Shown one piece after another: positions 1-64,000 of a DNA stretch of 64,000 nt. Positions within the stretch are counted from its first letter, which is position 1, and the number at the start of each line of letters is the position of its first letter. A program made the position numbers and the translations under genes. The notes beneath the pieces are model-generated. The model was not told the DNA's origin and searched no databases. It worked only from the letters and a program-made list of their open reading frames with translations. This stretch comes from Centroscyllium fabricii (taxonomy: Eukaryota), in contig JBNRSN020000003.1 in NCBI GenBank assembly GCA_051313645.2, positions 484,530,001 through 484,594,000 on the forward strand, given 5' to 3'.

Positions 1-149
1 ACATGTGCCAAGCTCCCTTTTGGTGAGAGCAGGAAATTGTGCTACAGTGTGATTGTAGTGCTGAAGATCTCTGCACCAGAACTACCTGTCCTCTCCTCCT
101 ACCTGCCAGTCCCATCAGGTATGTCCTGTCCACACAAAAATAGGATATT

Positions 150-1225
150 GGCCTCCACCAAATTATTAGTAAAGTGATGGAAAGAGTCATCAATAACGCC
201 GTCAAATGACATTCTCACCAATAACCTGCAGACCAATGCTTAGTTCATGTTCCGCCAAACACAGAAACACAGAAGATAAGAGCAGGAGTAGGCCATTCGG
301 CCCCTCGAGCCTGCTCCACCATTTTGATGAGATCATGGCTGATCATCCAAATCCAGCAGCCCCCTCCTACCCTCTCCCCATATCCCCCGAAACCCCCAAC
401 TCTAAGAACTATATCTCACACACATACTCATGGGCAATTTTTTTGTATCTCCAATTCACCTCACCTGCATGCCACTTGGCTTCAGACCCCGAACATAGAC
501 ATGAAAGCTGAATGCCACAGAGCCACATAAGGAGATATTAGGGCAGATGATCAAAAACTTGGTCAAAGACCATAAAAGTTCATGCCATATAAATACCTGA
601 TAATAACCATCTCCAATGAGATCAACCCAACCATCTGCCAAGACCTTCAATGATACCACTAAATCCCCCACCATCAACATTTTGGGGTCACCAGTGACCA
701 GAAATCTAATCAGATTAACTATTTCACCACCATAGATACAAGAGCTGGGGAGTGGCTGGGTACTCTGCAATGAGTGGCACTCCATGTACAAGGCTCAAGA
801 CAGGCCTTGGTCAGTGCAGCTGCAACAACACTTAAGAAACTTGATCCTATCTAGAACAAAGCAATTTGCTTCATCAGCTCCACTGCCAATGGACTCAATA
901 TTCACCCAGTGCACTGTGGCACCAGTATGCATTACTTGCAAGATGCACTGCAGCAACTCACCAAGTTTGCTTCAGCAGCAGTTCCCAGCCCATTGACCTC
1001 TACCACCAAGAAGGACAAGAGTGTCAACATCATGTGAACACCATCACCTCCAAGCCATACACCATCATGACTTGGACTTTTGTCTCTATTCCCTCATCGT
1101 TTCCGAGTCCAAATCCTGAAATACCCTACCTAACACCCTTGTGGGGAAGAATCACCACAAAGACTGATGTGGTTACAGAAGATGGCCCAACATCACCTTT
1201 GCAGGACAACTTGGGCTGGGCAGTA
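150..1225 (+). mobile_element. Degraded CR1/L2-group LINE RT and 3' fragment, interrupted by a SINE
   Basis: Degenerate peptides such as SKVMERVINNAVK, PTINILG and YKAQ..LQQHLRNL resemble the C-terminal RT region of CR1/L2-group LINEs; many stops and frameshifts. Confidence 0.65.
259..471 (-). mobile_element. 5'-truncated V-SINE (HE1-like) with CR1-derived tail
   Basis: Reverse complement matches the 3' half of the SINE at 21243-21616, including the GGCCGAATGGCCTACTCCTGCTC tail and (TTCTGTGT)n end. Confidence 0.85.
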
Positions 1226-1439
1226 AATATGGCCCTGCCATTGTCACACACATCCACTGAACAAGGTAGTGAATTGTAGGCAATGTTTGCTCTTTCTGAA
1301 CGGAGCATTATGATGTGACAGGAGGGCAACGTTTCTATTAAGTGTCCTTTTCTAGCCTATTTCAAACTAATAGTTCTAAAGCAAAAGGCTGGTGATTAAG
1401 CAACATCAAAAAATGTGCAGATACAATTATTTTTGTATT

Positions 1440-1820
1440 AAAATGTTTATATAAGGTAGAAGTAAACAAAGGACAATGAGCATAGGATCAGGGGGCAAAA
1501 ATATAAAAATTAACAGGTTTTGAGCATGGTTAGAGATTAGAAAAAGCTTTTTCCTCATACAAGGTGTTGGATATGTGAACAGACTCCCTGAGAAGGTCTT
1601 CGATTCAGAAACAGGTGGTGGCTTTAAAAAGGAGTTGGCTTCATTATCTCTTGAAAAAGGACTGAGATATTTAAAAACACTGTTAGTTTTCTTTTCCATT
1701 GGAAGTATGGGGATCAACAGATTATGTTGGAGTTAAATCAAGGATAGAATCGTCATACAAGGGCTCGGGCATGATGGGCCAAATGGCCCTTTCTTGTTCC
1801 AGATTTTCTTATGTTCTTTT
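1440..1820 (+). mobile_element. Old CR1 3' end fragment
   Basis: Degenerate match to the CR1 ORF2 C-terminus and the GGGCCAAATGGCC tail. Confidence 0.5.
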
Positions 1821-2542
1821 CAAGCATTTAAGATTATGAAATAATTTAATAAAATATACTTCTCCTTTAGTGTTTTAATTTCCATAGTATTAAGAAATTA
1901 ATAAGCTATGGGAAACAGCTGCCTCTGAGGGAATTATTCTGCACCTATGGTTCACTTCAGGGTGATTATGAGATTATGGAACATCGGAGATGCCTTTGTG
2001 GAGAGATGGCAATGGTAGCATTTCTCTTTCCTCCACAGTACTTCCTGATCTAAGGGACTCAGGGATTGATATCTTTCTTTATTGTTGCAAGCAAAGAAAA
2101 TGGTGCGGCAATGGGACTTTAGTAAGCTGAACAAAGTTGTACTTTACCAGGATCTACAGTTCAAATTAGGTTATAAACAGAAGGCAATCACTGAAATATC
2201 AATGTGAGTGCTAGAATCCATTTACAATCTCTCTAGGGAATCATTCAACGGCCAATTATTGCTATGTTGTGCATAAGTGAGTTCAGATTTAGGTGGTCTT
2301 TCAGTGAACTTTTGTTGGCCAAAATGGAGTAATCTTCTCAAGGTCTGATTGTGCCTTGTACAATAGGAAAGCATCATTATTTAGAATTATAAGCAATAGG
2401 AGGTAATAGAAATGAGTCGAATTCAAGAGTTTGACCCCTAATCCGTGCATAGTACACACTGGGCAATTCAATAAAGGAAATTCTTTGGTATCTGGCACCG
2501 ATGGGACCGGCGTGTTGCCGGTTGATCAAAAATCTCCCCCTT

Positions 2543-3490
2543 AAACTACAAAAGCATGGAAACTATGATGAACCTTTATAAAACACTGGTTCGGCCTCAA
2601 CTGGAGTATTGTGTCCAATTCTGGGCACCACACTTTAGGAAGGATGTGAAGGCCTTAGAGATGGTGCAGTAAAAATTTACGAGAATGATTCGAGGGTTGA
2701 GGGACTTCAGTTATGTGGATCGACTGGAGAAGCTGGGGTTGTTCCCCTTGGAACAGAGAAGATTGAGAGGAAATTTGATAGAGGTGTTCAAAATCATGAG
2801 GGAACTGAACAGAGTATAGAAACATAGAAACATAGAAAATAGGTGCAGGAGTAGACCATTCGGTCCTTCGAGCCTACACTGCCATTTAATGCGTTCATGG
2901 CTGAACATGCTACCTCAGTACCCAATTCCTGCTTTCTCGCCATACCCCTTGATCCCCCTAGTTGTGAGTATTATATCTAACTCCCTTTTGAATATATTTA
3001 GCGAACTGGCCTCAACAACCTTCTGTGGCAGAGAATTCCACAGATTCACCACTCTCTGGGTGAAGAAGTTCCTCCTCATCTCAGTCTTAAATGGCCTCCC
3101 CTTTATGCTTAGACTGTGACCCCGGGTTCTAGTCTTGCCTAACATTGGAAATAGAGAGACAATGTTCCCATTGGCAGAAGGGTTGTGAACCAGAGGATAC
3201 AGATTTAAGGTGATTGGCAAAAGAACCAAAAGCGACGTAAGAAAAAACTTTTTTACGCAGTGAGTGGTTAGGATCTAGAATGCACTGCCTGAAGGGGTGG
3301 TGGAGGAAGACTCAATCACAACTTTCATAAGGGAGTTGGATAAACACCTGAAAGAAAAAAAATTGCAGGGCTATGGGGAAAGGGCAGGGGGAGTGGGACT
3401 AGCTTAGGTGCTCTTGCAGGAAGCCAGCACGGGCTCGATGGGCCGAAAGGCCTCCTTCCATGCTGTAACCATTCTATGATTCTATGATAC
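2543..3490 (+). mobile_element. CR1 3' fragment interrupted by an antisense CR1 3' fragment (about 2815-3147)
   Basis: Plus strand gives [19 protein letters not shown] and an (ATTCTATG)n tail; the inner minus fragment encodes RRNFFTQRVVNLWNSLP with a (TTTCTATG)n tail. Confidence 0.85.
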
Positions 3491-4118
3491 TCTCACCATG
3501 CAGAGACCCTCGTTGCATGATGCTTCAGTGCAGAAGTACCGGGAGTTTTTACATGCTCCACGGTAGAATGCAGCTCCAAGCAACTGTTGTTCAGAACTGT
3601 GTAGATGCAGGTAATGAGTTCTCCACAGACACTGCTGAACGTGAAACATGTTTTGGGCAGATCCAAATGACTGCAGATAAGGCTCGCATCCAGATAGCAA
3701 CATTCTTTAATGGTTCAAGCCTCACAGGTTCCAAATCCCAGCACTCTACAGTTAAGGAAAGTTGTGAGCTGGCCCTCAAGCCAGTATGTCCCTGCTTCTC
3801 CCACACCATCAGCAAACACTCCTGCTCACTCACACTCTGTGCTTCACCCAATGATCCCTCTTCAAACTGATTATCTGGGTGGATGTATCTATGTTGGTGC
3901 TTGCAACAGGTAGAGTAAGTGACACCGGGTGGCGTGAGGTGCTGGTTTTTTCTGGAGGACTGGGAGCCCCTATTTTTCTTGGGGAAACTCCTAGACAAAT
4001 AGAGGAAACATTTATGGTCGGATGATGCCCACAAAACACCCCTTCAAATATTACTTCAGTAAGGAGCCCCATTGGTGAGCAGTCAAATGCCGGATTTCTT
4101 ACATATTTACCACACACT

Positions 4119-4292
4119 GGGTAAATTTTCAACTTGCTGCTTGGCTGTTAAACTGGCGATGTGCCTCGGGCACATTATCGAATCCGCCCAATTTTGAATT
4201 TCCCTGGAATTGAAGATCGGGTAGTTTCTAAAATGGGCAGCCAATCAGCAACACCAGTTTTACGCAAAGGAGGCAAGTTGAAAGTCTCGCCC
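4119..4292. mobile_element. Small TIR element (Harbinger-like MITE)
   Basis: Imperfect terminal inverted repeats GGGTAAATTTTCAACTTGC / GCAAGTTGAAAGTCTCGCCC. Confidence 0.55.
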
Positions 4293-4344
4293 AGCTCTCT
4301 GTACTCTGTGTATGAAGAAGGCCCAGCAGCACCCATTGACCTGT

Positions 4345-4530
4345 GCTGTAGCATTAGCAGTTTCAGGAGAGGAGGAGGTGTGAAAATGTGAAGAAAATTG
4401 GAAAAATACGCCGATAGGATTTGATGAAGAGCGGTGGGAGGAGGCTCATGTGGAGCATAAACTTCAGCATGGACTAGTTGGGCCGAATGGCTTGTACCTG
4501 TGCTGTACATTCCATGTAACTTGATGTAAA
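4345..4530 (+). mobile_element. CR1 3' UTR/tail fragment
   Basis: GGAGGAGGCTCATGTGGAGCATAAAC...GGGCCGAATGGC...TGTGCTGTA tail typical of CR1. Confidence 0.6.
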
Positions 4531-4991
4531 AGCAAAGTAGAATTAAGCAAGTCTATTATCTCACTGATGTTCTTTTCGAGGGAGAAAAAAAATCAATATG
4601 TTGGACTTTGCCCTTAAACCCAGCTTAGTACAAGTCACCAAGTAGATTAAGTTAAAGAACAAAATCAGATCAGGGAGCAGAGGGTTATAGCTGGTTTCAG
4701 ATTAGTTAAATTCATCATGGACGAAACTCTCACACGATTGCCTCATTATCTACTGCAGCAGACAGTGAAAATAAAAGTTCCTTTTTAATAAACATCAGAA
4801 ACACATTTGTGCAATAAATCAATGGTCTACAGAGCTGACAAGACATTATTAAGGAAGGAAGAAATAAAACAAATAAATCAGTTGATCTAAGAGGGTTGCG
4901 AGTGCCGTGCGCACTAGTCTTTACAGCAGCAAAACTACAAATAGCATCGAGGCACAACATATTAACATTGATTAAGGAAATTAATCTAATA

Positions 4992-5489
4992 CAGGTTGAG
5001 CACCATTAATCTGGCATGGGCGGGACCAGGCCTGTGCCGGGAAAGTGAAAATCCCGAATGATTGAAGCTTCGGCGAGCGCATGCGCAGATCATTCAAAAT
5101 GGCCACCGTGAAAGGCCAGCGGCCACTTTGAGTGGTCTGCACATGCGCTTATCGTTCGGTGAGTCCCAGCCCGCGTTCGGGGAATCCTGGCCCAGCCTGC
5201 GTTCGGGGAATCTCGGCCCAGCCCGCGTTCGGGGAATTCCGGCCCAGCCCGCATTCGGGGAATCCCGGCCCAGCCCGCGTTCGGTGAGTCCCGGCCCGCT
5301 ATCAGCTCGGAGAGACCATTGTGAATGATCTGCACATGCGCTCGCCGTTCAGCGGCGCATGCGCAGATCATTTGCCGAAGCATCAATTGCGGCAGCCATT
5401 TTGCACATGCGCGGGGCAGTCGGGGAAATTATTGCCAGACGTTCGAAGTTGCCGGTTTTTCGGGCAACGGATTAACGGTGCTCAACCTG
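4992..5489. mobile_element. Tc1/mariner-pogo (Tigger-like) non-autonomous MITE
   Basis: TIRs CAGGTTGAGCACCATTAATC / GATTAACGGTGCTCAACCTG, flanked by TA on both sides. Confidence 0.85.
5165..5294 (+). repeat. 26-bp GC-rich minisatellite, 5 copies, inside the MITE
   Basis: CCCAGCCCGCGTTCGGGGAATCCYGG units at 5165, 5191, 5217, 5243, 5269. Confidence 0.9.
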
Positions 5490-6547
5490 TAATACATATA
5501 TCATGTGTTCTTCAGTAGAATCCCTTAGACCCCCTTTATACTGCAGAACTCCCTCTACTCACAGTAGATCGGCAAAATGTGTCAGTTTGTGGTGTTCTGA
5601 ATTCACCCTTTGTAAACTGATTGCACAGTTGTTTAAAACTGTGATCCTGTTTTTTAAGCCTGACCATGCTAGGGGAAGGTCTGTTCAGGACGCCACTGTA
5701 TGCATTGCTAGTCTCTGCAGGTAGGCTGAGAGGTCTCAGGAGGCAAGAACAAAATCACTTCTTCAGGTGGTGCTCTGTGCTGAATAAATGTACACCACTG
5801 CCTTTATACTATGGAAGTACCATTGGAGGCAATGGCATAAGACAAATGGATATTAAGAGGCTATATCATTCCAGCAGGTTACTAACAGTTCAGGAAACTA
5901 GAAATTCCACTGCACATCCTTTGGGGTCAATTTTCCTCAAGGTATAGAAACATGGAAACATAGAAGATAGGAGCAGGAGCCATTCAGCCCCTCGAGCCTG
6001 GGGAATTGGTGGGTTTCCCGCAGGTCATGTTTTCTTCCCGTTTTCTAAAGCGTCTGGGAGATCCACGCAATTTTGGCTAAATTGGCCAATTAATTTCCAG
6101 TGTGTGGGGACCCTTGCTAATTAACTGTTTTCAGTCAGAAAGCTGGTGGGGTGCTGGCTGTTTAAAGAGCAGAGCCCCAAAGCCTAATAAAACCACAGGC
6201 CTTGATTGACAGTTGCAGTGTTTTCAATGGCTGCCTGCTGCAGCATGCCCGCATCACTGACAGCTAGTGGAGAGCTATCTGTCAAACATTGAAAATCAGC
6301 TGCAAGGTAAGTTTGTGAAAGCTTCTTGTGATAAACGTGTATATCACTTGTATATAGTTAACTACCATGTATCACGATGTAACCTATACCTGTACTGTAT
6401 TATACTATACTGTGAGATGATACCTGGGACATGCCCAGGTTGGCTCCGCCCACGACTCCTCCCCCGCAGGAGGAGGTATATAAGTGACTGCCCCCATCCC
6501 CCATGCCATTCCCGGGGACAGTCAACTTGCTGGTGCATGTTCCAGGT

Positions 6548-6627
6548 GTAGTGAATAAGAGCCTGATTGTTCCAACTTACTACTTGACTCCGAGGACGTT
6601 ATTGAAGGTTACAATTTTATTCACTAC
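6548..6627 (+). promoter_or_regulatory. Self-complementary PBS pair of element A
   Basis: LTR 6548-6560 GTAGTGAATAAGA pairs with post-LTR 6615-6627 TTTTATTCACTAC (13 bp, one G:U). Confidence 0.8.
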
Positions 6628-6635
6628 TGTTAAAA

Positions 6636-9600
6636 ATGGATACCACGATGCTCAAGCCAGCAGTGTTCGAAGTGGATCCCCGATCATCAGGAGCATCGAA
6701 CGCCTTCTCACACTGGCGCAATGTACTCGAAGGGTACATCAGAGCCAATGCAGCGGTCATCGTGACCGAGGAGCAAAAACGGCGACTCCTCCACGCCCGG
6801 GTGGGCCCTCAGGTGTACTCGATGATAGTGGATGCCCCATCGTTCCAAGAGGCCATCAGGATTCTTGAGACGGAGTACAATCGGGCACCAAATGTGGTCC
6901 ACGCTAGGCATAGACTCGCCACCAGAAAGCAACAAACCGGTGAGTCAAGTGTGCAGTTCCTAAGAGCCCTTAGAATACTGGCGCGGGACTGTGACTGCAG
7001 AGCGCTAACGGCCCAAGTCCATGTAGACAGCCTTATCAGAGACGCCTACGTCACAGGCTTAAAATCGGACTATGCCAAGCAGAGACTGCTGGACCAGAAC
7101 GGCCAGGACTTACAGGCGACTACAGACTTGGGGCACGCGCTGGATAGCGCCTCAACGGACTTATCCTCATACTCAAATAACTATGAAGGCCCAGCCCCGC
7201 AATCTAGGACAGTGCCGGCGCAACGACCGGCAGAAGAACTAATCACAGCTGCCCACGCGAAAACGGCAGCCAAATGCTACTTCTGTGGACAATCTCAGCA
7301 CTCAAGACGCAGCTGCCCTGCTAGAGAAGCGACCTGCTCGAAATGCGACAAGAAAGGACATTATGCGAAGGTTTGTAAAAACACTAGCATAAAATCTAAA
7401 CTGGGTAGCGCCGCGTGTGGAACAGGGGAGCAGCCATATTGGGCTCACCCATCCCCCACTCAGTATCCCTCGTGGCAGCAGCAGCAACAGCGGCCATCTT
7501 GGACTCAGCCTCCACCTCCACAGTACACCACATGGCGGCAGCCATCTTGGGGAGCGAACTCGGAGGACTACTCTCCGGATCAAGACAACTCGGAGGACCC
7601 GGTGTTAGCATCAATGATTATAGACCAGAGGAAGACTCAACCGCTGGAGAAATCTATGATGCCGGTGGAAATCAACGGTGAAGAGGTGGTGTGCCTGTTC
7701 GACAGCGGGAGCACAGTAAGTTTTATACACCAAAGTACTGTAAAGCGCCTCTCCCTTAGAGTAATCCCTGCGCGCCAGAGAATATCTATGGCGTCCAAGT
7801 CGGAATTTGCTGACGTTACCGGGCGCTGCATTGTAACACTTAATGTCCAGGGCGCAATGTTTAACGATTTTAGTTTTTACGTGCTGCCGCAGCTCTGCGC
7901 CCCCCTACTCCTGGGACTGGATTTCTAATGCCACCTCCAGAGCGTTACGATGGCATTCGGCGGATCCCTCCCCTCACTCACGGTCAGAAACCGCGGCTCA
8001 ATGCGGTACCCCCAGCACACTACCTGTGGCCTCTCGACCCTTAAGGTTGCCCCTCCATCCCTCTTTGCCAACCTCACCCCAGACTGCAAGCCCGTCGCCA
8101 CCAAAAGTAGGCGCTACAGTGCTGGGGACATGGCATTTATAAAATCTGAGGTGCAGCGCCTCCTAAAAGAAGGGGTAATAGAGGCCAGTAATAGCCCCTG
8201 GAGAGCGCAGGTAGTGGTAGTAAAAACCGGAGAGAAGAACCGGATGGTTGTGGACTACAGCCAGACCATAAACCGGTTCACTCAACTAGATGCCTACCCC
8301 CTCCCCCGGATAGCGGACATGGTGAACCAAATCGCCCAATTTAAAGTGTACTCCACGATCGATCTTAAATCGGCTTATCACCAGCTTCCCATCCGCCCAG
8401 AGGACCGTCCTTATACAGCCTTCGAGGCTGACGGTCGCCTCTACCACTTCCTTAGGGTTCCGTTTGGCGTCACGAATGGGGTCTCGGTCTTCCAAAGGGA
8501 GATGGACCGAATGGTTGATCGGTACGGGCTGTGAGCCACTTTCCCGTATCTTGATAATGTGACCATCTGCGGCCATGATCAGCAGGACCATGACGCCAAC
8601 CTCCAAAAATTTATCCACACGGCCAAAACCCTGAACTTAACATACAATAAGGAGAAATGCGTATTTAGCACCGCCCGTCTGGCCATCCTCGGCAGCGTGG
8701 TGGAGAATGGAGTCATCGGTCCAGACCCGGACCGCATGCGCCCCCTCATGGAGCTCCCCCTCCCCCACTCCCCCAAAGCCCTTAAACGGTGTTTGGGATT
8801 TTTCGCCTATTATGCCCAGTGGGTCCCTAATTATGCGGACAAAGCTCGCCCACTACTTAAATCGACCTCTTTTCCCCTTTCTGCAGAAGCCAACTCGGCG
8901 TTCTGCAGAATTAAAAACGATATTGCCAAAGCCACGATGCACGCTATGGATGAGTCCGTCCCATTTCAGGTAGAGAGTGATGCATCTGACTTTGCCCTGG
9001 CCGCCACCCTTAACCAGGCGGGCAGACCCGTGGCCTTCTTTTCACGTACCCTCCAAGGCCCCGAAAGCCGCCACTCCTCAGTCGAAAAGGAGGCCCAGGC
9101 CATTGTTGAAGCAGTGCGGCATTGGAAGCACTACCTGGCCGGCAAACGTTTTACCCTACTGACTGACCAACGATCAGTCGCATTCATGTTCAACAACAAG
9201 GAACGGGGTAAAATAAAGAACGACAAGATATTAAGGTGGAGAATTGAACTATCTGCGTTCAATTACGATATCTTGTACCGGCCCGGGATATTTAACGAAC
9301 CCCCAGACGCCCTATCCCGCGGTACCTGTGCCAGCACACAGGCTGACCGTCTCCAAACCCTTCACAATGACCTCTGCCGCCCGGGGGTCACTAGGTTGGT
9401 TCACTTTGTGAAGTCCCGCAACCTCCCCTACTCCATCGAGGAGGTCAAGACTCTGACCAGCAACTGCCAGGTCTGCGCGGAGTGCAAGCCGCACTTCTAC
9501 CGGCCAGACCGGGCGCACTTGATCAAGGCCACTCGCCCCTTTGAATGACTCAGTGTCGATTTTAAAGGGCCCCTTCCCTCATCTAATAGGAATGTGTATT

Positions 9601-10589
9601 TCCTTAACGTTATAGATGAGTACTCCCGCTTCCCTTTCGCCATTCCCTGCCAGGACATGACCTCCGCCACCATCATCAAAGCCCTTAATAGCATCTTCTC
9701 CCTGTTCGGGTACCCCAACTATATCCATAGTGACCGGGGGGCCTCTTTTATGAGTGACGAGCTGCGTCAGTTTCTGCTAGCGAAAGGCATCGCGACTAGC
9801 AGGACTACCAGCTACAACCCCCGGGGGAACGGACAGGTAGAGAGGGAGAACGCCACGGTCTGGAAAGCCATCCAGTTAGCCCTACGGTCTAAAGGCCTCC
9901 CAGTCACCCGATGGCAGGACGTCCTCCCTGAAGCACTCCACTCTATCCGGTCCCTCCTGTGCACTGCCACTAATGCCACCCCTCACGAAAGACTTTTTGC
10001 CTTCCCTAGGAAGTCAGCTTCCGGGACCTCGCTACAATCGTGGCTACTATCTCCGGGACCGGTCCTGCTTCGGAAGCATGTAAGGGGACACAAGGCAGAT
10101 CCCCTAGTCGAAAGGGTCCACCTCCTGCACGCCAATCCCCAGTACGCATACATAGCGTACCCCGACGGGAGGGAGGACACCGTGTCCATAAAGGATCTAG
10201 CCCCAGCAGGAGTCCCCAAACCCAGCCCCGCCAGGCAGCCCGCACTTCCAAGAAGCCCCGCCCAGCAGCCCGCGCACCCAAAATGTCCTGTGACGCTCCA
10301 CATGCCGCCGAAGCCAAAGTACGCTCCCCGACACGTGGGCCCAGTACCCCAGTATGTCCACAAGGCACCTGCGAGCAGCACGACCCGGCCCCAAGCTTGG
10401 ATCCACAACGCGCGCCCCCTAGAGTCAGAGGACGAAGGAGAGAACGCGCCCCCTGCTGTCAGAATAAGGGCACCACCGCCACCCAGAAGTAACACAACAA
10501 CCACCACTATTCGACCGGCATCAATGGAGCAACCGACACAAACAGCCGCTCCACGACCACGAACACCACAGGCACCACCAGCGGTGTGA
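6636..10589 (+). pseudogene. Element A gag-pol, one frame with in-frame stops at 7926, 8532 and 9546
   Basis: Two CCHC-type knuckles, protease LFDSGS, RT (IDLKSAYHQ, YLDN), RNase H (ESDASD), integrase (HSDRG, GNGQVER); the four ORF pieces share one frame. Confidence 0.93.
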
Positions 10590-11605
10590 AGATCGACGCG
10601 GACAACTAAACCGCCTGAAAGACTCGGCTGGGGGAGTGTCACGGCGAAGATCGACGTGGACAACTAAACCGCCTGAAAGACTCAATCTATAGTCAAAAGA
10701 ACTTTGTTTTAAAGAAATAATTTTTTTTTCCTCTCTCACTTGTAATTATTAGTCTTTTCACCCCGCCGTACTTTCGTTTTAAAGAAGGGGTGAATGTGAT
10801 AAACGTGTATATCACTTGTATATAGTTAACTACCATGTATCACGATGTAACCTATACCTGTACTGTATTATACTATACTGTGAGATGATACCTGGGACAT
10901 GCCCAGGTTGGCTCCGCCCACGACTCCTCCCCCGCAGGAGGAGGTATATAAGTGACTGCCCCCATCCCCCATGCCATTCCCGGGGACAGTCAACTTGCTG
11001 GTGCATGTTCCAGGTGTAGTGAATAAGAGCCTGATTGTTCCTACTTACTACTCGACTCCGAGGACGTTATTGAAGGTTACACTTCTTTCCCACTGATCTT
11101 GTACACCCCAGGGATACAGTTAGCCCTCAAGGGATACAGTTAGCCCTCCTGCAGGCTGGTGCCCAGGTAAGACTTCTGCTGCAGCTGATTGAATGTTTAC
11201 CTTTGACTTTCAGCTGATAGTCAGCAAGCCACTGTGTCCATGCTAGGTTTCATCGGCGGGGTTTCAGGCTGGCAGGTTTTGGGTGGGGAACACCTGACAA
11301 TTCCAAGGGCCCCTTAAAATGGCATTATACATGCCAATTAAAGGTCCTTTATGAGCCTAACGACCATCCCCGCTGGTGGCGGACGGTGTGGTAATATGGT
11401 TTACCACCAATGTATATAGTTATCTGTACGGTAACACTGCATTGTATATAATTGCCTCCTGTGGTTGCCTCTTGCCTACCTGGGATGCCTCAGCCAGCTC
11501 CACCTCCGGGCTCCACCCACAGGCTGCCATATAAAGGGCACAGCCCTGCTGACCTCATGGCATTCCAGGGTCGGTTAGTAACAAGATAAGACCTGTGCTC
11601 CAGTT

Positions 11606-11684
11606 CTTAGTTAATAAAAGCCTCAGTTGTATTCTTAACTTCGTCTTGAGTATAATTGATCGTGCATCAATTTTATTAACTAAG
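11606..11684 (+). promoter_or_regulatory. Self-complementary PBS pair of element B
   Basis: LTR 11606-11619 CTTAGTTAATAAAA is the exact complement of post-LTR 11671-11684 TTTTATTAACTAAG. Confidence 0.85.
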
Positions 11685-11693
11685 TTTTCAGCG

Positions 11694-14600
11694 ATGGACA
11701 AAATATTGCGACCTAATTGCCTGGAGCTAAAACCGCAGGCACCGGCCACACCCCGGAACTTCACCCACTGGCTCAGGGTGTTTGAACTCTTTTTAACCGC
11801 CTCCGCAACAACCATCACCACAGACGGCGATAAATTGGCGGTCCTGCTATCCCGGGTCAGCACAGCTATCTACGGGCTAATCCAGAAGGAAACCACCTAC
11901 ACAGGCGCTCTGCAGATCCTCAAGAACCGTTTGGAGGCCCCGATGAATGAGGTCTATGCGAGACACCAACTGCTGTGCCGCAAGCAACAGGCCGGTGAGT
12001 TGATTGCGGACTATGTCGAGGAGCTGCGGGTAATCGGTCAGGGCTGCAACTGCCAGGCAGTCTCGGCCGAGGTATACCTGGATGAATTGATCTGCGACGC
12101 TCTTGTTGTGGGTGTAAGATCGAGTTACACCCGCCAGCGGCTGCTCGAACAGGAGACCCTCAACCTAAAAAGGGCAATAACTGTCGCAAACTACCTGGAC
12201 ATTGCACATCGGAACATGGAGGCCTATGAACATCCGACAACCTCGTGGGCAACACGGGTGCAGCCATCATGGATAGTAGGACAAAACCCCGCCACGCCTC
12301 CCCCGCTCACTGCCGCTGCCGCTGTATCCAGCGCCCGGAAATGTTACTTCTGTGGCTACTCAAAGCACCCCAGGCAGCGCTGCCTGGCGAAATCAGCAAC
12401 GTGCTCCAGCTGCAGGAAGAAGGGCACTACGCCAGCGTCTGTAAGGGCAGACCATCCCCCAACCCCAGCAGCGCCGCATGTGGCCCGGCGGAGCAGCCAT
12501 CTTGGAGCAGCCATCTTGCCCTGCCGCGTGGTGAGCAAGGGGGCGGCCATCTTACCCTGCTGCGTGGTGAGCAAGGGGGCGGCCATCTTGGGTCTCCCCT
12601 GGCCGCGTGCGATCCATGGGCGCTGCCATCTTGTAACCGGCTGCACACGCACGCCTCCCCCCCTCCTCACCAGATTCTTCGCTGGATCGCGACCTGCTGC
12701 TACCTCAACTGGCCTTCTTCACCCTGGACCAGTCTAGACCCCACCAGGTCGCCAGGTCCACAATGGACATTCAGGTAAATGGCCACACCACGAACTGTCT
12801 CTTTGACTCCGGGAGCACCGAAAGCTTCATCAATCCGGACACTGTACAGAGGCTTCCGCTCTCGGTCCACCCGGCGCACCAGTGGATCTCCCTGGCTTCT
12901 AAAACACAAACGGCAGCTACTGCATCGTTACGCTGACAGTGCGGGGCACTGTCTACGACAATTTTAAACTCCTCATCCTCCCCCATCTCTGCGCTGCCAT
13001 CCTACTCGGGCTAGATTTTCAGAGCCATCTCGACAGCGTCACCATGAAGTACGGTGGGCCCCTTCCCCCCCTCACTGTCTGTAGCCAGCAGTTTTTAAAA
13101 AGCCAGCCCCACACTGTGTGCAGCCTCTTGACCCTCAATATCACCCCTCCTCCACTGTTCACTAACCTCACCCCCGACTGCAAGCCCATAGCTACAAAGC
13201 ACTACAGCATGGGGGACAGGGTTATCATTAAATCAGAGGTCCAGCGGCTCCTGAAGGATGGGGTCATCGAGACCAGCAACAGCCCCTGGAGAGCCCAGGT
13301 TGTAGTCGTCAAGACCGACGAGAAACACCGCCTGGTCATCGACTACAGCCAAACCATAAACAGGTTTACGCAGCTGGACGCATACCCTCTACCCCGCATT
13401 TCTGACATGGTAAATCAAATTGTGCAGTATCGCGTATTTTCCATGATTGACTTGAAGTCTGCCTACCACCAGCTCCCCATCCACCCCGAGGACCGCCAGT
13501 TCACTGCCTTTGAGGCGAACGGCCGCCTCTACCACTTCCTCAGGCTCCCCTTCAGCGTCACCAACAGTGTGTCAGTCTTCCAGCGGAAAATGGACCGTAT
13601 GTTGGACCAGAACGGGCTGCTGGCTACATTTCCCTATTTAGATAATGTCACCATCTGCGGCCACGACACGCATGACCACGACACCAACCTGGCCAAATTT
13701 CTCAAGACCGCCCAACTCCTTAACCTCACTTATAATAAGGAGAAATGTGTCTTCCGCACCACCCGCCTCGCCATCCTGGGCTGTGTCGTGGAGAACGGGG
13801 TCATCGGCCCTCACCCTGAACGCATGCGCCCCCTCCTGGAGCCCCCCCTCCCACACAGTCCCAAGCCCCTGAGAAGGTGTTTGGGCTTTTTCTCGTACTA
13901 CGCCCAGTGGGTCCCCCAGTACGCTGACAAAGCCCGTCCCCTCATCAAATCAACCTCCTTCCCCCTGGCGGATGAGGCTCACGCAGCCTTCGAGAGCATC
14001 AAGTCCGACATCGCCAAGGCGACCATGCACGCCGTGGACGAATCCACCCCATTCCAGGTGGAAAGTGATGCCTCTGACTTCGCTCTGGCCGCCACCGTCA
14101 ACCAGGCAGGGAGACCGGTGGCCTTCTTTTCCCACACCCTCCAAGGCCCTGAAATCAGACACTCCTCGGTGGAAAAGGAAGCCCAGGCCATCGTGGAAGC
14201 GGTGCGGCACTGGAGACATTACCTGGCCGGTAGAAGATTCACCCTGCTCACTGACCAGCGGTCAGTGACTTTCATGTTTAATAACAAACAGCGGGGTAAG
14301 ATCAAAAACGATAAAATCCTGAGGTGGAGAATTGAGCTATCCACCTATAACTATGACATCTTGTACCGGCCCGGTAAACTCAATGAGCCCCCGGATGCTC
14401 TATCATGCGGAACCTGTGCCAGCACACAAGTGGATAGATTGCAATCTCTCCACAATGACCTCTCCCACCCGGGAGTCACCCGTCTTTTTCATTTTGTTAA
14501 GTCTCGTAACCTGCTCTACTCCATTTCGGAGGTCTGGGCCGTCACCAGGAGCTGCTCGACCTGCGCCAAGTGCAAACCGCACTTCTTTAGGCCAGACAGA

Positions 14601-15520
14601 GCTAACCTGATTAAGGCCACCTGCCCCTTTGAGCATCTGAGCGTCGACTTCAAGGGGCCCCGCCCCTCAACCAACCGAAACGTGTATTTCCTCACCGTCA
14701 TTGATGAGTACTCATGTTTCCCCTTCGCTATCCCTTGCCCAGACATGACCGCGGCCACGGCCATCAGGTGCCTGCACAGCATCTTCACCATGTTCGGTCT
14801 CCCCAACTACATCCACAGGGTTCCTCGTTCATGAGCGATGAGCTGCGCCAGTACCTGCTCGAAAAGGGGTTGAATGAGCAGGACCACCAGCTACAACCCC
14901 CAAGGTAACGGGCAGGTTGAGAGGGAGAATGGCACGGTCTGGAAGGCCACTCTCCTAGCCCTGCGGTCTAAGGGCCTTCCAGTCTCCCGCTGGCAAGAGG
15001 TCCTTCCTGACGCACTCCACTCCATTCGGTCGCTACTTTGCACCACGACCAACGCCACCCCTCATGAGCGGATGTTTTCCTTCCCCAGGAAGTCTGCCAT
15101 GGGGGCCTCGTTACCATCATGGCTGATGTCCCCATGGCCCGTCCTGCTCCGGAAACACGTGAGGGGCCATAAGACGGACCCCATGGTCGAAAAGGTACAG
15201 CTCCTCCACGTCAACCCCCAGTACGCTTACATGGAGTACCCTGACGGGCAGGAGGACACCGTCTCCATTAGAGACCTTGCACCCTCAGGTGCCCCTGAGA
15301 CCACCACCCACCCCCCCACTAACTCTCAATGCAACGTCATTACCACCTTTTTCTCTAGCCCCTGTAGACAGCATACCAGACACCCGGGATCCACCGACGA
15401 TGCACGACCTCCAACAAACTGCTGCCACACCACCGACAGCGCCTGAGGATCCCGCACAACAGCCGGAGCTGCAACGGTCACGAAGGGAGACCAGACCCCC
15501 TGAAAGACTTTTGTATTCTG
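11694..15520 (+). pseudogene. Element B gag-pol with frameshifts
   Basis: ATG at 11694; knuckle CYFCGYSKHPRQRC; protease LFDSGS; RT YLDN; RNase H and IN spread over ORFs 11595, 12245, 12939, 14874. Confidence 0.9.
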
Positions 15521-15999
15521 CCCCCGGCGGGACCACTTCACCCCACCGGACTCAATCTTAAGCAAGGGGTGAATGTGGTAATACGGTTTACCACCAATGT
15601 ATATAGTTATCTGTACTGTAACACTGCATTGTAGAAAGTTGCCTCCTGTGGTTGCCTCTTGCCTACCTGGGATGCCTCAGCCGGCTCCGCCTCCGCACTC
15701 CACCCACAGGCTGCTATATAAAGGTCACAGCCTTGCTGACCTCGTGGCATTCCAGGGTCGGTTAGTAACAAGATAAGACCTGTGCTCCAGTTCTTAGTTA
15801 ATAAAAGCCTCAGTTGTATTCTTAACTTTGTCTTGAGTATAATTGGTCGTGCATCAGGTGGGACTGAAGTGGGTCGATCGGACCCACCAGGCTGAAATTC
15901 ACAAGCTGGTGGGAAACCGGTGGGAGGGGTTGCAACCCCCGGTTTCCACAATTTTGCCTCCCCGGCCACCGAAAAAGCCGCCTGTCGGCTCAATGAACA

Positions 16000-16462
16000 T
16001 TGACCCCTTTATATCTGCCTTGTGCGACATTGCCTACCGGTCCCGGCAGTACCTCAATTTTAAAATTCATATCCTTGCTTTCAAATCCCTTCATGGCCTT
16101 GTCCCTCCTGATCTCTGTAAACTTCTCCAGATCCACAACCCTCCGAAATTACCTGCGCTCCTCTAATTCTGGCCTCCTGAGCATCCCTGATTTTAATCAC
16201 TCCACTATTGGTGGCTGTGCCTTCAGCTGCCTAGGCCCTAAGCTCTGGAATTCCCTCCCTAAACCTCTCTGCCTCTCTACCTCTCTCTCCTTTAAGACGC
16301 TCTTTAAATCCTACCTCTTTGACCAAGCATTTGGTCATCTGTCCTAATATCACATTATGTGGCTCGGTGTCAAATTTTGTTTGATAATCGCTCCTGTGAA
16401 GCTCCTTGTGACATTTTACTACATTACCAGTGCTATGTAAACACAGGTTGTTGTTGTTGTTT
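16000..16462 (+). mobile_element. L2 LINE 3' fragment
   Basis: FKIHILAFKSLHGL..., AFSCLGPKLWNSLP...FKTLFKSYLF and a (TGT)n tail. Confidence 0.8.
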
Positions 16463-17335
16463 TTGTGTGTAGATTGATGCATAGCAAATACTGATTGCAT
16501 AAATGCTATGAAACCATTTGTAAGGATAACTGCAGTTGTCGTAAAGACAGTATAGGTTTGACTGACGGCTGAGGTCATATACTGGCGGGAGCCGACGCCA
16601 TCTTGACCCACGCTGCAGATTAGGCTTGGAGTCATTGAAGTAAGACCTAATAAAAGGAGCTCCAATACAACTTGGTGTTGGCCTACATTTGATCATTCAA
16701 TTAACATTACATGGTACCAGGATTATAGAACTCACGAAATGGACCGACAACAAACGATGGAAGGAGTTAAACCTCTGGCTAATCTTCAACTTGAAGGGAA
16801 TGTTGATGAGAATTGGAGGGTCTTCAAGCAACACTTTCTCCTCTACCTAACAACCATTGAGGCTGCTACGAGTTCGGGAACACATAAAGTTGCTTTGCTA
16901 TTAACAGTTGCGGGCTTACAGGCAAGTGAGCTGTTCAACATGTTTAATTATCACCCGAAGAGGATAAAAATGACTTTGATAATGTAATGAAATGGTTCGA
17001 GGAATTCTGCATGCCAAGAAAAAGAGACCTAAGAAAGGTTTGTGTTCCACTCTCGAGTACAAAAGCAAGGGGAATCCTTTGATGTATTTATAACAGATTT
17101 AAAAATCAAAGCCCAAACATGCAATTATTAAGATTTGAAAGAGTCGATGATATGGGATCAAATAGTATTCGGAATACTGGATAAACGGTTAAGAGAACGA
17201 ATGCTGAGAGACCATGATCTAAAACTGGATGCAGCAGTACCCATGTGAGTGAACTTTCAGCGATACAAACGAAAATGTTCGAAGGGAACACCCTGGGGCT
17301 GCAGAATCTGCCGGTGGATGCTGTACACAGAAGGG

Positions 17336-17595
17336 ACTCTAGAGAGCCAAGAGAGCCCATAGAGTACAACAAAATGGTGTTGTACGACTCTGGAGAGCCA
17401 AGAGGGCCCATAGAGTACAACAAGATGGCATCTTACGACTCGAGAGAGCTAGGAGGGCCGAGTGAGTACAACAAAATGGTGTTGTACACAGAAGGGACTC
17501 TAGAGAGCCAAGAGGGCCCATAGAGTACAACAAAATGGCATCCTACGACTCGAGAGAGCTAGGAGGGCCGAGTAAGTACAACAAAATGGCGCCGT
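17336..17595 (+). repeat. About 51-bp tandem repeat (about 5 copies) in the gag of element E
   Basis: Repeated GACTC.AGAGAGC.A.GAGGGCC...GAGTACAACAAAATGG; translates as (DSREPRGPIEYNKMVLY)n-like. Confidence 0.85.
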
Positions 17596-19499
17596 ATGAA
17601 TGCAGAGGGTGCAGGAATAGACACATGGCCAGGCAGTGTCCTGCATTTGGAAAGAGCTGCGCGAAATGCAAAGGCAGAAATCACTTTGCGAAGATGTGTT
17701 TCTGGGGATAAAGAGGCGAAAGTAAAAAGACTGTGCATGCTGTAGAAACTGCAGAGCCGGGAGCTGAGACTTTGTATGTGGGAATGGTGCATCAGGAAGC
17801 ACAACCCAGAGGGCCGATGAAGGAAGTCTGGATAGCTCCCTTGTTAGTAAACGGTACGATAGTCCCCTTCAAGCTTGATACAGGGGCTAAGGCAAATTTG
17901 ATAAGCTGCAGTGACGCATGAAAGCTCAAAGTGAGGCCAAAAACATTGAACAGGATAGTGTTGCTGAAGGCATACAACGGCCAAAACATCGAGACAAAAG
18001 GAATGTGTAGATTAATGGTGAAGGTAAAAAATCGTAGGCACTTCCTGACCTTTGTCATAATGCCTGAAGGGCATGAGTCACTGCTGGGAGATAAGGCCTG
18101 TGTGGATTTAGATCTTGTAAAAAGAGTTTACACGGTCAATGGACGGGACTGTATGCAAAATTACCCTGGAGAAAATTCGAATCTGAACTCTGAGACTATT
18201 ATACGTAAATATGCGGAGTTATTTCAGGGTTTCGGAGTGCTACCCTTCACATACTCCATTAAACTGAGGGAGGGTGCGCAACTAGTGATTCATGCACCCC
18301 GGAGAGTGCCAGTGGCCCTCCGTGAGAAGCTGAGGAAAGAACTAGACTGCATGGAAGGACTAGCAGTTATAACAAAGATTGAGCAACCAACAGGCTGTTA
18401 AATTCGATGGTCTGTGTCAACTCAAGGAATGATGACAAATTGAGGGTCTGTATGGATCCCAAGGGCCTTAACACCAATATAAAAAGAGAACATTATCAAA
18501 TTCCTAAAAGAGAGGAAATAGTTAGTGAAATGACAGAAGCAAAAGCCTTCTCCAAAATGGATGCTTCGCATGGCTTCTGGCAGTTGAAATTAGATGAAGA
18601 AAGTGCCAAGCTGTGCACATTTAACACCCCGTTTGGGAGATACTCCTACCAGCGTCTGCCATTTGGCATTAGCTCCGCCCCAGAAATATTCCATAGAGCA
18701 ATGGAGCGAATCATTGAGGGCCTGGAGGGGGTGTGGGTGTATGTGGATGACCTGGTGGTATGGGGCTCCACACAAAGGGAGCACGACATCAGGCTGGAGA
18801 AAAGATTCCAGAGAATACAGCAGTGTGGACTTAAGTTAAACAAAGATAAATGCCAGTTCAGTGTAAAGGAACTAATATTCCTAGGAGACAAGATCTCCAC
18901 AGAGGGAATTCAACCAGACAAGTCAAAGATAAAGGCAATACATGACATGGAGAAACCAAAAGACAAAAAAGGGGTACAGTGGGCCCTTGGCATGGTTAAC
19001 TACCGAGGAAAATTCATTCCAAATCTGGCCGTGAAAACTGAGCATCTGAGGAAAATGCTGTATCAAGAAATAGAGTTCCAATGGGGACATGAACATGCGC
19101 GAGAATGGAAGGGGCTGCTACATATCCTAGCAAGCGAACTCCTACTGAAGTTCTTCTGCCCTAAAAAGAGGACAAAAGTGTCAACAGATGCCTCTAAGAA
19201 TGGACTTGGCGCTGTCCTCCTACAGGAAGATGGGGGAGAATGGCGACCAGTGGCATATGCGTCACGTTCTATGACGGCTACAGAGTGCCGGTACGCACAA
19301 ATTGAGAAGGAATGCCTGGGCTTGGCATTTGGGTGTGAAAAATGTCATGCATATGTCGATGGCCTTCCCAAATTTATTCTAGAAACAGACCATAAGCCAC
19401 TGCTTGGGATTATAAAGAAAAATCTGTGTGACATGTCACCAAGAATACAACGCCTAATGATGAGACTTCAGCGTTACGGCTTTGAGTTAACATATGTGC

Positions 19500-19747
19500 T
19501 GTAGTGAACCATTTAGTGTAGTTCACACTGTGTTATTATTGTATATAGTTTGTGCTAATAAAGTTGTTCCTTTCTGTAAGCACCTGGACCAGCTGACCCC
19601 GCCTCCGGGTATGAGTATAAAGGAGGATGCTCCATCCACCTGACTCTCATTCCGGGCAGGACTCATCGTGGACCAGGTCTTGTTCTTAGCGAATAAAAGC
19701 CTTTGATTACGATCCACGAAAGACTGGTGTGATTGATTAGCGCATCA
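19500..19747 (+). mobile_element. Solo LTR of the A-D lineage
   Basis: TG..CA, TSD TGTGC, TATAAA and AATAAAAGCC; removing it restores ELTYV-PGTQMYIADALSR in the pol of element E. Confidence 0.92.
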
Positions 19748-20520
19748 TGTGCCAGGGACACAAATGTATATTGCGGACGCACTATCCAGGGCTGTGCCTT
19801 ACACCACACAAAATAATGAATCGGAAGAGGATGTGGCTCTCCATGTGGACATGGTCCACGCAGCATTGCCAGCTTCACAAGAACAGTTAGCAGTGATAGT
19901 AGCAGAGACAGCAAAGGACCCGGTTCTAAGTAAAGTCATGAACAACCTACAAAAAGGCTGGAAAAAAGGGTCATGCACACAATATTTTCAAATTCAGGTG
20001 GAGCTATCCATAGTCAATGGTATACTACTCAAGTGTGACAGGATAGTGGTGCCCACCTCTATGCGACAAGAAATGTTTGGCAGGAGAGGTGAAGGGCACC
20101 TGGGGGCAGAAAAGTCAAAAAGGAGAGCACGAGAGGGACTATACTGGCCAAACATGAATTCAGATATTGAGCAGCTGATCAGCGAGTGTGCTACGTATCA
20201 GGAGTACCACTACAAACAGACAAAAGAGCCCCTCATTACAACAGAGCTCCCATCACAGCCTTAGGAAAAGGTCGGAACTGATGTATTCCATCATGAAGGG
20301 AAAGGCTATTTACTAATTATTGATTACAACACCAATTATCCGGAGATGGCTCTGTTGTCCACAATGACATCAAGAGGTGTGATAACACACTTAAAGTTAA
20401 TATTTGCCAGACAGGGCATTCCTCTAACTCTGTTATCTGACAATGGCCCTCCCTACACCAGCCAGGAGTTTCAGACATTTGCCTCAGAATATGAATTCAA
20501 TCACATAACCTCCAGCCCAC

Positions 20521-20788
20521 TGTGGTAACCATCTATTACCAGTGTATATAGTTGATGTGCTCACCCTACCATTGTATATAGTTGATGTGCTTACCTTGAC
20601 ATTGTATGCTCGGCCAGGTCAGCCACACCCCTAACTCCTCCCCTCAGGTCGGAGCATATAGGTGAGGGCTGCCCTGCCCCCGCTCACTCTCGCCTTGAAC
20701 TCGACAGGAGACTAGCTCCATTGTAAGTGAATAAAAGCCTATAGTTTGGGTAACTACTCGCCTTTTGCATTTGATTGACGATACGTCA
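20521..20788 (+). mobile_element. Solo LTR of the A-D lineage (different family)
   Basis: TG..CA, TSD CCCAC, AATAAAAGCC; removing it restores [11 protein letters not shown] in the integrase of element E. Confidence 0.92.
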
Positions 20789-21242
20789 CCCACACTATCC
20801 CCAGGCCAATGGGAAAGCAGAGAAGGGGGTACAGATAGTGAAAAGACTGTTGAAAAAAGCCGCATACAGCAACGCAGATCCATATCTGGCCTTGATGTCG
20901 TACAGGGCAGCCCCTTTAGCAAGTGGCAAGTTGCCAGCTGAGCTCCTAATGGGCCGCAAAATCCAGACTATGTCGCACTCGAACACAGAAATGATGGGTG
21001 GGCAGATAAGGCCAGGAGGCTACAAATGAAACAAAATACATTTCATGATCGAACAGCCAGAATGTTAGCGCCTCTACAGGAGAAGGACTTGGGTAATATT
21101 CAAGGGCCAGAGTCATGGTCAAAGAAAGCCACTGTCTTACAACAGGTTGCTTCCAGGTCCTACAGAGTCATAACAGAGACTGGCGAGGTATATCGCAGAA
21201 ACAGGAGGCACCTACTGAAAACTACTGAGACATTTCACAGAT

Positions 21243-21616
21243 GACACGGTGGCGCAGTGGTTAGCACTGCTGCCTCGCAATAAGGAGCTCCTGGGTTCGA
21301 ATCCTGCTTGGCCCGGGACCTATCTGTGTGGAGTTTGCATGTTCTCCCCGTGTTCGTGTGGGTTTCCTCCGGGTACTCTGGTTTCCTCCCACCACCCAAA
21401 GACATGCAGGTTAGGTGAATTGGAGTTACTAAAAAAAAAAAAATTGCCCATGAGTATGTGTGTGAGATATAGTCCTCAGAGTTGGGGGTGTCGGGGGATA
21501 TGGGGAGAGGGTAGGAAGGGCGTGCTGGGTTTGAATGATCAGCCATGATCTCATCAAAATGGTGGAGCAGGCTCGAATGGCCAAATGGCCTATGCCTGCT
21601 TCTATCTTCTGTGTTT
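21243..21616 (+). mobile_element. Full-length tRNA-derived V-SINE (HE1-like)
   Basis: A box TGGCGCAGTGG, B box GGTTCGAATCC, V-core TGTGTGGAGTTTGCATGTTCTCCCCGTG...GGTTTCCTCC, CR1-like tail. Confidence 0.92.
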
Positions 21617-22382
21617 CACCCTCATGAGGAGAGAGATGAATCAGATATGTGGGAATCATCACAGATTGATGAAGGAAACAGTGGGGAAAAGTGACCTGTG
21701 TGGTCCAGAGATGAACTTAAGGGACAGAACTGGGGAGCTTTAGCAAACACAGGTTCAGCTATGCAGGTCACAGAGAACTAGAAGGCCGGTGATCAAAATG
21801 AACTTATAAAAGTAAAGACTGTAAATAGTTAAGGACTCCTGGGAAAGGAGTACCTGGAAAAGGGTTCCATGGGGAGGTTACACTGACTGTTTCTATATTT
21901 GTGCATATGTTATGTTTTGTAAGTTATTACTGTGTTATGCCTATTGATGTATTATGGACACCCTGAAGGGGGGAGATGTAAGGATAACTGCAGCTGCCGC
22001 AAAGACAACATAGGTTTGACTGACGGCTGATGTCATATACTGGCGGGAGCCAACGCCATCTTGACCCACGCTGCAGATTAGGCTTGGTGTCATTGAAGTA
22101 AGACCTAATAAAAGGAGCTCCAGTACAACTTGGGGTTTGGCCTACATTTGATCATTCAATTAACATTACACCATTGAAGCCAGAATGCTCAATGATTGTG
22201 ACCATTCCTTTGACTCAGAACGGAAGCTCACCCTGATTCAGTAGGGACCTTCTCCCTATGATGGGGCTACGGCACATGGTTGGGTCAAAGCAGAGGGAGC
22301 TTTACTGTGTATCTGCTTTGTCTTATATCTAATCTGAAAGGGCTTGAAGCTGTCTACGGCTGCAATGGAAAAGTGGTCCTAA

Positions 22383-25300
22383 TGTAGCGTAACTACCCGA
22401 GAGACTCATCCGATCTCTCTAGGACCTAGAATCCACCTTACCAGAGCGGGCCCACCGCTGTTCCCCCATTGGTCAGTGAGGTCAACGGTTATGGTCCCCC
22501 ATTGGTCCATAGGGCTGTCATTCAACAGCCCCCACAGTGCTTTGTGTTTTCGCGCCGTTTTCACTCAGTTCTGCGTTGTTGTGATTGAATAAAGACTTAT
22601 TGCATTCTGCTCCGCTGCTTTCCTCCGTTTCTCAATTATTTAAGAGTGGGAAAATTAGGTTCCCCACAATTGGTGACCCCGAATGTCAGACATAGAGAAT
22701 GCTGACCCGAACGCGCGCACAGCGGCCCGCCAGACCGAACGGCCGTCGACTACAAGTCTCCCTACCTTCTGCGAACACCAAGCAGCCACTTGGTTTATAC
22801 AAATGGAGGCACCTACAATGCATTACTCAAGATGAGGACCGCTATCTCCTCGTTGTTGCAGCCCTGCCGAGCTAAGTCGCCGCCGACATGGTCGACCTGC
22901 TCCACGACCCGCCGACAGCCGACAGGTACGCTGCCGTCAAGAAGCGCTTGCTGCAGGCCCACAACCTACCGGAGGCCGTGCAGGCCCAGCAACGTCTCGA
23001 ACTCCCGGTTCTCGGGGACTCCACGCCCACACGTTTAATGAAACGGATGCTTGCCCTGCTCGGCGACCACAGGGAGTGCCCTTTGTTCAGGGCACTCTTC
23101 ATCAACCTGCTTCCACAACCGGTGCAGTCCGCATTGGCAAACTTCAAAGACCACATCTGCCTCTGCACACCTTACATGGGCGCCGCCACAAGGCCCCCAA
23201 CCCGCTCGCCGCAGCCAACGCCCCGACCTCGACCGGAGCTTTGCTACTATCACGCATGAAAGGCCCACCGCTGCCGACCGCCTTGCTCCTTCGACGGAAA
23301 ACTGGCCCAACCCAAGCCCAAGACTTCGAATCAGCAACGCCGCCAATGTCCAGCCACTGCTAACGCCATGGGCACAGCAGGGCAGTTGCTCTATATTACA
23401 GACTCTCTGTCCGGCCAACAATTCCTCTGCGACACAGGGGCCCAGCTCAGCATCTTACCAGCCATGCATGCTGATCGATGGTCCGGCCGCAGCGGCCCAC
23501 TCTTCATAGCCGTGAATGGCGTAGCTATAATTCGGTAAGTGGCGCGCTGAAATCTGGCTGGGCGATCAACGCTTTGCATGGAACTTTGTCACGGCCAACA
23601 TAGAACGTCCATTGCTGGGCGCAGATTTCCTTTGTGCCCACGGCCTGCTCGTGGACGTCCGGGGCAGACGTCTGATGGACGCATCTACTTTCGCTTCGCT
23701 TCCCTGCCAGCGAGGTGATGGTCAACCCCTCATTAGCTCCTGCTCTCCTCCTCCGGGCGACAGGTACGCACGTCTGCTGGCTGAGTTTCCGGCCATCACG
23801 CAGCTGACTTTCTCTGACAGTACCACCAAACACGGCGTCCGACATCATATCGCCACCACTGGTCCACTGGTTTTCGCCAGAGCCAGATGCCTCGATCTTT
23901 CGAAGTTGGCGGTGGCCAAGCAAGAATTCTCTGCCCTGGAGAAGTTAGGGATCATTCGGCCTTCCAACAGTCCGTGGTCGTTCCCACTCCATATCGTCCC
24001 CAACCCCAGGCCGTTGGTGCCTACCTCCTGGCGCAGGCGCATTTTTCAGTTTGTCCATGGCCTCTCACACCCTGGAATGCAGGCTTCTCAAAAGCTCATG
24101 TCCACCAAGTTCGTTTGGCCAGGCCTGCATAAAGACGTGCGCGACTGGACTAACGCCTGCCAGGACTGTCAGTGCGCCAAGGGCCATCGACATACTAAGG
24201 CCCCTTTGGAAAATTTTCCGGTGCCCGAGCGACGCTTTGATCATGTCCATGTTGACCTGGTGGGCCCATTGCCCCCATCGCAGGGTTTCACCCATCTCCT
24301 CACTGTCGTTGACCGCACCACTAGGTGGCCAGAGGTAGTATCTCTTTCTTCCACTACTGCGGCCGACATCGCTCGTGCCTTCATTTTTTCTTGGGTGGCC
24401 CGTTTCGGGGTACCATTGGACATCACTTCCGATAGGGGCCCTCAGTTCACCACCCAACTCTAGAACGCAGTTGCCTCCAGCCTAGGTATGCAAGTGCACT
24501 GCACTATGGCATACCACCCACAGTCTAATGGCATTTGCGAATGCTTCCACCGCGCCCTTAAGGCCTCACTCTGAGCTAGCCTGGTTGATGCCAATTGGCT
24601 CGACAGGCTATCTTGGGTTTTGCTTGGGTTGCGTTCTGCACCCAAGGACGACCTCGGCACTTCATCTGCCGAACTCATTTTTTGAGAGCCTCTCTGTGTT
24701 CCAGGAGAATTTTTCCCCTCCACTACCGACCCTTGGTTGGCCAGCGAGCAACTCGCTCAGCTTAACGACGCGGCGCACCGTTTTCTCCCTAAGCCCACCT
24801 CTCAGCATGGTGTCCGCTCGACTCACATGCCTACCGAGCTCTGTTGGGCTAAATTTGTCTTCATGCATCGCGACGCTCACAGAACACCCTTGCAGGCGCC
24901 ATATACTGGCCCTTTCCTGGTGCTGGAGGTTGGTGACAAAGCTTTCTTCTTGGAGGTCGGGGGTCGACAGGACTGCGTGTCTATCGACCATCTTAAGCCG
25001 GCCCAGTTTGACCCCACCTTGCAGGAACAGTCTTCCCCAGCTCCGCGCCAGGAGTCTTTCTTTGTCCCGAGCGTACCCGTGGCAGGTCCCACAGTCTTTA
25101 CGCCCTCGGGTACAGCTCCAGTTGCAGTTTCGCCCCCTGTTTCACCTCCTTTCGCGCCTGCAGCGCAGTTACCCCCCAGTCCGGTACACAGCTCTCCGGC
25201 GCCCTCTCCAGCACCAGCGACCTATTGCTCTCGCAGCGGCTGCCTCATCAAACCTCCTCGGAGGTGGACGTACTATGTGTCTGTGGATTCTGAGGGGGCG

Positions 25301-25588
25301 TGTGAAGTGTAACTACCCGAGAGACTCATCCGATCTCTCTAGGACCTTGAATCCACCTTACCCGAGCGGGCCCGCCCCCGTTCCCCTATTGGTCAGTTAG
25401 ATCAATGGTTACAGTCCCCCATTGGTCCATAGGGCTGTCACTCAACAGCCCCCACAGTGCTTTGCGTTTTCGCACCGTTTTCTCTCAGTTCTGCGTTGTT
25501 GTGATTGAATAAAGACTTATTGGATTTTGCTCCGCTGCTTTCCTCCGTTTCTCGATTATTTAAGAGTGGGAAACTTAGGTTCCCCACA
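22383..25588 (+). mobile_element. Gypsy element F (CsRn1/Kabuki-like), internally deleted
   Basis: 286-bp LTRs 22383-22668 and 25303-25588; PBS TGGTGACCCCGA (tRNA-Trp); 4-bp TSD CTAA/CCAA; the RT N-terminus (PLHIVP) joins directly to the IN zinc region, so RT core and RNase H are missing. Confidence 0.93.
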
Positions 25589-26311
25589 CCAACACCCCTT
25601 GCCTGGATGATGAAAAAAAATCACCAAAATGAAAATCCAAACCCTATGATGCCTTTGAGCACTCAGTGGACCTTATGGTCAGGCATTGAACCAGACAAAC
25701 CACACAGGTCCCAAGTTTAATCGTTTATCTATGCCACATAAGTTCTTCTCAACTAATATTGCAATTAGCTTCCATATACAGCAAGAGTACGTAAAAGAAG
25801 AATTAGCCAGGATTCCCACCTGTGATTGCTGCCTAACAACCCTTGTGTTGAAAATGCTTGTGTGCGACAGTTGAGTGAGGATAAGATCGGGCTTGGGCTG
25901 GGATTCCTCCCTCCACAGTCAAATAGCCTGCCTTGGCTCAACGTGTGAAGGAACAGTGACTTCTGTGAGGCATGGGAGGGCTGTTGGCACCTATGGAATG
26001 TGCCTTCGAGTGAATCACCACTCACAGAGGAGGAGGGGAACAAACAAACCCCACTCATATATGCATCTTAAGCTGTAAGATTCGGAAAGGTTTCGGAACA
26101 AATGGATTTCCTTCTCAGCTGTAGTTCCTGTCTATATCCAATTGTTCTCTGCTTGCAGTGCCCATGAAGTAGCAGTTACCGGGGGTGTTTAAATGTGATT
26201 GTTGTGAGAGTTAACCACTTCACTGTGTTTCATTGACTTCTGAGTGAACTGAAACAATCCTTAAAAATGTGTAAGCGGCAGCCAAGCTCATTATAATGCT
26301 CTTGTTTTCAG

Positions 26312-26694
26312 TTTGAGGCGATCAGTAAGTAGCTACAGGACCAAAGGAGCTTTGTTATTTCCATTTTCTTTAAGATTTATAACACACACAGCTGCAGTTC
26401 GTTTGTGATTCTGTTAATTTATGAAAGGCTTTGCTGTGATAAATGTTTTGATGTGACCAATTGTTCTCTGGTTTCTTGTAATATTTGAAACTAATGGTTC
26501 TCTGTGGTGTTTTTTTTCCTGCAGAATTATTTAGACACCTCCACTGTATGTACTTTACTTTAAAAACCTGCCATTTATAAATTACACAGGAAAATGTAAC
26601 GATTTTACTCTTTTTGTAGATGCTGTATCATCCTGCAAAAGAAATTGATGATGCAAGTTCCAAGGAACCGATTGGTCGCTGCTTCATAGCATAA
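26312..26694 (+). other. Possible host micro-exon chain or pseudogene remnant
   Basis: AG/GT-bounded 13-nt (26312-26324) and 21-nt (26525-26545) segments plus an acceptor at 26620; joined frame reads LRRSNYLDTSTMLYHPAKEIDDASSKEPIGRCFIA*. Confidence 0.3.
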
Positions 26695-26872
26695 GTGTGT
26701 GTGATGGCATGGTCTCCGCTTGCCTGGATGTGGGCAGCTCCTCCAACACTCAAGAAGCTCGACACCATCCAGGACAAAGCAGCCCGCTTGATTGGCACCC
26801 CATCCACCACCTTAAACATTCACTCCCTCCACCACTGGCGTACCGTGGCTGCAGCATGTACCATCTACAAGC
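26695..26872 (+). mobile_element. CR1/L2-group LINE fragment (related to 150-1225)
   Basis: SPLAWMWAAPPTLKKLDTIQDKAARLIG..SLHHWRTVAA. Confidence 0.75.
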
Positions 26873-27489
26873 AGGGAAGAGGACCCCAGGTACAGTGCTG
26901 GAGGTGCCTCAGCCTTTGCCCTTGTCCAACAGGTATCAGGTTCTTGTTGCCTGTTTGGATGAGGGAAAACCCGGCAGGATGGATGAGCAGGCTGACCATG
27001 GCACCATGGTGCAGGATGAAATTCAAGTGGGGGGAGTGAAAGGAAATATAGTTGTGGTGGGGGCAGTATAGTCAGGGGGATAGATACAGTTCTCTGCAGC
27101 TGTGACCGAGAGTTCTGAAGGTTGTGTTGCCTGGGTTAAAGCCATCTCCTCATAGCTGGAGGTGAATTTGGAGTGGGAGGGGGAGGATCCCATTGTTGTG
27201 GTCCACGTAGGAACCAACAACATGGGTAGAACTAGGAATGAAGATCTGCTGAGGGAGTTTGAGGAGATCAGATCCAAATTAAAAAGCAGAACCTCGAAGG
27301 TAATAATCTCTGGATTGTTACCTCAGCCACATGCAAAAGGGACAGAGAGAGTAACAAAGGTAATAAAGCATCAGTGACTAAGGTGACATCAGGGAAAAAT
27401 AGAAATAATTCAAAGCTAAAGGCATTATATCTGAATGCGCATAGCATTCACAACAAAATAGATGAATTAATAGCGCAGATAGAATTTAT

Positions 27490-27812
27490 GGGCTGCACGG
27501 TGGCATAGTGGTTAGCACTGTTGCCTCACAGCGCTAGGGGCCCGGGTTCAAATCCGGCCTCGGGTGACTATCTGTGTGGAGTTTGCACATTCTCCCCGTG
27601 TCTGCATGGGTTTCCTCCGGGTGCTCCGGTTTCCTCCCACAGTCCAAAGATGTGCGGGTTCGGTTGATTGGCCATGATAAATTGACCCTTAGTGTTAGGG
27701 GGATTCAATATGTGGGGTTACAGGGATAGGGTGGGATATGTGTCGGTGCAGGCTCGATGGGCCGAAATGGCCTCTATCTGCACTGTAGGGATTCTAAGAT
27801 TCTATGATTCTA
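27490..27812 (+). mobile_element. V-SINE (HE1-like)
   Basis: tRNA-like head with A/B boxes, V-core and a (GATTCTAT)n tail. Confidence 0.9.
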
Positions 27813-28832
27813 ACAGGTTTAATCCAATAGCCATGACCGAGACGTGGTTGCAAAGTGGCCAAAGTTGGAAACTAAATTTTCCAGGATACTTAACTTTTAG
27901 AAGAGGTAGAGAAAATGGAAAAGGAGGAGGGGTAGCCCTGATAATAAAGGATGGGATAAAGACAGTAGAGAGAAAGGATCTTAGCTCTGAAAAACAAGAA
28001 GTAGAATCAGTTTGGGTGGACCTAAAAAAGAGCAAGGGCCAGAAAAAATTGGTGGGAGTTGTTTATAGGCCCCCAAACAATAGTTGTAATGTAGAGCAGA
28101 GTATAAATCTGGAAATTAGAGGTCCATGTAACAAGGGTAATACAGTAATTATGGGGGACTTTAATCTGCATATAGACTGGGCAAACCACATTTGCAATAA
28201 TAGTGTGGAGGACGAATTCATGGAATGTATGCAAGAGAGTTTTCTAGATCAATATTTTGAGGAACTAACTAGGGAACAGGTTATTTTAGATCTAGTATTG
28301 TGCAATGAGAAAGGATTAATTAATAACCTTGTAGTAAAGGGGCCTTTAGGGAAGAGCGACCATAATATGATAGAATTTTATATTGAGTTTGAAAGTGATT
28401 TAGTTAAATCTGAAACTAGGGTCTTAAATCTAAACAAAGCAAACTACATAGTTATGAGGGAAAAGTTGGCTAAGGTAGATTGGGAAACTACATTAAAGGT
28501 GGACAAGCAATAGCTGGCATTTAAAGAATTTCCGGAGATAGTGGAGAACCAAAGGCTCTAGCGAGAATGAGGAACTGAAAAAAATTAGTATTAGTAAAAA
28601 AATGGTACTGGAGAAATTAATGGGATTGAAAGCCAATAAATACCCTGGACCTGATGGACTGTATCCTAGGGTTTTCAAAGAGGTGGCTACAGAGATAGTG
28701 GATGCACTGTTTGTCAAAATTCCATAGATTTTAGAATGGATCCTGAGGATTGCAAGGAGGCAAATTGATTCCCACTATTTAAGAAAATAGGGAGAGAGAA
28801 AACGGGGAACTACTGAACAGTTAGCCTGACAG

Positions 28833-30331
28833 CATAGAAACATAGAAGATAGGAGCAGGAGTAGGCCATTCGGCCCTTCGAGCCTGCTCCGTCATTCAAT
28901 TAGATCATGACTGATCTTTCAGATTCCGTACCCTGTCCCTACCTTCTCCCCATATCCCTTGATCCCTTCAGCCTGAAGAAATATATCCAACTACTTCTTG
29001 AATGTATTTAATGAACCGGCATCCACCGCCCTCTGTGGTAGAGAATTCCACAGGTTCACCACTCTCTGGGTGAATAAATTCCCCCTCATCTCAGTCCTAA
29101 ATGGCTGTCTCCTTATCCTTCGACTATGTCCCCTGGTTCTGGACTCCCCTTTCATCGGAAACATCCTTCCTGCATCCAGTCTGTCCAGGCCTGACAGAAT
29201 TTTATAGGTTTCGATGAGATCCCCTCTCAATCGTCTGAACTCCAGTGAGTATAAGCCCAATCGACTCAATCTCTCCCCGTACGTTATTCCTGCCATCCCA
29301 GGTATCAGCCTGGTGAATCTTCGTTGCATTCCTTCAATGGCAAGAACATCCTGCCTCAGATGAGGCGACCAAAACTGCACACAATACTCGAGGTGTGGTC
29401 TCACCAAGGTCCTGTAGAGCTGCAGCAAGACATCCTTGTTCTTATATTCGAACCCTCTTGCTACGAAGGCCAACATATCATTTGCCTTCTTAACCGTCTG
29501 TTGCACCTGCATGCTTACCTTCAGTGACTGGTGCACAAGAACACCCAGGTCTCTTTGCGCTTCCCCTTCTCCCAATCTATTGCCATTCAAATAATAATCT
29601 GCCCTCCTGTTTTTACCACCAAAGTGGATAACCTCACAATTGTCCACATTATAGTGCATTTGCCATGTATCTGCCCAATCCCCCAACCTGTCCAAATCGC
29701 ATTGGAGTTTCTCGACATCGTCCTCACAGCATACCCTCCCACCCAGCTTTGTGTCATCTGCAAATTTGGAGATATTACATCCAATTCCCTCTTCCATATC
29801 ATTTATATATATTGTGAAATGCTGGGGTCCTAGGACCAATCCTTGCGGTACCCCACTAGTTACTGCCTGCCACTCGGAAAACAACTCATTTATTCCAACT
29901 CTCTGTTTTCTATCTGCCAACCAGTTCTCTATCCAAGTCAATACCTTGCCCCCAATCCCATGAGCCTTAATTTTGCATGCTAATCTTTTATGAGGGACCT
30001 TATCGAAAGCTTTCTGAAAGTCCAAATACACCACGTCCACTGGTTCTCCCCTATCTATTTTACCAGTTACATCCTCAAAAAATTCCAGTAGATTAGTCAA
30101 GCACAATTTACCTTTTGTAAATCCATGTTGACTCTGTCCGATCCTGTCAATGTTTTCCAAGTGCTCTGCTATTACATCTTCAATAATGGACTCTAGCATT
30201 TTCCCCACTACCGATGTCAGGCTGACTGGTCTATAATTCCCCACTTTTTCTCTACCCCCTTTTTTGAATAGTGGGGTAACATTAGCTACCCTCCAATCCA
30301 TGGGTACTGTTCCAGAGTCTATCGAATCATA
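28833..30331 (-). mobile_element. Young 5'-truncated CR1 LINE (RT half)
   Basis: Open RT frame DWRVANVTPLFKKG...KFADD...RVVNLWNSLP, tail at the left end. Confidence 0.93.
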
Positions 30332-30335
30332 GTGT

Positions 30336-30980
30336 GACCCGGGAAGCGGGACTTGGAGGAAGGAGCGGAGCGGAGCCCAGCGGCAGACCCGAGGACCAGA
30401 GCCCAGCGGCAGCGGCAGCGCCCGGTGAGCGGGACTTCGGCAGCGCCCGGTGAGCGGGAGCGGGACTTGGAGCGGGAACGGGACTTGGAGCGGGAACGGG
30501 ATTTCAAAATCCCAAGAGCGAGGCCTCAAAAGCGGCAGCGGCGGCGGCGGTGAGGCCAGACCCGGGAAGCGGGACTTGGAGGAAGGAGCGGAGCGGAGCC
30601 CAGCGGCAGACCCGAGGACCAGAGCCCAGCGGCAGTGGCAGCGCCCGGTGAGCGGGACTTCGGCAGCGCCCGGTGAGCGGGAGCGGGACTTGGAGCGGGA
30701 ACGGGACTTGGAGCGGGAACGGGATTTCAAAATCCCAAGAGCGAGGCCTCAAAAGCGGCAGCGGCGGCGGCGGTGAGGCCAGACCCGGGAAGCGGGACTT
30801 GGAGGAAGGAGCGGAGCGGAGCCCAGCGGCAGACCCGAGGACCAGAGCCCAGCGGCAGCGCCCGGTGAGCGGGACTTCTGCAGCGCCCGGTGAGCGGGAC
30901 TTGGAGCGGGAGCGGGACTTCGGCCATGCCCAGGGAGCGGGACTTGGAGCGGGAACGGGACTTCAAAAGCGGCAGCAGGA
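30336..30980 (+). repeat. 223-bp tandem monomers (about 2.8 copies) with internal GCGGGA sub-repeats
   Basis: GACCCGGGAAGCGGGACTTGG restarts at 30336, 30559 and 30782; the first two units are nearly identical. Confidence 0.93.
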
Positions 30981-31010
30981 CACAGCAAGTCTCGCGGGCC
31001 TTTCTTTACA

Positions 31011-31036
31011 GGGGGCGGGACACAGCAGTATAAAAG
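31011..31036 (+). promoter_or_regulatory. GC box plus TATA-like element in the CR1 5' region
   Basis: GGGGGCGGGA followed by TATAAAA; downstream splice-like sites AG|GTAAGT (31131) and TG|GTGAGT (31224). Confidence 0.4.
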
Positions 31037-31430
31037 GGGAGCTGTGTGCTAAACCCGAAACACTACGTGGTAGTGTTTCCCACCCTTCCATCCTCCTCTA
31101 ACCTTAGGGGGTTAGAGTGATTTTAAAAAGGTAAGTTCAAATTATTTTTATTTTCAGGAGCCCAACCTAGGTGGAAAGGGTTCCAGGACAGAGAAAGCCT
31201 TCACAACAGGAGACAAGGGACTGGTGAGTACTTTCCTCAAACTTTTCTAAAAACTACTAAAAGTAGTGGGATTCAGTAAATCTAAAAAGGAAACGAAGGG
31301 TACTTTATAGATCGGTCTAAAGTAAGCTTCAGGAAGTAAAAGTTAATAAATAAGCCAAAGTAGCTTCAGGAAGTAATAGTAAGAAATAAGCTAAAACTAG
31401 TAAATTAAAAGGTAATATAAGGGTTAAGTC

Positions 31431-32375
31431 ATGGTAGGACAGCTCAGGCCTGTGTCATGCTCCTCCTGTGCCATGTGGGAAATCAGGGACACTTCCGGTG
31501 TCCCTGACAACTATGTGTGCGGGAAGTGTGTCCAGCTGCAGCTCCTGAGGGACCGCATGGTGGCCCTTGAGCTGCGGATGGACTCACTTTGGAGCATCCA
31601 CGAGTCTGAGAGGGTTGTGGATAGCACATTCAGTGAGTTGGTCACACCGCAGGTAAAGGCCAGCGTAGACAGGGCATGGGTGACCAAAAGGCAGAACAAG
31701 GGCAGGAAGGTAGTGCAGGAATCCCCTGCGGTTATCTCCCTTCGAAACAGGTTCACCGTTTTAGGTACTGTTGGGGGAGATGACTCAGCGGGGGAAGGCA
31801 CCAGCAGCCAGACTCATGGCACCATGACTGGCTCTGCTGCAAAGAAGGGCGGGAAAAGGAGTGGCAGGGCAATAGTGATAGGGGACTCAATCGTAAGGGG
31901 AATAGATAGGAGTTTCTGTGGCCGCAACCGAGACTCCAGGAGGGTATGTTGCCTCCCTGGTGCAAGGGTCAAGGATGTCTCGGAGCGGGTACAGAAAATT
32001 CTGGAGGGGGAGGGGGAACAGCCAGTTGTTGTGGTACACGTTGGTACCAACGATGTAGCCAAAAAAAGGGAGGAGGTCCTACAAGCAGAATTTAGGGAGC
32101 TAGGAGCTAAGTTGAAAAGTAGGACCTCGAAGGTAGTAATCTCTGGATTACTACCAGTGCCACGTGCTAGTCAGAATAGAGAGAGCAGGATAGAGAGGCT
32201 GAATACGTGGCTTGAGCAGTGGTGTAAGAGGGAGGGTTTTAAATTTTTGAGGCATTGGAACCAGTTCTGTGGGAGGTGTGACCTATACAAAAGGGACGGT
32301 CTACACCTATGCAGAGATGGAACTGATGTTCTCGGGGTAATATTTGCTAAAGCAGTTCGGGAGCATTTAAACTAG
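31431..32375 (+). CDS. CR1 ORF1p (Cys-rich zinc finger/leucine zipper plus SGNH esterase)
   Basis: CxxC..CxxC N-terminus; GDSIVRG, HVGTND, DGLHL motifs; 314 aa open. Confidence 0.93.
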   Translation: MVGQLRPVSCSSCAMWEIRDTSGVPDNYVCGKCVQLQLLRDRMVALELRMDSLWSIHESERVVDSTFSELVTPQVKASVDRAWVTKRQNKGRKVVQESPAVISLRNRFTVLGTVGGDDSAGEGTSSQTHGTMTGSAAKKGGKRSGRAIVIGDSIVRGIDRSFCGRNRDSRRVCCLPGARVKDVSERVQKILEGEGEQPVVVVHVGTNDVAKKREEVLQAEFRELGAKLKSRTSKVVISGLLPVPRASQNRESRIERLNTWLEQWCKREGFKFLRHWNQFCGRCDLYKRDGLHLCRDGTDVLGVIFAKAVREHLN

Positions 32376-32422
32376 TATGGCAGGGAGCTAGGAACCTATG
32401 TAGTGAAAAAGAGGAAAGCAAA

Positions 32423-35326
32423 ATGCAGCCAGAAATAAATGGTAAAAGGGTGAGAAACAAAAAACAAAATATACAAAGGGCCAAAGTAATTCATAAAAAG
32501 TGTGAGCAAAAAACAAGCCTGAAGGCTTTATACCTTAATGCAAGAAGCATTAGGAACAAGGTGGATGAATTAGCAGTAGAAATAGAGGTAAACAAATATG
32601 ATCTAATTGGGATTACGGAAACATGGCTGCAGGATGGGCAAAGCTGGGAACTTAACATACAGGGGTATTCAATATTTAGGAAGGATCGACAAAAAAGAAA
32701 GGGAGGAGGGGTAGCATTGCTGGTAAAAGAGGGGATAAATGCAATTGAAAGGAAGGATATTAACTCGGTTAATACGGAATCTATATGGGTAGAACTAAGA
32801 AATAGCAAGGGGCGGAAAACGATAATAGGAGTGGTATATAGGCCTCCAAATAGTAATATGGAGGTAGGGGAGGGCATCAAAAGGGAAATTAGAGAAGCAT
32901 GCAATAAGAGCTCATCTGTCATCATAGGTGACTTTAACTTGCATATAGATTGGACTGGCCAAATTAGTAAAAATAATGAGGAGGAGGAATTCCTTGAGTG
33001 TTTAAGGGATGGTTATCTGGATCAATATGTCGAGGAACCAACTTGGGATCAGGCTATCTTGGACTGGGTACTGTGCAATGAGAAGGGACTAATTAGTAAT
33101 CTTGTTGTACGGGGACCCTTGGGTCAGAGCGATCATAACATGATCGAATTCTCACTCGAAATGGAGAGCGAAGAAACTGACTCAGAGACTAAGGTCCTGA
33201 ATTTAAATAAGGGGAATTATGATGCCATGAGACGGGAATTAAGTAAGTCTGATTGGGCAGCGTTTCTGGGGGGACTGGCGGTGGATAAACAATGGCAAGC
33301 ATTTAAAGACAGAATGGCAGAATTGCAGAAATTGTTTATACCAATTTGGCATAAAAAGAAATCTAAAAAGGTGACTCAACCGTGGATAACAGGGGAAATT
33401 AGGGACAGCATAAAATCCAAAGAAAGAGCATATAAAATAGCCAAAAAAAGCACCAGACCTGAAGATTGGGAACAGTTTAGGATACAACAAAGGAGGGCAA
33501 AGGGATTAATCAGGAGGGGAAAAATAGCGTACGAAAGTAAGCTTGCGCCAAACATTAAAACTAACTCCAAAAGCTTTTACAAGTATATTAAGAGGAAAAG
33601 ACTGGTGAAATCCAAAGTCGGTCCATTACAGTCAGATTCTGGGGAATATATAATGGGAAATAAGGAAATGGCAGACCAATTAAATGCATATTTTGGGTCT
33701 GTCTTCACAAGGGAAGACACAAAAAACCTCCCTGAGATATCGGGAACCATAGAGACAATTGCAAGGGAGGAACTAACAAAAATCAATATCTCTAAGGATA
33801 TGGTGTTGGGGAAGCTAAAGGGACTAAAGGCTGACAAATCCCCAGGGCCTGATAACATGCATCCTAGGGTACTCAAGGAGGTGGCCCTAGAGATAGCAGA
33901 TGCGTTAAGGATAATTTTCCAGAATTCGATAGACTCGGGAACAGTGCCCATGGATTGGAGGGTAGCTAACGTTACCCCACTATTTAAAAAGGGGGGTAGG
34001 GAAAAAGCGGGTAATTACAGACCTGTAAGCCTTACATCGGTGGTGGGCAAAATATTAGAGTCCATCATTAAGGATGTAATAGCAGAGCACTTGGCAAATG
34101 GGGACAGGATAGGACAGAGTCAACATGGATTTACAAAAGGTAAATCGTGCTTGACGAATCTATTAGAATTTTTTGAGGAAGTAACTGGTAAAATAGATGG
34201 GGGAGAGCCAGTAGATGTGGTGTACCTGGACTTCCAAAAAGCCTTCGATAAGGTCCCACATAAAAGATTAGCATGTAAAATCAAGGCGCATGGGATAAGG
34301 GGAAAAGTATTGACGTGGATAGAGAACTGGCTGGCAGATAGAAAACAGAGAGTTGGAATAAACGGCTCATTTTCTGAATGGCAGGCAGTAACAAGTGGGG
34401 TACCTCAGGGATCTGTCCTGGGTCCCCAGCTGTTCACAATTTTTATTAATGACCTAGATCAGGGAATCGGATGCAGCATCTCCAAATTCGCAGACGACAC
34501 TAAACTAGGAGGGGGGGTAGGCTCAGAGGAGGGGATCAGGAAGCTCCAGAGCGATTTGGACAAATTGGGGGACTGGGCAGATACATGGCAAATGCACTAT
34601 AATGTGGATAAGTGTGAAGTTATCCACCTTGGGGGCAAAAACGGGAGGGCAAATTATTATTTAAATGGCAATAGATTGGGAGATGGGGAAGTACAGAGAG
34701 ACCTGGGTGTTCTTGTGCACCAGTCATTGAAGGCGAGCATGCAGGTGCAACAGGCGGTCAGGAAGGCAAATGGTATGCTGGCCTTCATATCAAAAGGGTT
34801 AGAATACAGGAACAAGGACACCTTACTACAGCTGTACAGGGCACTGGTGAGACCACACCTCGAGTACTGTGTGCAGTTTTGGTCGCCTCATCTGAGGAAG
34901 GATGTTCTTGCCATGGAAGGAGTGCAGCGGCGATTCACCAGGCTGATACCAGGAATGGCAGGAATGACCTATGAGGAGAGACTATGTAGTTTGGGGATGT
35001 ACACACTGGAGTTTAGAAGATTGAGAGGGGATCTCATAGAAACATATAAAATTCTGACAGGCCTGGACAGACTAGATGCAGAAGGAATGTTTCCGATGGC
35101 AGGAGAGTACAGAACTAGGAGACACAGTTTAAGGATAAGGGCTAAACCATTTAGGACAGAGATGAGGAGGAATTTCTTCACCCAGAGAGTGGTGAACCTG
35201 TGGAACTCACTGCCACAGAGGGCAGTGGACGCCAGCTCATTAAATATATTTAAGAGGGAATTAGATATATTTCTGCAGGCAAAAGGAGTTAAGGGTTACG
35301 GAGAGAAGGCAGGGACGGGATACTGA
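32423..35326 (+). CDS. CR1 ORF2p (AP endonuclease plus reverse transcriptase)
   Basis: NARS, ITETW, GDFN, SDH; DFQKAFD, GVPQGS, FADD; 967 aa without stops. Confidence 0.96.
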   Translation: MQPEINGKRVRNKKQNIQRAKVIHKKCEQKTSLKALYLNARSIRNKVDELAVEIEVNKYDLIGITETWLQDGQSWELNIQGYSIFRKDRQKRKGGGVALLVKEGINAIERKDINSVNTESIWVELRNSKGRKTIIGVVYRPPNSNMEVGEGIKREIREACNKSSSVIIGDFNLHIDWTGQISKNNEEEEFLECLRDGYLDQYVEEPTWDQAILDWVLCNEKGLISNLVVRGPLGQSDHNMIEFSLEMESEETDSETKVLNLNKGNYDAMRRELSKSDWAAFLGGLAVDKQWQAFKDRMAELQKLFIPIWHKKKSKKVTQPWITGEIRDSIKSKERAYKIAKKSTRPEDWEQFRIQQRRAKGLIRRGKIAYESKLAPNIKTNSKSFYKYIKRKRLVKSKVGPLQSDSGEYIMGNKEMADQLNAYFGSVFTREDTKNLPEISGTIETIAREELTKINISKDMVLGKLKGLKADKSPGPDNMHPRVLKEVALEIADALRIIFQNSIDSGTVPMDWRVANVTPLFKKGGREKAGNYRPVSLTSVVGKILESIIKDVIAEHLANGDRIGQSQHGFTKGKSCLTNLLEFFEEVTGKIDGGEPVDVVYLDFQKAFDKVPHKRLACKIKAHGIRGKVLTWIENWLADRKQRVGINGSFSEWQAVTSGVPQGSVLGPQLFTIFINDLDQGIGCSISKFADDTKLGGGVGSEEGIRKLQSDLDKLGDWADTWQMHYNVDKCEVIHLGGKNGRANYYLNGNRLGDGEVQRDLGVLVHQSLKASMQVQQAVRKANGMLAFISKGLEYRNKDTLLQLYRALVRPHLEYCVQFWSPHLRKDVLAMEGVQRRFTRLIPGMAGMTYEERLCSLGMYTLEFRRLRGDLIETYKILTGLDRLDAEGMFPMAGEYRTRRHSLRIRAKPFRTEMRRNFFTQRVVNLWNSLPQRAVDASSLNIFKRELDIFLQAKGVKGYGEKAGTGY

Positions 35327-35767
35327 ACTGAAGGATCAGCCATGATCTCATTGAATGGCGGAGCAGGCTCGAAGGGCCGAATAGCCTACTCCTGCTCCTA
35401 TCATCTATGTATCTATGTATCTATGTATCATAGGGAAAATGCTAAATTCTATTATTAAGGACGTGGTAACAGGGCACTTAGAAAATAATAATAGGACTGG
35501 GCAGAGTCAACATGGATTTATGAAAGGGAAATTGAGTTTGACAAATCTGTTAGAGTTTTTTGAGGTTGTAATTAGCATAATAGATAAGGGGGAACCAGTG
35601 CATGTGGTGTATTTGGATTTTCAGAAGGCATTCGGTAATGTGCCACATAAGAGGTTATTAAACAAAATTAGGGTTCATGGTATTGAGGATTGGATAACAG
35701 ACAGAAAACATAGAGTAGTAATAAATGGGTCATTTTTGGGTTGGCAGGCTGTAACTAGTTGGGTACC

Positions 35768-36096
35768 AAGGTTCGAATCCTGCTTGGCCCGGGACCTTTC
35801 TGCGTGAAGTTTGCATGTTCTCCCCGTGTTCGTGTGGGTTTCCTTCGGGTACTCCGGTTTCCTCCCACCACCCAAAGACATGCAGGTTAGGTGAATTGGA
35901 GATACTAAAAATTGCCCATGAGTATGTGTGTGAGATATAGTTCTTAGAGTTGGGGGTGTCAGGGGATATGGGGAGAGGATAGGAGGGGGGTGCTGGGTTT
36001 GGATGATCAGCCATGATCTCATCAAAATGGCGGAGCAGGCTCGAAGGGCCGAATGGCCTACTCCTGCTCCTATCTTCTGTGTTTCTGTGTTTCTGT
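35768..36096 (+). mobile_element. 5'-truncated V-SINE
   Basis: B box GGTTCGAATCC, V-core, CR1 tail with (TTCTGTGT)n. Confidence 0.88.
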
Positions 36097-36396
36097 GATC
36101 CGTGGCTTGGGCCTCAGCTATTCACAATCTACATCAATAATTTGGATGAAGGGACCAATTGTAATATATCCAAGTTTGCTGATGATATAAAGCTGGGTGG
36201 GAGTTGTGAGGAGAATGCAAAGAGGCTTCAACAGGATATAGATAGGCTAAGTGAGTGGGCAAGAACATGTCAAATGGAATATAATGTGGAGAAATGTGAA
36301 ATTATCCACTTTGGTAGGAAAAATAGGCAAACAGGGTATTCTTTAAATGGTGAGAGATTGGGAAATTTTAGTGTTCAGAGGGACCTGGGTGTCCTT

Positions 36397-36700
36397 AAGA
36401 ACATAAGAACATAATAAATAGGAGCATGAGTAGGCCAATCGGCCCCTTGAGCCTGCTCCGCCATTCAATAAGATCATGGCTGATCTGATTCTAACAACCA
36501 ATCTACTATCACAGAAGCATCTCCTGAATCTAACCGAATTAGACACTCGAAATAGGAGCAGGTTCAGGCCACACAGTCCCTGGGCCCGCTCCACTACCCA
36601 CAGGGCCATGACTAATCTGAACCTAGACTCATATCCAAATTCCTGCCCGCTCCCCGTAACCCTTAATCCCTTTTACTTCTAGAATCCCTTTTACTTCTAA
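36397..36700 (-). mobile_element. Antisense CR1-tail fragments
   Basis: AAGAACAT repeats and two successive ATAGGAGCA..AGGCCA tail motifs interrupting the old CR1 RT. Confidence 0.6.
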
Positions 36701-39589
36701 TCCTTGTACATGAATCACTGAAAGTTGACATGCAGGTACAGCAAACAATTAGGGAAGCAAATGGTATGTTGGCCTTTATTACAAGAGGATTTGAGTATAA
36801 GAGTAAATATGTTTTACTGCAATTATATAGGGCCCTGGTGAGACCACACCTGGAGTGTTATGTACAGTTTTGGTCTCCTTACCTAAGGAAGGATATACTT
36901 GCCATAGCGGGAGTGCAACGAAGGTTCCCCAGACTGGTCCTGGGATGGGGGGATTGCCATTGAGGAGTTGACTAGTCCTATATCCTCTAGAGTTTAGAAG
37001 AATGAGAGGTGATTGTGACCGAAATAACAACCTCGTGGACGAGTAGTTAGGAAGAGAAACAATGCGGCTTTTATTAACTAAATAGTGGGACACGCACCAG
37101 CTAGTCGACTGTCCCCAGGTATGGCCGGGGGATGGGAGACGGCCATTTATATACCCCCTCCTGGGAGGGAGGAGTCGCGGGCGGAGCCAGCCTGGGCATG
37201 TCCCGGTAATCGTATAACAGGTTATATACAACATGGCATTAGGTACGATTACATAGATACAACGGGGTGATTATATACAATAGGAAACAGTGGGAAACAG
37301 TGGTTTATCACATTCACCCCTTTTTTAAAACAAAAGTCCGGCGGGGTCAATGCAAAAGTTCTTTTATTTATTTATTTTAATCATAAATTAAGTCGCTCCG
37401 GCGGCCTGGTGATCCTTGCCGAGCGTCGCACCGCTGGTGGTGTCCGCGGTCGCGGAGTGACCGGCCGAGTCGGTTGTAGCGATGGTGCTGATGCAGGTTG
37501 GCGAGCGGTGATCGTCGGTTGGTTTCTGGGTGGTGGTGCCCTTATACCGACAGTAGGAGGCGTGCTCTCTCCCTCGTCGTCTGACTCTAGGGGGCGTGCA
37601 CTGTGGAGCCATGCTGGAGGCCATGCCGTGCTGATCGCAGGTGCCGGGTGGACGTACTGGGGTACAGGGTCCTCGTGCCGGGGAGCGTACCTTGGCGCCG
37701 GTGGCTGGGGTGGCGTGGCTGGCCGCGATGGCCCGGATGGGGTGGCAGGCCGTCTTGGGTGCGCGGGCTGCTGGGCGGGGCGTCTTGGGTGCGCGGTCTG
37801 CTGGGCGGGCCTGGGTTTGGGGATCCCTGCTGGCGCCAGGTCCTTGATGGACACTGAGTCCTCCCTCCCGTCGGGGAACGCCACGTAGGCGTACTGGGGA
37901 TTGGCGTGCAGGAGGTGGACCCGTTCGACCAGGGGATCTGCCTTGTAGCCCCTCACGTGCTTCCGTAGTAGGACCGGTCCCGGGGATAGCAGCCACGATG
38001 GTAGCGAGGTCCCGGAAGCCGACTTCCTGGGGAAGGCAAAAAGTCGTTCGTGAGGGGTGGCATTAGTGGCCGTACACAGGAGGGACCGGATAGAGTGGAG
38101 CGCTTCAGGGAGGACGTCCTGCCATCGGGAGACTGGGAGGCTTTTAGACCGTAGGGCTAACAGGATGGCCTTCCAGACAGTGGCGTTCTCCCTCTCTACC
38201 TGCCCGTTCCCCGGGGGTTGTAGCTGGTAGTTCTACTAGTCGCGATGCCTTTGGCTAGCAGAAACTGACGCAGCTCGTCACTCATAAAGGATGCTCCCCG
38301 GTCACTATGAATATAGTTGGGATAGCCGAACAGGGAGAAGATGCTGTGGAGTGCTTTGATAACGGTGGCTGAGGTCATGTCCGGGCAGGGGATGGCAAAG
38401 GGGAAGCGGGAGTACTCATCGATTACATTAAGGAAGTACACGTTCCTGTTGGAGGAGTGAAGGGGCCCTTTGAAATCGACGCTGAGTCGTTCAAAGGGGC
38501 GAGTGGCCTTAATCAAGTGCGCCCGGTTTGGCCGGTAGAAGTGCGGCTTGCACTCCGCGCAGTCCTGGCAGTTGCTGGTCAGCGTCTTGACCTCCTCGAT
38601 GGAGTAGGGGAGGTTGCGGGACTTCACGAAGTGAACCAACCTGGTGACCCCCGGGTGGCAGAGGTCATTGTGTAAGGTTTGGAGGCGGTCTGTCTGTGCG
38701 CTGGCACAGGTACCGCGGGATAGGGCTTCTGGGGGATCGTTAAATTTCCCGAGCCGGTACAAGATATCATAGTTGAATGCGGAGAGTTCAATTCTCCACC
38801 TTAATATCTTGTCGTTCTTTATTTTACCCCGCTCTTTGTTGTTGAACATAAAAGCGACTGATCGTTGGTCAGTCAGCAGGGTAAAACGCTTGCCGGCCAG
38901 GTAGTGCTTCCAGTGACGCACTGCTTCAACGATGGCTTGGGCCTCCTTCTCGACTGAGGAGTGGCGGGTCTCGGGGCCCTGGAGGGTACGTGAGAATAAG
39001 GCCACGGGTCTGCCCGCCTGGTTAAGGGTGGCGGCCAGGGCAAAGTCCGATGCATCGCTCTCTACTTGAAATGGGACAGACTCGTCCACAGCGTGCATCG
39101 TGGCTTTTGCGATGTCATTCTTAATGCCGCAGAACGCCGAGCTGGCTTCTGCGGACAGGGGAAAAGAGGTAGATTTAAGCAGTGGGCGAGCTTTGTCCGC
39201 GTAATTGGGGACCCACTGGGCGTAATACGCAAAGAAACCCAAGCACCGTTTAAGGGCCTTGGGGGAGTGGGGGAGGGGAAGCTCCATGAGGGGGCGCATG
39301 CGGTCCGGGTCGGGACCGATGACCCCATTCTCCACAACACTGCCGAGGATGGCTAGGCGGGTGGTACTGAACACGCACTTGTGGTGATATTGGCTATAAC
39401 ACCAACTATGTGTATGTACATGCCTTAGGGCGTGTCTACTCTTGCCCAGCCAGACTTGGGAGACCTGTACCTGGAGAACCTCGGGTAGGCCACGCCTCTG
39501 ACCCTGGGGGTATAAAGGTCAGCACTCGTGGGTTCTGACCTCCTCTCTACTGTACTGTACTAACGATACCTGTGATCCCTTACGCTTGT

Positions 39590-39664
39590 TCTAAGTTTAT
39601 TAAAGCCTATGTTAACTCGCTCTCAGACTCGAGTAATTGATGGTATCAATTTAATAAACTTAGA
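39590..39664 (+). promoter_or_regulatory. Self-complementary PBS pair of element D
   Basis: 39590-39604 TCTAAGTTTATTAAA is the exact complement of 39650-39664 TTTAATAAACTTAGA. Confidence 0.85.
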
Positions 39665-39683
39665 TCGTCGCTAAAATCCAAAA

Positions 39684-42600
39684 ATGGACCGAATTCTGGC
39701 TGTCCCGATCTTGGAAATTGATGCGACTGCTCCCGATGCCGAACGCCGGTATAAACACTGGGAACAGCAGCTGAGGAGCTATATCGACGAAGTGAAAGAG
39801 ACTGCTTCAACTGATCAGCAGAAGAGCCGAATTCTACACTGCAGAATCAGTGCTGACCATTACCACCTCATCGAAGGGGAGTCGGATTACGAACAGGCCA
39901 TGAAGAAACTGAAAGAACAATTTGTGCCAGCAGCCAACGCTGTTCACTCAAGGCATGTGTTGACTCAGAGAGCCCAGAGCGCCGAGGAACCGGGCGCCAA
40001 ATTCGTGAAAGAAATTTGTGCGCTGACCCGAGATTGCGCCCCTGGCCCCCTGACGGCGGACGAACACTACAACGAACTGGCACTGGACGCTCTGGTAAGA
40101 GGGGTATACTCCCCATATATCAGGGCCCGACTGCTAGAACGGGATGAGCTAACGTTAAAAGAAGCAGCCTCCCTGATTGTAAATCTGGACAATGCAGATC
40201 GGAGATCCACCACGTATGGCCAACCAAGCGCGCCTACGTGGGCATCCCCAGCCCCAACTCCTACCCCAGCGCTAACGGCAGCGGCAGGAAGAAGCAGGCC
40301 TGAAACCAACCAAAAGTGTTTCTTTTGCGGAAAAGCTAGGCACTCTAGACTGCGCTGCCCAGCCAAAGATGCTACGTGCTCGGGGTGTGGAAAGAAGGGG
40401 CACTATGCCGCGATGTGCCGCGCAACAGGGCAGAAAAAGAAGGCAGCCCCCATCTGCAGCGGAGCGAGAGCGGCACCACGTTCCTACTACACGGAGGTAG
40501 ATGACCGCGAGGGAGCACCACGAGGCGGCGGCCATCTCGAGGCCACAGCTAGGAGGAGCGGCCATCTTAGTTCATCACCACGAGGCAGCGGCCATTTTGA
40601 GAGTCTTCGAATTGACTCCGACCCAGAATATTCGGATGAAAACGACTCATCAACCATGCTGGCGTCCATCACTTTGGACCAATCAAAACCCCATGAACTG
40701 CAGAAATCAATGATGGACGTCCAGGTAAACGGACAAAACTGTAACTGTTTATTTGATACGGGTAGTACTGATAGTTTTATTTCCCCCGAGACTGCTGACC
40801 GTCTTCGCCTGTCGATTCGCCCCTGTTTAAAACGCATCGCCTTGGCGGCGGACTCAGAATCGGCGCAGGCCGTGGGGTGTTGCGAAGTATCACTTGTAGT
40901 TCGCGGGGTAAAATACTGTAATTTTAAACTGTTTGTGTTACCCCACTTGTGCGCCCCAGTGTTATTGGGGCTCGATTTCCAGAGCCACCTGCAGTGTGTC
41001 ACCCTGGTATACGGCGGCCCTCTCCCACCCCTGACGGTCGAGTCGAGTACCCCCCGTGAGCGCCCGCTTTGTGGGCTCACCACTTTACGGATCTCACCCC
41101 CGAAACTGTTCGCGAACCTCACGCCGGACTGCGCACCGATTGCCTCAAAGAGCAGGCGGTATAGTGCTGCAGACAGGGCGTTTATTGGCACCGAGGTGAA
41201 GCGACTGTTGGCAGAGGGGGTGATTGAAGCCAGCCGCAGCCCCTGGAGGGCCCAAGTAGTAGTGGTAAAGACGGGGGAGAAGAACAGGATGGTGGTCGAC
41301 TACAGTCAGACCATAAACAGGTTTACACTCCTCGATGCGTACCCCCTTCCCCGGATCTCGGACATGGTAAATGAAATTGCCCAATACAAAGTCTATTCGA
41401 CTATAGACCTTAAAGCGGCATATCACCAGGTCCCAATCCCCAGAGAGGAGCGCCCCTACACCGCTTTCGAAGCGGATGGTCGCCTCTACCAGTTCCTTCG
41501 GGTTCCCTTCGGAGTAACGAACGGAGTGTCCGTCTTCCAGAGGGAAATGGATAGAATGGTAGACGAACACGGGCTCAGGGCCACCTTTCCCTATCTAGAT
41601 AATGTCACTATCTGCGGCCACTCGGACGAGGACCACGACGAGAACCTCGCTAAATTTTTGAAAACAGCCAAATCCCTGAATTTGACCTACAACAAAGAAA
41701 AATGTGTTTTCCGCACCAGACGCCTAGCTATTTTGGGCTGTGTGGTGGAAAACGGGTTAATCGGCCCGGACCCTGACCGAATGCGCCCGCTGATTGAGTA
41801 TCCCCTTCCCAAGACACCCAAAGCTCTAAAGCGGTGCATGGGGCTGTTCGCGTATTACGCGCAGTGGGTCCCGAAATTTGCGGACAAAGCCCGGCCTCTG
41901 ATGCGGGCCACTGTTTTTCCCCTGTCGGCAGCGGCACTAACGGCTTTTAAGCAACTTAAAGCCGATATAGTAAAAGCGGCAATGTCCGCCATTGATGAGG
42001 ACGTGCCTTTCCAAGTGGAGAGCGACGCGTCCGACTTCGCCCTGGCGGCGACCCTGAACCAAGCAGGCAGACCCGTTGCCTTCTTTTCCCGTACCCTCTC
42101 GGGCTCGGAAGCACGGCATTCCTCCGTGGAAAAAGAGGCCCAAGCCATTATCGAAGCGGTGCGCCACTGGAGACACTACCTGGCCGGTAGAAAATTTACC
42201 CTGCTCACCGATCAGAGGTCGGTAGCATTTATGTTTAGTAACACACAGCGGGGAAAAATTAAGAACGATAAGATCTTGAGGTGGAGGATCGAATTGTCCA
42301 CCTTTAATTATGATATTTTGTACAGGCCAGGTAGACTCAACGAGCCGTCTGATGCACTGTCCCGCGGGACCTGCGCCAGCGTGCAGGCGGGCAGACTGCA
42401 GGCTCTGCACAATAACCTCTGCCACCCGGGGGTCACCCGCTTCTATCATTTTATCAAAGCCCGCAATCTACCGTATAGTATTGCGGAGGTTAGGGAGATA
42501 GTCAGGGATTGTCCGGTCTGTGCGGAATGCAAGCCGCAGTTTTTCCGACCGGACAAGGCACACCTGATTAAGTCCTCTCGGCCCTTCGAACGCCTTAGTA

Positions 42601-43499
42601 TTGATTTTAAGGGCCCACTCCCGTCCACCGACAGGAATGTCTACTTCCTCACAGTCGTGGACGAATACTCCCGTTTCCCATTTGCGATACCCTGCACTGA
42701 TATGACTGCTGCCACAGTCATCAACGCCCTCGCCCCGATATTCGCAATATTCGGCTTCCCCTCATTCATACACTCTGACCGGGGGTCTGCCTTTATGAGC
42801 GACGAACTGCGCCAGTTCCTACTCGCGAGAGGAATCTCGTCAAGCAGGACAACGAGCTACAACCCCCGGGGCAATGGCCAAGTAGAGCGCGAGAATGGCA
42901 CTGTCTGGAAGGCGGTCCGCCTGGCACTCAGGTCCAGGGGCCTTCCAGCCTCACGCTGGCAGGCGGTTCTCTCGGACGCTCTACACGCCGTACGGTCGCT
43001 TCTTTGTACAGCGACCAACGCAACGCCGCACGAACGGATGTTTTCCTTCCCCAGGAAGTCCGTCTCGGGGATGTCGCTGCCGTCGTGGCTAGCCTCCCCG
43101 GGCCCAGTACTGTTGCGGCGCCATGTACGGCACTATAAGACCGACCCACTGGTCGACAGGGTACTCCTCCTCCATGCTAACCCGCAGTACGCCTATGTGG
43201 AGTTCCCTGATGGCAGGAAGGACACAGTCTCTATTAAAGACCTGGCGCCCGCAGGCGCCCCTGCGACCACAACTCCGCCCCCACCCCCCTTCCTCTCGTC
43301 GTGGGCCCAGCCGGCACCTACCACATCGCAGCCCGTGCCCAGCCCCCCACCGACCCATACCGCCGTATTCCCTGGTGACGCACTGCTAACGTATATTCCT
43401 TCGGCTTCCCCAGGTACCGATACCGAACGGCAGGACCAGCAGCTCAGACGGTCGTCGAGGGTGCGACGCCAGCCAGACCGCCTGGTCTGCTCAATGTGA
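39684..43499 (+). CDS. Intact Gypsy Gag-Pol polyprotein (Gag-PR-RT-RH-IN), 1271 aa
   Basis: Two knuckles, LFDTGS, YLDN, ESDASD, H..H..CPVC, DDE integrase; no stops. Confidence 0.95.
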   Translation: MDRILAVPILEIDATAPDAERRYKHWEQQLRSYIDEVKETASTDQQKSRILHCRISADHYHLIEGESDYEQAMKKLKEQFVPAANAVHSRHVLTQRAQSAEEPGAKFVKEICALTRDCAPGPLTADEHYNELALDALVRGVYSPYIRARLLERDELTLKEAASLIVNLDNADRRSTTYGQPSAPTWASPAPTPTPALTAAAGRSRPETNQKCFFCGKARHSRLRCPAKDATCSGCGKKGHYAAMCRATGQKKKAAPICSGARAAPRSYYTEVDDREGAPRGGGHLEATARRSGHLSSSPRGSGHFESLRIDSDPEYSDENDSSTMLASITLDQSKPHELQKSMMDVQVNGQNCNCLFDTGSTDSFISPETADRLRLSIRPCLKRIALAADSESAQAVGCCEVSLVVRGVKYCNFKLFVLPHLCAPVLLGLDFQSHLQCVTLVYGGPLPPLTVESSTPRERPLCGLTTLRISPPKLFANLTPDCAPIASKSRRYSAADRAFIGTEVKRLLAEGVIEASRSPWRAQVVVVKTGEKNRMVVDYSQTINRFTLLDAYPLPRISDMVNEIAQYKVYSTIDLKAAYHQVPIPREERPYTAFEADGRLYQFLRVPFGVTNGVSVFQREMDRMVDEHGLRATFPYLDNVTICGHSDEDHDENLAKFLKTAKSLNLTYNKEKCVFRTRRLAILGCVVENGLIGPDPDRMRPLIEYPLPKTPKALKRCMGLFAYYAQWVPKFADKARPLMRATVFPLSAAALTAFKQLKADIVKAAMSAIDEDVPFQVESDASDFALAATLNQAGRPVAFFSRTLSGSEARHSSVEKEAQAIIEAVRHWRHYLAGRKFTLLTDQRSVAFMFSNTQRGKIKNDKILRWRIELSTFNYDILYRPGRLNEPSDALSRGTCASVQAGRLQALHNNLCHPGVTRFYHFIKARNLPYSIAEVREIVRDCPVCAECKPQFFRPDKAHLIKSSRPFERLSIDFKGPLPSTDRNVYFLTVVDEYSRFPFAIPCTDMTAATVINALAPIFAIFGFPSFIHSDRGSAFMSDELRQFLLARGISSSRTTSYNPRGNGQVERENGTVWKAVRLALRSRGLPASRWQAVLSDALHAVRSLLCTATNATPHERMFSFPRKSVSGMSLPSWLASPGPVLLRRHVRHYKTDPLVDRVLLLHANPQYAYVEFPDGRKDTVSIKDLAPAGAPATTTPPPPPFLSSWAQPAPTTSQPVPSPPPTHTAVFPGDALLTYIPSASPGTDTERQDQQLRRSSRVRRQPDRLVCSM

Positions 43500-45609
43500 C
43501 CTGGCATGAACAGGCGGCCACAATTTTTTGGAACACCTTTGTAAATACTGTCTGTACATATGTTAGGTATTGTTTGTGCCCCCTCAGCACTTTTCTGTGT
43601 TATAGGTCAAATTAAGTGTTTTGGCGGTGTGGAGAAATTTCTGGAGGTTGGCGTCATGGTCCTGCTGATCGTGGCCGCAGATGGTCACGTTATCGAGGTA
43701 CGGGAAAGTGGCTCGCAGCCCGTACTGATCGACCATTCGGTCCATCTCCCTTTAGAAGACCGAGACCCCATTCGTGACGCCAAACAGGACCCTAAGGAAG
43801 TGATAGTGGCGACCGTCAGCCTCGAGGGCAGTATAGAGACGGTCCTCTGGGCGAATGGGAAGCTGGTGATAAGCGGACTTCAGGTCTATGGTGGAAAACA
43901 CCCTGAACTGCGCGATCTGGTTCACCTGTTCGGCTATCCGGGGAAGGGGGTAAGAGTTTAACAGGGTGAACCGGTTTATGGTCTGGCTGTAGTCAACGAC
44001 CATCCGGTTCTTCGCTCCGGTTTTGACCACCACTACCTGCGCCCTCCAGGGGCTATTACTGGCCTCGATAACCCCCTCCTTCAGGAGGCGCTGCACCTCG
44101 GACTTAATAAAGTCCATGTCCCCAGCACTGTAGCGCCTACTCTTGGTGGTGACTGGCTTGCAGTCTGGGGTGAGGTTGGCAAAGAGCGAGGGAGGGGCGA
44201 CCTTAAGGGTGGAGAGGCCACAGGTAGCGCGCCGGGGGTGCTGTGCTGAGCGCCGGTTGCTGACCGTGAGCGAGGGAAGGGGCCCACCGTACGCCATGGT
44301 AACACTCTGGAGGTGGCACTGAAAGTCTAGACCCAATAGTAATGGGGCGCAGAGCTGCGGCAGCACGAAAAAGCTAAAATTATCAAAGTGCACGCCCTGT
44401 ACAGTTAGGGCCACTGCGCAACGCCCGGAGACGTCCGCAGATTCTGATTTAGAAGCCATCGAAATTCTTTGGCTCGCAGGCATAACCTTAAGGGAGAGGC
44501 GCTCTACTGTCTCAGGATGAATAAAACTCACCGTGCTCCCACTGTCGAAAAGGCACTCCACGTCTTGTCCGTTCACTTGCACCGGCATCATTGATTTCCC
44601 AAGCGATTGGGTCTTGTTCTGGTCAAGAGTTACTGATGCTAAAATTGGATCCGCCGGTTCCTCTTGATCCGCAGAGTAGTCCTCCGGGGCCGGTCCCCAT
44701 GATGGCTGCCGCCATGTGGTGTACTGCGGAGGGGGTGGCTGGGTCCAATATGGCGACTGCTGCCACGCGGGGTGCTGAGTGGGGGATGGTTGAGTCCAAT
44801 ATGGCTGCTCCCATGTTCCACACGCGGCGCTGTCCGGTTTCGGTTTAGGGGCTGATGTGGTCGCCTTACAGACTTTCGCGTAATGTCCTTTTTTTCCACA
44901 TTTAGAACAGGCCGCTTCTCTTGCCGGGCAGCTACGTCTCGGATGCTGAGACTGCCTGCAGAAGTAACATTTAGCCGTCTTTGCGTGAGCGGCTGCGATC
45001 ATTTCTTCCGCCGGCCGTTGCACCGGCGTTGTCCAAGATGGTGGGGCTGGGCCCGCATAGTTGCCGGAATAAGATGAGAGGTTTAACGAGGCCACGTCCA
45101 GCACGTGTCCCAGATCCGTAGTTGCCTGCAGGTCAAGGCCGTTCTGCTCTAACAGCCTCTGTCTTATATAGTCCGACCTGAGGCCTGTCACATATGCGTC
45201 TCTAATGAGACTGTCCGCATGGATCGGGGCCGTTAGCGCTCTGCAGTCACAGGCCCGTGAAAGCACCCTCAGCGCTCTTAAAAATTCCACGCTGGACTCA
45301 CCGGGTTGCTGCTTCCTGGTGGCTAGGAGATGTCTGGCGTGGACGATATTGGGTGCCCGGTTGTACTCCGCCTTGAGGATCCTGATAGCATCCAAGTACG
45401 ATGATGCGTCCACGATCATGGAGTACACCTGAGGGCCCACCCGGGCGTTGAGGAGCCGTCGTTTGTCCTCTTCGGTCACGACGACCGCAGCGTTCGCTCT
45501 CAGGTATGCATCGAAAACACTGTACCAGTGTGTAAAAGTGTTTGATGCACCTGGTGTTCGGGGGTCCAGTTCAAACGTCGCTGGCTTGAGCATGGCTTCC
45601 ATCTTCAAA

Positions 45610-45695
45610 ATTTAGTTAATAAAATTGTGACCGAAATAACGACCTCGTGGACGAGTAGTTAGGAAGAGAAACAATGCGGCTTTTATTAACTAAAT
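45610..45695 (-). promoter_or_regulatory. Self-complementary PBS pair of element C
   Basis: Plus-strand 45610-45624 ATTTAGTTAATAAAA and 45681-45695 TTTTATTAACTAAAT form a perfect 15-bp inverted repeat. Confidence 0.85.
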
Positions 45696-47388
45696 AGTGG
45701 GACACGCACCAGCTAGTCGACTGTCCCCAGGTATGGCCGGGGGATGGGAGATGGCCATTTATATACCCCCTCCTGGGAGGGAGGAGTCGCGGGTGGAGCC
45801 AGCCTGGGCATGTCCCGGTAATCGTATAACAGGTTATATACAACATGGCATTAGGTACGATTACATAGATACAACGGGGTGATTATATACAATAGGAAAC
45901 AGTGGGAAACAGTGGTTTATCACAGTGATCTCATTGAAACATACAAAATTCTTACAGGACTTAACAGGGTAGATGCAGGGAGGATGTTTCCCCTGGTTGG
46001 GGAGTATAGAACCAGGGGTCACAGTCTCAGAATAAGGGGTCGGCCATTTAGGACTGAGATGAGGAGAAATTTCTTCACTCAGGCTGTGGCGGCTGAGTTG
46101 TTGATTATATTCAAGACAGAGATTGTTAGATTTTTGAATATTAAAGGATTCAATGGATATAGGGGATAGCGCAGGAAAGTGGAGATGAGGTAGAAGATCA
46201 GCCATAATCTTATTGAATGGCGGAGCAGGCTTGAAGGGCCAAATGGCCTATTCCTGCTCCTAATTCTTAAATTCTTATGTTCTTATGCAGCAGGCCACAG
46301 GCAAGGATGAGAACCCCTGCTCCTCTTGGCCCCATGAAAATAAATATAAAACATTTCCTTTAGAGATCTTTTTGGAGCGACCTCCATCGGTTCCTTTAAA
46401 GACCCGTTGGTAACGCCACTCAATGCCTGGTACTCATCGTCAGAAAGAATGCCACACCACGCTCCACCCATTTGTACCTGAAAATGACAGTGTGAATTTT
46501 TATATTTCAGCAGTCATGGAGGGATTTGAAAACAAGGTTGAGAATTTTAAAATCGAGTCTTTTTATCTGGTTTCATGTTGCGTTATATGACAAAGGTCAT
46601 TTTCTGAGGTCAAGCGCCCAGGGCAGAGCCTTGCCCACTGGGATTGCCCATTGGAAATTCAGGCACAGGCCGTGAATGATTTTCCAATAAGGCCTCCCAG
46701 CTGTGAAGCGCCCTGCCAGAAGCAAGAAGTCGGCAAAGTACCCCTTATACCAGCAGCGTTGGTGCAAGGAAAAAACACTTTACAATGATGCTACAGTGCT
46801 TGTGTAAAGGCACTCCTAGCAACACTACAGAAAATGACAGTCAAAAATGTATTTTTTGTTTTAAATGAACCGATGTCAAACACTCATTGCGCACTTATTT
46901 TCAGTGGCCAAAGACAAAGTTTCATTAAACTGTATCCAGTGAAGGTATTTCAGCTTGATACTCTGGGTTAAATCATTGTCATTTACTTCTGGCAATGTCC
47001 AAATTATCTTCATAGAATCATAGGGGGCAAATTTTGCTATCAACCATTTGGGGGTGCTAATATCGGCTGGGCGCAAGATTTAGCCCGGCGCAAATTATCG
47101 CCAGCGACCGGAAAATTCGTCTCCAGTGTTCCTGGAGGTGATTGGAGTGCTAAATCAGGCACTACACACTTCTCTTAGCGCGCTAACGTCATGGAACGAT
47201 GCGCGATATCAGAACACTACTCAAGCTCAGGCGCTGTCAATTACAAGTACTACCTCAGAGCGCTACTCAAGACTGGCGCCATCCAGTTCTCAAAGGGGAG
47301 GTTCAATCATGCTGCGCAGTCGCACCCTGATCATTGCAGCATTTGACCTGGGCCTGCAAGGAGGTATAAATCTTCGACAACGATTATC

Positions 47389-47631
47389 ATGGCTGCTCAG
47401 AGGCCCAAGGAGAGAGCTCACTGGTTTAGCGACCAGGCACTGGTGGCTCTGGTTGTGGCTGTGGAATGCTGATGGGCTGTGCTATTCCCAGACATTGGCA
47501 GGAGGCCATTGCCCCGGGAGTTCACAAAGGTGTGGAGGAAGGTGGTCCATTACGTCTCGCCCAGAAGCGTGGTCCAAAGGACCCACACGCAGTGTTGCAC
47601 AAAGTTCAATGACCTCGCTCTGGTGGTCAGG
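47389..47631 (+). pseudogene. Harbinger Myb/SANT-like DNA-binding protein, exon 1
   Basis: MAAQRPKERAHWFSDQALVALV..VLFP..KVWRKV..RTHTQCCTKFNDL then a GTGAG donor; next exon near 47858 reads AKLSHNRRE. Confidence 0.75.
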
Positions 47632-48799
47632 GTGAGTAGATGCTTGAAATACCTCTACATCCCATCTCAACCTCACTCTGTGCACAGATGGTATAAAGTG
47701 CCAAATCCCCAACACTCACCCAACAACTATGCCCATCTACTAAAAGTCACATCCACATCTCACACCTTGTAGACATTAATGGATATTCAACTATGGTAGG
47801 CAAATCTGCCAAACACATGGCTGCACACTCACTCACACGCTGTCCTTTTTCATGCAGGCCAAGCTTTCACATAACAGGAGGGAGCAACAATGCATGGGAG
47901 GAGGTCAGGCAGAGTTGCAGCCCCTCACACAGCTGGAGGAATGAGTCAAAGATTAATTGCAAGCCATGTCGTGGCGCTGTGGCAGTCAGAGAGGTTGACT
48001 CCCTTGGGGGCAGCAACGGTATGTTCATCATCTCCCTCTCCTCTCTCATACCACTTCCCCCTCACAACACCAGTCTTTCCTACTTTCCATCTGATTATAC
48101 TGTCTTAATTCCTTGCTCCCTTCCTGTGCCCCTGCCCTCACGTTAAAGTCACTCTTGTACCTTCCTGCTTTCAGATAGTGAACCACCATCTGACCAGCCT
48201 GCCCTCAGCCACCCAGTGGCAGTGATGTGGAGTGGAGGGGGAACACCTGAAGGGATAATTACTAACCCTAGCCCTTTTTGGGCTACCCCACATCAGGCGT
48301 ATTCCCCAGACATTCACTTTCAACTAAAGTAAGCAATAGCTGAATTATATAAGACGCTTAATTGGGTCTAAAGGTCCAGGCTATCTCTCTCTAAAGGAAA
48401 GCAATGACAAAAAGATGTTACCATCCTCCAGATAGTACTTTTAATAAGTTTAACTAGTCTGTAACCTTCCGGATATTATGAGGGACCGGAAACGCCCCAG
48501 AATTCTGCAATTCCTTCCAAAAGCATGTACAGAAATGGAGTTTGTGAGTTTAATGCAGAAATACTACTTGAGACAATTCTAATAATATACAGATTTATTT
48601 AAGAGCTGACATACAGTTAACAGCTGATGAGTCAATCACAACTTTAACAGTTCAAAATACAAATAGCTTACATTTCTTATTCTCAGAGATCCTTATTCTC
48701 AAATCATAACTTCATACATTTTTACATTTCTATTATTCTTAATCCAGAATATCCACCAAAATCAAATTAAAAGTACCTTTTTGATCCACGAGACTCAAT

Positions 48800-49701
48800 G
48801 GGGGGGATTTTCACAAAGGTGTGGGAAGCTGGTGGGGATTGGTTAGGGCAGGTTTCTGGCCCGCCCACCCAAGGACCTGGGAGACCCGCATGATTTTGCC
48901 TTAATTGGCCATTTAAATCCCCATCAGTCAGCGCCGTTTTTATTACACACTTCTCAGTCAGGAAGCGTGGGGCATCCTTGCAGATTCTGAATGACCGGGC
49001 AGGCTTTTGATTGACAGGCCTGAAGAGTTGTAGTAGCTCAGAAACCACTAAGCCTGACTGACAGTTCTGAAGTGGTTGCTTTGTTTCAATGTTGACAGAG
49101 GATTGTGATGTCACAATCCAATGCAAACATTGAAACCACAAATCTAACAATTCAAGTGGACTGAATGTTTGTTGGTGGTTTCAGTGGAATGTAAACAGAA
49201 ACTGATCCCCTGGATGATTGACAGCTTGCCTCTCAGGCACAGCTCGCAGTGCGATGTCTGTGAATGGCTGGCATTTAAAGGTAAGTGATTTCTATTTTTG
49301 GGGCTCTGAAGTTGATCACCCTTGGGTGCCAGCTGCACCTCCAGCATGGTGGAGGCTAGCAAGCTACTGTGTGGCTACTGTGCCCATGCATTGAAGGTTG
49401 CAGTCACCCAGCCAATTGGGTGCCCACCAGCTTTCAACGGCGGGGTTCCCACTAGGCGGGTTTTGGTGGGAAGAGGGCGAAAATAGCTGAGGGCCCTTAA
49501 AATAGGATTACCCGGGCAATTTAGGGCCCTCAACAAGCTCATTGAGCATCCCCGCAGGCAGGAAATATTCAGGGCGGGAAAACGCACCCGAGGAAACTGG
49601 CAAATCGGCGGGGATCCGTCGGGTTGGGTTCCCGCCTGCCGAATTTGCGATTTTACCACCCCACCAGAAACCCGCACTCAGGGACCCTGGAAAATCGCCC
49701 C
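48800..49701. mobile_element. Harbinger-like MITE in the ERV 3' LTR
   Basis: TIRs GGGGGGATTTTC / GAAAATCGCCCC; absent from the other LTR. Confidence 0.82.
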
Positions 49702-49895
49702 AAAGAGTTAAAAATGCACAGAGCATACCTCTGAAGTTAAGAATCACCTTCCCTTTCCAGCAACTTCTGACTTTCCATCTGAAAAGATCTACTATTATAC
49801 CTTTTTTAGTGGTTTATTCTTTGACGTTTTCTGCTGATGTAAGTTATCTTTGTTGAATTATTTTCTATACTTACTGCCAATTCAACTGTTGCAAG

Positions 49896-52800
49896 TGTGG
49901 CGGCACACTAAGACTGACGAATCCGTCTCGAGAGCTGCGGGGCATAGCCCCGCCCATCGGGTGAGGTGATGACGTCACCACCATCCCTCGGCGTGATGAG
50001 GTCACTAAAGCGGGCCTTTTAAATAAGCTCGCTCCTCGTGTTTCACTCTCTTCCTTCCTTACTGTAATGTATTAAACAGTGTTTTTCTGTCTCTCTGGCT
50101 CCCGCGTGGTTCTTGGGTCCTGCAAGCGCTACACTGGTGACACCGACTTGGAACGACTTCCAAGGAGAAAAAGCAGCTACAGGACCAATGACCAAGCAGC
50201 CTCAGGCCACTTTAAAAGTTAAACATGACTACAAGGAACCAGGCTTCTCGAACCCAAGGACTTGGCCAGAACTTCGGACACAGACTTACACTACCGGAGT
50301 TCTGGGAGCAGCGCCCAGCGGCCTGGTTTATGTGCATCGAAACCAGCTGCCGCACACACGGCGTCCAGGGGGATGACCGCTATGACTTGGTCTTTTCGGC
50401 CCTACCGCAATCGACGATTGATCGGATGTGGTCGAAGCTACAGCGTGTGCCCACAGCAGGCAGGTATGAGTTCCTTAACGCCGCGCTGCTAAAAAAATGT
50501 ACCCCCTCCCAATTTGAGCGCGACTGCCAGCTCCTTAACCTCCCCGAACTCGGGGACGCAGACCCATCGGACCTTTGGTGTCAGATGCAAGCGCTCACCG
50601 CAGATCCCGCCTCCCTGTTCCGCACCGTTTTCCTCCTCAAACTACCCCGCTCCATCAGACCGGCCCTGGCGGCCCTCTGCCACCGGAACGGGGACGAGCT
50701 AGCCGAGGAAGCCGACAGGCTCATGGTGGCCGAGCGCACCCGCTCCACCATGTGCGACCCTAATGCCGCATCCATTGAGCGCAACCACTCACCCCCCAGG
50801 TCCAACCCAACGCCTGAACCCAGGCCCCCGTGCCCACCCAGACAACCGCGTCCATCAAGCACCGGCTGGTGCTACTACCACACGCGGTTCGATAATAAAG
50901 CGCACCGCTGCGTACAGCCCTGCGCATTTAAGCCACGGCCCACACCAGCCCCCACTATGTCTGTAGGACACACAGGAGCACTGCTCTTTGTCACAGACAG
51001 CGGCACAGGCCTCCGGTTCCTCTGCGACACAGGCGCACAGCACAGCATCGTGCCAGCCTCCACAGCAGAAGCCAAACAAGGCACCCGGGGCCCGCCACTC
51101 GCAGCGGCCAACGGCTCCAATATAAAAATGTACGGCACCCGCAAGCTCACTATTAAGCTCGCTGGCCACACGTATCACTGGGACTTTGTCACAGCCCAGG
51201 TCACTTCTCCCCTCCTCGGGGCAGATTTCCTCTGCACCCACGGCCTGCTGGTCGACATGACCCGGCACCGCCTGGTCGACATCAATAACATGTCGACCAT
51301 CCCATGCTCCACAGGGCCCGCACTCCTGGCCCACGCGGCGGCACAATGCCGCTCCTGGAACTCTGACGCATACGGCACGCTCCTCGCAGAGTTCCCCACC
51401 CTTACCAACCCCACGTTCACCGCCCGCCGGGCCAAACACGGGGTAGAACATTTTATTACCACCACTGGCCCTCCCGTGCATGCCCACGCCCGCAGGCTGG
51501 ACCCGGCCAAACTGGAGATCGCGCGCACCGAGTTCCGCACCATGGAACAACTCGGCATAATCCGCCGCTCCAACAGCCCCTGGGCCTCTCCCCTCCACAT
51601 CGCCCCCAAGCCGGGCGGGGGTTGGCGCCCCTGCGGCGACTACCGCCGCCTAAACAACGCCACTACCCCGGATAGGTACCCCGTACCCCACATCCAGGAT
51701 TTCTCCGCCAGACTAGCAGGCTGCACGATCTTCTCTAAGATCGACCTGGTGCGTGGCTACCACCAGGTTTCGGTGCACCCGGCGGACATCGCCAAAACTG
51801 CCGTCATCACCCCCTTCGGACTCTTCGTGTTCCTTAGGATGCCCTTCGGCCTTAAAAATGCGGCCCAAGCCTTCCAGCGCCTCCTGGACTCAGTCATACG
51901 GGACTTGAAGTTCATTTTCGTCTACTTGGACGACATCCTCGTGGCCAGCACCTCCCCCCAGGAACACCTCCTGCACCTCAGGACCCTGTTCCAGCGCCTG
52001 GTGGAACACGGCCTTATATTAAGCCCCTCAAAATGCAAATTCGGCCTCGAGACCATAGACTTCCTCGGCCACCGCATTTCCCAAACCGGGGCCATACCCC
52101 TGCCCACCAAGGTGCAGGCACTTCAGGAATTCCCCCGCCCGCACTCCATTAAGGGGCTGCAGGAATTCCTGGGGATGGTTAATTTTTATAACCGCTTTAT
52201 CCCAGGAGCAGCCGCTCTCATGGCCCCCCTATACCAGGCCACACGCGGGCAGTCTGGCAAAACTGCGGTTGAGTGGACGGCCGATGCCGCCACCGCCTTC
52301 ACCGCAACCAAAACCGCCCTGGCCAACGCCACCCTCCTAGCCCACCCCAGGCCCAACGCCAGAGTGGCCCTCACCACTGACGCCTCCGACCACGCTGTCG
52401 GGGCCGTCTTTGAACAGTGGACCGGCAACTCTTGGCAGCCCCTGGCCTTTTTCAGCCGGCAACTTCGGCCCCCAGAGGTCAAGTACAGCGCCTTCGACAG
52501 GGAGCTCCTCGCTCTCTACCTCGCAGTGCGCCATTTTCGCTTGCTCTTGGAGGGCCGTCCCTTCACAGCCTTCGTCGACCACAAACCACTCACCTTCGCT
52601 ATGGCTAAGGTCGCCGAACCCTGGTCGGCCAGGCAGCAGCGCCAGCTTGCAGCTGTGTCGGAGTTCACTACCGACATTCAGCACATCTCCGGCCGCGACA
52701 ACGTGGTTGCTGACTGCCTCTCACGCTCCGCAATTAACGCCGCCCAAATGGCGGTCGATTACGCCAAGCTGGCAGCAGACCAGCTGGCTGACCCAGACCT

Positions 52801-54319
52801 GCTCGACCCAGCAGCAAACCTCCCTGGCCTACACCTGGCCAAAATCGCACATAGCCCCGCTGCCACAGTCGTCTGCTGCAACGTTTTCCTACCGCAGCCC
52901 AGACCCGTCGTCCCCCACGCATGGAGGCGACACATCTTCGAGACCCACTATGGCCTGTCCCACCCCGGCACCCGCGCATCCATTAAGCTAATTTTGGCCC
53001 GTATCGTGTGGCGCGGCCTGCGCAAAGACATCCGCGCCTGGACCAACTCCTGCATTGCCTGCCAGCACTCTAAAGTGCACAAGCACATCAGGGCACCGCT
53101 GGAAACCTTCACAGTGCCGGCCAGACGCTTCGACCACGTCCACATCGACCTCGTCGGGCCACTACCGCCATCCCGGGGCCACACACACGTCATGACCATG
53201 GTCGACCGCAACACTCGCTGGCCAGAAGCAGTCCCCCTCGCTGCCACCGGCACCACGGACTTGGCCAGGGCGTTCATCGCCACTTGGGTCGCCCGTTTCG
53301 GCGTGCCCACCGACATCACGTCAGACAGAGGACCCCAGTTTACGTCAGCACTATGGGCGGCCATCGCCCGCGACCTCGGGGTAACCTTACATCGAACCAC
53401 CGCATACCACCCACAATCTAACGGGCTCTGCGAACGGTTCCACCACTCTATGAAAGCATCCCTGCGGGCCAGCCTCAAAGACGCGTCATGGATCGACCGT
53501 CTCCCGTGGGTACTCCTCGGGCTGCGCTCGGCAGTCAAAGAGGACCTAAACGCCTCGGCAGCAGAACTCGTCTACGGCCAAACTTTAACAGTGCCGGGCG
53601 AATTCCTCGCCGAGCCAAACGCTCCCTGGTCGGCCGACCAGTTCTTAAAAGACTTTGCCAACCCGGCACGAGCGTTCAAACCCGTACCAGTGGCCCGGCA
53701 TGGAGAGCCGGCGGCACGTGTACCGGACGGCATTAAAAACGCCAAGTACGTGTTCGTCCGGCACGACGCCCATCGCTCGCCACTGCAACCAACCTACGAC
53801 GGTCCCTACAGAGTGCTTCGGGCGGGAACTAAAGCTTTCCAATTGCAGCTGGGCAACAGAACAGAAACTGTCTCTATAGACCGGCTAAAACCGGCACACG
53901 TGATAGCGGGCGACGCAACAGTCCCCGCCCAACCACCTCAACGCAGACGCCCTCCCTCACCAACACCCGCCCACACTCCACCGCAGAACAAGGAGCAACG
54001 CACGACACGTGCCGGCCGTGCCTTACGGCCACCACAACACTACACATAGACTCTTTTATCCTCTCAGACGGATTCTGGGGGGGAGCTGTGTGGCGGCACA
54101 CTAAGACTGACGAATCCGCCTCGAGAGCTGCGGGGCATAGCCCCGCCCATCGGATGACGTGATGACGTCACCACCATCCCTTGGCGTGATGAGGTCACTA
54201 AAGCGGGCCTTTTAAATAAGCTCGCTCCTTGTGTTTCACTCTCTTCCTTCCTTACTGTAATGTATTAAACAAGTGTTTTTCTGTCTCCCGCGTGGTTCTT
54301 GGGTCCTGCAAGCGCTACA
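49896..54319 (+). mobile_element. Gypsy element G (CsRn1/Kabuki-like), full length
   Basis: LTRs 49896-50133 and 54089-54319, 4-bp TSD CAAG, PBS TGGTGACACCGAC (tRNA-Trp-like), G-rich PPT. Confidence 0.96.
50225..54049 (+). CDS. Intact Gag-Pol polyprotein, 1274 aa
   Basis: CHCC Gag motif [40 protein letters not shown] integrase and GPY module. Confidence 0.95.
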
Positions 54320-55304
54320 CAAGCATAATTATGTCTCTACTTTTAGGTGTTCCAAAAACCTACCATAAAAGACAATATAACAGTCGTATTTATTTGATTC
54401 CATTCTTATCGAAGGACTTCCATTCAATTCTAAAATCACTTAGCTATTTGGAAGCAGATGTTGTGACTCCTATGTGTTCCATTTTCAATACAAAAGCCAT
54501 GTAATTGCTTGGTGCCATCTATTGAAGTTATATTTTCAAAGTGTTCTGTTTGTACCTTTTACAACATGTAAATCAAAAACACTTCAACTAGCATGTTTTG
54601 TTTTCCCAGCCATCTTAGTTGGTTATATTACTGAATTATGTTTCCATTCTTTCATTTGCCATTACTTTCATCAAAGGCACATGGTTTTTTAATAATCTGT
54701 GTTTCTGTTCGAAGTGTCAGTTTTTAACACTTTACTTGGGCATTACTTTTGTGTTGATTCCAAACTGCAGACATTCTGGAAGCTGCAACTTGCTGTTTCA
54801 ATAGGACCATTGTCTCAGTATTAACTATCAATTCCTATTTCAAAAGCTTGTGTGGTGTTTACAGCTTGTGTTAACAACTGATCTTATCTCAAATGCATGT
54901 ATTCTGTTTGCAGCCTGTGTCACCGAGGCTTTCCAGACTTTTAAACCCAGTATGTCATGTATTAATAATATCAGAAATCTGTTCATAGGATGGTGTATTT
55001 CTTGGAATATGGCCTTTTCCTTTAGACCCCTTTCTTGACCAAAAGATGAGCTCATAACATCAGGGCAGAGTTTGGTTAATGATACTAATAAGGTTACAAT
55101 AGCATATGAAGTTCACGAGATCCACAATCATGTGCGACATGAAAATTCCTTTGGAGTCATCCTAGGCAATGTTTTGTCTTATTTTAAATTGAACACAATT
55201 TAAAAGGATGATAAGTACATAGTCATGCAATTAGCGAAACAACATGTACTTAGAATGTCCAATCGGCAAATGTACATACCATAGAGGTGAGTTATTCATA
55301 CGAG

Positions 55305-55583
55305 TCAAGGAGATGTCAGTTGAAACTTGTTGAAACTTGACACACTGTTCCTTCGATCCACCATGAGTACTGATGCATGTTGTCCTAAAGGCCTTGCCAG
55401 GCACTCAGTTGATTCCTTCTTTATCCGTGGTGTCTTCCTCCTTCGCTGAAGTAACTCATTGATCTTTCCTTGTTTCGGTTGTTGCTTTTTGCAAATCCAA
55501 TTCCTGATGCATTGCCAAGCAATGTGTGGAAGAGTCGGTGACAACGTCTGACTGACCATCATCAGTAATTCGATTGCATCCAT
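55305..55583 (-). pseudogene. Possible env leader or accessory-gene remnant
   Basis: 92-aa ORF directly after the integrase end; only about 550 bp remain before the PPT; homology not recognisable. Confidence 0.35.
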
Positions 55584-55659
55584 TTCCTATGTCATGCTCC
55601 ATGCTAGGTCTTGAAAGACAGTGTATGACTGTACCTTGTATTGTTCCTCCTTTTTGGTA

Positions 55660-58140
55660 TCCTGCAGGGCATCTTTTGATATTGTCTATGGAAACAGTTT
55701 AAAGAACATGTTTGCCATTCGACTGGTTAATATGTATTTGAACCATTCTTTCGTTAATAACAGAATATATTTGAACAGGTTTTTTCCAGTTCGGTCTAAA
55801 ACCAGGTCTCTGCTCGAACTTCATTTCCTGTACCCATTCTCCTGCTATGGGTTGCCATGCTTTATTTGTCCATTTTTTCTGCCTATTTGCTTCCCTTATC
55901 CTTTGATCAATTGGATGAATCTCCTCATGTGATAGCAAAATACTGTGGATGCTGGAAATCTGAAACAACAACAGAAAATGCTGGAGAAACTCAGCAGGCC
56001 AGGCAGCATCGGTGGAGAGAGAAACAGAGTTAACGTTTCAGGTCGATGACCTTTCTTCAGAACTGGAGAGGGGAATAGATTTGAAAGCTGGTGGGGACTG
56101 GGGAAAGGGGGAAGGGCTGAAAGAACAAAGAGGATTTCAGCCACAGGCTAGAAGGTAGGGGAGATAAGAGACATAGTGAGGAATTCAAGGAACACAGGAT
56201 GGCTCTGGATCGGTGTGAATGACTCTGGCAGAGTGAAGAAAAAAGAGAAAAAATAAAAATGCCATGAATCTCCTCTGTTACTTCTCTTTTGTTTCTAACT
56301 GTCGCTGTCAGGTCAAAGACTCAGAGTGTGTAGAGGCAATAAAAGAACCATGGGTAAGCGGTGTATGCATCTCAACCCCATGCATCAGATAATATGGAGT
56401 TTTAGGGGACACTGACCCTGATGCAGATGTGAACACATTATTGAGTGATAGCTGCACCTCCGGAATGATGGTGGTCCACTTATTCCCCCTGATTCTCAAC
56501 AGTTTGACCAATAGCTTTTTTACTTCCTGGTTTTTACATTCCACCAGCCCCGCGGATGACATGGCGTGCTGTGCTCTAACCCAATCCCCCTTTGTTCACA
56601 GTCATCTTTGAAGAACTTAGATATAAAGGCTCTGCCTTAAACGGAGTTTAAGATTTTGGGTTCACCAGCTACAGTAATTATATCTGAAATAACCCTGGCA
56701 AGTGCGTTTTCTGAAACAGTTTTTGTGGGGACCAGCCAACAGAATGAAGTGCATCCATCCACACAAACGAGAACAAATGTCTGTATCCCAAAGATGGGGT
56801 AAGTGGTCCAATAAAGTTAATAAAGAATTTTCCCATTGGCTCATCAGTTTTCACAGGAGCCAATGGTGGTGGCTTAATTAGTGGTGACTTATTGGTCAAA
56901 TAGCATGGCTCACAATTTGCCACATATGTTTTACAGGCTTTAAGCATGCCTGGCCACCAACATAAGGGGGTCAATTTGCAGAATATTGTTCTGGCACCAC
57001 AATGTGCTTGACTTATGCCCGCATGAGCTTCTTTTACAAGCTGTTCTCATTTGTGCCTTGGGGGTACCTCTCGGTTTCCCTTGGGCAACTTAACTAGTAC
57101 AATACCCCTAGGGGTTTCCGAGTAAAAATACTTTGGTGGATATCCTGGTGGATTGTCTTTTGTTGAGTCTAATAGCTGAATCAGTTGCTCATCCTGATTA
57201 GCTGCCCACTCTGCCCTAGTGATTACACTAACATTGGCAGGCTCCTCTCGAGGGGGTGTCATGCAGACCGAATGTTTTGCTTATTCATCTGCAAGGCTGT
57301 TTCAATTTGAGTGTACTGTCCCAGTGGTATGCCCGTTTACATGAATCACCTGACAATTCTTTTTCCCCCATTCTCGAATGGTGAATATCTTCCCACAGTG
57401 TGGGTTTAATAAGGTCTGCTTTCTCTAAAGCATACCGTAATGCTGCGGCTTCAGCATGCTGCGCTGTCTTATGGCCAAGAGGTATAAACAGTAATTCTTC
57501 TGGATAAAATGAATAGGAATCTGAAAAAGTCCCTACTACTATCCCCATCCCAGCTGAGGATTGCTGGGATGTCTTTTTTAATCATCACTGACAACTCATC
57601 AAAGTAAATAACCTGATGATATTCTGTAAGCGGTCTCATCGTTATTTGTCTGATTCCCTCCTCCGTATCATCATCCTCCATGATGGGGAGATGCTCTATC
57701 TTTTCACATTGATTTGGATGGCGTTGTAGATAAGAGTAGTATCTATTAATGAGTTTCTTGAGGAGGCCTTAACTCCCCCCTCTAGACAAGTTTGATCAAG
57801 CTGTGTTCAAGCATGTTTTTCCCAGTCATCCTGGTCTGTGGAAGCTTCTACAGGTCCAGTAGATATTTTAAGGTAATGTTTTATGTGTGGTTGTCCTATA
57901 TTGAGGAAACAGGCCAATTCTGGTATCAGTCCTACATCTAGGGTCACCGTGATTCCATATATAATAATAGGTATCTTGTAAAAATTAATTATTTTGGTTT
58001 TGTCTTGTGTGAATCCCCCTAATGATTTTTTTTACAAATTGGGCTTCCCAAACCTGTCCACTTAGTTTTTATAATTGCAGAATCTATTACATTGTAATCA
58101 GGTCCCATATCAAACAGGGCTTTCACTTGTGCATTTGTGG
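55660..58140 (-). pseudogene. pol: Foamy-like pol remnant: protease, RNase H, integrase; RT largely deleted
   Basis: KALFDMG; IPLGHKTAQHAEAAA; GYPPKY; WWPGM..C..C; KFFINFIGPLTPSLGY; VECKNQEVKKLLVKLL..VQLSLNN; WQPIAGEWVQE..RPNWKKP..TVSIDNIK, all resembling foamy Pol. Confidence 0.88.
55927..56263. mobile_element. Penelope-like terminal-repeat fragment
   Basis: GATGCTGGAAATCTG...CAGCAGGCCAGGCAGCATC...CGTTTCAGGTCGATGACC; 12-bp TSD ATGAATCTCCTC; splits the ERV integrase. Confidence 0.7.
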
Positions 58141-59327
58141 GCAAGGTTGCCAAGGCATAGGGAAATTCAAGAGGCCCTGGCTGGGTGCCAGGCCTTCAAT
58201 CCTGGGATTGTTCATCCTCAGAATCCTGAGCTTCATTTTCTGCTTTATCTTTAATTATTTTAACTGATGTTTGTTCCTCCCTCTTGGGGGTTTCATGTTT
58301 TCCAGATCCCTGAGGGGGTTTGTTGGACTGTTTACTTTCTTGATGATCCTCCTGTTGAGGTGGACATTGGTTCTGCCGGGAACCTTTTTGATCCAAATTT
58401 CGGTTTTCTCGGTACCCTTCCATGGCTCTTTGATAGTTTTGGCCTGTGCAAAAGTTGTCCTCACAGGGAGTCCACTGCCCTTTGCTTTCCTTTTGTGGTC
58501 TAGCCCCTCATTTACCCCATCATTTTGGGGAGAAATCTGTCTCATATTGTAGGTGAGTTGGGAATGTAAACCTTCTGGAATACCCTCTTGAGGGTCCTGA
58601 GTCATGAGTTTGTGTCTGGGTGGGGTGGACTTGAGACTTGGGTCTATACAGTCCTTCTTTCTGAGTACCAAAGGTACCTGCTCCAATTTTTCATCCCCAG
58701 TTTCTGACCTCATTATAGGTTTAGTTTGGGGTTGACCTAAGAGGTCATGATTTAATTGGATAATGTGATTGACATTATCTTATATTTGTTGGTGATCTCG
58801 ATAATCATTTAGAACACCCTCACAGGCAATTTTGAGGGTTTTATTTTGATATTGATTGGCCACGCAACCATGGACAATTTCCCAATTATCCTGTGTAAGT
58901 ACTTTGCCTAATCTGTATACAGCTACCAGCCCTTCATTTGTGGCTGTATTAGTGAGCATTTCCTGATGGAACCCATTACATGCCTTCCCTGAGTGGCCGT
59001 GAGAACATAAGTGTATATTTGAACAGTTGTTGCACTGGTTTAATGGGGGTATTAAGTCTGAACTTAGTATAATTTGCAGTAGTTGCCTCAGGTGTTGAGC
59101 ATTCCAATCTTTGCAACAGGTTTCCAATTTATCAAGGTTAGTTAGAATCCAATAGTTTTTTCCTGGCTGGTGTTTCGTGGTCTACCACATTGTGTAGATA
59201 GAGTTCAGATTTACTTGACCTAGGGGCGCAATTTGTGGTTTCTGAGGTTGGTTTACTGGATCATTAATCATTGCGCCTCCAGCATTTAGATAAGAGTGAG
59301 CTAGTGCCTGCTGGCATTGATTATAAT

Positions 59328-60485
59328 GGGCCATGTTTTCCTGTGGCCCATTTGCCGCTGGTGCGCGCTCCCGAGCACCCGCGGCGCACGCGCACGTTTT
59401 TTGGGGGGGTTTTCAGACGCCGATTTCCTGCCGATGTTGCCGGGTTTTTTTGCTGCGTGGGTGTGTTGTTTTTGTTGCTGCGAGGTGCTTTGTGCGTGGG
59501 TTCTGAGCAGGCCACACCCACTGAGGTCGGCTTTTTCGCCCGCAAAAAGCCTCAGTGCTCAGACTGGCTAAGAGTCTAGGGATATGTTTTTCTCGGTCAT
59601 TTTAGTGAAGAAGTAGAGGTGAATGTAAAGCACTCATCTGCACTTTATTCACATCTATATTTTTGCTAAGAAGCAAACATTAGTCCACAAAGATCAGCAC
59701 GAGCAAGAGCACGTAGAATGAGCAAAGCTGATTGGCTTTCCAGAACATTGCATCGGCAGGTCTTCGATCATCAGAACAATTTCTTGCTGACAATTAAGAC
59801 TTAATTTTGCAAGGCGAGTCAAGGCTGCCTGTATAGATGCTCACTAGGCAGGACTGTGAGTCAGCAAAAGGACTCTAAAACGATAGGTTTCGATTCTGAG
59901 ATCCACACCCAATCTAGAAAGGCTCCGTGCTAGGGGTGAAGTCTTGCAAAACTTGCCCACCCAGGTTTAGCCTTTTCAAAACAAGTTCTATGTGTAATTA
60001 AACACAGTGCTTAAATCTCTTTGCCAAATAATAATAAACTAGTGAGAATCAGTACTTTATCACCAGAACTGCTGAAAAGCCGTTTAAAAACCCGTTAAAA
60101 AAAAATATTAAAGTAAACAAAAAGAAAAAAAGACACTTCAATTTAAAAGCTTAAAGACCACACACACACATCAGCAAAGGAATAAAAATAAAACTTACCT
60201 TTCAAAGCTTTTCAACCTGTTTCTCCACTTCTCAGCCCCATTAACGACTGATTTGTAAATGTGCAGATCAGCACAGAAATGTCCACGTGATAACACATGC
60301 ATTTTGAGCAGCTGCTACAGGAAATCGGCAGTTCAAAGTCTTCCTGCATTGGAAGCTGAAGCTCCTTCCCCATCAGCACAGGAAATTGACGTTTCTGGGA
60401 ATCACCCGTGCTTCACACCCACAAAGCATTTCTGAACCCCCTTCGTGGGTGTGAAGCTCCTCTGGAGCACAGGAAAACATGGCCC
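59328..60485. mobile_element. Non-autonomous TIR element (Harbinger-like) in the ERV gag
   Basis: Perfect 18-bp TIRs GGGCCATGTTTTCCTGTG / CACAGGAAAACATGGCCC. Confidence 0.85.
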
Positions 60486-60782
60486 ATTGGATTCTAAACT
60501 GTCTATAGTTTTCTCAAAGATTGTTGTAATTTATTTCATCATGCGTTTGCCACCTTAACTGGAATCCATGGCTTCCAGGAGCATAGGCTGCTTTGGGTCC
60601 TGCTATTCGGCCATGGTTGCCACCATCTTGTTGGACACTGTTCATTAGGCCTACCAATGGTGCTGGTGTGCACCTTATCATTAAGGAATTTAGTGGATTT
60701 GGAGTATTTGTTTGATTATCCCACTGGATATTCTGTATCCCCTGGTTCTGGTGATCAATATCAATCATGCCATGAGTGTAAG

Positions 60783-61178
60783 TACGGTGGCATAGTGGTT
60801 AGCACTGTTGCCTCACAGCTCTGGAGACCCGGGTTCAAATCCAGCCTTGGGTACTATCTGTGTGGAGTTTGCACATTCTCCCCGTGTCTACGTGGGTTTC
60901 CTCCGGGTGCTCCGGTTTCCTCCCACAGTCCAAAGATGTGCAAGTTAGGTTGATTGGCCATGATAAATTGACCCTTAGTGTTAGGGGGATTGAATATGTG
61001 GGGTTACGGGGATAGGGTGGGATATGTGTCGGTATAGACTCGATAGGGATATGGGGAGAGGGCAGGGGCGGGGTTTGGATGATCAGCCATGATCTCATTG
61101 AATGGCGGAGCAGGCTCGAAGGGCCGAATGGCCTACTCCTGCTCCTATCTTCTATGTTTCTATGTTTCTATGTTTCTA
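60783..61178 (+). mobile_element. V-SINE (HE1-like)
   Basis: A/B boxes, V-core, CR1 tail with (TTCTATGT)n. Confidence 0.92.
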
Positions 61179-61605
61179 ACGGCTCCTTCGGCATCAAAGC
61201 CTTCTATTTCAAAAATTATCACTTGGTTTTGTGGAAGTACAGGGATAGGATTATTTCCCTAATAAAGCAATTTTTTGAATTTTCTAATAAAAAGACTTGG
61301 CCAATTCCGACAGGGTTTGCCATTTCTTCAGGAACTAACCTCTGTTAGGGTTTAATATTTTGTCAGGACCTAACCTCGGTTAGGGTTTAATATGAGCTTA
61401 GTAGGACATTTCTAGACGTCAATGGTATATTGAGGGAGTTCTGATTTAAGTGCTACAAGGCCTGATCAGGGTCTGGTCATCTCTAGAGACTTAAATCTGG
61501 GTCTTAGTACTACTGTCAGTAAAATACTCCTTCTATGCATAACAATCTACAAGATGGATATGATATAAATATAAGTACAGTATAGGTTCTGTATCAACTT
61601 ATTAA

Positions 61606-61623
61606 CACACATGTTGGGTGCCA
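61606..61623 (-). promoter_or_regulatory. ERV primer-binding site, tRNA-Lys1,2 type
   Basis: Minus strand TGGCACCCAACATGTGTG versus canonical TGGCGCCCAACGTGGGGC; the first two differences are CpG decay; lies 2 nt from the LTR. Confidence 0.85.
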
Positions 61624-61625
61624 AC

Positions 61626-63070
61626 TGAAGCAATAATTACTAGTCCTAGACCTTTTTGGGCTTCCCCAGATCAGGCATATTCCCCAGGTGTTCACCTTCA
61701 ACTAAAGTTAGAGATAGCTGAATTCTATAAGATGCTTAATTGGGTCTAAAGGTCCAGGCTATCTCTCTCCAAAGGAAAGGAATGACATAATGATGTTACT
61801 GTCCTCCAGATAGCACTTTTAATAAGTTTATCTAGACTGTAATCTTCCGGATATTATGAGGGTCTGGAACCCCCCCCCCAGAATTCTGCAACTCCTTACA
61901 AAAGAGTGTACAGAAATTGTGTTTGCGCGTTTAATACAGAAATACTACTTGAGACAATTCTAAAAATATATAGATTTTTAAGAGCTGATATATAGTTAAC
62001 AGCTGATGAGTCAATTGCAACTTTAACAGTTCAAAATACAAATCGTTTACATTTCTTATTTTCAGCGATCCTTTTTCTCAAATCTTAACTTTGTATATTT
62101 TTACATTTCAATTATTCTAAATCCAGAATATCCACAAAAATCAAATTAAACGTACATTTTTGATCCCCAAAACAGAAAGAGTGAAACACTTAGAGCATGC
62201 CTCTGAAGTTGAGAAGCACTTGCCCTTTCCAGTGACTTCTGACTTTCCATCTGAAAAGCACTATTTTAATACTTTTTTAGTGGTTTATTCTTTGAAGTTT
62301 TCTGCTGATGTAAGCTAATTATCTTTCGTCATCTTTGTTGAATTATTTTCGATACTTACTGCCAATTCAACTGTTGCATGCATAATTATGTCTCTACCTT
62401 TAGGTGTTCCAAAAACGAATCATAAAAACAATATGACAGTGGTATTTATTTGATGCCATTCTTATGAAAGGACTTCCATTAAATTATAAAATCAATTAGC
62501 TGTTTGGAAGCAGATGTTGTGACTCCTGTGTGTTCCATTTTCAATACAAAAGCCATGTGATTGCTTGGTGCCATCTATTGAAGTCATATATTCAAAGTGT
62601 TCTCTTTGCACCTTTTACAACATGTAAATCAAAAACACTTCAAAAGGATCTTTGTTTTCCTAGCCATCTTAGTTGGTTATATTACTGACTTAAGTTTCCT
62701 GTCTTTCATTTGATGTTACTTTTATCAAAGGCACATGGTTTTTTAATATTCTGTGTTTCTATTTGAAGTGTCAGTTTTTAATATTTTACTTGGCATTGCT
62801 ATTTTGTTGGTTCCAAACTGCAGACATTCTAGAAGCTGCAACTTGCTGTTTCAATAGGACAATTGTCCCAGTGTTAACAATCAATTCCTATTTCAAAAGC
62901 TTGTGTGGTGTTTATAGCTTAACAACTGATCTTATCTTAAAAGGTGTGTTCTGATTGCAGCCTGTGTCGCCGAGGCTTTCCAGAGTTTTAAACCCAGTAT
63001 GTTATGTATTAATATCAGAAATCTGTTCATAGGATGATATATTTCTTGTAATATGGCTTTTTCCTTTACA
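61626..63070 (-). repeat. ERV 5' LTR (about 1445 bp)
   Basis: TG..CA termini; direct repeat of 48248-55026 once that copy's insertions are removed. Confidence 0.92.
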
Positions 63071-63687
63071 CACCAAGCCGTAGCCTCAGTGCCTGTGTCT
63101 CCAAAGGGTGAGACATCCGATACTGGGGCCACGCAGCAACTGGAGGAGAGCAGAGGAAATGGCTCTGATGTGGGTGAAGCTCTGGGACCCAGCGGGCTGC
63201 AGCAACACCATGGGGGAAGGACAGCTCGAGGGCCATCTCCCCAGAGGGTGAGTGCACACATGGGTTCTGCTGCACAGGACTTGGATGAGGACCTCGATGC
63301 CGAAGCGATGAAAACACAGGTGGTGAGCATGGACACTGAGCTCATGGGTGCAATGGCAAGGGTGCCCGAGAGCATGGATGCACTGGCTCAGAGCATGGAG
63401 GGGTCTGCCGCCAGCACAGCTGTCATCTGTGTGCAACCACTCGAGCCCATCCTTGCCTCATTGCAGAGGACAGTTGACTTGCAGAGAAACCGTGGGGTCC
63501 AGACTCCATGCTGTGTGGAATGGGTGAGGTGGCAGCATCTATTGCAACACAGGCCGAGATAACACAACAGCTTAGTTTTGTAATAGAGTCATTGGTTAAT
63601 GCCATCCAATCTCATTCTGCTCTCATGCAGTCTCAGATTGATGCCACGCAAGTGTTGGCTGCTGCCATGATTGCTGGGTTGACCACT

Positions 63688-63996
63688 ATCCCCGTGTCTG
63701 CGTGGGTTTCCTCCGGGTGCTCCGGTTTCCTCCCACAGTCCAAAGATGTGCGGGTTAGGTTGATTGGCCATGATAAATTGACCCTTAGTGTTAGGGGGTT
63801 TGAATATGTGGGGTTACGGGGATAGGGTGGGATATGTGTTGATGGAGACTCGATAGGGATCGAGGGATATGGGGAGAGGGCAGGGGCGGGGTGCTGGGTT
63901 TGGATGATCAGCCATGATCTCATTGAATGGCGGAGCAGGCTCGAAGGGCCGAATGGCCTAATCCTGTTCCTAGTTTCTATGTTTCTATGTTTCTAT
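63688..63996 (+). mobile_element. 5'-truncated V-SINE
   Basis: V-core and tail nearly identical to 60783-61178. Confidence 0.9.
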
Positions 63997-64000
63997 CCAT

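What the first reader, a model, noticed from the sequence alone, without database searches (positions are those of the whole stretch)
6548..45695. Gypsy lineage whose PBS is complementary to its own LTR poly(A)-signal region, with compensatory co-variation (tRNA-independent self-priming candidate)
Seen: none of elements A-D has a TGG-type tRNA PBS. One nt after the 5' LTR CA, each has a tract complementary to a site 45-55 nt upstream in its own LTR. A: GTAGTGAATAAGA/TTTTATTCACTAC (6548/6615). B: CTTAGTTAATAAAA/TTTTATTAACTAAG (11606/11671). C: ATTTAGTTAATAAAA, 15 bp (45681/45610). D: TCTAAGTTTATTAAA/TTTAATAAACTTAGA (39590/39650). The LTRs are otherwise divergent, yet the two arms change together; D's AATAAA-to-ATTAAA change is mirrored in its PBS. 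The LTR arm is always followed by GCC, also in both solo LTRs. Known: Tf1/sushi-type elements self-prime, using the first ~11 nt of the transcript and RNase H cleavage. Inference: this lineage folds back and is cut near A^GCC to make its primer, but from an internal site about 65-75 nt after the TATA box that overlaps the poly(A) hexamer. Self-primed Gypsy families are reported in repeat catalogues, so the lineage itself may be known; the geometry is what merits checking.
Basis: partly seen in the sequence, partly recalled or inferred. Interest (0 to 1): 0.92.

Follow-up and report, generated by a model that had tools for sequence, protein, structure and literature searches.

The report
Self-priming Gypsy with internal primer
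These jumping genes have no tRNA landing site; the spot where DNA copying must start pairs with a stretch of their own end repeat that seems to lie inside the transcript rather than at its very start, so they probably cut a primer out of their own RNA, a variant of the trick known from the yeast element Tf1.

Summary
Elements A-D are env-less Gypsy retrotransposons without a chromodomain. After the 5' LTR's CA plus one base comes an 11-nt core, extended to 13-15 bp, that pairs with their own LTR. The pairing covaries across 22 junctions here (99% paired, 26 double-change cells, 0/500 shuffles). It also holds in a held-out set (13 of 14 within one mismatch) and in 22 of 28 upstream regions of relatives from metagenome contigs. 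Three other Gypsy junctions carry ordinary TGG sites. Self-priming is about 90% likely.

The internal geometry is supported but not shown. The core starts 69-83 nt after the TATA box, whereas a chromodomain (sushi-type) family in the same genome starts its 11-nt self-primer 30 nt after its TATA-like box.

Corrections: the poly(A) hexamer overlap is not general (10 of 23 relatives lack it), GCC varies, and the cut site is uncertain by one base. No RNA data were available.

Earlier notes of this scan reported what reads as the same signature in other genomes. I found no paper on it, but I recall (unverified) that Repbase lists self-primed animal Gypsy groups. Verdict: new variant of a known kind.

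The parts
6327..6613 (+). Element A 5' LTR (TG..CA); TATA 6477, Inr-like A 6508
   Evidence: target duplication CTTCT
6548..6560 (+). A LTR arm (11-nt core 6550-6560), followed by GCC
6615..6627 (+). A self-complementary PBS, 1 nt after CA
6636..10589 (+). A gag-pol, one frame broken by three in-frame stops
10795..11081 (+). A 3' LTR, preceded by purine tract and AA
11387..11669 (+). Element B 5' LTR; TATA 11530, Inr-like A 11562
11606..11619 (+). B LTR arm (core 11609-11619)
11671..11684 (+). B self-complementary PBS
11694..15446 (+). B gag-pol in three broken pieces; RT motif YLDN
15574..15856 (+). B 3' LTR (95% identical to the 5' LTR)
19500..19747 (+). Solo LTR E of the same lineage inside a Mag-like pol; core 19688-19698 then GCC; target duplication TGTGC
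20521..20788 (+). Solo LTR F; core 20726-20736 then GCC; target duplication CCCAC
37014..37312 (-). Element C 3' LTR (not a solo LTR); target duplication ATCAC
39380..39648 (+). Element D 5' LTR, inserted into C in opposite orientation; TATA 39511
39590..39604 (+). D LTR arm (core 39594-39604), contains ATTAAA
39650..39664 (+). D self-complementary PBS
39684..43499 (+). D single gag-PR-RT-RH-IN frame; RT motif YLDN; no chromodomain or SH3_Tf2-1, no env. The purine tract and nearly all of the 3' LTR are missing in this copy (element ends at 43586)
45610..45624 (-). C self-complementary PBS
45681..45695 (-). C LTR arm (core 45691-45681)
45626..45924 (-). Element C 5' LTR; TATA 45765, Inr-like A 45734

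Best explanation
A widespread animal clade of env-less, non-chromodomain Gypsy retrotransposons primes minus-strand DNA with its own RNA. Transcription starts about 30 nt after TATA, some 40-50 nt upstream of the arm (inferred). The 5' leader folds so that the arm pairs with the site after the LTR (pairing shown by covariation). A nuclease, most likely the element's RNase H as in Tf1, cuts at the 3' end of the arm, at or one base before the GCC (inferred). This leaves a capped fragment of about 50-60 nt whose last 11-15 nt are the primer. RT copies the 45-65 nt back to the cut and jumps to the 3' end using the roughly 15 nt between the cut site and the poly(A) site (inferred). In families whose poly(A) hexamer lies in the arm, the same helix would also hide the 5' poly(A) signal, a secondary benefit.
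For: 1) No TGG in any clade junction, while three other Gypsy junctions have it and show no PBS-LTR pairing. 2) Fixed register, CA + 1 nt + 11-nt core, the same register as the in-host sushi-type self-primer. 3) Covariation. Own genome, 22 rows: 99.2% paired, 5 pairs and 26 cells changed on both sides, 0/500 shuffles. Metagenome relatives, 25 rows including 3 with no usable junction and 1 misaligned: 87%, 8 pairs, 49 cells. Held-out set, 18 rows: 91%, 21 cells. 4) Young copies keep it: 4,452 exact D junctions against 9,055 D LTR matches; 34 of 35 D rows have an unchanged arm and all 35 an unchanged PBS. 5) Internal position: TATA to core is 69-83 nt in six window LTRs, with an Inr-like A at +31 to +33 in four of them. 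In the sushi-type control the arm starts at TATA-like +30 and pairing stops at 11 nt; here pairing runs 1-8 nt further 5' in nearly all. 6) RNase H acidic residues are present in D. 7) One genomic copy ends 15 nt after the core in an A17 run, where a poly(A) site would be (single case, weak). Tf1 precedent: first 11 bases pair with the PBS and RNase H cuts between bases 11 and 12 (PMC7175516, passage).
Against: No transcription start, 3' end or cut was observed. Most invertebrate-type relatives show no TATA 70-80 nt upstream by eye, and their cores begin in Inr-like TTAGT/TCAGT (consensus recalled); in L163 a TATAAT lies 26-31 nt before the arm, which fits Tf1 geometry. D lacks a clear Inr at +31. 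The leader upstream of the arm is not more structured than shuffles (z -0.9 to +0.8). Genomic DNA cannot tell the 5' from the 3' copy of R. Covariation counts include related families, and no tree-based count was made. One of 14 held-out junctions is degraded and 6 of 28 metagenome regions show no arm.
Confidence: 0.55

Rival explanations
1. Plain Tf1 geometry: the replicating RNA starts at the arm (a second, Inr-driven start), and the primer is simply the first 11-15 nt. The upstream TATA serves another transcript.
For: The core is 11 nt, the Tf1 length (PMC7175516), and begins at a near-invariant AG (22 of 22; 21 of 25 A-U), often in an Inr-like pyrimidine context. Tf2 uses alternative starts (PMC5341516, passages). 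L163 has TATAAT 26-31 nt upstream.
Against: Pairing extends a variable 1-8 nt 5' of AG with G-C changes, while it stops sharply in the in-host sushi control. AG is replaced by TG or TT with mirrored PBS in L092b and L202. TATA-Inr spacing is conserved 40-50 nt upstream across divergent families here.
Confidence: 0.2
2. The primer comes from another copy of R: the 3' end of the genomic RNA, or a short R-only transcript, pairs with the PBS and is trimmed or cut back to the duplex.
For: If the arm is inside R it is present at both ends of the RNA (inference). The arm ends in AAA and the likely poly(A) site is only about 15 nt beyond it (single case). No genomic D fragment beginning at the GCC was found (0 matches, against 9,055 intact), though such captures may simply be too rare.
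Against: The 5' copy is 45-65 nt from the PBS and would pair first (inference). The conserved purine-C-pyrimidine right after the arm suggests a cut signal rather than trimming. No precedent was found in the papers read.
Confidence: 0.15
3. The helix is regulatory (masks the 5' poly(A) signal or controls access to the start codon) and priming uses something else, such as a protein or another site.
For: 13 of 23 relatives and all window LTRs have AATAAA or ATTAAA in the arm; the PBS side often runs up to the ATG.
Against: 10 of 23 relatives have no hexamer in the arm. A regulatory helix would not need a fixed register to the LTR end. No other primer site lies in the 0-20 nt before the ATG in most families.
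Confidence: 0.07
4. A host RNA (tRNA half, snRNA end) is the primer and the LTR match is incidental.
For: Half-tRNA primers exist in Copia lineages (PMC6317226, passages). A full host small-RNA set could not be screened: the tRNA search returned only 63 top places and they were not compared with the tracts.
Against: More than ten different 11-mers in this one genome each track their own LTR, including mirrored transversions between near-identical families (L080 versus L122).
Confidence: 0.03

Closest known systems
Tf1/Tf2 (S. pombe), Tj1 and the Tf1/sushi group of chromoviruses (PMC7175516, PMC10085805, PMC4600332; passages read)
   Same: No tRNA site; about 11-nt PBS complementary to own LTR RNA; Ty3/Gypsy domain order; a sushi-type family in this genome uses the same CA + 1 + 11 register.
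   Different: No chromodomain or SH3_Tf2-1. Integrase only 31% identical to the in-host chromovirus. Arm 69-83 nt after TATA rather than 30. Pairing extends 5' of the core. The PBS sits mostly 0-20 nt from the ATG, leaving no room for the pretzel's downstream duplex. RT often reads Y-x-D-N.
Predicted self-primed plant lineages: Tcn1 (Gypsy) and TAR/Houba/Osr-1 (Copia) (PMC6317226, passages)
   Same: Self-priming inferred from LTR-PBS complementarity; shows that the trait arose more than once.
   Different: Plant lineages; TAR is Copia and Tcn1 a chromovirus. The passages read mention no animal non-chromovirus case.
Repbase self-primed animal Gypsy groups (names 'Selfy' and 'Ronin' recalled from memory, not from any call)
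   Same: As recalled: animal Gypsy families whose PBS pairs with their own LTR, outside Tf1/sushi. This clade may well be one of them.
   Different: Could not be checked: 'Selfy' gave 0 papers, no listed paper held 'Ronin', and no Repbase library is available here.
tRNA-primed Mag-like and CsRn1-like Gypsy elements in the same genome (clade labels from domain content and recalled motifs)
   Same: Mag-type gag is weakly similar (27% at L083); same genome; 5-bp duplication as recalled for Mag.
   Different: They have TGG primer sites and no PBS-LTR pairing. RT-RH identity to D is only 25% and 31%.

Membership tests
Ty3/Gypsy LTR retrotransposon | Two TG..CA LTRs, target duplication, purine tract, gag-PR-RT-RH-IN order | tested here: met
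   best solved relative is Ty3 RT
Tf1/sushi group | PBS complementary to own LTR instead of a tRNA | tested here: met
Tf1/sushi group | Chromodomain at the integrase C-terminus (usual in chromoviruses, PMC10085805) | tested here: not met
   No Chromo or SH3_Tf2-1 hit in D or in 10 clade proteins, 8 of them with integrase; D's C-terminus read directly
Tf1/sushi group | Self-primer is the 5' end of the transcript | tested here: inconclusive
   Promoter spacing points to an internal site (69-83 nt versus 30 nt in the in-host control), but no start site was mapped
Tf1/sushi group | Three-duplex 'pretzel' around the PBS | tested here: inconclusive
   The consensus fold gives the arm helix and a weak upstream hairpin but no helix inside the loop; inner stems appear in single folds and differ between families
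Tf1/sushi group | Monophyly with chromoviruses in an RT-IN tree | not tested
   No tree could be built; only pairwise identities of 25-31% to three other clades
Tf1/sushi group | RNase H cuts the RNA duplex to release the primer | not testable with these tools
   Catalytic residues present; activity untested
tRNA-primed Gypsy clades (Mag, CsRn1) | TGG-type PBS next to the 5' LTR | tested here: not met
   No TGG after CA in any row of alignments A4, A10 or A5; present in 3 of 3 control junctions
Repbase self-primed Gypsy groups (recalled) | Sequence match to catalogued families | not testable with these tools
   No such library; searches found no description

The most novel reading that the evidence does not exclude
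An independent origin of self-priming in a large animal non-chromovirus Gypsy clade, in which an internal cut releases a capped primer of about 55 nt. One cut would make the primer, uncap the genomic RNA (ending its use as mRNA) and, in this host's families, remove the promoter-proximal poly(A) signal. Part of the clade does this with an RT whose third catalytic aspartate is asparagine. The mechanism would be undescribed even if the families are catalogued.
Probability: 0.4. Interest if true: 0.75.

Novelty: new variant of a known kind. Interest (0 to 1): 0.6.

Why it matters
Self-priming has been demonstrated for Tf1 and assumed for its chromovirus kin. A second, very abundant animal lineage would show that tRNA independence evolved again in Gypsy. 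Family D alone has about 4,500 near-identical copies here, and gag relatives are named from catshark, sea cucumber and spider. An internal primer would need a different cleavage geometry and a different stop for plus-strand synthesis than Tf1. Such elements would also lack the PBS targeted by 3' tRNA fragments (inference). The genome holds a sushi-type family as a built-in control, so ordinary RNA-end mapping from host tissue can settle the geometry.

Tried and rejected
- RNA evidence: no RNA holder listed. Laying four contig runs showed only presence in three DNA-type runs and nothing on starts or ends.
- Splice-junction primer, a lead from earlier notes on BEL/Pao: the invariant AG looks like an acceptor, but it is often AAG or GAG, and by eye the unspliced sequence pairs better than the spliced form in L007 and L008. 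Rejected.
- Structured, tRNA-like 5' part of the primer: no significant folding in 7 of 7 segments; only weak covariation in the consensus fold.
- Captured strong-stop fragments starting at GCC: 0 in family D; uninformative.
- Poly(A)-ended copies: 3 pattern matches genome-wide. One is a clade element, one is not an LTR, one was not examined.
- My first guess at the sushi-type PBS found 0 matches; the neutral look gave the real one, 28 of the first 100 listed LTR ends, 20 with an exact 11-mer.
- Host tRNA screen: 63 places, loci mostly from two arrays, not compared. No tRNA or Rfam match in the window.
- Y-x-D-N as a clade marker: seen in D, B, P0002, P0004 and the majority of alignment A3, but the majority of alignment A13 reads YLDD, so it is not diagnostic.
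- Viral contigs gave one weak zinc-knuckle hit. The protein Atlas gave no result. No tree was built.
- Four primary Tf1 papers were not held (PMC109269, PMC230564, PMC1563812, PMC6388632).
Full report
OBSERVATION. Elements A (6327-11081), B (11387-15856) and C (minus strand, 45924-37014) have paired LTRs of 99, 95 and 99% identity. D (39380-43586) is nested in C. A, C, D and two solo LTRs (19500-19747, 20521-20788) have 5-bp target duplications. All encode, whole or broken, a single gag-PR-RT-RH-IN frame with no env and no chromodomain. In each, the LTR's CA is followed by one base and then 13-15 nt complementary to a tract 45-55 nt upstream in the LTR, and that tract is followed by GCC. The window is part of a 7.2-Gb animal genome; the best gag relative with a name is from a catshark.

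CONTROLS. Two other Gypsy elements in the window and one Mag-like element in a fetched stretch have TGG primer sites, and none pairs its PBS with its LTR (3 of 3). Two LTR ends without internal sequence show no pairing with their flank. Global folding of the 146-nt leaders is significant or nearly so only for B and D, so the case rests on register and covariation, not on folding energy.

COVARIATION. I collected junctions in three ways. (1) A gag protein search over loci L001-L088, blind to the hairpin, gave 17 further clade starts with upstream sequence. Sixteen show the arm; in one the arm is split by a D insertion. A 5'-truncated copy and the Mag-like control were set aside. With the four window elements and two more rows, the 11-pair helix is 99.2% paired over 242 cells, with 5 pairs and 26 cells changed on both sides, 0 of 500 shuffles as high, and 30-58% in slid registers. 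RNAalifold predicts the helix unprompted on 15 of my junctions. (2) A sequence-only profile run over 40 further 10-kb stretches gave 35 matches. I aligned the 17 that reach past the LTR end; 14 show both arms: 11 perfect cores, 2 with one mismatch, 1 degraded. This profile favours PBS sequences like the training set. (3) A metagenome scan kept 80 loci. I examined 28 upstream regions; 22 show the arm, and L180 is a 23rd. Of the six misses, two have the arm split by an insertion, one has a deletion in the arm, two show no junction, and one has too little upstream DNA. On 25 rows, misses included, 87% of cells pair and 49 change on both sides. These 23 loci amount to about 17 families, and related rows inflate all cell counts. 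In young copies the match is kept: 4,452 exact D junctions against 9,055 D LTR matches, and 34 of 35 D rows unchanged in the arm. A host RNA cannot follow so many different 11-mers, each matching its own LTR.

ANATOMY. The constant unit is an 11-nt core, AG-N6-AAA in most, opposite TTT-N6-CT at a fixed distance from the LTR end. Pairing continues 1-8 nt further 5' in nearly all, often up to the start codon. AG is not absolute (TG and TT variants are mirrored). The three bases after the core vary (GCC, ACC, GCT, ACT, CTT). The poly(A) hexamer lies in the arm in all window LTRs and 13 of 23 relatives, but not in the other 10, and in four of those it lies downstream. The purine tract is followed by AA-TG, which leaves the exact primer end uncertain by one base.

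GEOMETRY. In six window LTRs the first T of TATA lies 69-83 nt before the core (A 73, B 79, C 74, D 83, E 72, F 69). A, B, C and E have an Inr-like CATT/CATA with its A at +31 to +33 (promoter consensus recalled), and the spacing recurs in other families. The best test available was an in-host control. A chromodomain-bearing family has CA + 1 nt + an 11-nt PBS in 28 of the first 100 LTR ends listed. Its LTR complement starts 30 nt after a TATA-like box and pairing stops at 11 nt. [quoted passage not shown] The clade studied here differs on both counts, which favours an internal site. Against this, most invertebrate-type relatives show no such TATA by eye, their cores start in Inr-like context, one has TATAAT 26-31 nt upstream, and no RNA end was observed.

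MECHANISM. Shown: pairing, fixed register, covariation, absence of a tRNA site, intact RNase H residues in D. Inferred: a start 40-50 nt upstream of the core, a cut at the arm's 3' end by RNase H, a capped primer of 50-60 nt, and strand transfer through about 15 nt of R. The poly(A) position rests on one genomic copy. I put self-priming of some form at 0.9, split as internal 5' cut 0.55, Tf1 geometry 0.2 and a 3'-end or trans primer 0.15. A purely regulatory helix gets 0.07 and a host RNA 0.03.

KINSHIP. D's RT-RH is 31% identical to the CsRn1-like and 25% to the Mag-like element; its integrase is 31% identical to the in-host chromovirus. Ten clade proteins lack chromodomain and SH3_Tf2-1 hits. 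The gag profile finds 450 protein clusters at E up to 1e-30, with named members in catshark, sea cucumber and spider. It works like Tf1 but fails the chromodomain test, so I do not file it under Tf1/sushi. No tree was built, so independent origin is inferred, not shown.

LITERATURE. Passages read: PMC3601003, PMC4600332, PMC5341516, PMC10085805, PMC6317226, PMC554778, PMC2864245, PMC7175516. Abstract and outline only: PMC2148107. They tie self-priming to Tf1/sushi, Tcn1 and plant Copia TAR. Searches listed no paper on an animal non-chromovirus case, judged from listings and the passages above. The library lacks most subscription journals and Repbase, four primary Tf1 papers were not held, and I opened no supplements; those of PMC6317226 and PMC3601003 list elements and may bear on this. 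I recall, without any call, that Repbase names self-primed animal Gypsy groups, so the lineage may be catalogued. Four earlier notes of this scan describe what reads as the same signature in other genomes; they are not independent evidence, and a look-up by this gag sequence found none.

VERDICT. A real, strongly supported self-priming signature in a large animal Gypsy clade: a new variant of a known kind. The internal-primer geometry is the part that may be new, and it is directly testable by RNA-end mapping. Interest 0.6.

Noticed in passing
window:41001-43499 (D RT); also B, P0002, P0004: The RT motif reads YLDN, YVDN or YIDN where Ty3 has YLDD, in a family with thousands of recent copies. 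In Ty1 the same change keeps polymerisation in vitro but blocks transposition, and RNase H suppressors partly restore it (PMC2148107, abstract). Other clade members keep YLDD. No paper hit for YLDN with retrotransposon; YVDN is noted for C. elegans Cer7-12 (PMC554778, passage).
   Followed up: partly
window:39380-43586: The window's D copy has a 5-bp target duplication but lacks the purine tract and all but the last three bases of the 3' LTR; six other D copies are whole there.
   Followed up: partly
L214:1958-2295, L210: A chromodomain (sushi-type) family in the same genome with a classic 11-nt self-primer starting 30 nt after a TATA-like box; 173 exact LTR-end matches.
   Followed up: yes
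L253:240-530 and L252:1280-1545: A clade element with a full 5' LTR whose 3' LTR stops 15 nt after the arm in an A17 run, without a matching target duplication: possibly an aberrant cDNA primed at the poly(A) tail, or a later deletion.
   Followed up: partly
window 3' LTR junctions 10785-10797, 15564-15576, 37310-37322; ten metagenome loci: The purine tract is followed by a conserved AA before TG, and the right end reads CA-AT, CA-GT or CA-TT. A retrovirus-like 2-nt overhang would move the primer's 3' end one base 5' of A^GCC.
   Followed up: partly
L092:8380-8570 (-), L091:2710-2898 (-): A subfamily related to solo LTR E keeps a 15-bp arm-PBS match with TG/CA in place of AG/CT but shows no ordinary gag start after it; possibly non-autonomous.
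   Followed up: no
L016, L045, L026, L042, L250, L251; window C and D: Elements of this lineage often sit inside one another, twice within or beside the LTR arm region. Not tested against chance.
   Followed up: no
window:49895-54049 and 22383-25588: Two CsRn1-like Gypsy elements with ordinary TGG primer sites; the first has an open 1277-aa frame with DUF7041.
   Followed up: yes
window:31428-35326: A LINE with a GDSL-esterase ORF1 and an endonuclease-RT ORF2, typical of CR1/L2-type elements (family label recalled).
   Followed up: no
L186 and L188:230-370: A short DNA-transposon-like element appears to have inserted into the arm of a clade LTR, leaving half the arm beside an intact PBS.
   Followed up: partly

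Follow-up and report, generated by a model that had tools for sequence, protein, structure and literature searches.

A candidate self-priming helix that ends at a putative poly(A) signal in a Ty3/gypsy retrotransposon lineage

Introduction

To our knowledge, self-priming of reverse transcription has been worked out mainly in Tf1-like chromoviruses, and we know of little work on LTR retrotransposons, as distinct from retroviruses, that asks how their transcripts escape cleavage in the 5' LTR. In Tf1, the transcript's first 11 bases pair with the primer-binding site (PBS), RNase H cuts after them and the primer is freed (PMC7175516; similarly PMC4600332 and PMC5341516). In these elements (Tf1, Tf2 and Tj1, within the Tf1/sushi group of Ty3/gypsy chromoviruses), a stretch of the LTR that complements the PBS takes the place of the tRNA, and the helix closes a loop that contains U5. 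An operational test for self-priming asks for LTR complementarity of at least 10 bp that starts 0–5 bp after the 5' LTR (PMC6317226). Self-priming is predicted on the same sequence criterion for plant TAR (Houba/Osr-1) copia elements and for Tcn1, which differ from the elements described here in lineage and hosts, and for which the available text of that article mentions no overlap with a poly(A) signal.

Retroviruses are described as solving the problem of polyadenylation in the 5' LTR in three ways, namely by placing the signal in U3, by suppression through U1 at a splice donor, or by the use of weak sites (PMC3694450). For the locus studied here, the original prediction drew an analogy with structural occlusion in HIV-1. 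The likeness is sound as far as an AAUAAA hidden by pairing is concerned, and in the HIV-1 LDI conformer the partner, DIS, also lies downstream of the 5' R only (PMC3432602). It breaks down in that the HIV-1 poly(A) hairpin belongs to R, so that both RNA ends carry it, in a balance that permits use of the 3' copy (PMC3432602), whereas the partner found here lies outside the LTR and is the candidate PBS; moreover, the 5' specificity of HIV-1 is ascribed to U1 at the splice donor together with U3 enhancers (PMC3694450), and HIV-1 is primed by tRNA.

Results and discussion

Four related elements in a repeat-rich window

The window, by which we mean the whole 64-kb stretch of DNA analysed, is rich in repeats and holds at least seven gypsy-type elements or fragments, along with LINE ORFs that we take to be CR1-like. 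Four of the elements are related to one another: A (LTRs at 6327–6613 and 10795–11081, plus strand), B (11387–11669 and 15574–15856, plus strand), D (45924–45626 and 37312–37014, minus strand) and E, which sits inside the D pol gene and has a 269-bp 5' LTR of the TG...CA type (39380–39648, plus strand). Two TG...CA LTRs, a polypurine tract (PPT) and a target duplication are present in A and D; B has both LTRs and a PPT, but two of its five target-site bases differ. The uninterrupted ORF of E (39684–43499, plus strand) follows the Ty3/gypsy order gag-PR-RT-RNaseH-IN. Over its full length it matches eight Pfam families, with PR, RT, RNaseH and IN in that order and no chromodomain among the eight, and its best relative of solved structure is Ty3 RT (E-value 3.9e-45). 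The right end of E (43500–43591, plus strand) consists of a short 3' UTR that terminates at an internal CA (43586), 87 nt past the stop codon, followed by the 5-bp target duplication that bounds the element on both sides. There is no second copy of the E LTR in the window and no PPT in E; the element may have integrated through a cryptic end or lost these parts later in a precise deletion, or the assembly may be wrong here.

Two unrelated gypsy elements with TGG-type PBSs served as controls: C (5' LTR at 22383–22690, plus strand; PBS at LTR end +3) and F (5' LTR at 49896–50150, plus strand; PBS at LTR end +2). As a whole (49896–54320), F has an intact 1277-aa gypsy ORF, both LTRs and a 4-bp target duplication, and it is inserted into another repeat (48244–55030) of which a copy lies at 61622–63074.

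A helix between the LTR and the sequence just after it

In E, positions 39590–39604 are the exact reverse complement of 39650–39664, which gives a stem of 15 bp around a loop of 45 nt. The LTR arm (39590–39604, plus strand) is the putative self-primer, its 3' end being the predicted priming end, and flush with that end lies an ATTAAA hexamer (39599–39604), the putative poly(A) signal. The enclosed loop (39605–39649) contains a putative cleavage region, U5, the CA of the LTR end and one unpaired spacer base (39649). The partner tract (39650–39664) occupies the PBS position at LTR end +2 without a TGG, and carries a canonical AATAAA of its own (39653–39658) that is buried in the same helix as the LTR hexamer. 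Counterparts are found in A (6548–6627, plus strand; arm 6548–6560 with AATAAG, tract 6615–6627, 13 pairs including one G-U), B (11606–11684, plus strand; 14 bp, AATAAA) and D (45610–45695, minus strand; 15 bp, AATAAA).

Only seven perfect stems of at least 11 bp (loop 3–80 nt) exist in the 64 kb, and four of them, including the three longest, are the LTR-leader junctions of A, B, D and E. When the 141-nt region of each element was subjected to 500 dinucleotide shuffles, none of the shuffles reached the observed stem length for any of A, B, D or E, compared with 499/500 for C and 155/500 for F, and a chance origin of the stems is therefore rejected. A search of 39300–39800 against Rfam returned no match at E-values up to 1. 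The partner had been noted to exist only downstream of the 5' LTR. Across each of A, B, D and E and the 300 nt that follow it on the 3' side, every 10-nt match to the arm's complement indeed lies just after the 5' LTR; E, the element at the coordinates first cited, has no 3' LTR, so the asymmetry between 5' and 3' ends is visible in A, B and D only.

The helix in distant relatives

In a scan of prokaryotic genome contigs, 24 stretches were matched, five of which encode relatives of these elements (L001–L005). L001–L004 are eukaryotic LTR retrotransposon contigs inside four bacterial MAGs, probably through host contamination. RT identity to E is 65% for L001, 63% for L002 and 46% for L003; these three are circularly permuted contigs with a single LTR (circular or collapsed) in which PPT, LTR, leader and gag follow one another consecutively, and with one LTR each they cannot show a 5'/3' asymmetry. 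Together with A, B, D and E they make up a set of seven junctions. The two remaining relatives were left out, L004 because the sole LTR on its contig is a 3' one, which has ATTAAA and lacks a tract, and L005 because its contig ends 153 nt into the match. Matching stems of 13–15 bp are present at all seven visible junctions, across 46–82% RT identity. L002 (~243–248) and L003 (~3686–3691) have an additional AATAAA close to the first bases of U3, and its use at the 3' LTR would remove R. In L004, long tandem arrays interrupt the RT region (3722–5275) and follow the 3' LTR (7208–10196), whose end sequence recurs in the array.

A tree of the 16 sequences assembled in this analysis unites the duplex-bearing elements in a single group with support of 100/99 that excludes F, G and P0006, subject to a long-branch warning, and within it A, B, D and E form one clade. 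Since the seven junctions share ancestry and the four in the window belong to one clade, they do not amount to seven independent events. RT identity between the duplex elements and other gypsy types in the window is 26–29%. Their Gag double zinc knuckle has what we take to be a Mag-like appearance. The Mag lineage and other metazoan gypsy clades (A/B/C, MolGy, Cigr-1, Saci2) share with them a compact single-ORF gag-pol and TG...CA LTRs with AATAAA (PMC3601003). Motif searches of the supplements of two papers gave no match, and comparison with the ESM Atlas returned generic retrotransposon clusters only.

Register and pairing point to self-priming

At all seven junctions exactly one unpaired base separates the LTR CA from the tract, so that the tract starts at LTR end +2, the position of the TGG-type PBS of control F (that of control C being at +3); within 5 nt of the LTR end, TGG occurs at none of the seven and in both controls. 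Pairing length is 13–15 and the loop is 31–56 nt throughout. That the paired arm always contains the hexamer, as first noted (AATAAA, ATTAAA, or AATAAG in A), holds for the window elements (ATTAAA in E, AATAAA in B and D, AATAAG in A) and proves general across the set: the arm ends 0 or 1 base after the hexamer in 7/7 (three AATAAA, two ATTAAA, one AGTAAA and one AATAAG).

Counted over the seven junctions with the LTR end as anchor, the first 13 pairs provide 91 cells, of which 72 are unchanged, 18 compensatory, one one-sided and none broken. When an arm is set against the tracts of other elements, only 6–11 of 13 positions pair, the exception being B and D, which share the first 13. G-U pairs make up 1/99 of the LTR-tract helix and 20/173 of other locally predicted pairs (Fisher p = 0.0014, a value that overstates the depletion because the cells are related and not independent). 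Changes are less frequent on the hexamer side, with 6 in the 49 cells of pairs 1–7 and 13 in the 42 cells of pairs 8–13. The sole G-U pair is that of A, where both LTRs carry AATAAG (6555–6560 and 11023–11028) and the tract still matches AATAAA, a state consistent with a change that both LTRs received by copying during the last round of replication.

We consider it likely that the tract is the PBS of a tRNA-independent, self-priming Ty3/gypsy lineage, and regard this as its likeliest primary function. By the operational test for self-priming, all seven junctions have 13–15 pairs starting 1 nt past the LTR (criterion of PMC6317226). On the model of Tf1, the RNase H of the element would cut the RNA just 3' of the arm, and the 3' end of the arm would prime minus-strand synthesis; the short cDNA would then jump to the RNA's 3' end by way of the sequence that separates the arm end from the poly(A) site. 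Plus-strand synthesis, which in retroviral logic copies the primer into the PBS, would finally copy it back into the tract and keep the pairing perfect. A cut at the arm end followed by transfer through that sequence can work only with a poly(A) site downstream of the arm, a need that would tie the signal to the neighbourhood of the arm without forcing the hexamer inside it. Primer copying alone would yield perfect Watson-Crick covariation without wobble, and the covariation therefore cannot count as separate evidence that a mask is under selection.

Priming would predict a fixed +2 register, no tRNA-type PBS and near-perfect Watson-Crick pairing, all of which are seen, and a mask alone would need none of them. 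A helix that serves solely as a mask, or as a translation or packaging switch, with priming left to an unrecognised tRNA fragment or another site, would leave the invariant register, the absence of another PBS and the near absence of G-U pairs unexplained; seven tracts that vary with their own arms could hardly all match fixed host tRNAs. Such a function has a parallel in the HIV-1 long-distance conformer, which pairs the poly(A) region with downstream sequence present at the 5' end only (PMC3432602), and the helix, which ends 4–20 nt short of the first ATG (the ATG being at LTR end +19 to +36), could affect scanning or packaging; we nevertheless regard this reading as very improbable. A search of the window for tRNA genes against which fragment priming could be judged found none. 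Counting against the self-priming model, the inner hairpin predicted in the U5-containing loop of all seven junctions, the counterpart sought for the U5-IR stem-loop of the Tf1/sushi group, is not consistently stable (z from +1.3 to -3.4 against shuffles, below -2 in three of the seven, and -0.21 in E).

Where the primer would begin and which copy would prime

The lineage in the window would work in the manner of Tf1-type self-priming, judging from its sequence, although we do not class it as a member of Tf1/sushi, whose elements carry a chromodomain at the integrase C-terminus that has no Pfam match in the E ORF. The Tf1 primer is the transcript's first 11 bases, whereas here the candidate primer is 13–15 nt long, probably internal to R, and has a poly(A)-type hexamer at its 3' end. 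In E, a TATA-like motif lies at 39511–39516 (plus strand), 79 nt ahead of the arm, with an assumed start site ~30 nt downstream of it; across A, B, D and E the motif stands 68–79 nt before the arm, and in L003 50 nt. With the motif at 68–79 nt, the primer may not be the capped 5' end, unlike that of Tf1. In A, B and D the interval from the assumed start site to the arm has a predicted hairpin (6510–6540, 11560–11600 and, on the minus strand, 45698–45730), which could limit the length of primer copied or mimic the body of a tRNA.

Stricter adherence to Tf1 would have transcription start at or just before the arm, with the 13–15-nt arm as the whole primer; the hexamer would then lie no more than ~15 nt from the cap and be cut off with the primer, so that masking would hardly matter. 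The helix stops sharply at 13–15 bp at all seven junctions, as if the 5' end of the primer set the length copied; two relatives have LTRs of 121 bp, no TATA-like motif was found upstream of the arm in L001 or L002, and both Tf1 and Tj1 are described as priming with the transcript 5' end. Set against this are the four elements of the window, in which the TATA-like motif is at 68–79 nt with none at ~30 nt, and the predicted hairpins of A, B and D, which would fall between start and arm. On balance we think a start at the arm unlikely, albeit a reading to be taken seriously.

The primer might also come from another copy of the arm, supplied by the 3' R of a genomic RNA that is circularised or dimeric, or by a short 5' transcript, trimmed or cleaved back as far as the hexamer. 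Between the 5' and 3' arms of A, B and D there are 0 differences, the 3' arm is predicted to be open in B and D, and the arm:tract duplex in isolation is predicted at -9.9 to -19.4 kcal/mol; the local 5' arm, however, is only 31–56 nt away and should occupy the tract first. The suggestion that a short transcript ending at the hexamer could prime in trans does not survive as first framed, as such an RNA is not a normal cleavage product: the cut lies downstream of the signal (by 20 nt in foamy virus; PMC3694450) and a tail is added, so that priming in trans needs an extra trimming step. We rate a primer from another copy as improbable.

Predicted accessibility of the 5' and 3' hexamers

Because the arm includes the hexamer, the helix would also bury the signal's 5' copy and leave its 3' copy open, and masking specific to the 5' end is thus a predicted physical consequence of the helix that fits its geometry. 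At all seven junctions the predicted cost of opening the hexamer is 5.3–10.3 kcal/mol with the tract versus 0.6–2.7 kcal/mol without it. Folded from the assumed start sites of A, B, D and E, the 5' hexamers cost 7.1–8.6 kcal/mol to open and have a mean unpaired probability of 0.00–0.02. At the 3' end, opening is predicted to cost 0.4–0.8 kcal/mol in B and 0.3–1.1 kcal/mol in D, with unpaired probabilities of 0.60–0.84 in these two, and 2.6–5.5 kcal/mol in A, where the hexamer is partly closed (0.25–0.33). When the whole 5' LTR of A was folded, including the untranscribed U3, the opening cost was only 4.8 kcal/mol. The 5' hexamers of the controls are unmasked (1.5–2.4 kcal/mol in C and 1.8–1.9 kcal/mol in F). 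The claim that one helix masks the 5' hexamer and frees the 3' one is accordingly borne out by prediction as regards burial in the 5' context and the open 3' copies of B and D, while the contrast is weak in A.

The order of transcription also bears on such a mask, for the hexamer is exposed until 50–70 nt past it have been made, and the helix then closes. At usual elongation rates, 50–70 nt correspond to a few seconds. According to the title of Chao 1999, the cleavage machinery takes ~10 s to assemble; that study reportedly used a downstream inverted copy to block processing. No strong U1 site was found near the seven junctions, the best candidates having 5–6/9 matches, and suppression of the U1 type is not favoured (the best sites in C and F have 7/9 and 5/9). 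No upstream signal that would end the RNA at the arm was found: the 35 nt preceding the hexamer in each of A, B, D and E hold none of 13 poly(A) variants.

These predictions raise the possibility of a dual role, in which the priming helix is also a selected, 5'-specific block to promoter-proximal polyadenylation, such that only RNAs that fold it escape early cleavage; this is compatible with self-priming. Priming would allow the hexamer to lie in the 31–56-nt loop, yet it is inside the arm at its 3' end in 7/7, and the pairs on its side of the helix change less. AATAAA, ATTAAA and AGTAAA rank as common poly(A) signal variants, and six of the seven hexamers are one of these three. The difference in opening cost between the two ends in B and D, closure of the helix within a time shorter than that reported for assembly of the cleavage machinery, and the lack of a strong U1 site point in the same direction.

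Several observations pull the other way. Descent, together with two overlapping constraints, would keep the overlap without selection for masking and explains it equally well, and the tRNA-type elements C and F face the same problem of a 5' hexamer and do without a mask. Proximity to the cap can suffice to suppress a 5' poly(A) site. A has a weak 5'/3' contrast and keeps its helix despite a signal, AATAAG, that is ~98% less efficient than AATAAA (PMC3647115); the tract of E adds a new AATAAA at the 5' end only; the hexamer is exposed until the 50–70 nt have been transcribed; and weak sites can suffice (PMC3694450). We therefore hold a selected dual role to be possible but lean against it, and we place in the same doubtful range, on its own terms, the claim that masking measurably protects full-length RNA. 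Of the anti-polyadenylation switch originally proposed, the predicted burial at the 5' end and the hexamer at the 3' end of the arm in all seven junctions are retained; as the main function it gives way to priming, which is indicated by the +2 register, the Watson-Crick pairing and the lack of any tRNA-type PBS, and C and F are unmasked.

The most inclusive version of this idea is more tentative still. A single PBS helix would silence the 5' signal co-transcriptionally and then, cut at the hexamer end, prime reverse transcription; self-primer and poly(A) signal would be fused in a widespread non-chromovirus gypsy lineage, and primer copying would keep mask and signal matched. If the hexamer lies in R, these elements face the same problem as retroviruses, and a mask formed by the PBS is none of the three solutions listed in the available text of PMC3694450; if true, the proposal would add a fourth, and with it a natural cis-antisense block to polyadenylation.

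Relation to described elements

Self-priming may already be on record for animal gypsy families, as Repbase entries are said to propose it for some of them. In the literature covered, to which most subscription journals and Repbase Reports do not belong, we found no report of an animal gypsy self-primer that overlaps a poly(A) signal. If its primer is internal, as it appears, and ends at the poly(A) signal, this separate gypsy lineage of animals would broaden the self-priming mechanism, and the arm-tract helix offers a simple annotation signature for gypsy elements without a tRNA PBS. Masking as a by-product would leave the self-priming reading intact, while a start at the arm, as in Tf1, would make the question of masking almost irrelevant. 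With a helix of only 75 nt whose partner is at the 5' end only, cleavage in the 5' LTR becomes a question that can be tested with a small reporter.

Other features of the elements and the window

The PPT ends in GAA before the TG of the LTR in A, B, D and L001–L004. A C-rich stretch 15–30 nt upstream of the PPT can pair with it in A, B and D (10747–10794, 15537–15573 and 37313–37360, respectively). A carries a local duplication of the end of its integrase region, directly ahead of the 3' UTR (10588–10690; repeat of ~50 nt). Elsewhere in the window, a 26-nt tandem array occupies 5139–5323, and a 223-nt duplication with shorter internal repeats (30336–30968) runs into a LINE ORF.

Follow-up and report, generated by a model that had tools for sequence, protein, structure and literature searches.

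In the window analyzed here, a stretch of 64,000 nucleotides of the Centroscyllium fabricii genome (contig JBNRSN020000003.1), a minus-strand provirus at positions 48,248-63,070 carries foamy-virus-like remnants but no reverse transcriptase (RT). This locus raises a key question: were the missing parts lost during the decay of this single insertion, or were they already absent from the genome from which it was copied? The provirus is bounded by a 5' LTR of 1,445 bp (61,626-63,070, minus strand), which is uninterrupted and reads TG...CA on the minus strand, and by a 3' LTR (48,248-55,026, minus strand) split into three pieces (~54,320-55,026, 49,702-49,895 and 48,248-48,796). The target-site duplication CACC adjoins both provirus ends (48,244-48,247 and 63,071-63,074), in agreement with the first-pass annotation, which had described an LTR pair of ~1.45 kb between CACC repeats. 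We refer to the old foamy-like endogenous retrovirus (ERV) family to which the window copy belongs as family A. An exact 4-bp duplication was found at 9 of 17 full-length solo LTRs of this family, with one mismatch at 5 more.

The primer-binding site (61,606-61,623, minus strand) lies 2 nt after the LTR and is decayed, and it matches the complement of the tRNA-Lys(CTT) 3' end at 13 of 18 positions. The tRNA-Lys(CTT) gene used for this comparison was found in the same genome; the terminal CCA is absent from the gene and was presumed. Sister copies show up to 14 contiguous matches, so that the Lys-type site proposed earlier is borne out. The 5' leader (61,174-61,605, minus strand) is non-coding, with stops in all three frames across copies, and the polypurine tract (55,027-55,036, minus strand) stands directly before the 3' LTR. 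The GGGTG border between the polypurine tract and the 3' LTR, decayed in the window copy, is matched exactly in 9 of 20 sister rows. According to the accessible text of PMC5210030, this border has been reported for foamy-like ERVs, and a Lys primer site, a 4-bp duplication and long LTRs are typical of these elements, but not diagnostic. Rfam and ARAGORN searches of the window returned no matches. Among the 20 public runs listed, the best share was 0.40, so none came to half, and no RNA run was among them.

The two LTRs differ at p = 9.9% of 1,430 aligned sites (K2P 0.107; piecewise alignment), with values of 11.7%, 10.1% and 8.5% for the individual 3' LTR pieces. Two short stretches compared by hand had suggested ~9% and 16%: the former agrees with the overall figure, while the latter is a local value that is not reproduced over any whole piece and was rejected as an overall estimate.

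Five nested insertions account for 7,222 of the 14,823 bp of the provirus span, and all of them were confirmed by comparison with sister copies and from their termini. Two interrupt the 3' LTR: a ~0.9-kb non-coding, probably MITE-like sequence with short inverted ends (48,797-49,701), and a 4.4-kb Gypsy-type LTR retrotransposon on the plus strand (49,896-54,319) with LTRs 94% identical, a 4-bp target duplication and one frame of 1,277 codons. A short retroposon with a target duplication of at least 12 bp lies in the integrase (55,926-56,258), and a non-autonomous, MITE-like DNA transposon of 1.16 kb with 26-nt terminal inverted repeats lies in gag (59,328-60,487). The fifth insertion (60,778-61,173), in the leader, ends in an 8-nt repeat tail and is probably a SINE-like retroposon, further copies of which occur at other places in the window.

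The gag remnant (58,255-60,777, minus strand) is disrupted by the fourth insertion, stops and frameshifts. Near 58,780-59,330 on the minus strand, the Pfam foamy Gag central domain (Gag_FV_central) was matched at E 3e-4, which is below the cut-off, and the best solved-structure match was PFV Gag, also weak (E 0.66); in the family as a whole, all 14 natural Gag stretches match Gag_FV_central, with a best E of 5e-14. A Cys-His box (CX2CX4HX4C) was sought in the gag region of the window and was not found, which is in keeping with the knuckle-less Gag that the first-pass annotation named as characteristic of spumaretroviruses. A protein atlas query with one Gag stretch gave nothing usable. Gag ends at a stop common to the copies, and the pol frame, which differs from that of gag, has an upstream ATG that is likewise shared; expression of Pol from a spliced mRNA of its own, the mammalian spumavirus mode, would be compatible with this arrangement, and so would frameshifting or readthrough.

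At the start of pol, the protease remnant (57,800-58,195, minus strand) is broken, and its pieces gave no Pfam match; a weak match to the FFV protease (E 5e-4) was obtained for one sister copy, L025. RT is absent from the window copy, and feline foamy Pol maps there to RNase H and integrase only. At 57,690-57,698 (minus strand) lies an in-frame junction at which ~1.27 kb of RT is lacking, with a 4-nt repeat (microhomology) on either side of the missing part. The RNase H remnant (57,270-57,620, minus strand), whose sole solved-structure matches are foamy chains (E 4e-5), shows a second loss, of 111 nt near 57,400, which is again in frame and shared with other copies. The integrase remnant (55,640-57,260, minus strand) comprises the N-terminal extension, zinc domain, core and C-terminal SH3 and is broken by the third insertion and by frameshifts; its best PDB match is PFV integrase (E 8e-16), and its C-terminus matches Pfam SH3_11 (E 1e-5). 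Thus, foamy viruses are the best matches of the capsid, RNase H and integrase remnants, as had been noticed from the sequence, with the Gag match weak in the window copy.

Another important question is whether these remnants place the element among foamy-like retroviruses. The RT of family A, taken from sister copies, shows 45-48% identity with six RTs of mammalian foamy viruses, and against the PDB it matched foamy RT at E 1e-64 or better, versus 1e-24 for Ty3 and 1e-14 for MLV-type chains. In a careful RT tree of 21 rows, drawn from a quick RT tree of 63 rows, family A, family B (described below), P0011, a catshark protein and five mammalian foamy viruses form one group (99/99), and the teleost-type relatives, which are foamy-like by inference, and the Gypsy rows fall outside the foamy group in the RT trees. 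In a quick integrase tree, read with rows L097 and L099 left aside as Gypsy integrases, the window piece groups with foamy and amphibian rows (SH-aLRT 91). In a protein search that covered 1.8 billion representatives, a nematode Gypsy-type protein with multiple integrases ranked first, and among the first named matches are proteins of amphibians, the Pol of feline foamy virus and a bat foamy virus. Comparison of the window integrase piece with longer proteins gave 21 candidates, none of them significant, and an RT search in viral contigs gave two weak 20-residue matches only. A Gypsy identity was rejected on the basis of the PDB scores and both trees.

Taken together, the RT and integrase trees, the foamy-type Gag domain present in 14 of 14 stretches, and the anatomy of the LTRs, primer site and target duplication support, at the level of sequence comparison, the membership of the window copy in the foamy-like ERV clade, as the first-pass annotation had proposed. 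That annotation had suggested asking whether integrase and RNase H cluster with Gypsy, lokiretroviruses or other class III elements; family A clusters neither with Gypsy nor with the teleost relatives, in a panel from which the other groups are absent (named lokiretrovirus, ERV-L and snakehead-virus references). That family A is instead a lokiretrovirus, a relative of ERV-L or the snakehead virus, or a Gypsy element is highly improbable, for although the composition of this panel, the undetected spumavirus protease family and foamy env in the window copy, and the occurrence of Lys primer sites and 4-bp duplications also outside foamy viruses would accommodate it, the RT identities, the PDB scores, the Gag domain and the nesting of family A with foamy viruses inside the teleost relatives all count against it. 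Lokiretroviruses are defined in the accessible text of PMC8922424 by an RT sister to all other retroviruses and an env like the paramyxovirus/pneumovirus fusion protein, and the nesting of family A inside foamy-like rows argues indirectly against its membership in that group. The organization of mammalian-type Spumaretrovirinae is not present in this element, which has no env and no accessory genes.

Is the absence of RT, then, a property of the window copy or of the family? In a first search of the 7.2-Gb genome with the window interior, copies were collinear across the protease-RNase H junction, and the exact window spacing was found in 20 of 30 loci, a set of loci biased toward the query. 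When a foamy RT was used for searching, degraded RT-bearing copies of family A emerged in which RT sits exactly at the position of window 57,690-57,698. Unbiased counts of 25-mers (up to 2 mismatches; 0 and 0 in reversed-pattern controls) located the RT-less junction at 89 genomic sites and the RT start at 84, the latter including partly deleted copies: among 20 sampled RT-start copies, 8 have nearly all of RT, 6 show internal losses and 6 are cut short. The counted sites include segmental duplicates, four of them on C667. The LTR/primer-site junctions of family A number at least 190. Private decay of the window copy as the cause of its RT loss was rejected, since the same junction recurs at 89 sites, and the view of the RT and env losses as decay of this insertion gives way to one of inherited family traits.

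The RT-less copies have further features of their own. Of 32 RT-less loci scored, 27 have the 111-nt in-frame loss in RNase H, whereas no such loss was seen in any of the 27 rows (23 distinct loci) in which RT survives wholly or partly or which the script left without a class. Early in the pol frame, a stop occurs in 33 of 36 RT-less rows versus 11 of 24 RT-bearing rows (62 rows tallied, 2 of them unclassified). In a tree built from the DNA of 44 copies, the RT-less ones group separately from the RT-bearing ones, with 6 label changes versus 12.7 after shuffling, and a permutation of distances between the classes in the same 44 copies reached the observed value in 0 of 2,000 trials. The mean distance is 12.1% within the RT-less and 12.8% within the RT-bearing class, no pair is closer than 4%, and the end branches are star-like; on these distances, the two classes are of like age and consist mostly of independent insertions. 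The classes are not clean clades, at least three of the six changes being forced by starred branches, so that recombination or noise is needed to account for them; mixed copies would fit co-packaging followed by template switching. The RT-less copies thus form a non-autonomous ERV subfamily, with one inactivating deletion, many independent insertions and autonomous-type relatives of like age.

Could RT have been lost after integration, either once, with later spread of the loss through gene conversion or segmental duplication, or repeatedly at the short repeat? We regard this as very unlikely: a few duplicates do exist (L028-L031, and L113 and L120, which have a common flank), and L039 and L137 share a second, different RT loss, so losses do recur, but the 89 sites lie on many contigs with copies 12% apart, only one pair among 27 compared LTR-end flanks has common host DNA (the other matches being internal element sequence), and both the RNase H loss and the stop early in pol go with the RT-less class. 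Segmental duplication as the chief origin of the copies was rejected on the same comparison of flanks.

The second missing region is env. In the window copy, the pol frame extends to ~55,400, and the stretch that follows it (55,037-55,700 with the pol frame end, minus strand) contains a short second frame that overlaps pol at the position of an env start. The distance between the pol end and the polypurine tract is ~370 nt, and the post-pol stretch is equally short in all sister copies that extend that far; among 14 RT-bearing stretches fetched, all 9 that reach the post-pol region are collinear with the short stretch of the window. Eleven natural stretches from the post-pol frame were compared with env families, including foamy env PF03408, and none matched, and comparison of this frame with the env-position frame of family B gave no significant match. 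Neither the window copy nor its sister copies have room for accessory genes (tas/bet) or an internal promoter. The earlier statement that RT and most of env are deleted therefore stands for RT, while for the latter "no recognizable env" is the better description, and this applies to every family A copy examined.

The same genome also harbors a separate, young, env-bearing foamy-like family, which we refer to as family B, with 544 primer-site junctions and LTRs ~1% apart. The DNA common to families A and B is limited to a short RT patch (69%). As a helper of family A, family B was rejected, because it is far younger and shares only this patch.

These data raise the question of how copies without RT could multiply. 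The same junction at 89 versus 84 sites, the RNase H loss confined to RT-less copies and the absence of env point to an env-less family that amplified together with a non-autonomous offshoot copied in trans. We consider it probable that the RT-less offshoot of this env-less family was copied by proteins of its RT-bearing sisters, in the following steps. A foamy-like virus would have colonized the germline, its env being gone by the time the present copies arose, and RT-bearing, env-less copies would then have multiplied inside cells using their own Gag and Pol; foamy viruses are able to retrotranspose inside cells. One template switch between the two 4-nt repeats during reverse transcription may have removed the ~1.27 kb of RT, and a descendant of this RT-less genome would later have lost 111 nt of RNase H. 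The RT-less genome, which amplified, would have been packaged, reverse-transcribed and integrated by the proteins of RT-bearing sisters. The window copy itself then decayed and took five younger insertions.

What the offshoot has kept is consistent with this route. The RT-less genome retains the LTRs, primer site, leader, polypurine tract and the 3' portion of pol. According to the accessible text of PMC3705302, mammalian foamy viruses have their signals for packaging and for Pol capture in the 5' UTR and in 3' pol, and their Pol is captured via the genomic RNA; by analogy with these signals, which were mapped in mammalian foamy viruses rather than in family A, the retained regions could have allowed copying by sister proteins. 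Complementation in trans is a recognized route for ERVs, as stated in the part of PMC8922424 available to us. Neither of the two shared deletions shifts the frame, so the RT-less form may in addition have provided a protease or integrase of its own, or it may have competed for Gag, ending the burst.

The trans-complementation could also have proceeded by reinfection, with an env-bearing helper, either an undetected provirus of family A or the exogenous parental virus, packaging both env-less forms into infectious particles. We think this unlikely, though it has points in its favor: in the accessible part of PMC10924933, non-autonomous copies dominate the new insertions of an active cattle ERV and one section title names reinfection, and in family A the post-pol frame occupies the env-start position. 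Among the examined stretches, no env-bearing copy of family A was seen, a result drawn from the sample and from one env search in which 47 of 724 candidates were scored, so that this search gives a lower bound only. The scored matches, at least 47, have long open frames resembling those of young family B, a likeness judged at the level of the frames, and the age and scant common DNA of that family count against it as the helper. Because no env-bearing family A copy was seen, intracellular copying by RT-bearing sisters is favored over an env-bearing helper. A more far-reaching version, in which family A is a foamy lineage turned purely intracellular retrotransposon of the shark germline, with parasites arising stepwise through the loss of env, the pol-start stop, the loss of RT and the loss of part of RNase H, is put forward only tentatively, and we hold it to be somewhat doubtful.

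The host and the age of the insertion were also considered. The first reading had proposed a probable cartilaginous fish, and an LDH-A exon supports this at the class level: 56 of 58 residues match PDB 1LDM/6LDH, presumably the dogfish entries, ~10 bits above the next chain. An LDH-B exon did not discriminate the host class. With half of the LTR divergence (0.107/2), the insertion would be ~240 My old at 2.2e-10 per year, the rate assumed for the elephant shark in the accessible text of PMC4422223, and ~53 My old at 1e-9; at the rate measured in the epaulette shark, given in the available part of PMC10587355 as 7e-10 per generation, it would date back 76 million generations. The insertion is thus old, as had been claimed, but datable only loosely, since the rates of sharks are known only to within an order of magnitude. 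The few LTR pairs available by class gave divergences of 0.078 (RT-less) and of 0.114 and 0.068 (RT-start class); a further value of 0.259 is distrusted. If sharks mutate slowly, the insertion could be older than the divergence of the living shark groups, and it would then provide a calibration point for the age of foamy viruses.

How does family A compare with known elements? Foamy-like ERVs are already known from the elephant shark and the small-spotted catshark, so the kind is not new. For CmiFLERV of the elephant shark, the accessible text of PMC5512871 reports pol only; for ERV-Spuma.0-Sca of the catshark, that of PMC10699275 reports 293 elements with no Gag or Env domain. Like them, family A is a multi-copy element of a cartilaginous fish with a foamy-like pol; compared by description only, it differs in its foamy Gag domain and its RT-less subfamily. 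ERV-Spuma.0-Sca has, moreover, been placed with ray-finned fish elements (accessible part of PMC10699275), whereas family A is nearer to mammalian foamy viruses in the trees built here.

With the mammalian foamy viruses (PFV, SFV, FFV, EFV), family A shares an RT 45-50% identical, an integrase with N-terminal extension and SH3 tail, a Gag domain without a Cys-His box, a Lys primer site, a 4-bp duplication, long LTRs, and gag and pol in different frames. Unlike them, it is endogenous and dead, it has no env or accessory genes, and half of it is without RT; an A9 protease was not recognized in its broken pieces, with a weak FFV protease match in one sister. The foamy-like ERVs of teleosts, amphibians and the coelacanth have, as family A does, a Lys primer site, a 4-nt duplication and no Cys-His box, and they have the GGGTG border that is exact in part of the family A rows (accessible parts of PMC5210030, PMC5512871 and bioRxiv 2020.12.18.423569). 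Their described full-length examples carry env and accessory genes, as stated for the amphibian endogenous foamy viruses in the available text of bioRxiv 2020.12.18.423569, and neither was found in any copy of family A examined.

Mouse ETn/MusD and MaLR are non-autonomous ERV subfamilies copied in trans. Another parallel to the process proposed here for family A is the D-type of cattle ERVK[2-1-LTR], in which a deleted genome with cis-signals multiplies through the proteins of autonomous relatives (accessible part of PMC10924933). The cattle and mouse elements are beta-like or ERV-L-related, whereas family A belongs to the foamy lineage and its RT-less form, unlike them, keeps gag, protease and integrase sequence. 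Complementation in trans of non-autonomous ERVs is established in the accessible texts of PMC8922424 and PMC10924933, the former of which describes endogenous foamy viruses as rare. In the literature searched, mostly without subscription papers, we found no report of an amplified RT-less foamy subfamily, and the available parts of PMC8227577 and bioRxiv 2021.11.23.469661 contain nothing on shark foamy ERVs. What is new here is the amplified RT-less foamy subfamily; shark foamy-like ERVs and trans complementation were already known.

Family A thus represents a shark foamy-like element with LTRs, a primer site and a detectable foamy Gag at no fewer than 190 proviral sites, while such examples were previously known mainly from pol. 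It indicates that a foamy lineage is able to lose env, to amplify and to give rise to an RT-less offshoot that comes to occupy about as many sites as its helpers, and ERV screens based on RT would overlook half of this family. If the proposed origin of the parasites is true, the parts they have retained would constitute a natural map of foamy cis-signals conserved from sharks to mammals. Together, families A and B turn the place of sharks in foamy-virus history and the early expression of foamy Pol into testable questions.

A second foamy-like family, family B, is present on many contigs of the host genome assembly and is much younger than family A, the old env-less family to which the provirus of the window (minus strand, 48,248-63,070) belongs. 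A count of LTR/primer-site junctions in the assembly gave 544 for family B, and the RT DNA identity among 24 sampled copies ranged from 95 to 99%. The LTRs of this family are 1.2 kb in length with a divergence of approximately 1% within a pair (two pairs), the Lys primer site is perfect, a foamy env is present (PF03408, E 6e-20), and extra frames of unknown kind are located between env and the 3' LTR. Three copies, chosen arbitrarily, are contained in the stretches L142-L147. Family B represents a foamy-like genome of complex organisation carried by a shark-type host, and it is probably of greater interest than the window provirus itself.

For the LTR of the window provirus, all 19 best matches outside the window (L002-L020) resembled solo or truncated LTRs. 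The LTR search returned 8,410 first-look candidates, a figure that is not a copy number but suggests that solo LTRs are far more numerous than proviruses. Within family A, two copies on different contigs (L039 and L137) share an internal loss of RT that is distinct from the main RT-less junction, and they perhaps represent another small non-autonomous subfamily.

A related element is also carried by the catshark Scyliorhinus torazame, as shown by a predicted protein (P0174) in which a foamy-like RT is fused to a PR/SET domain; the fusion is likely an artefact of the gene model. Approximately 31 matches to the 3' end of tRNA-Lys(CTT) were found at ~ 2.4-2.9 Mb of one host contig (C3), and since the one match that was checked is a tRNA gene, this region is probably a tRNA gene array.

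The Gypsy-type element nested in the 3' LTR of the provirus (49,896-54,319) retains one open frame of 1,277 codons despite an LTR identity of only 94%, and a relative with an integrase ~ 90% identical is found in L097. Positions 1-47,000 of the window are densely piled with frames classed by eye as LTR-retrotransposon-like and LINE-like (for example, 32,351-35,323 and 39,675-43,496), and no host gene was recognised there.

Near the beginning of pol, each of the two families has one position at which the majority of copies carry a stop, with a sense codon in the remaining copies. The stop occurs in 46 of 62 family A rows (window ~ 58,200) and, at the gag/pol border, in 17 of 20 family B rows. 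A single frame is common to gag and pol in family B; in family A, the gag frame differs from that of pol. This pattern of stops and frames is relevant to the mode in which early foamy viruses made Pol.
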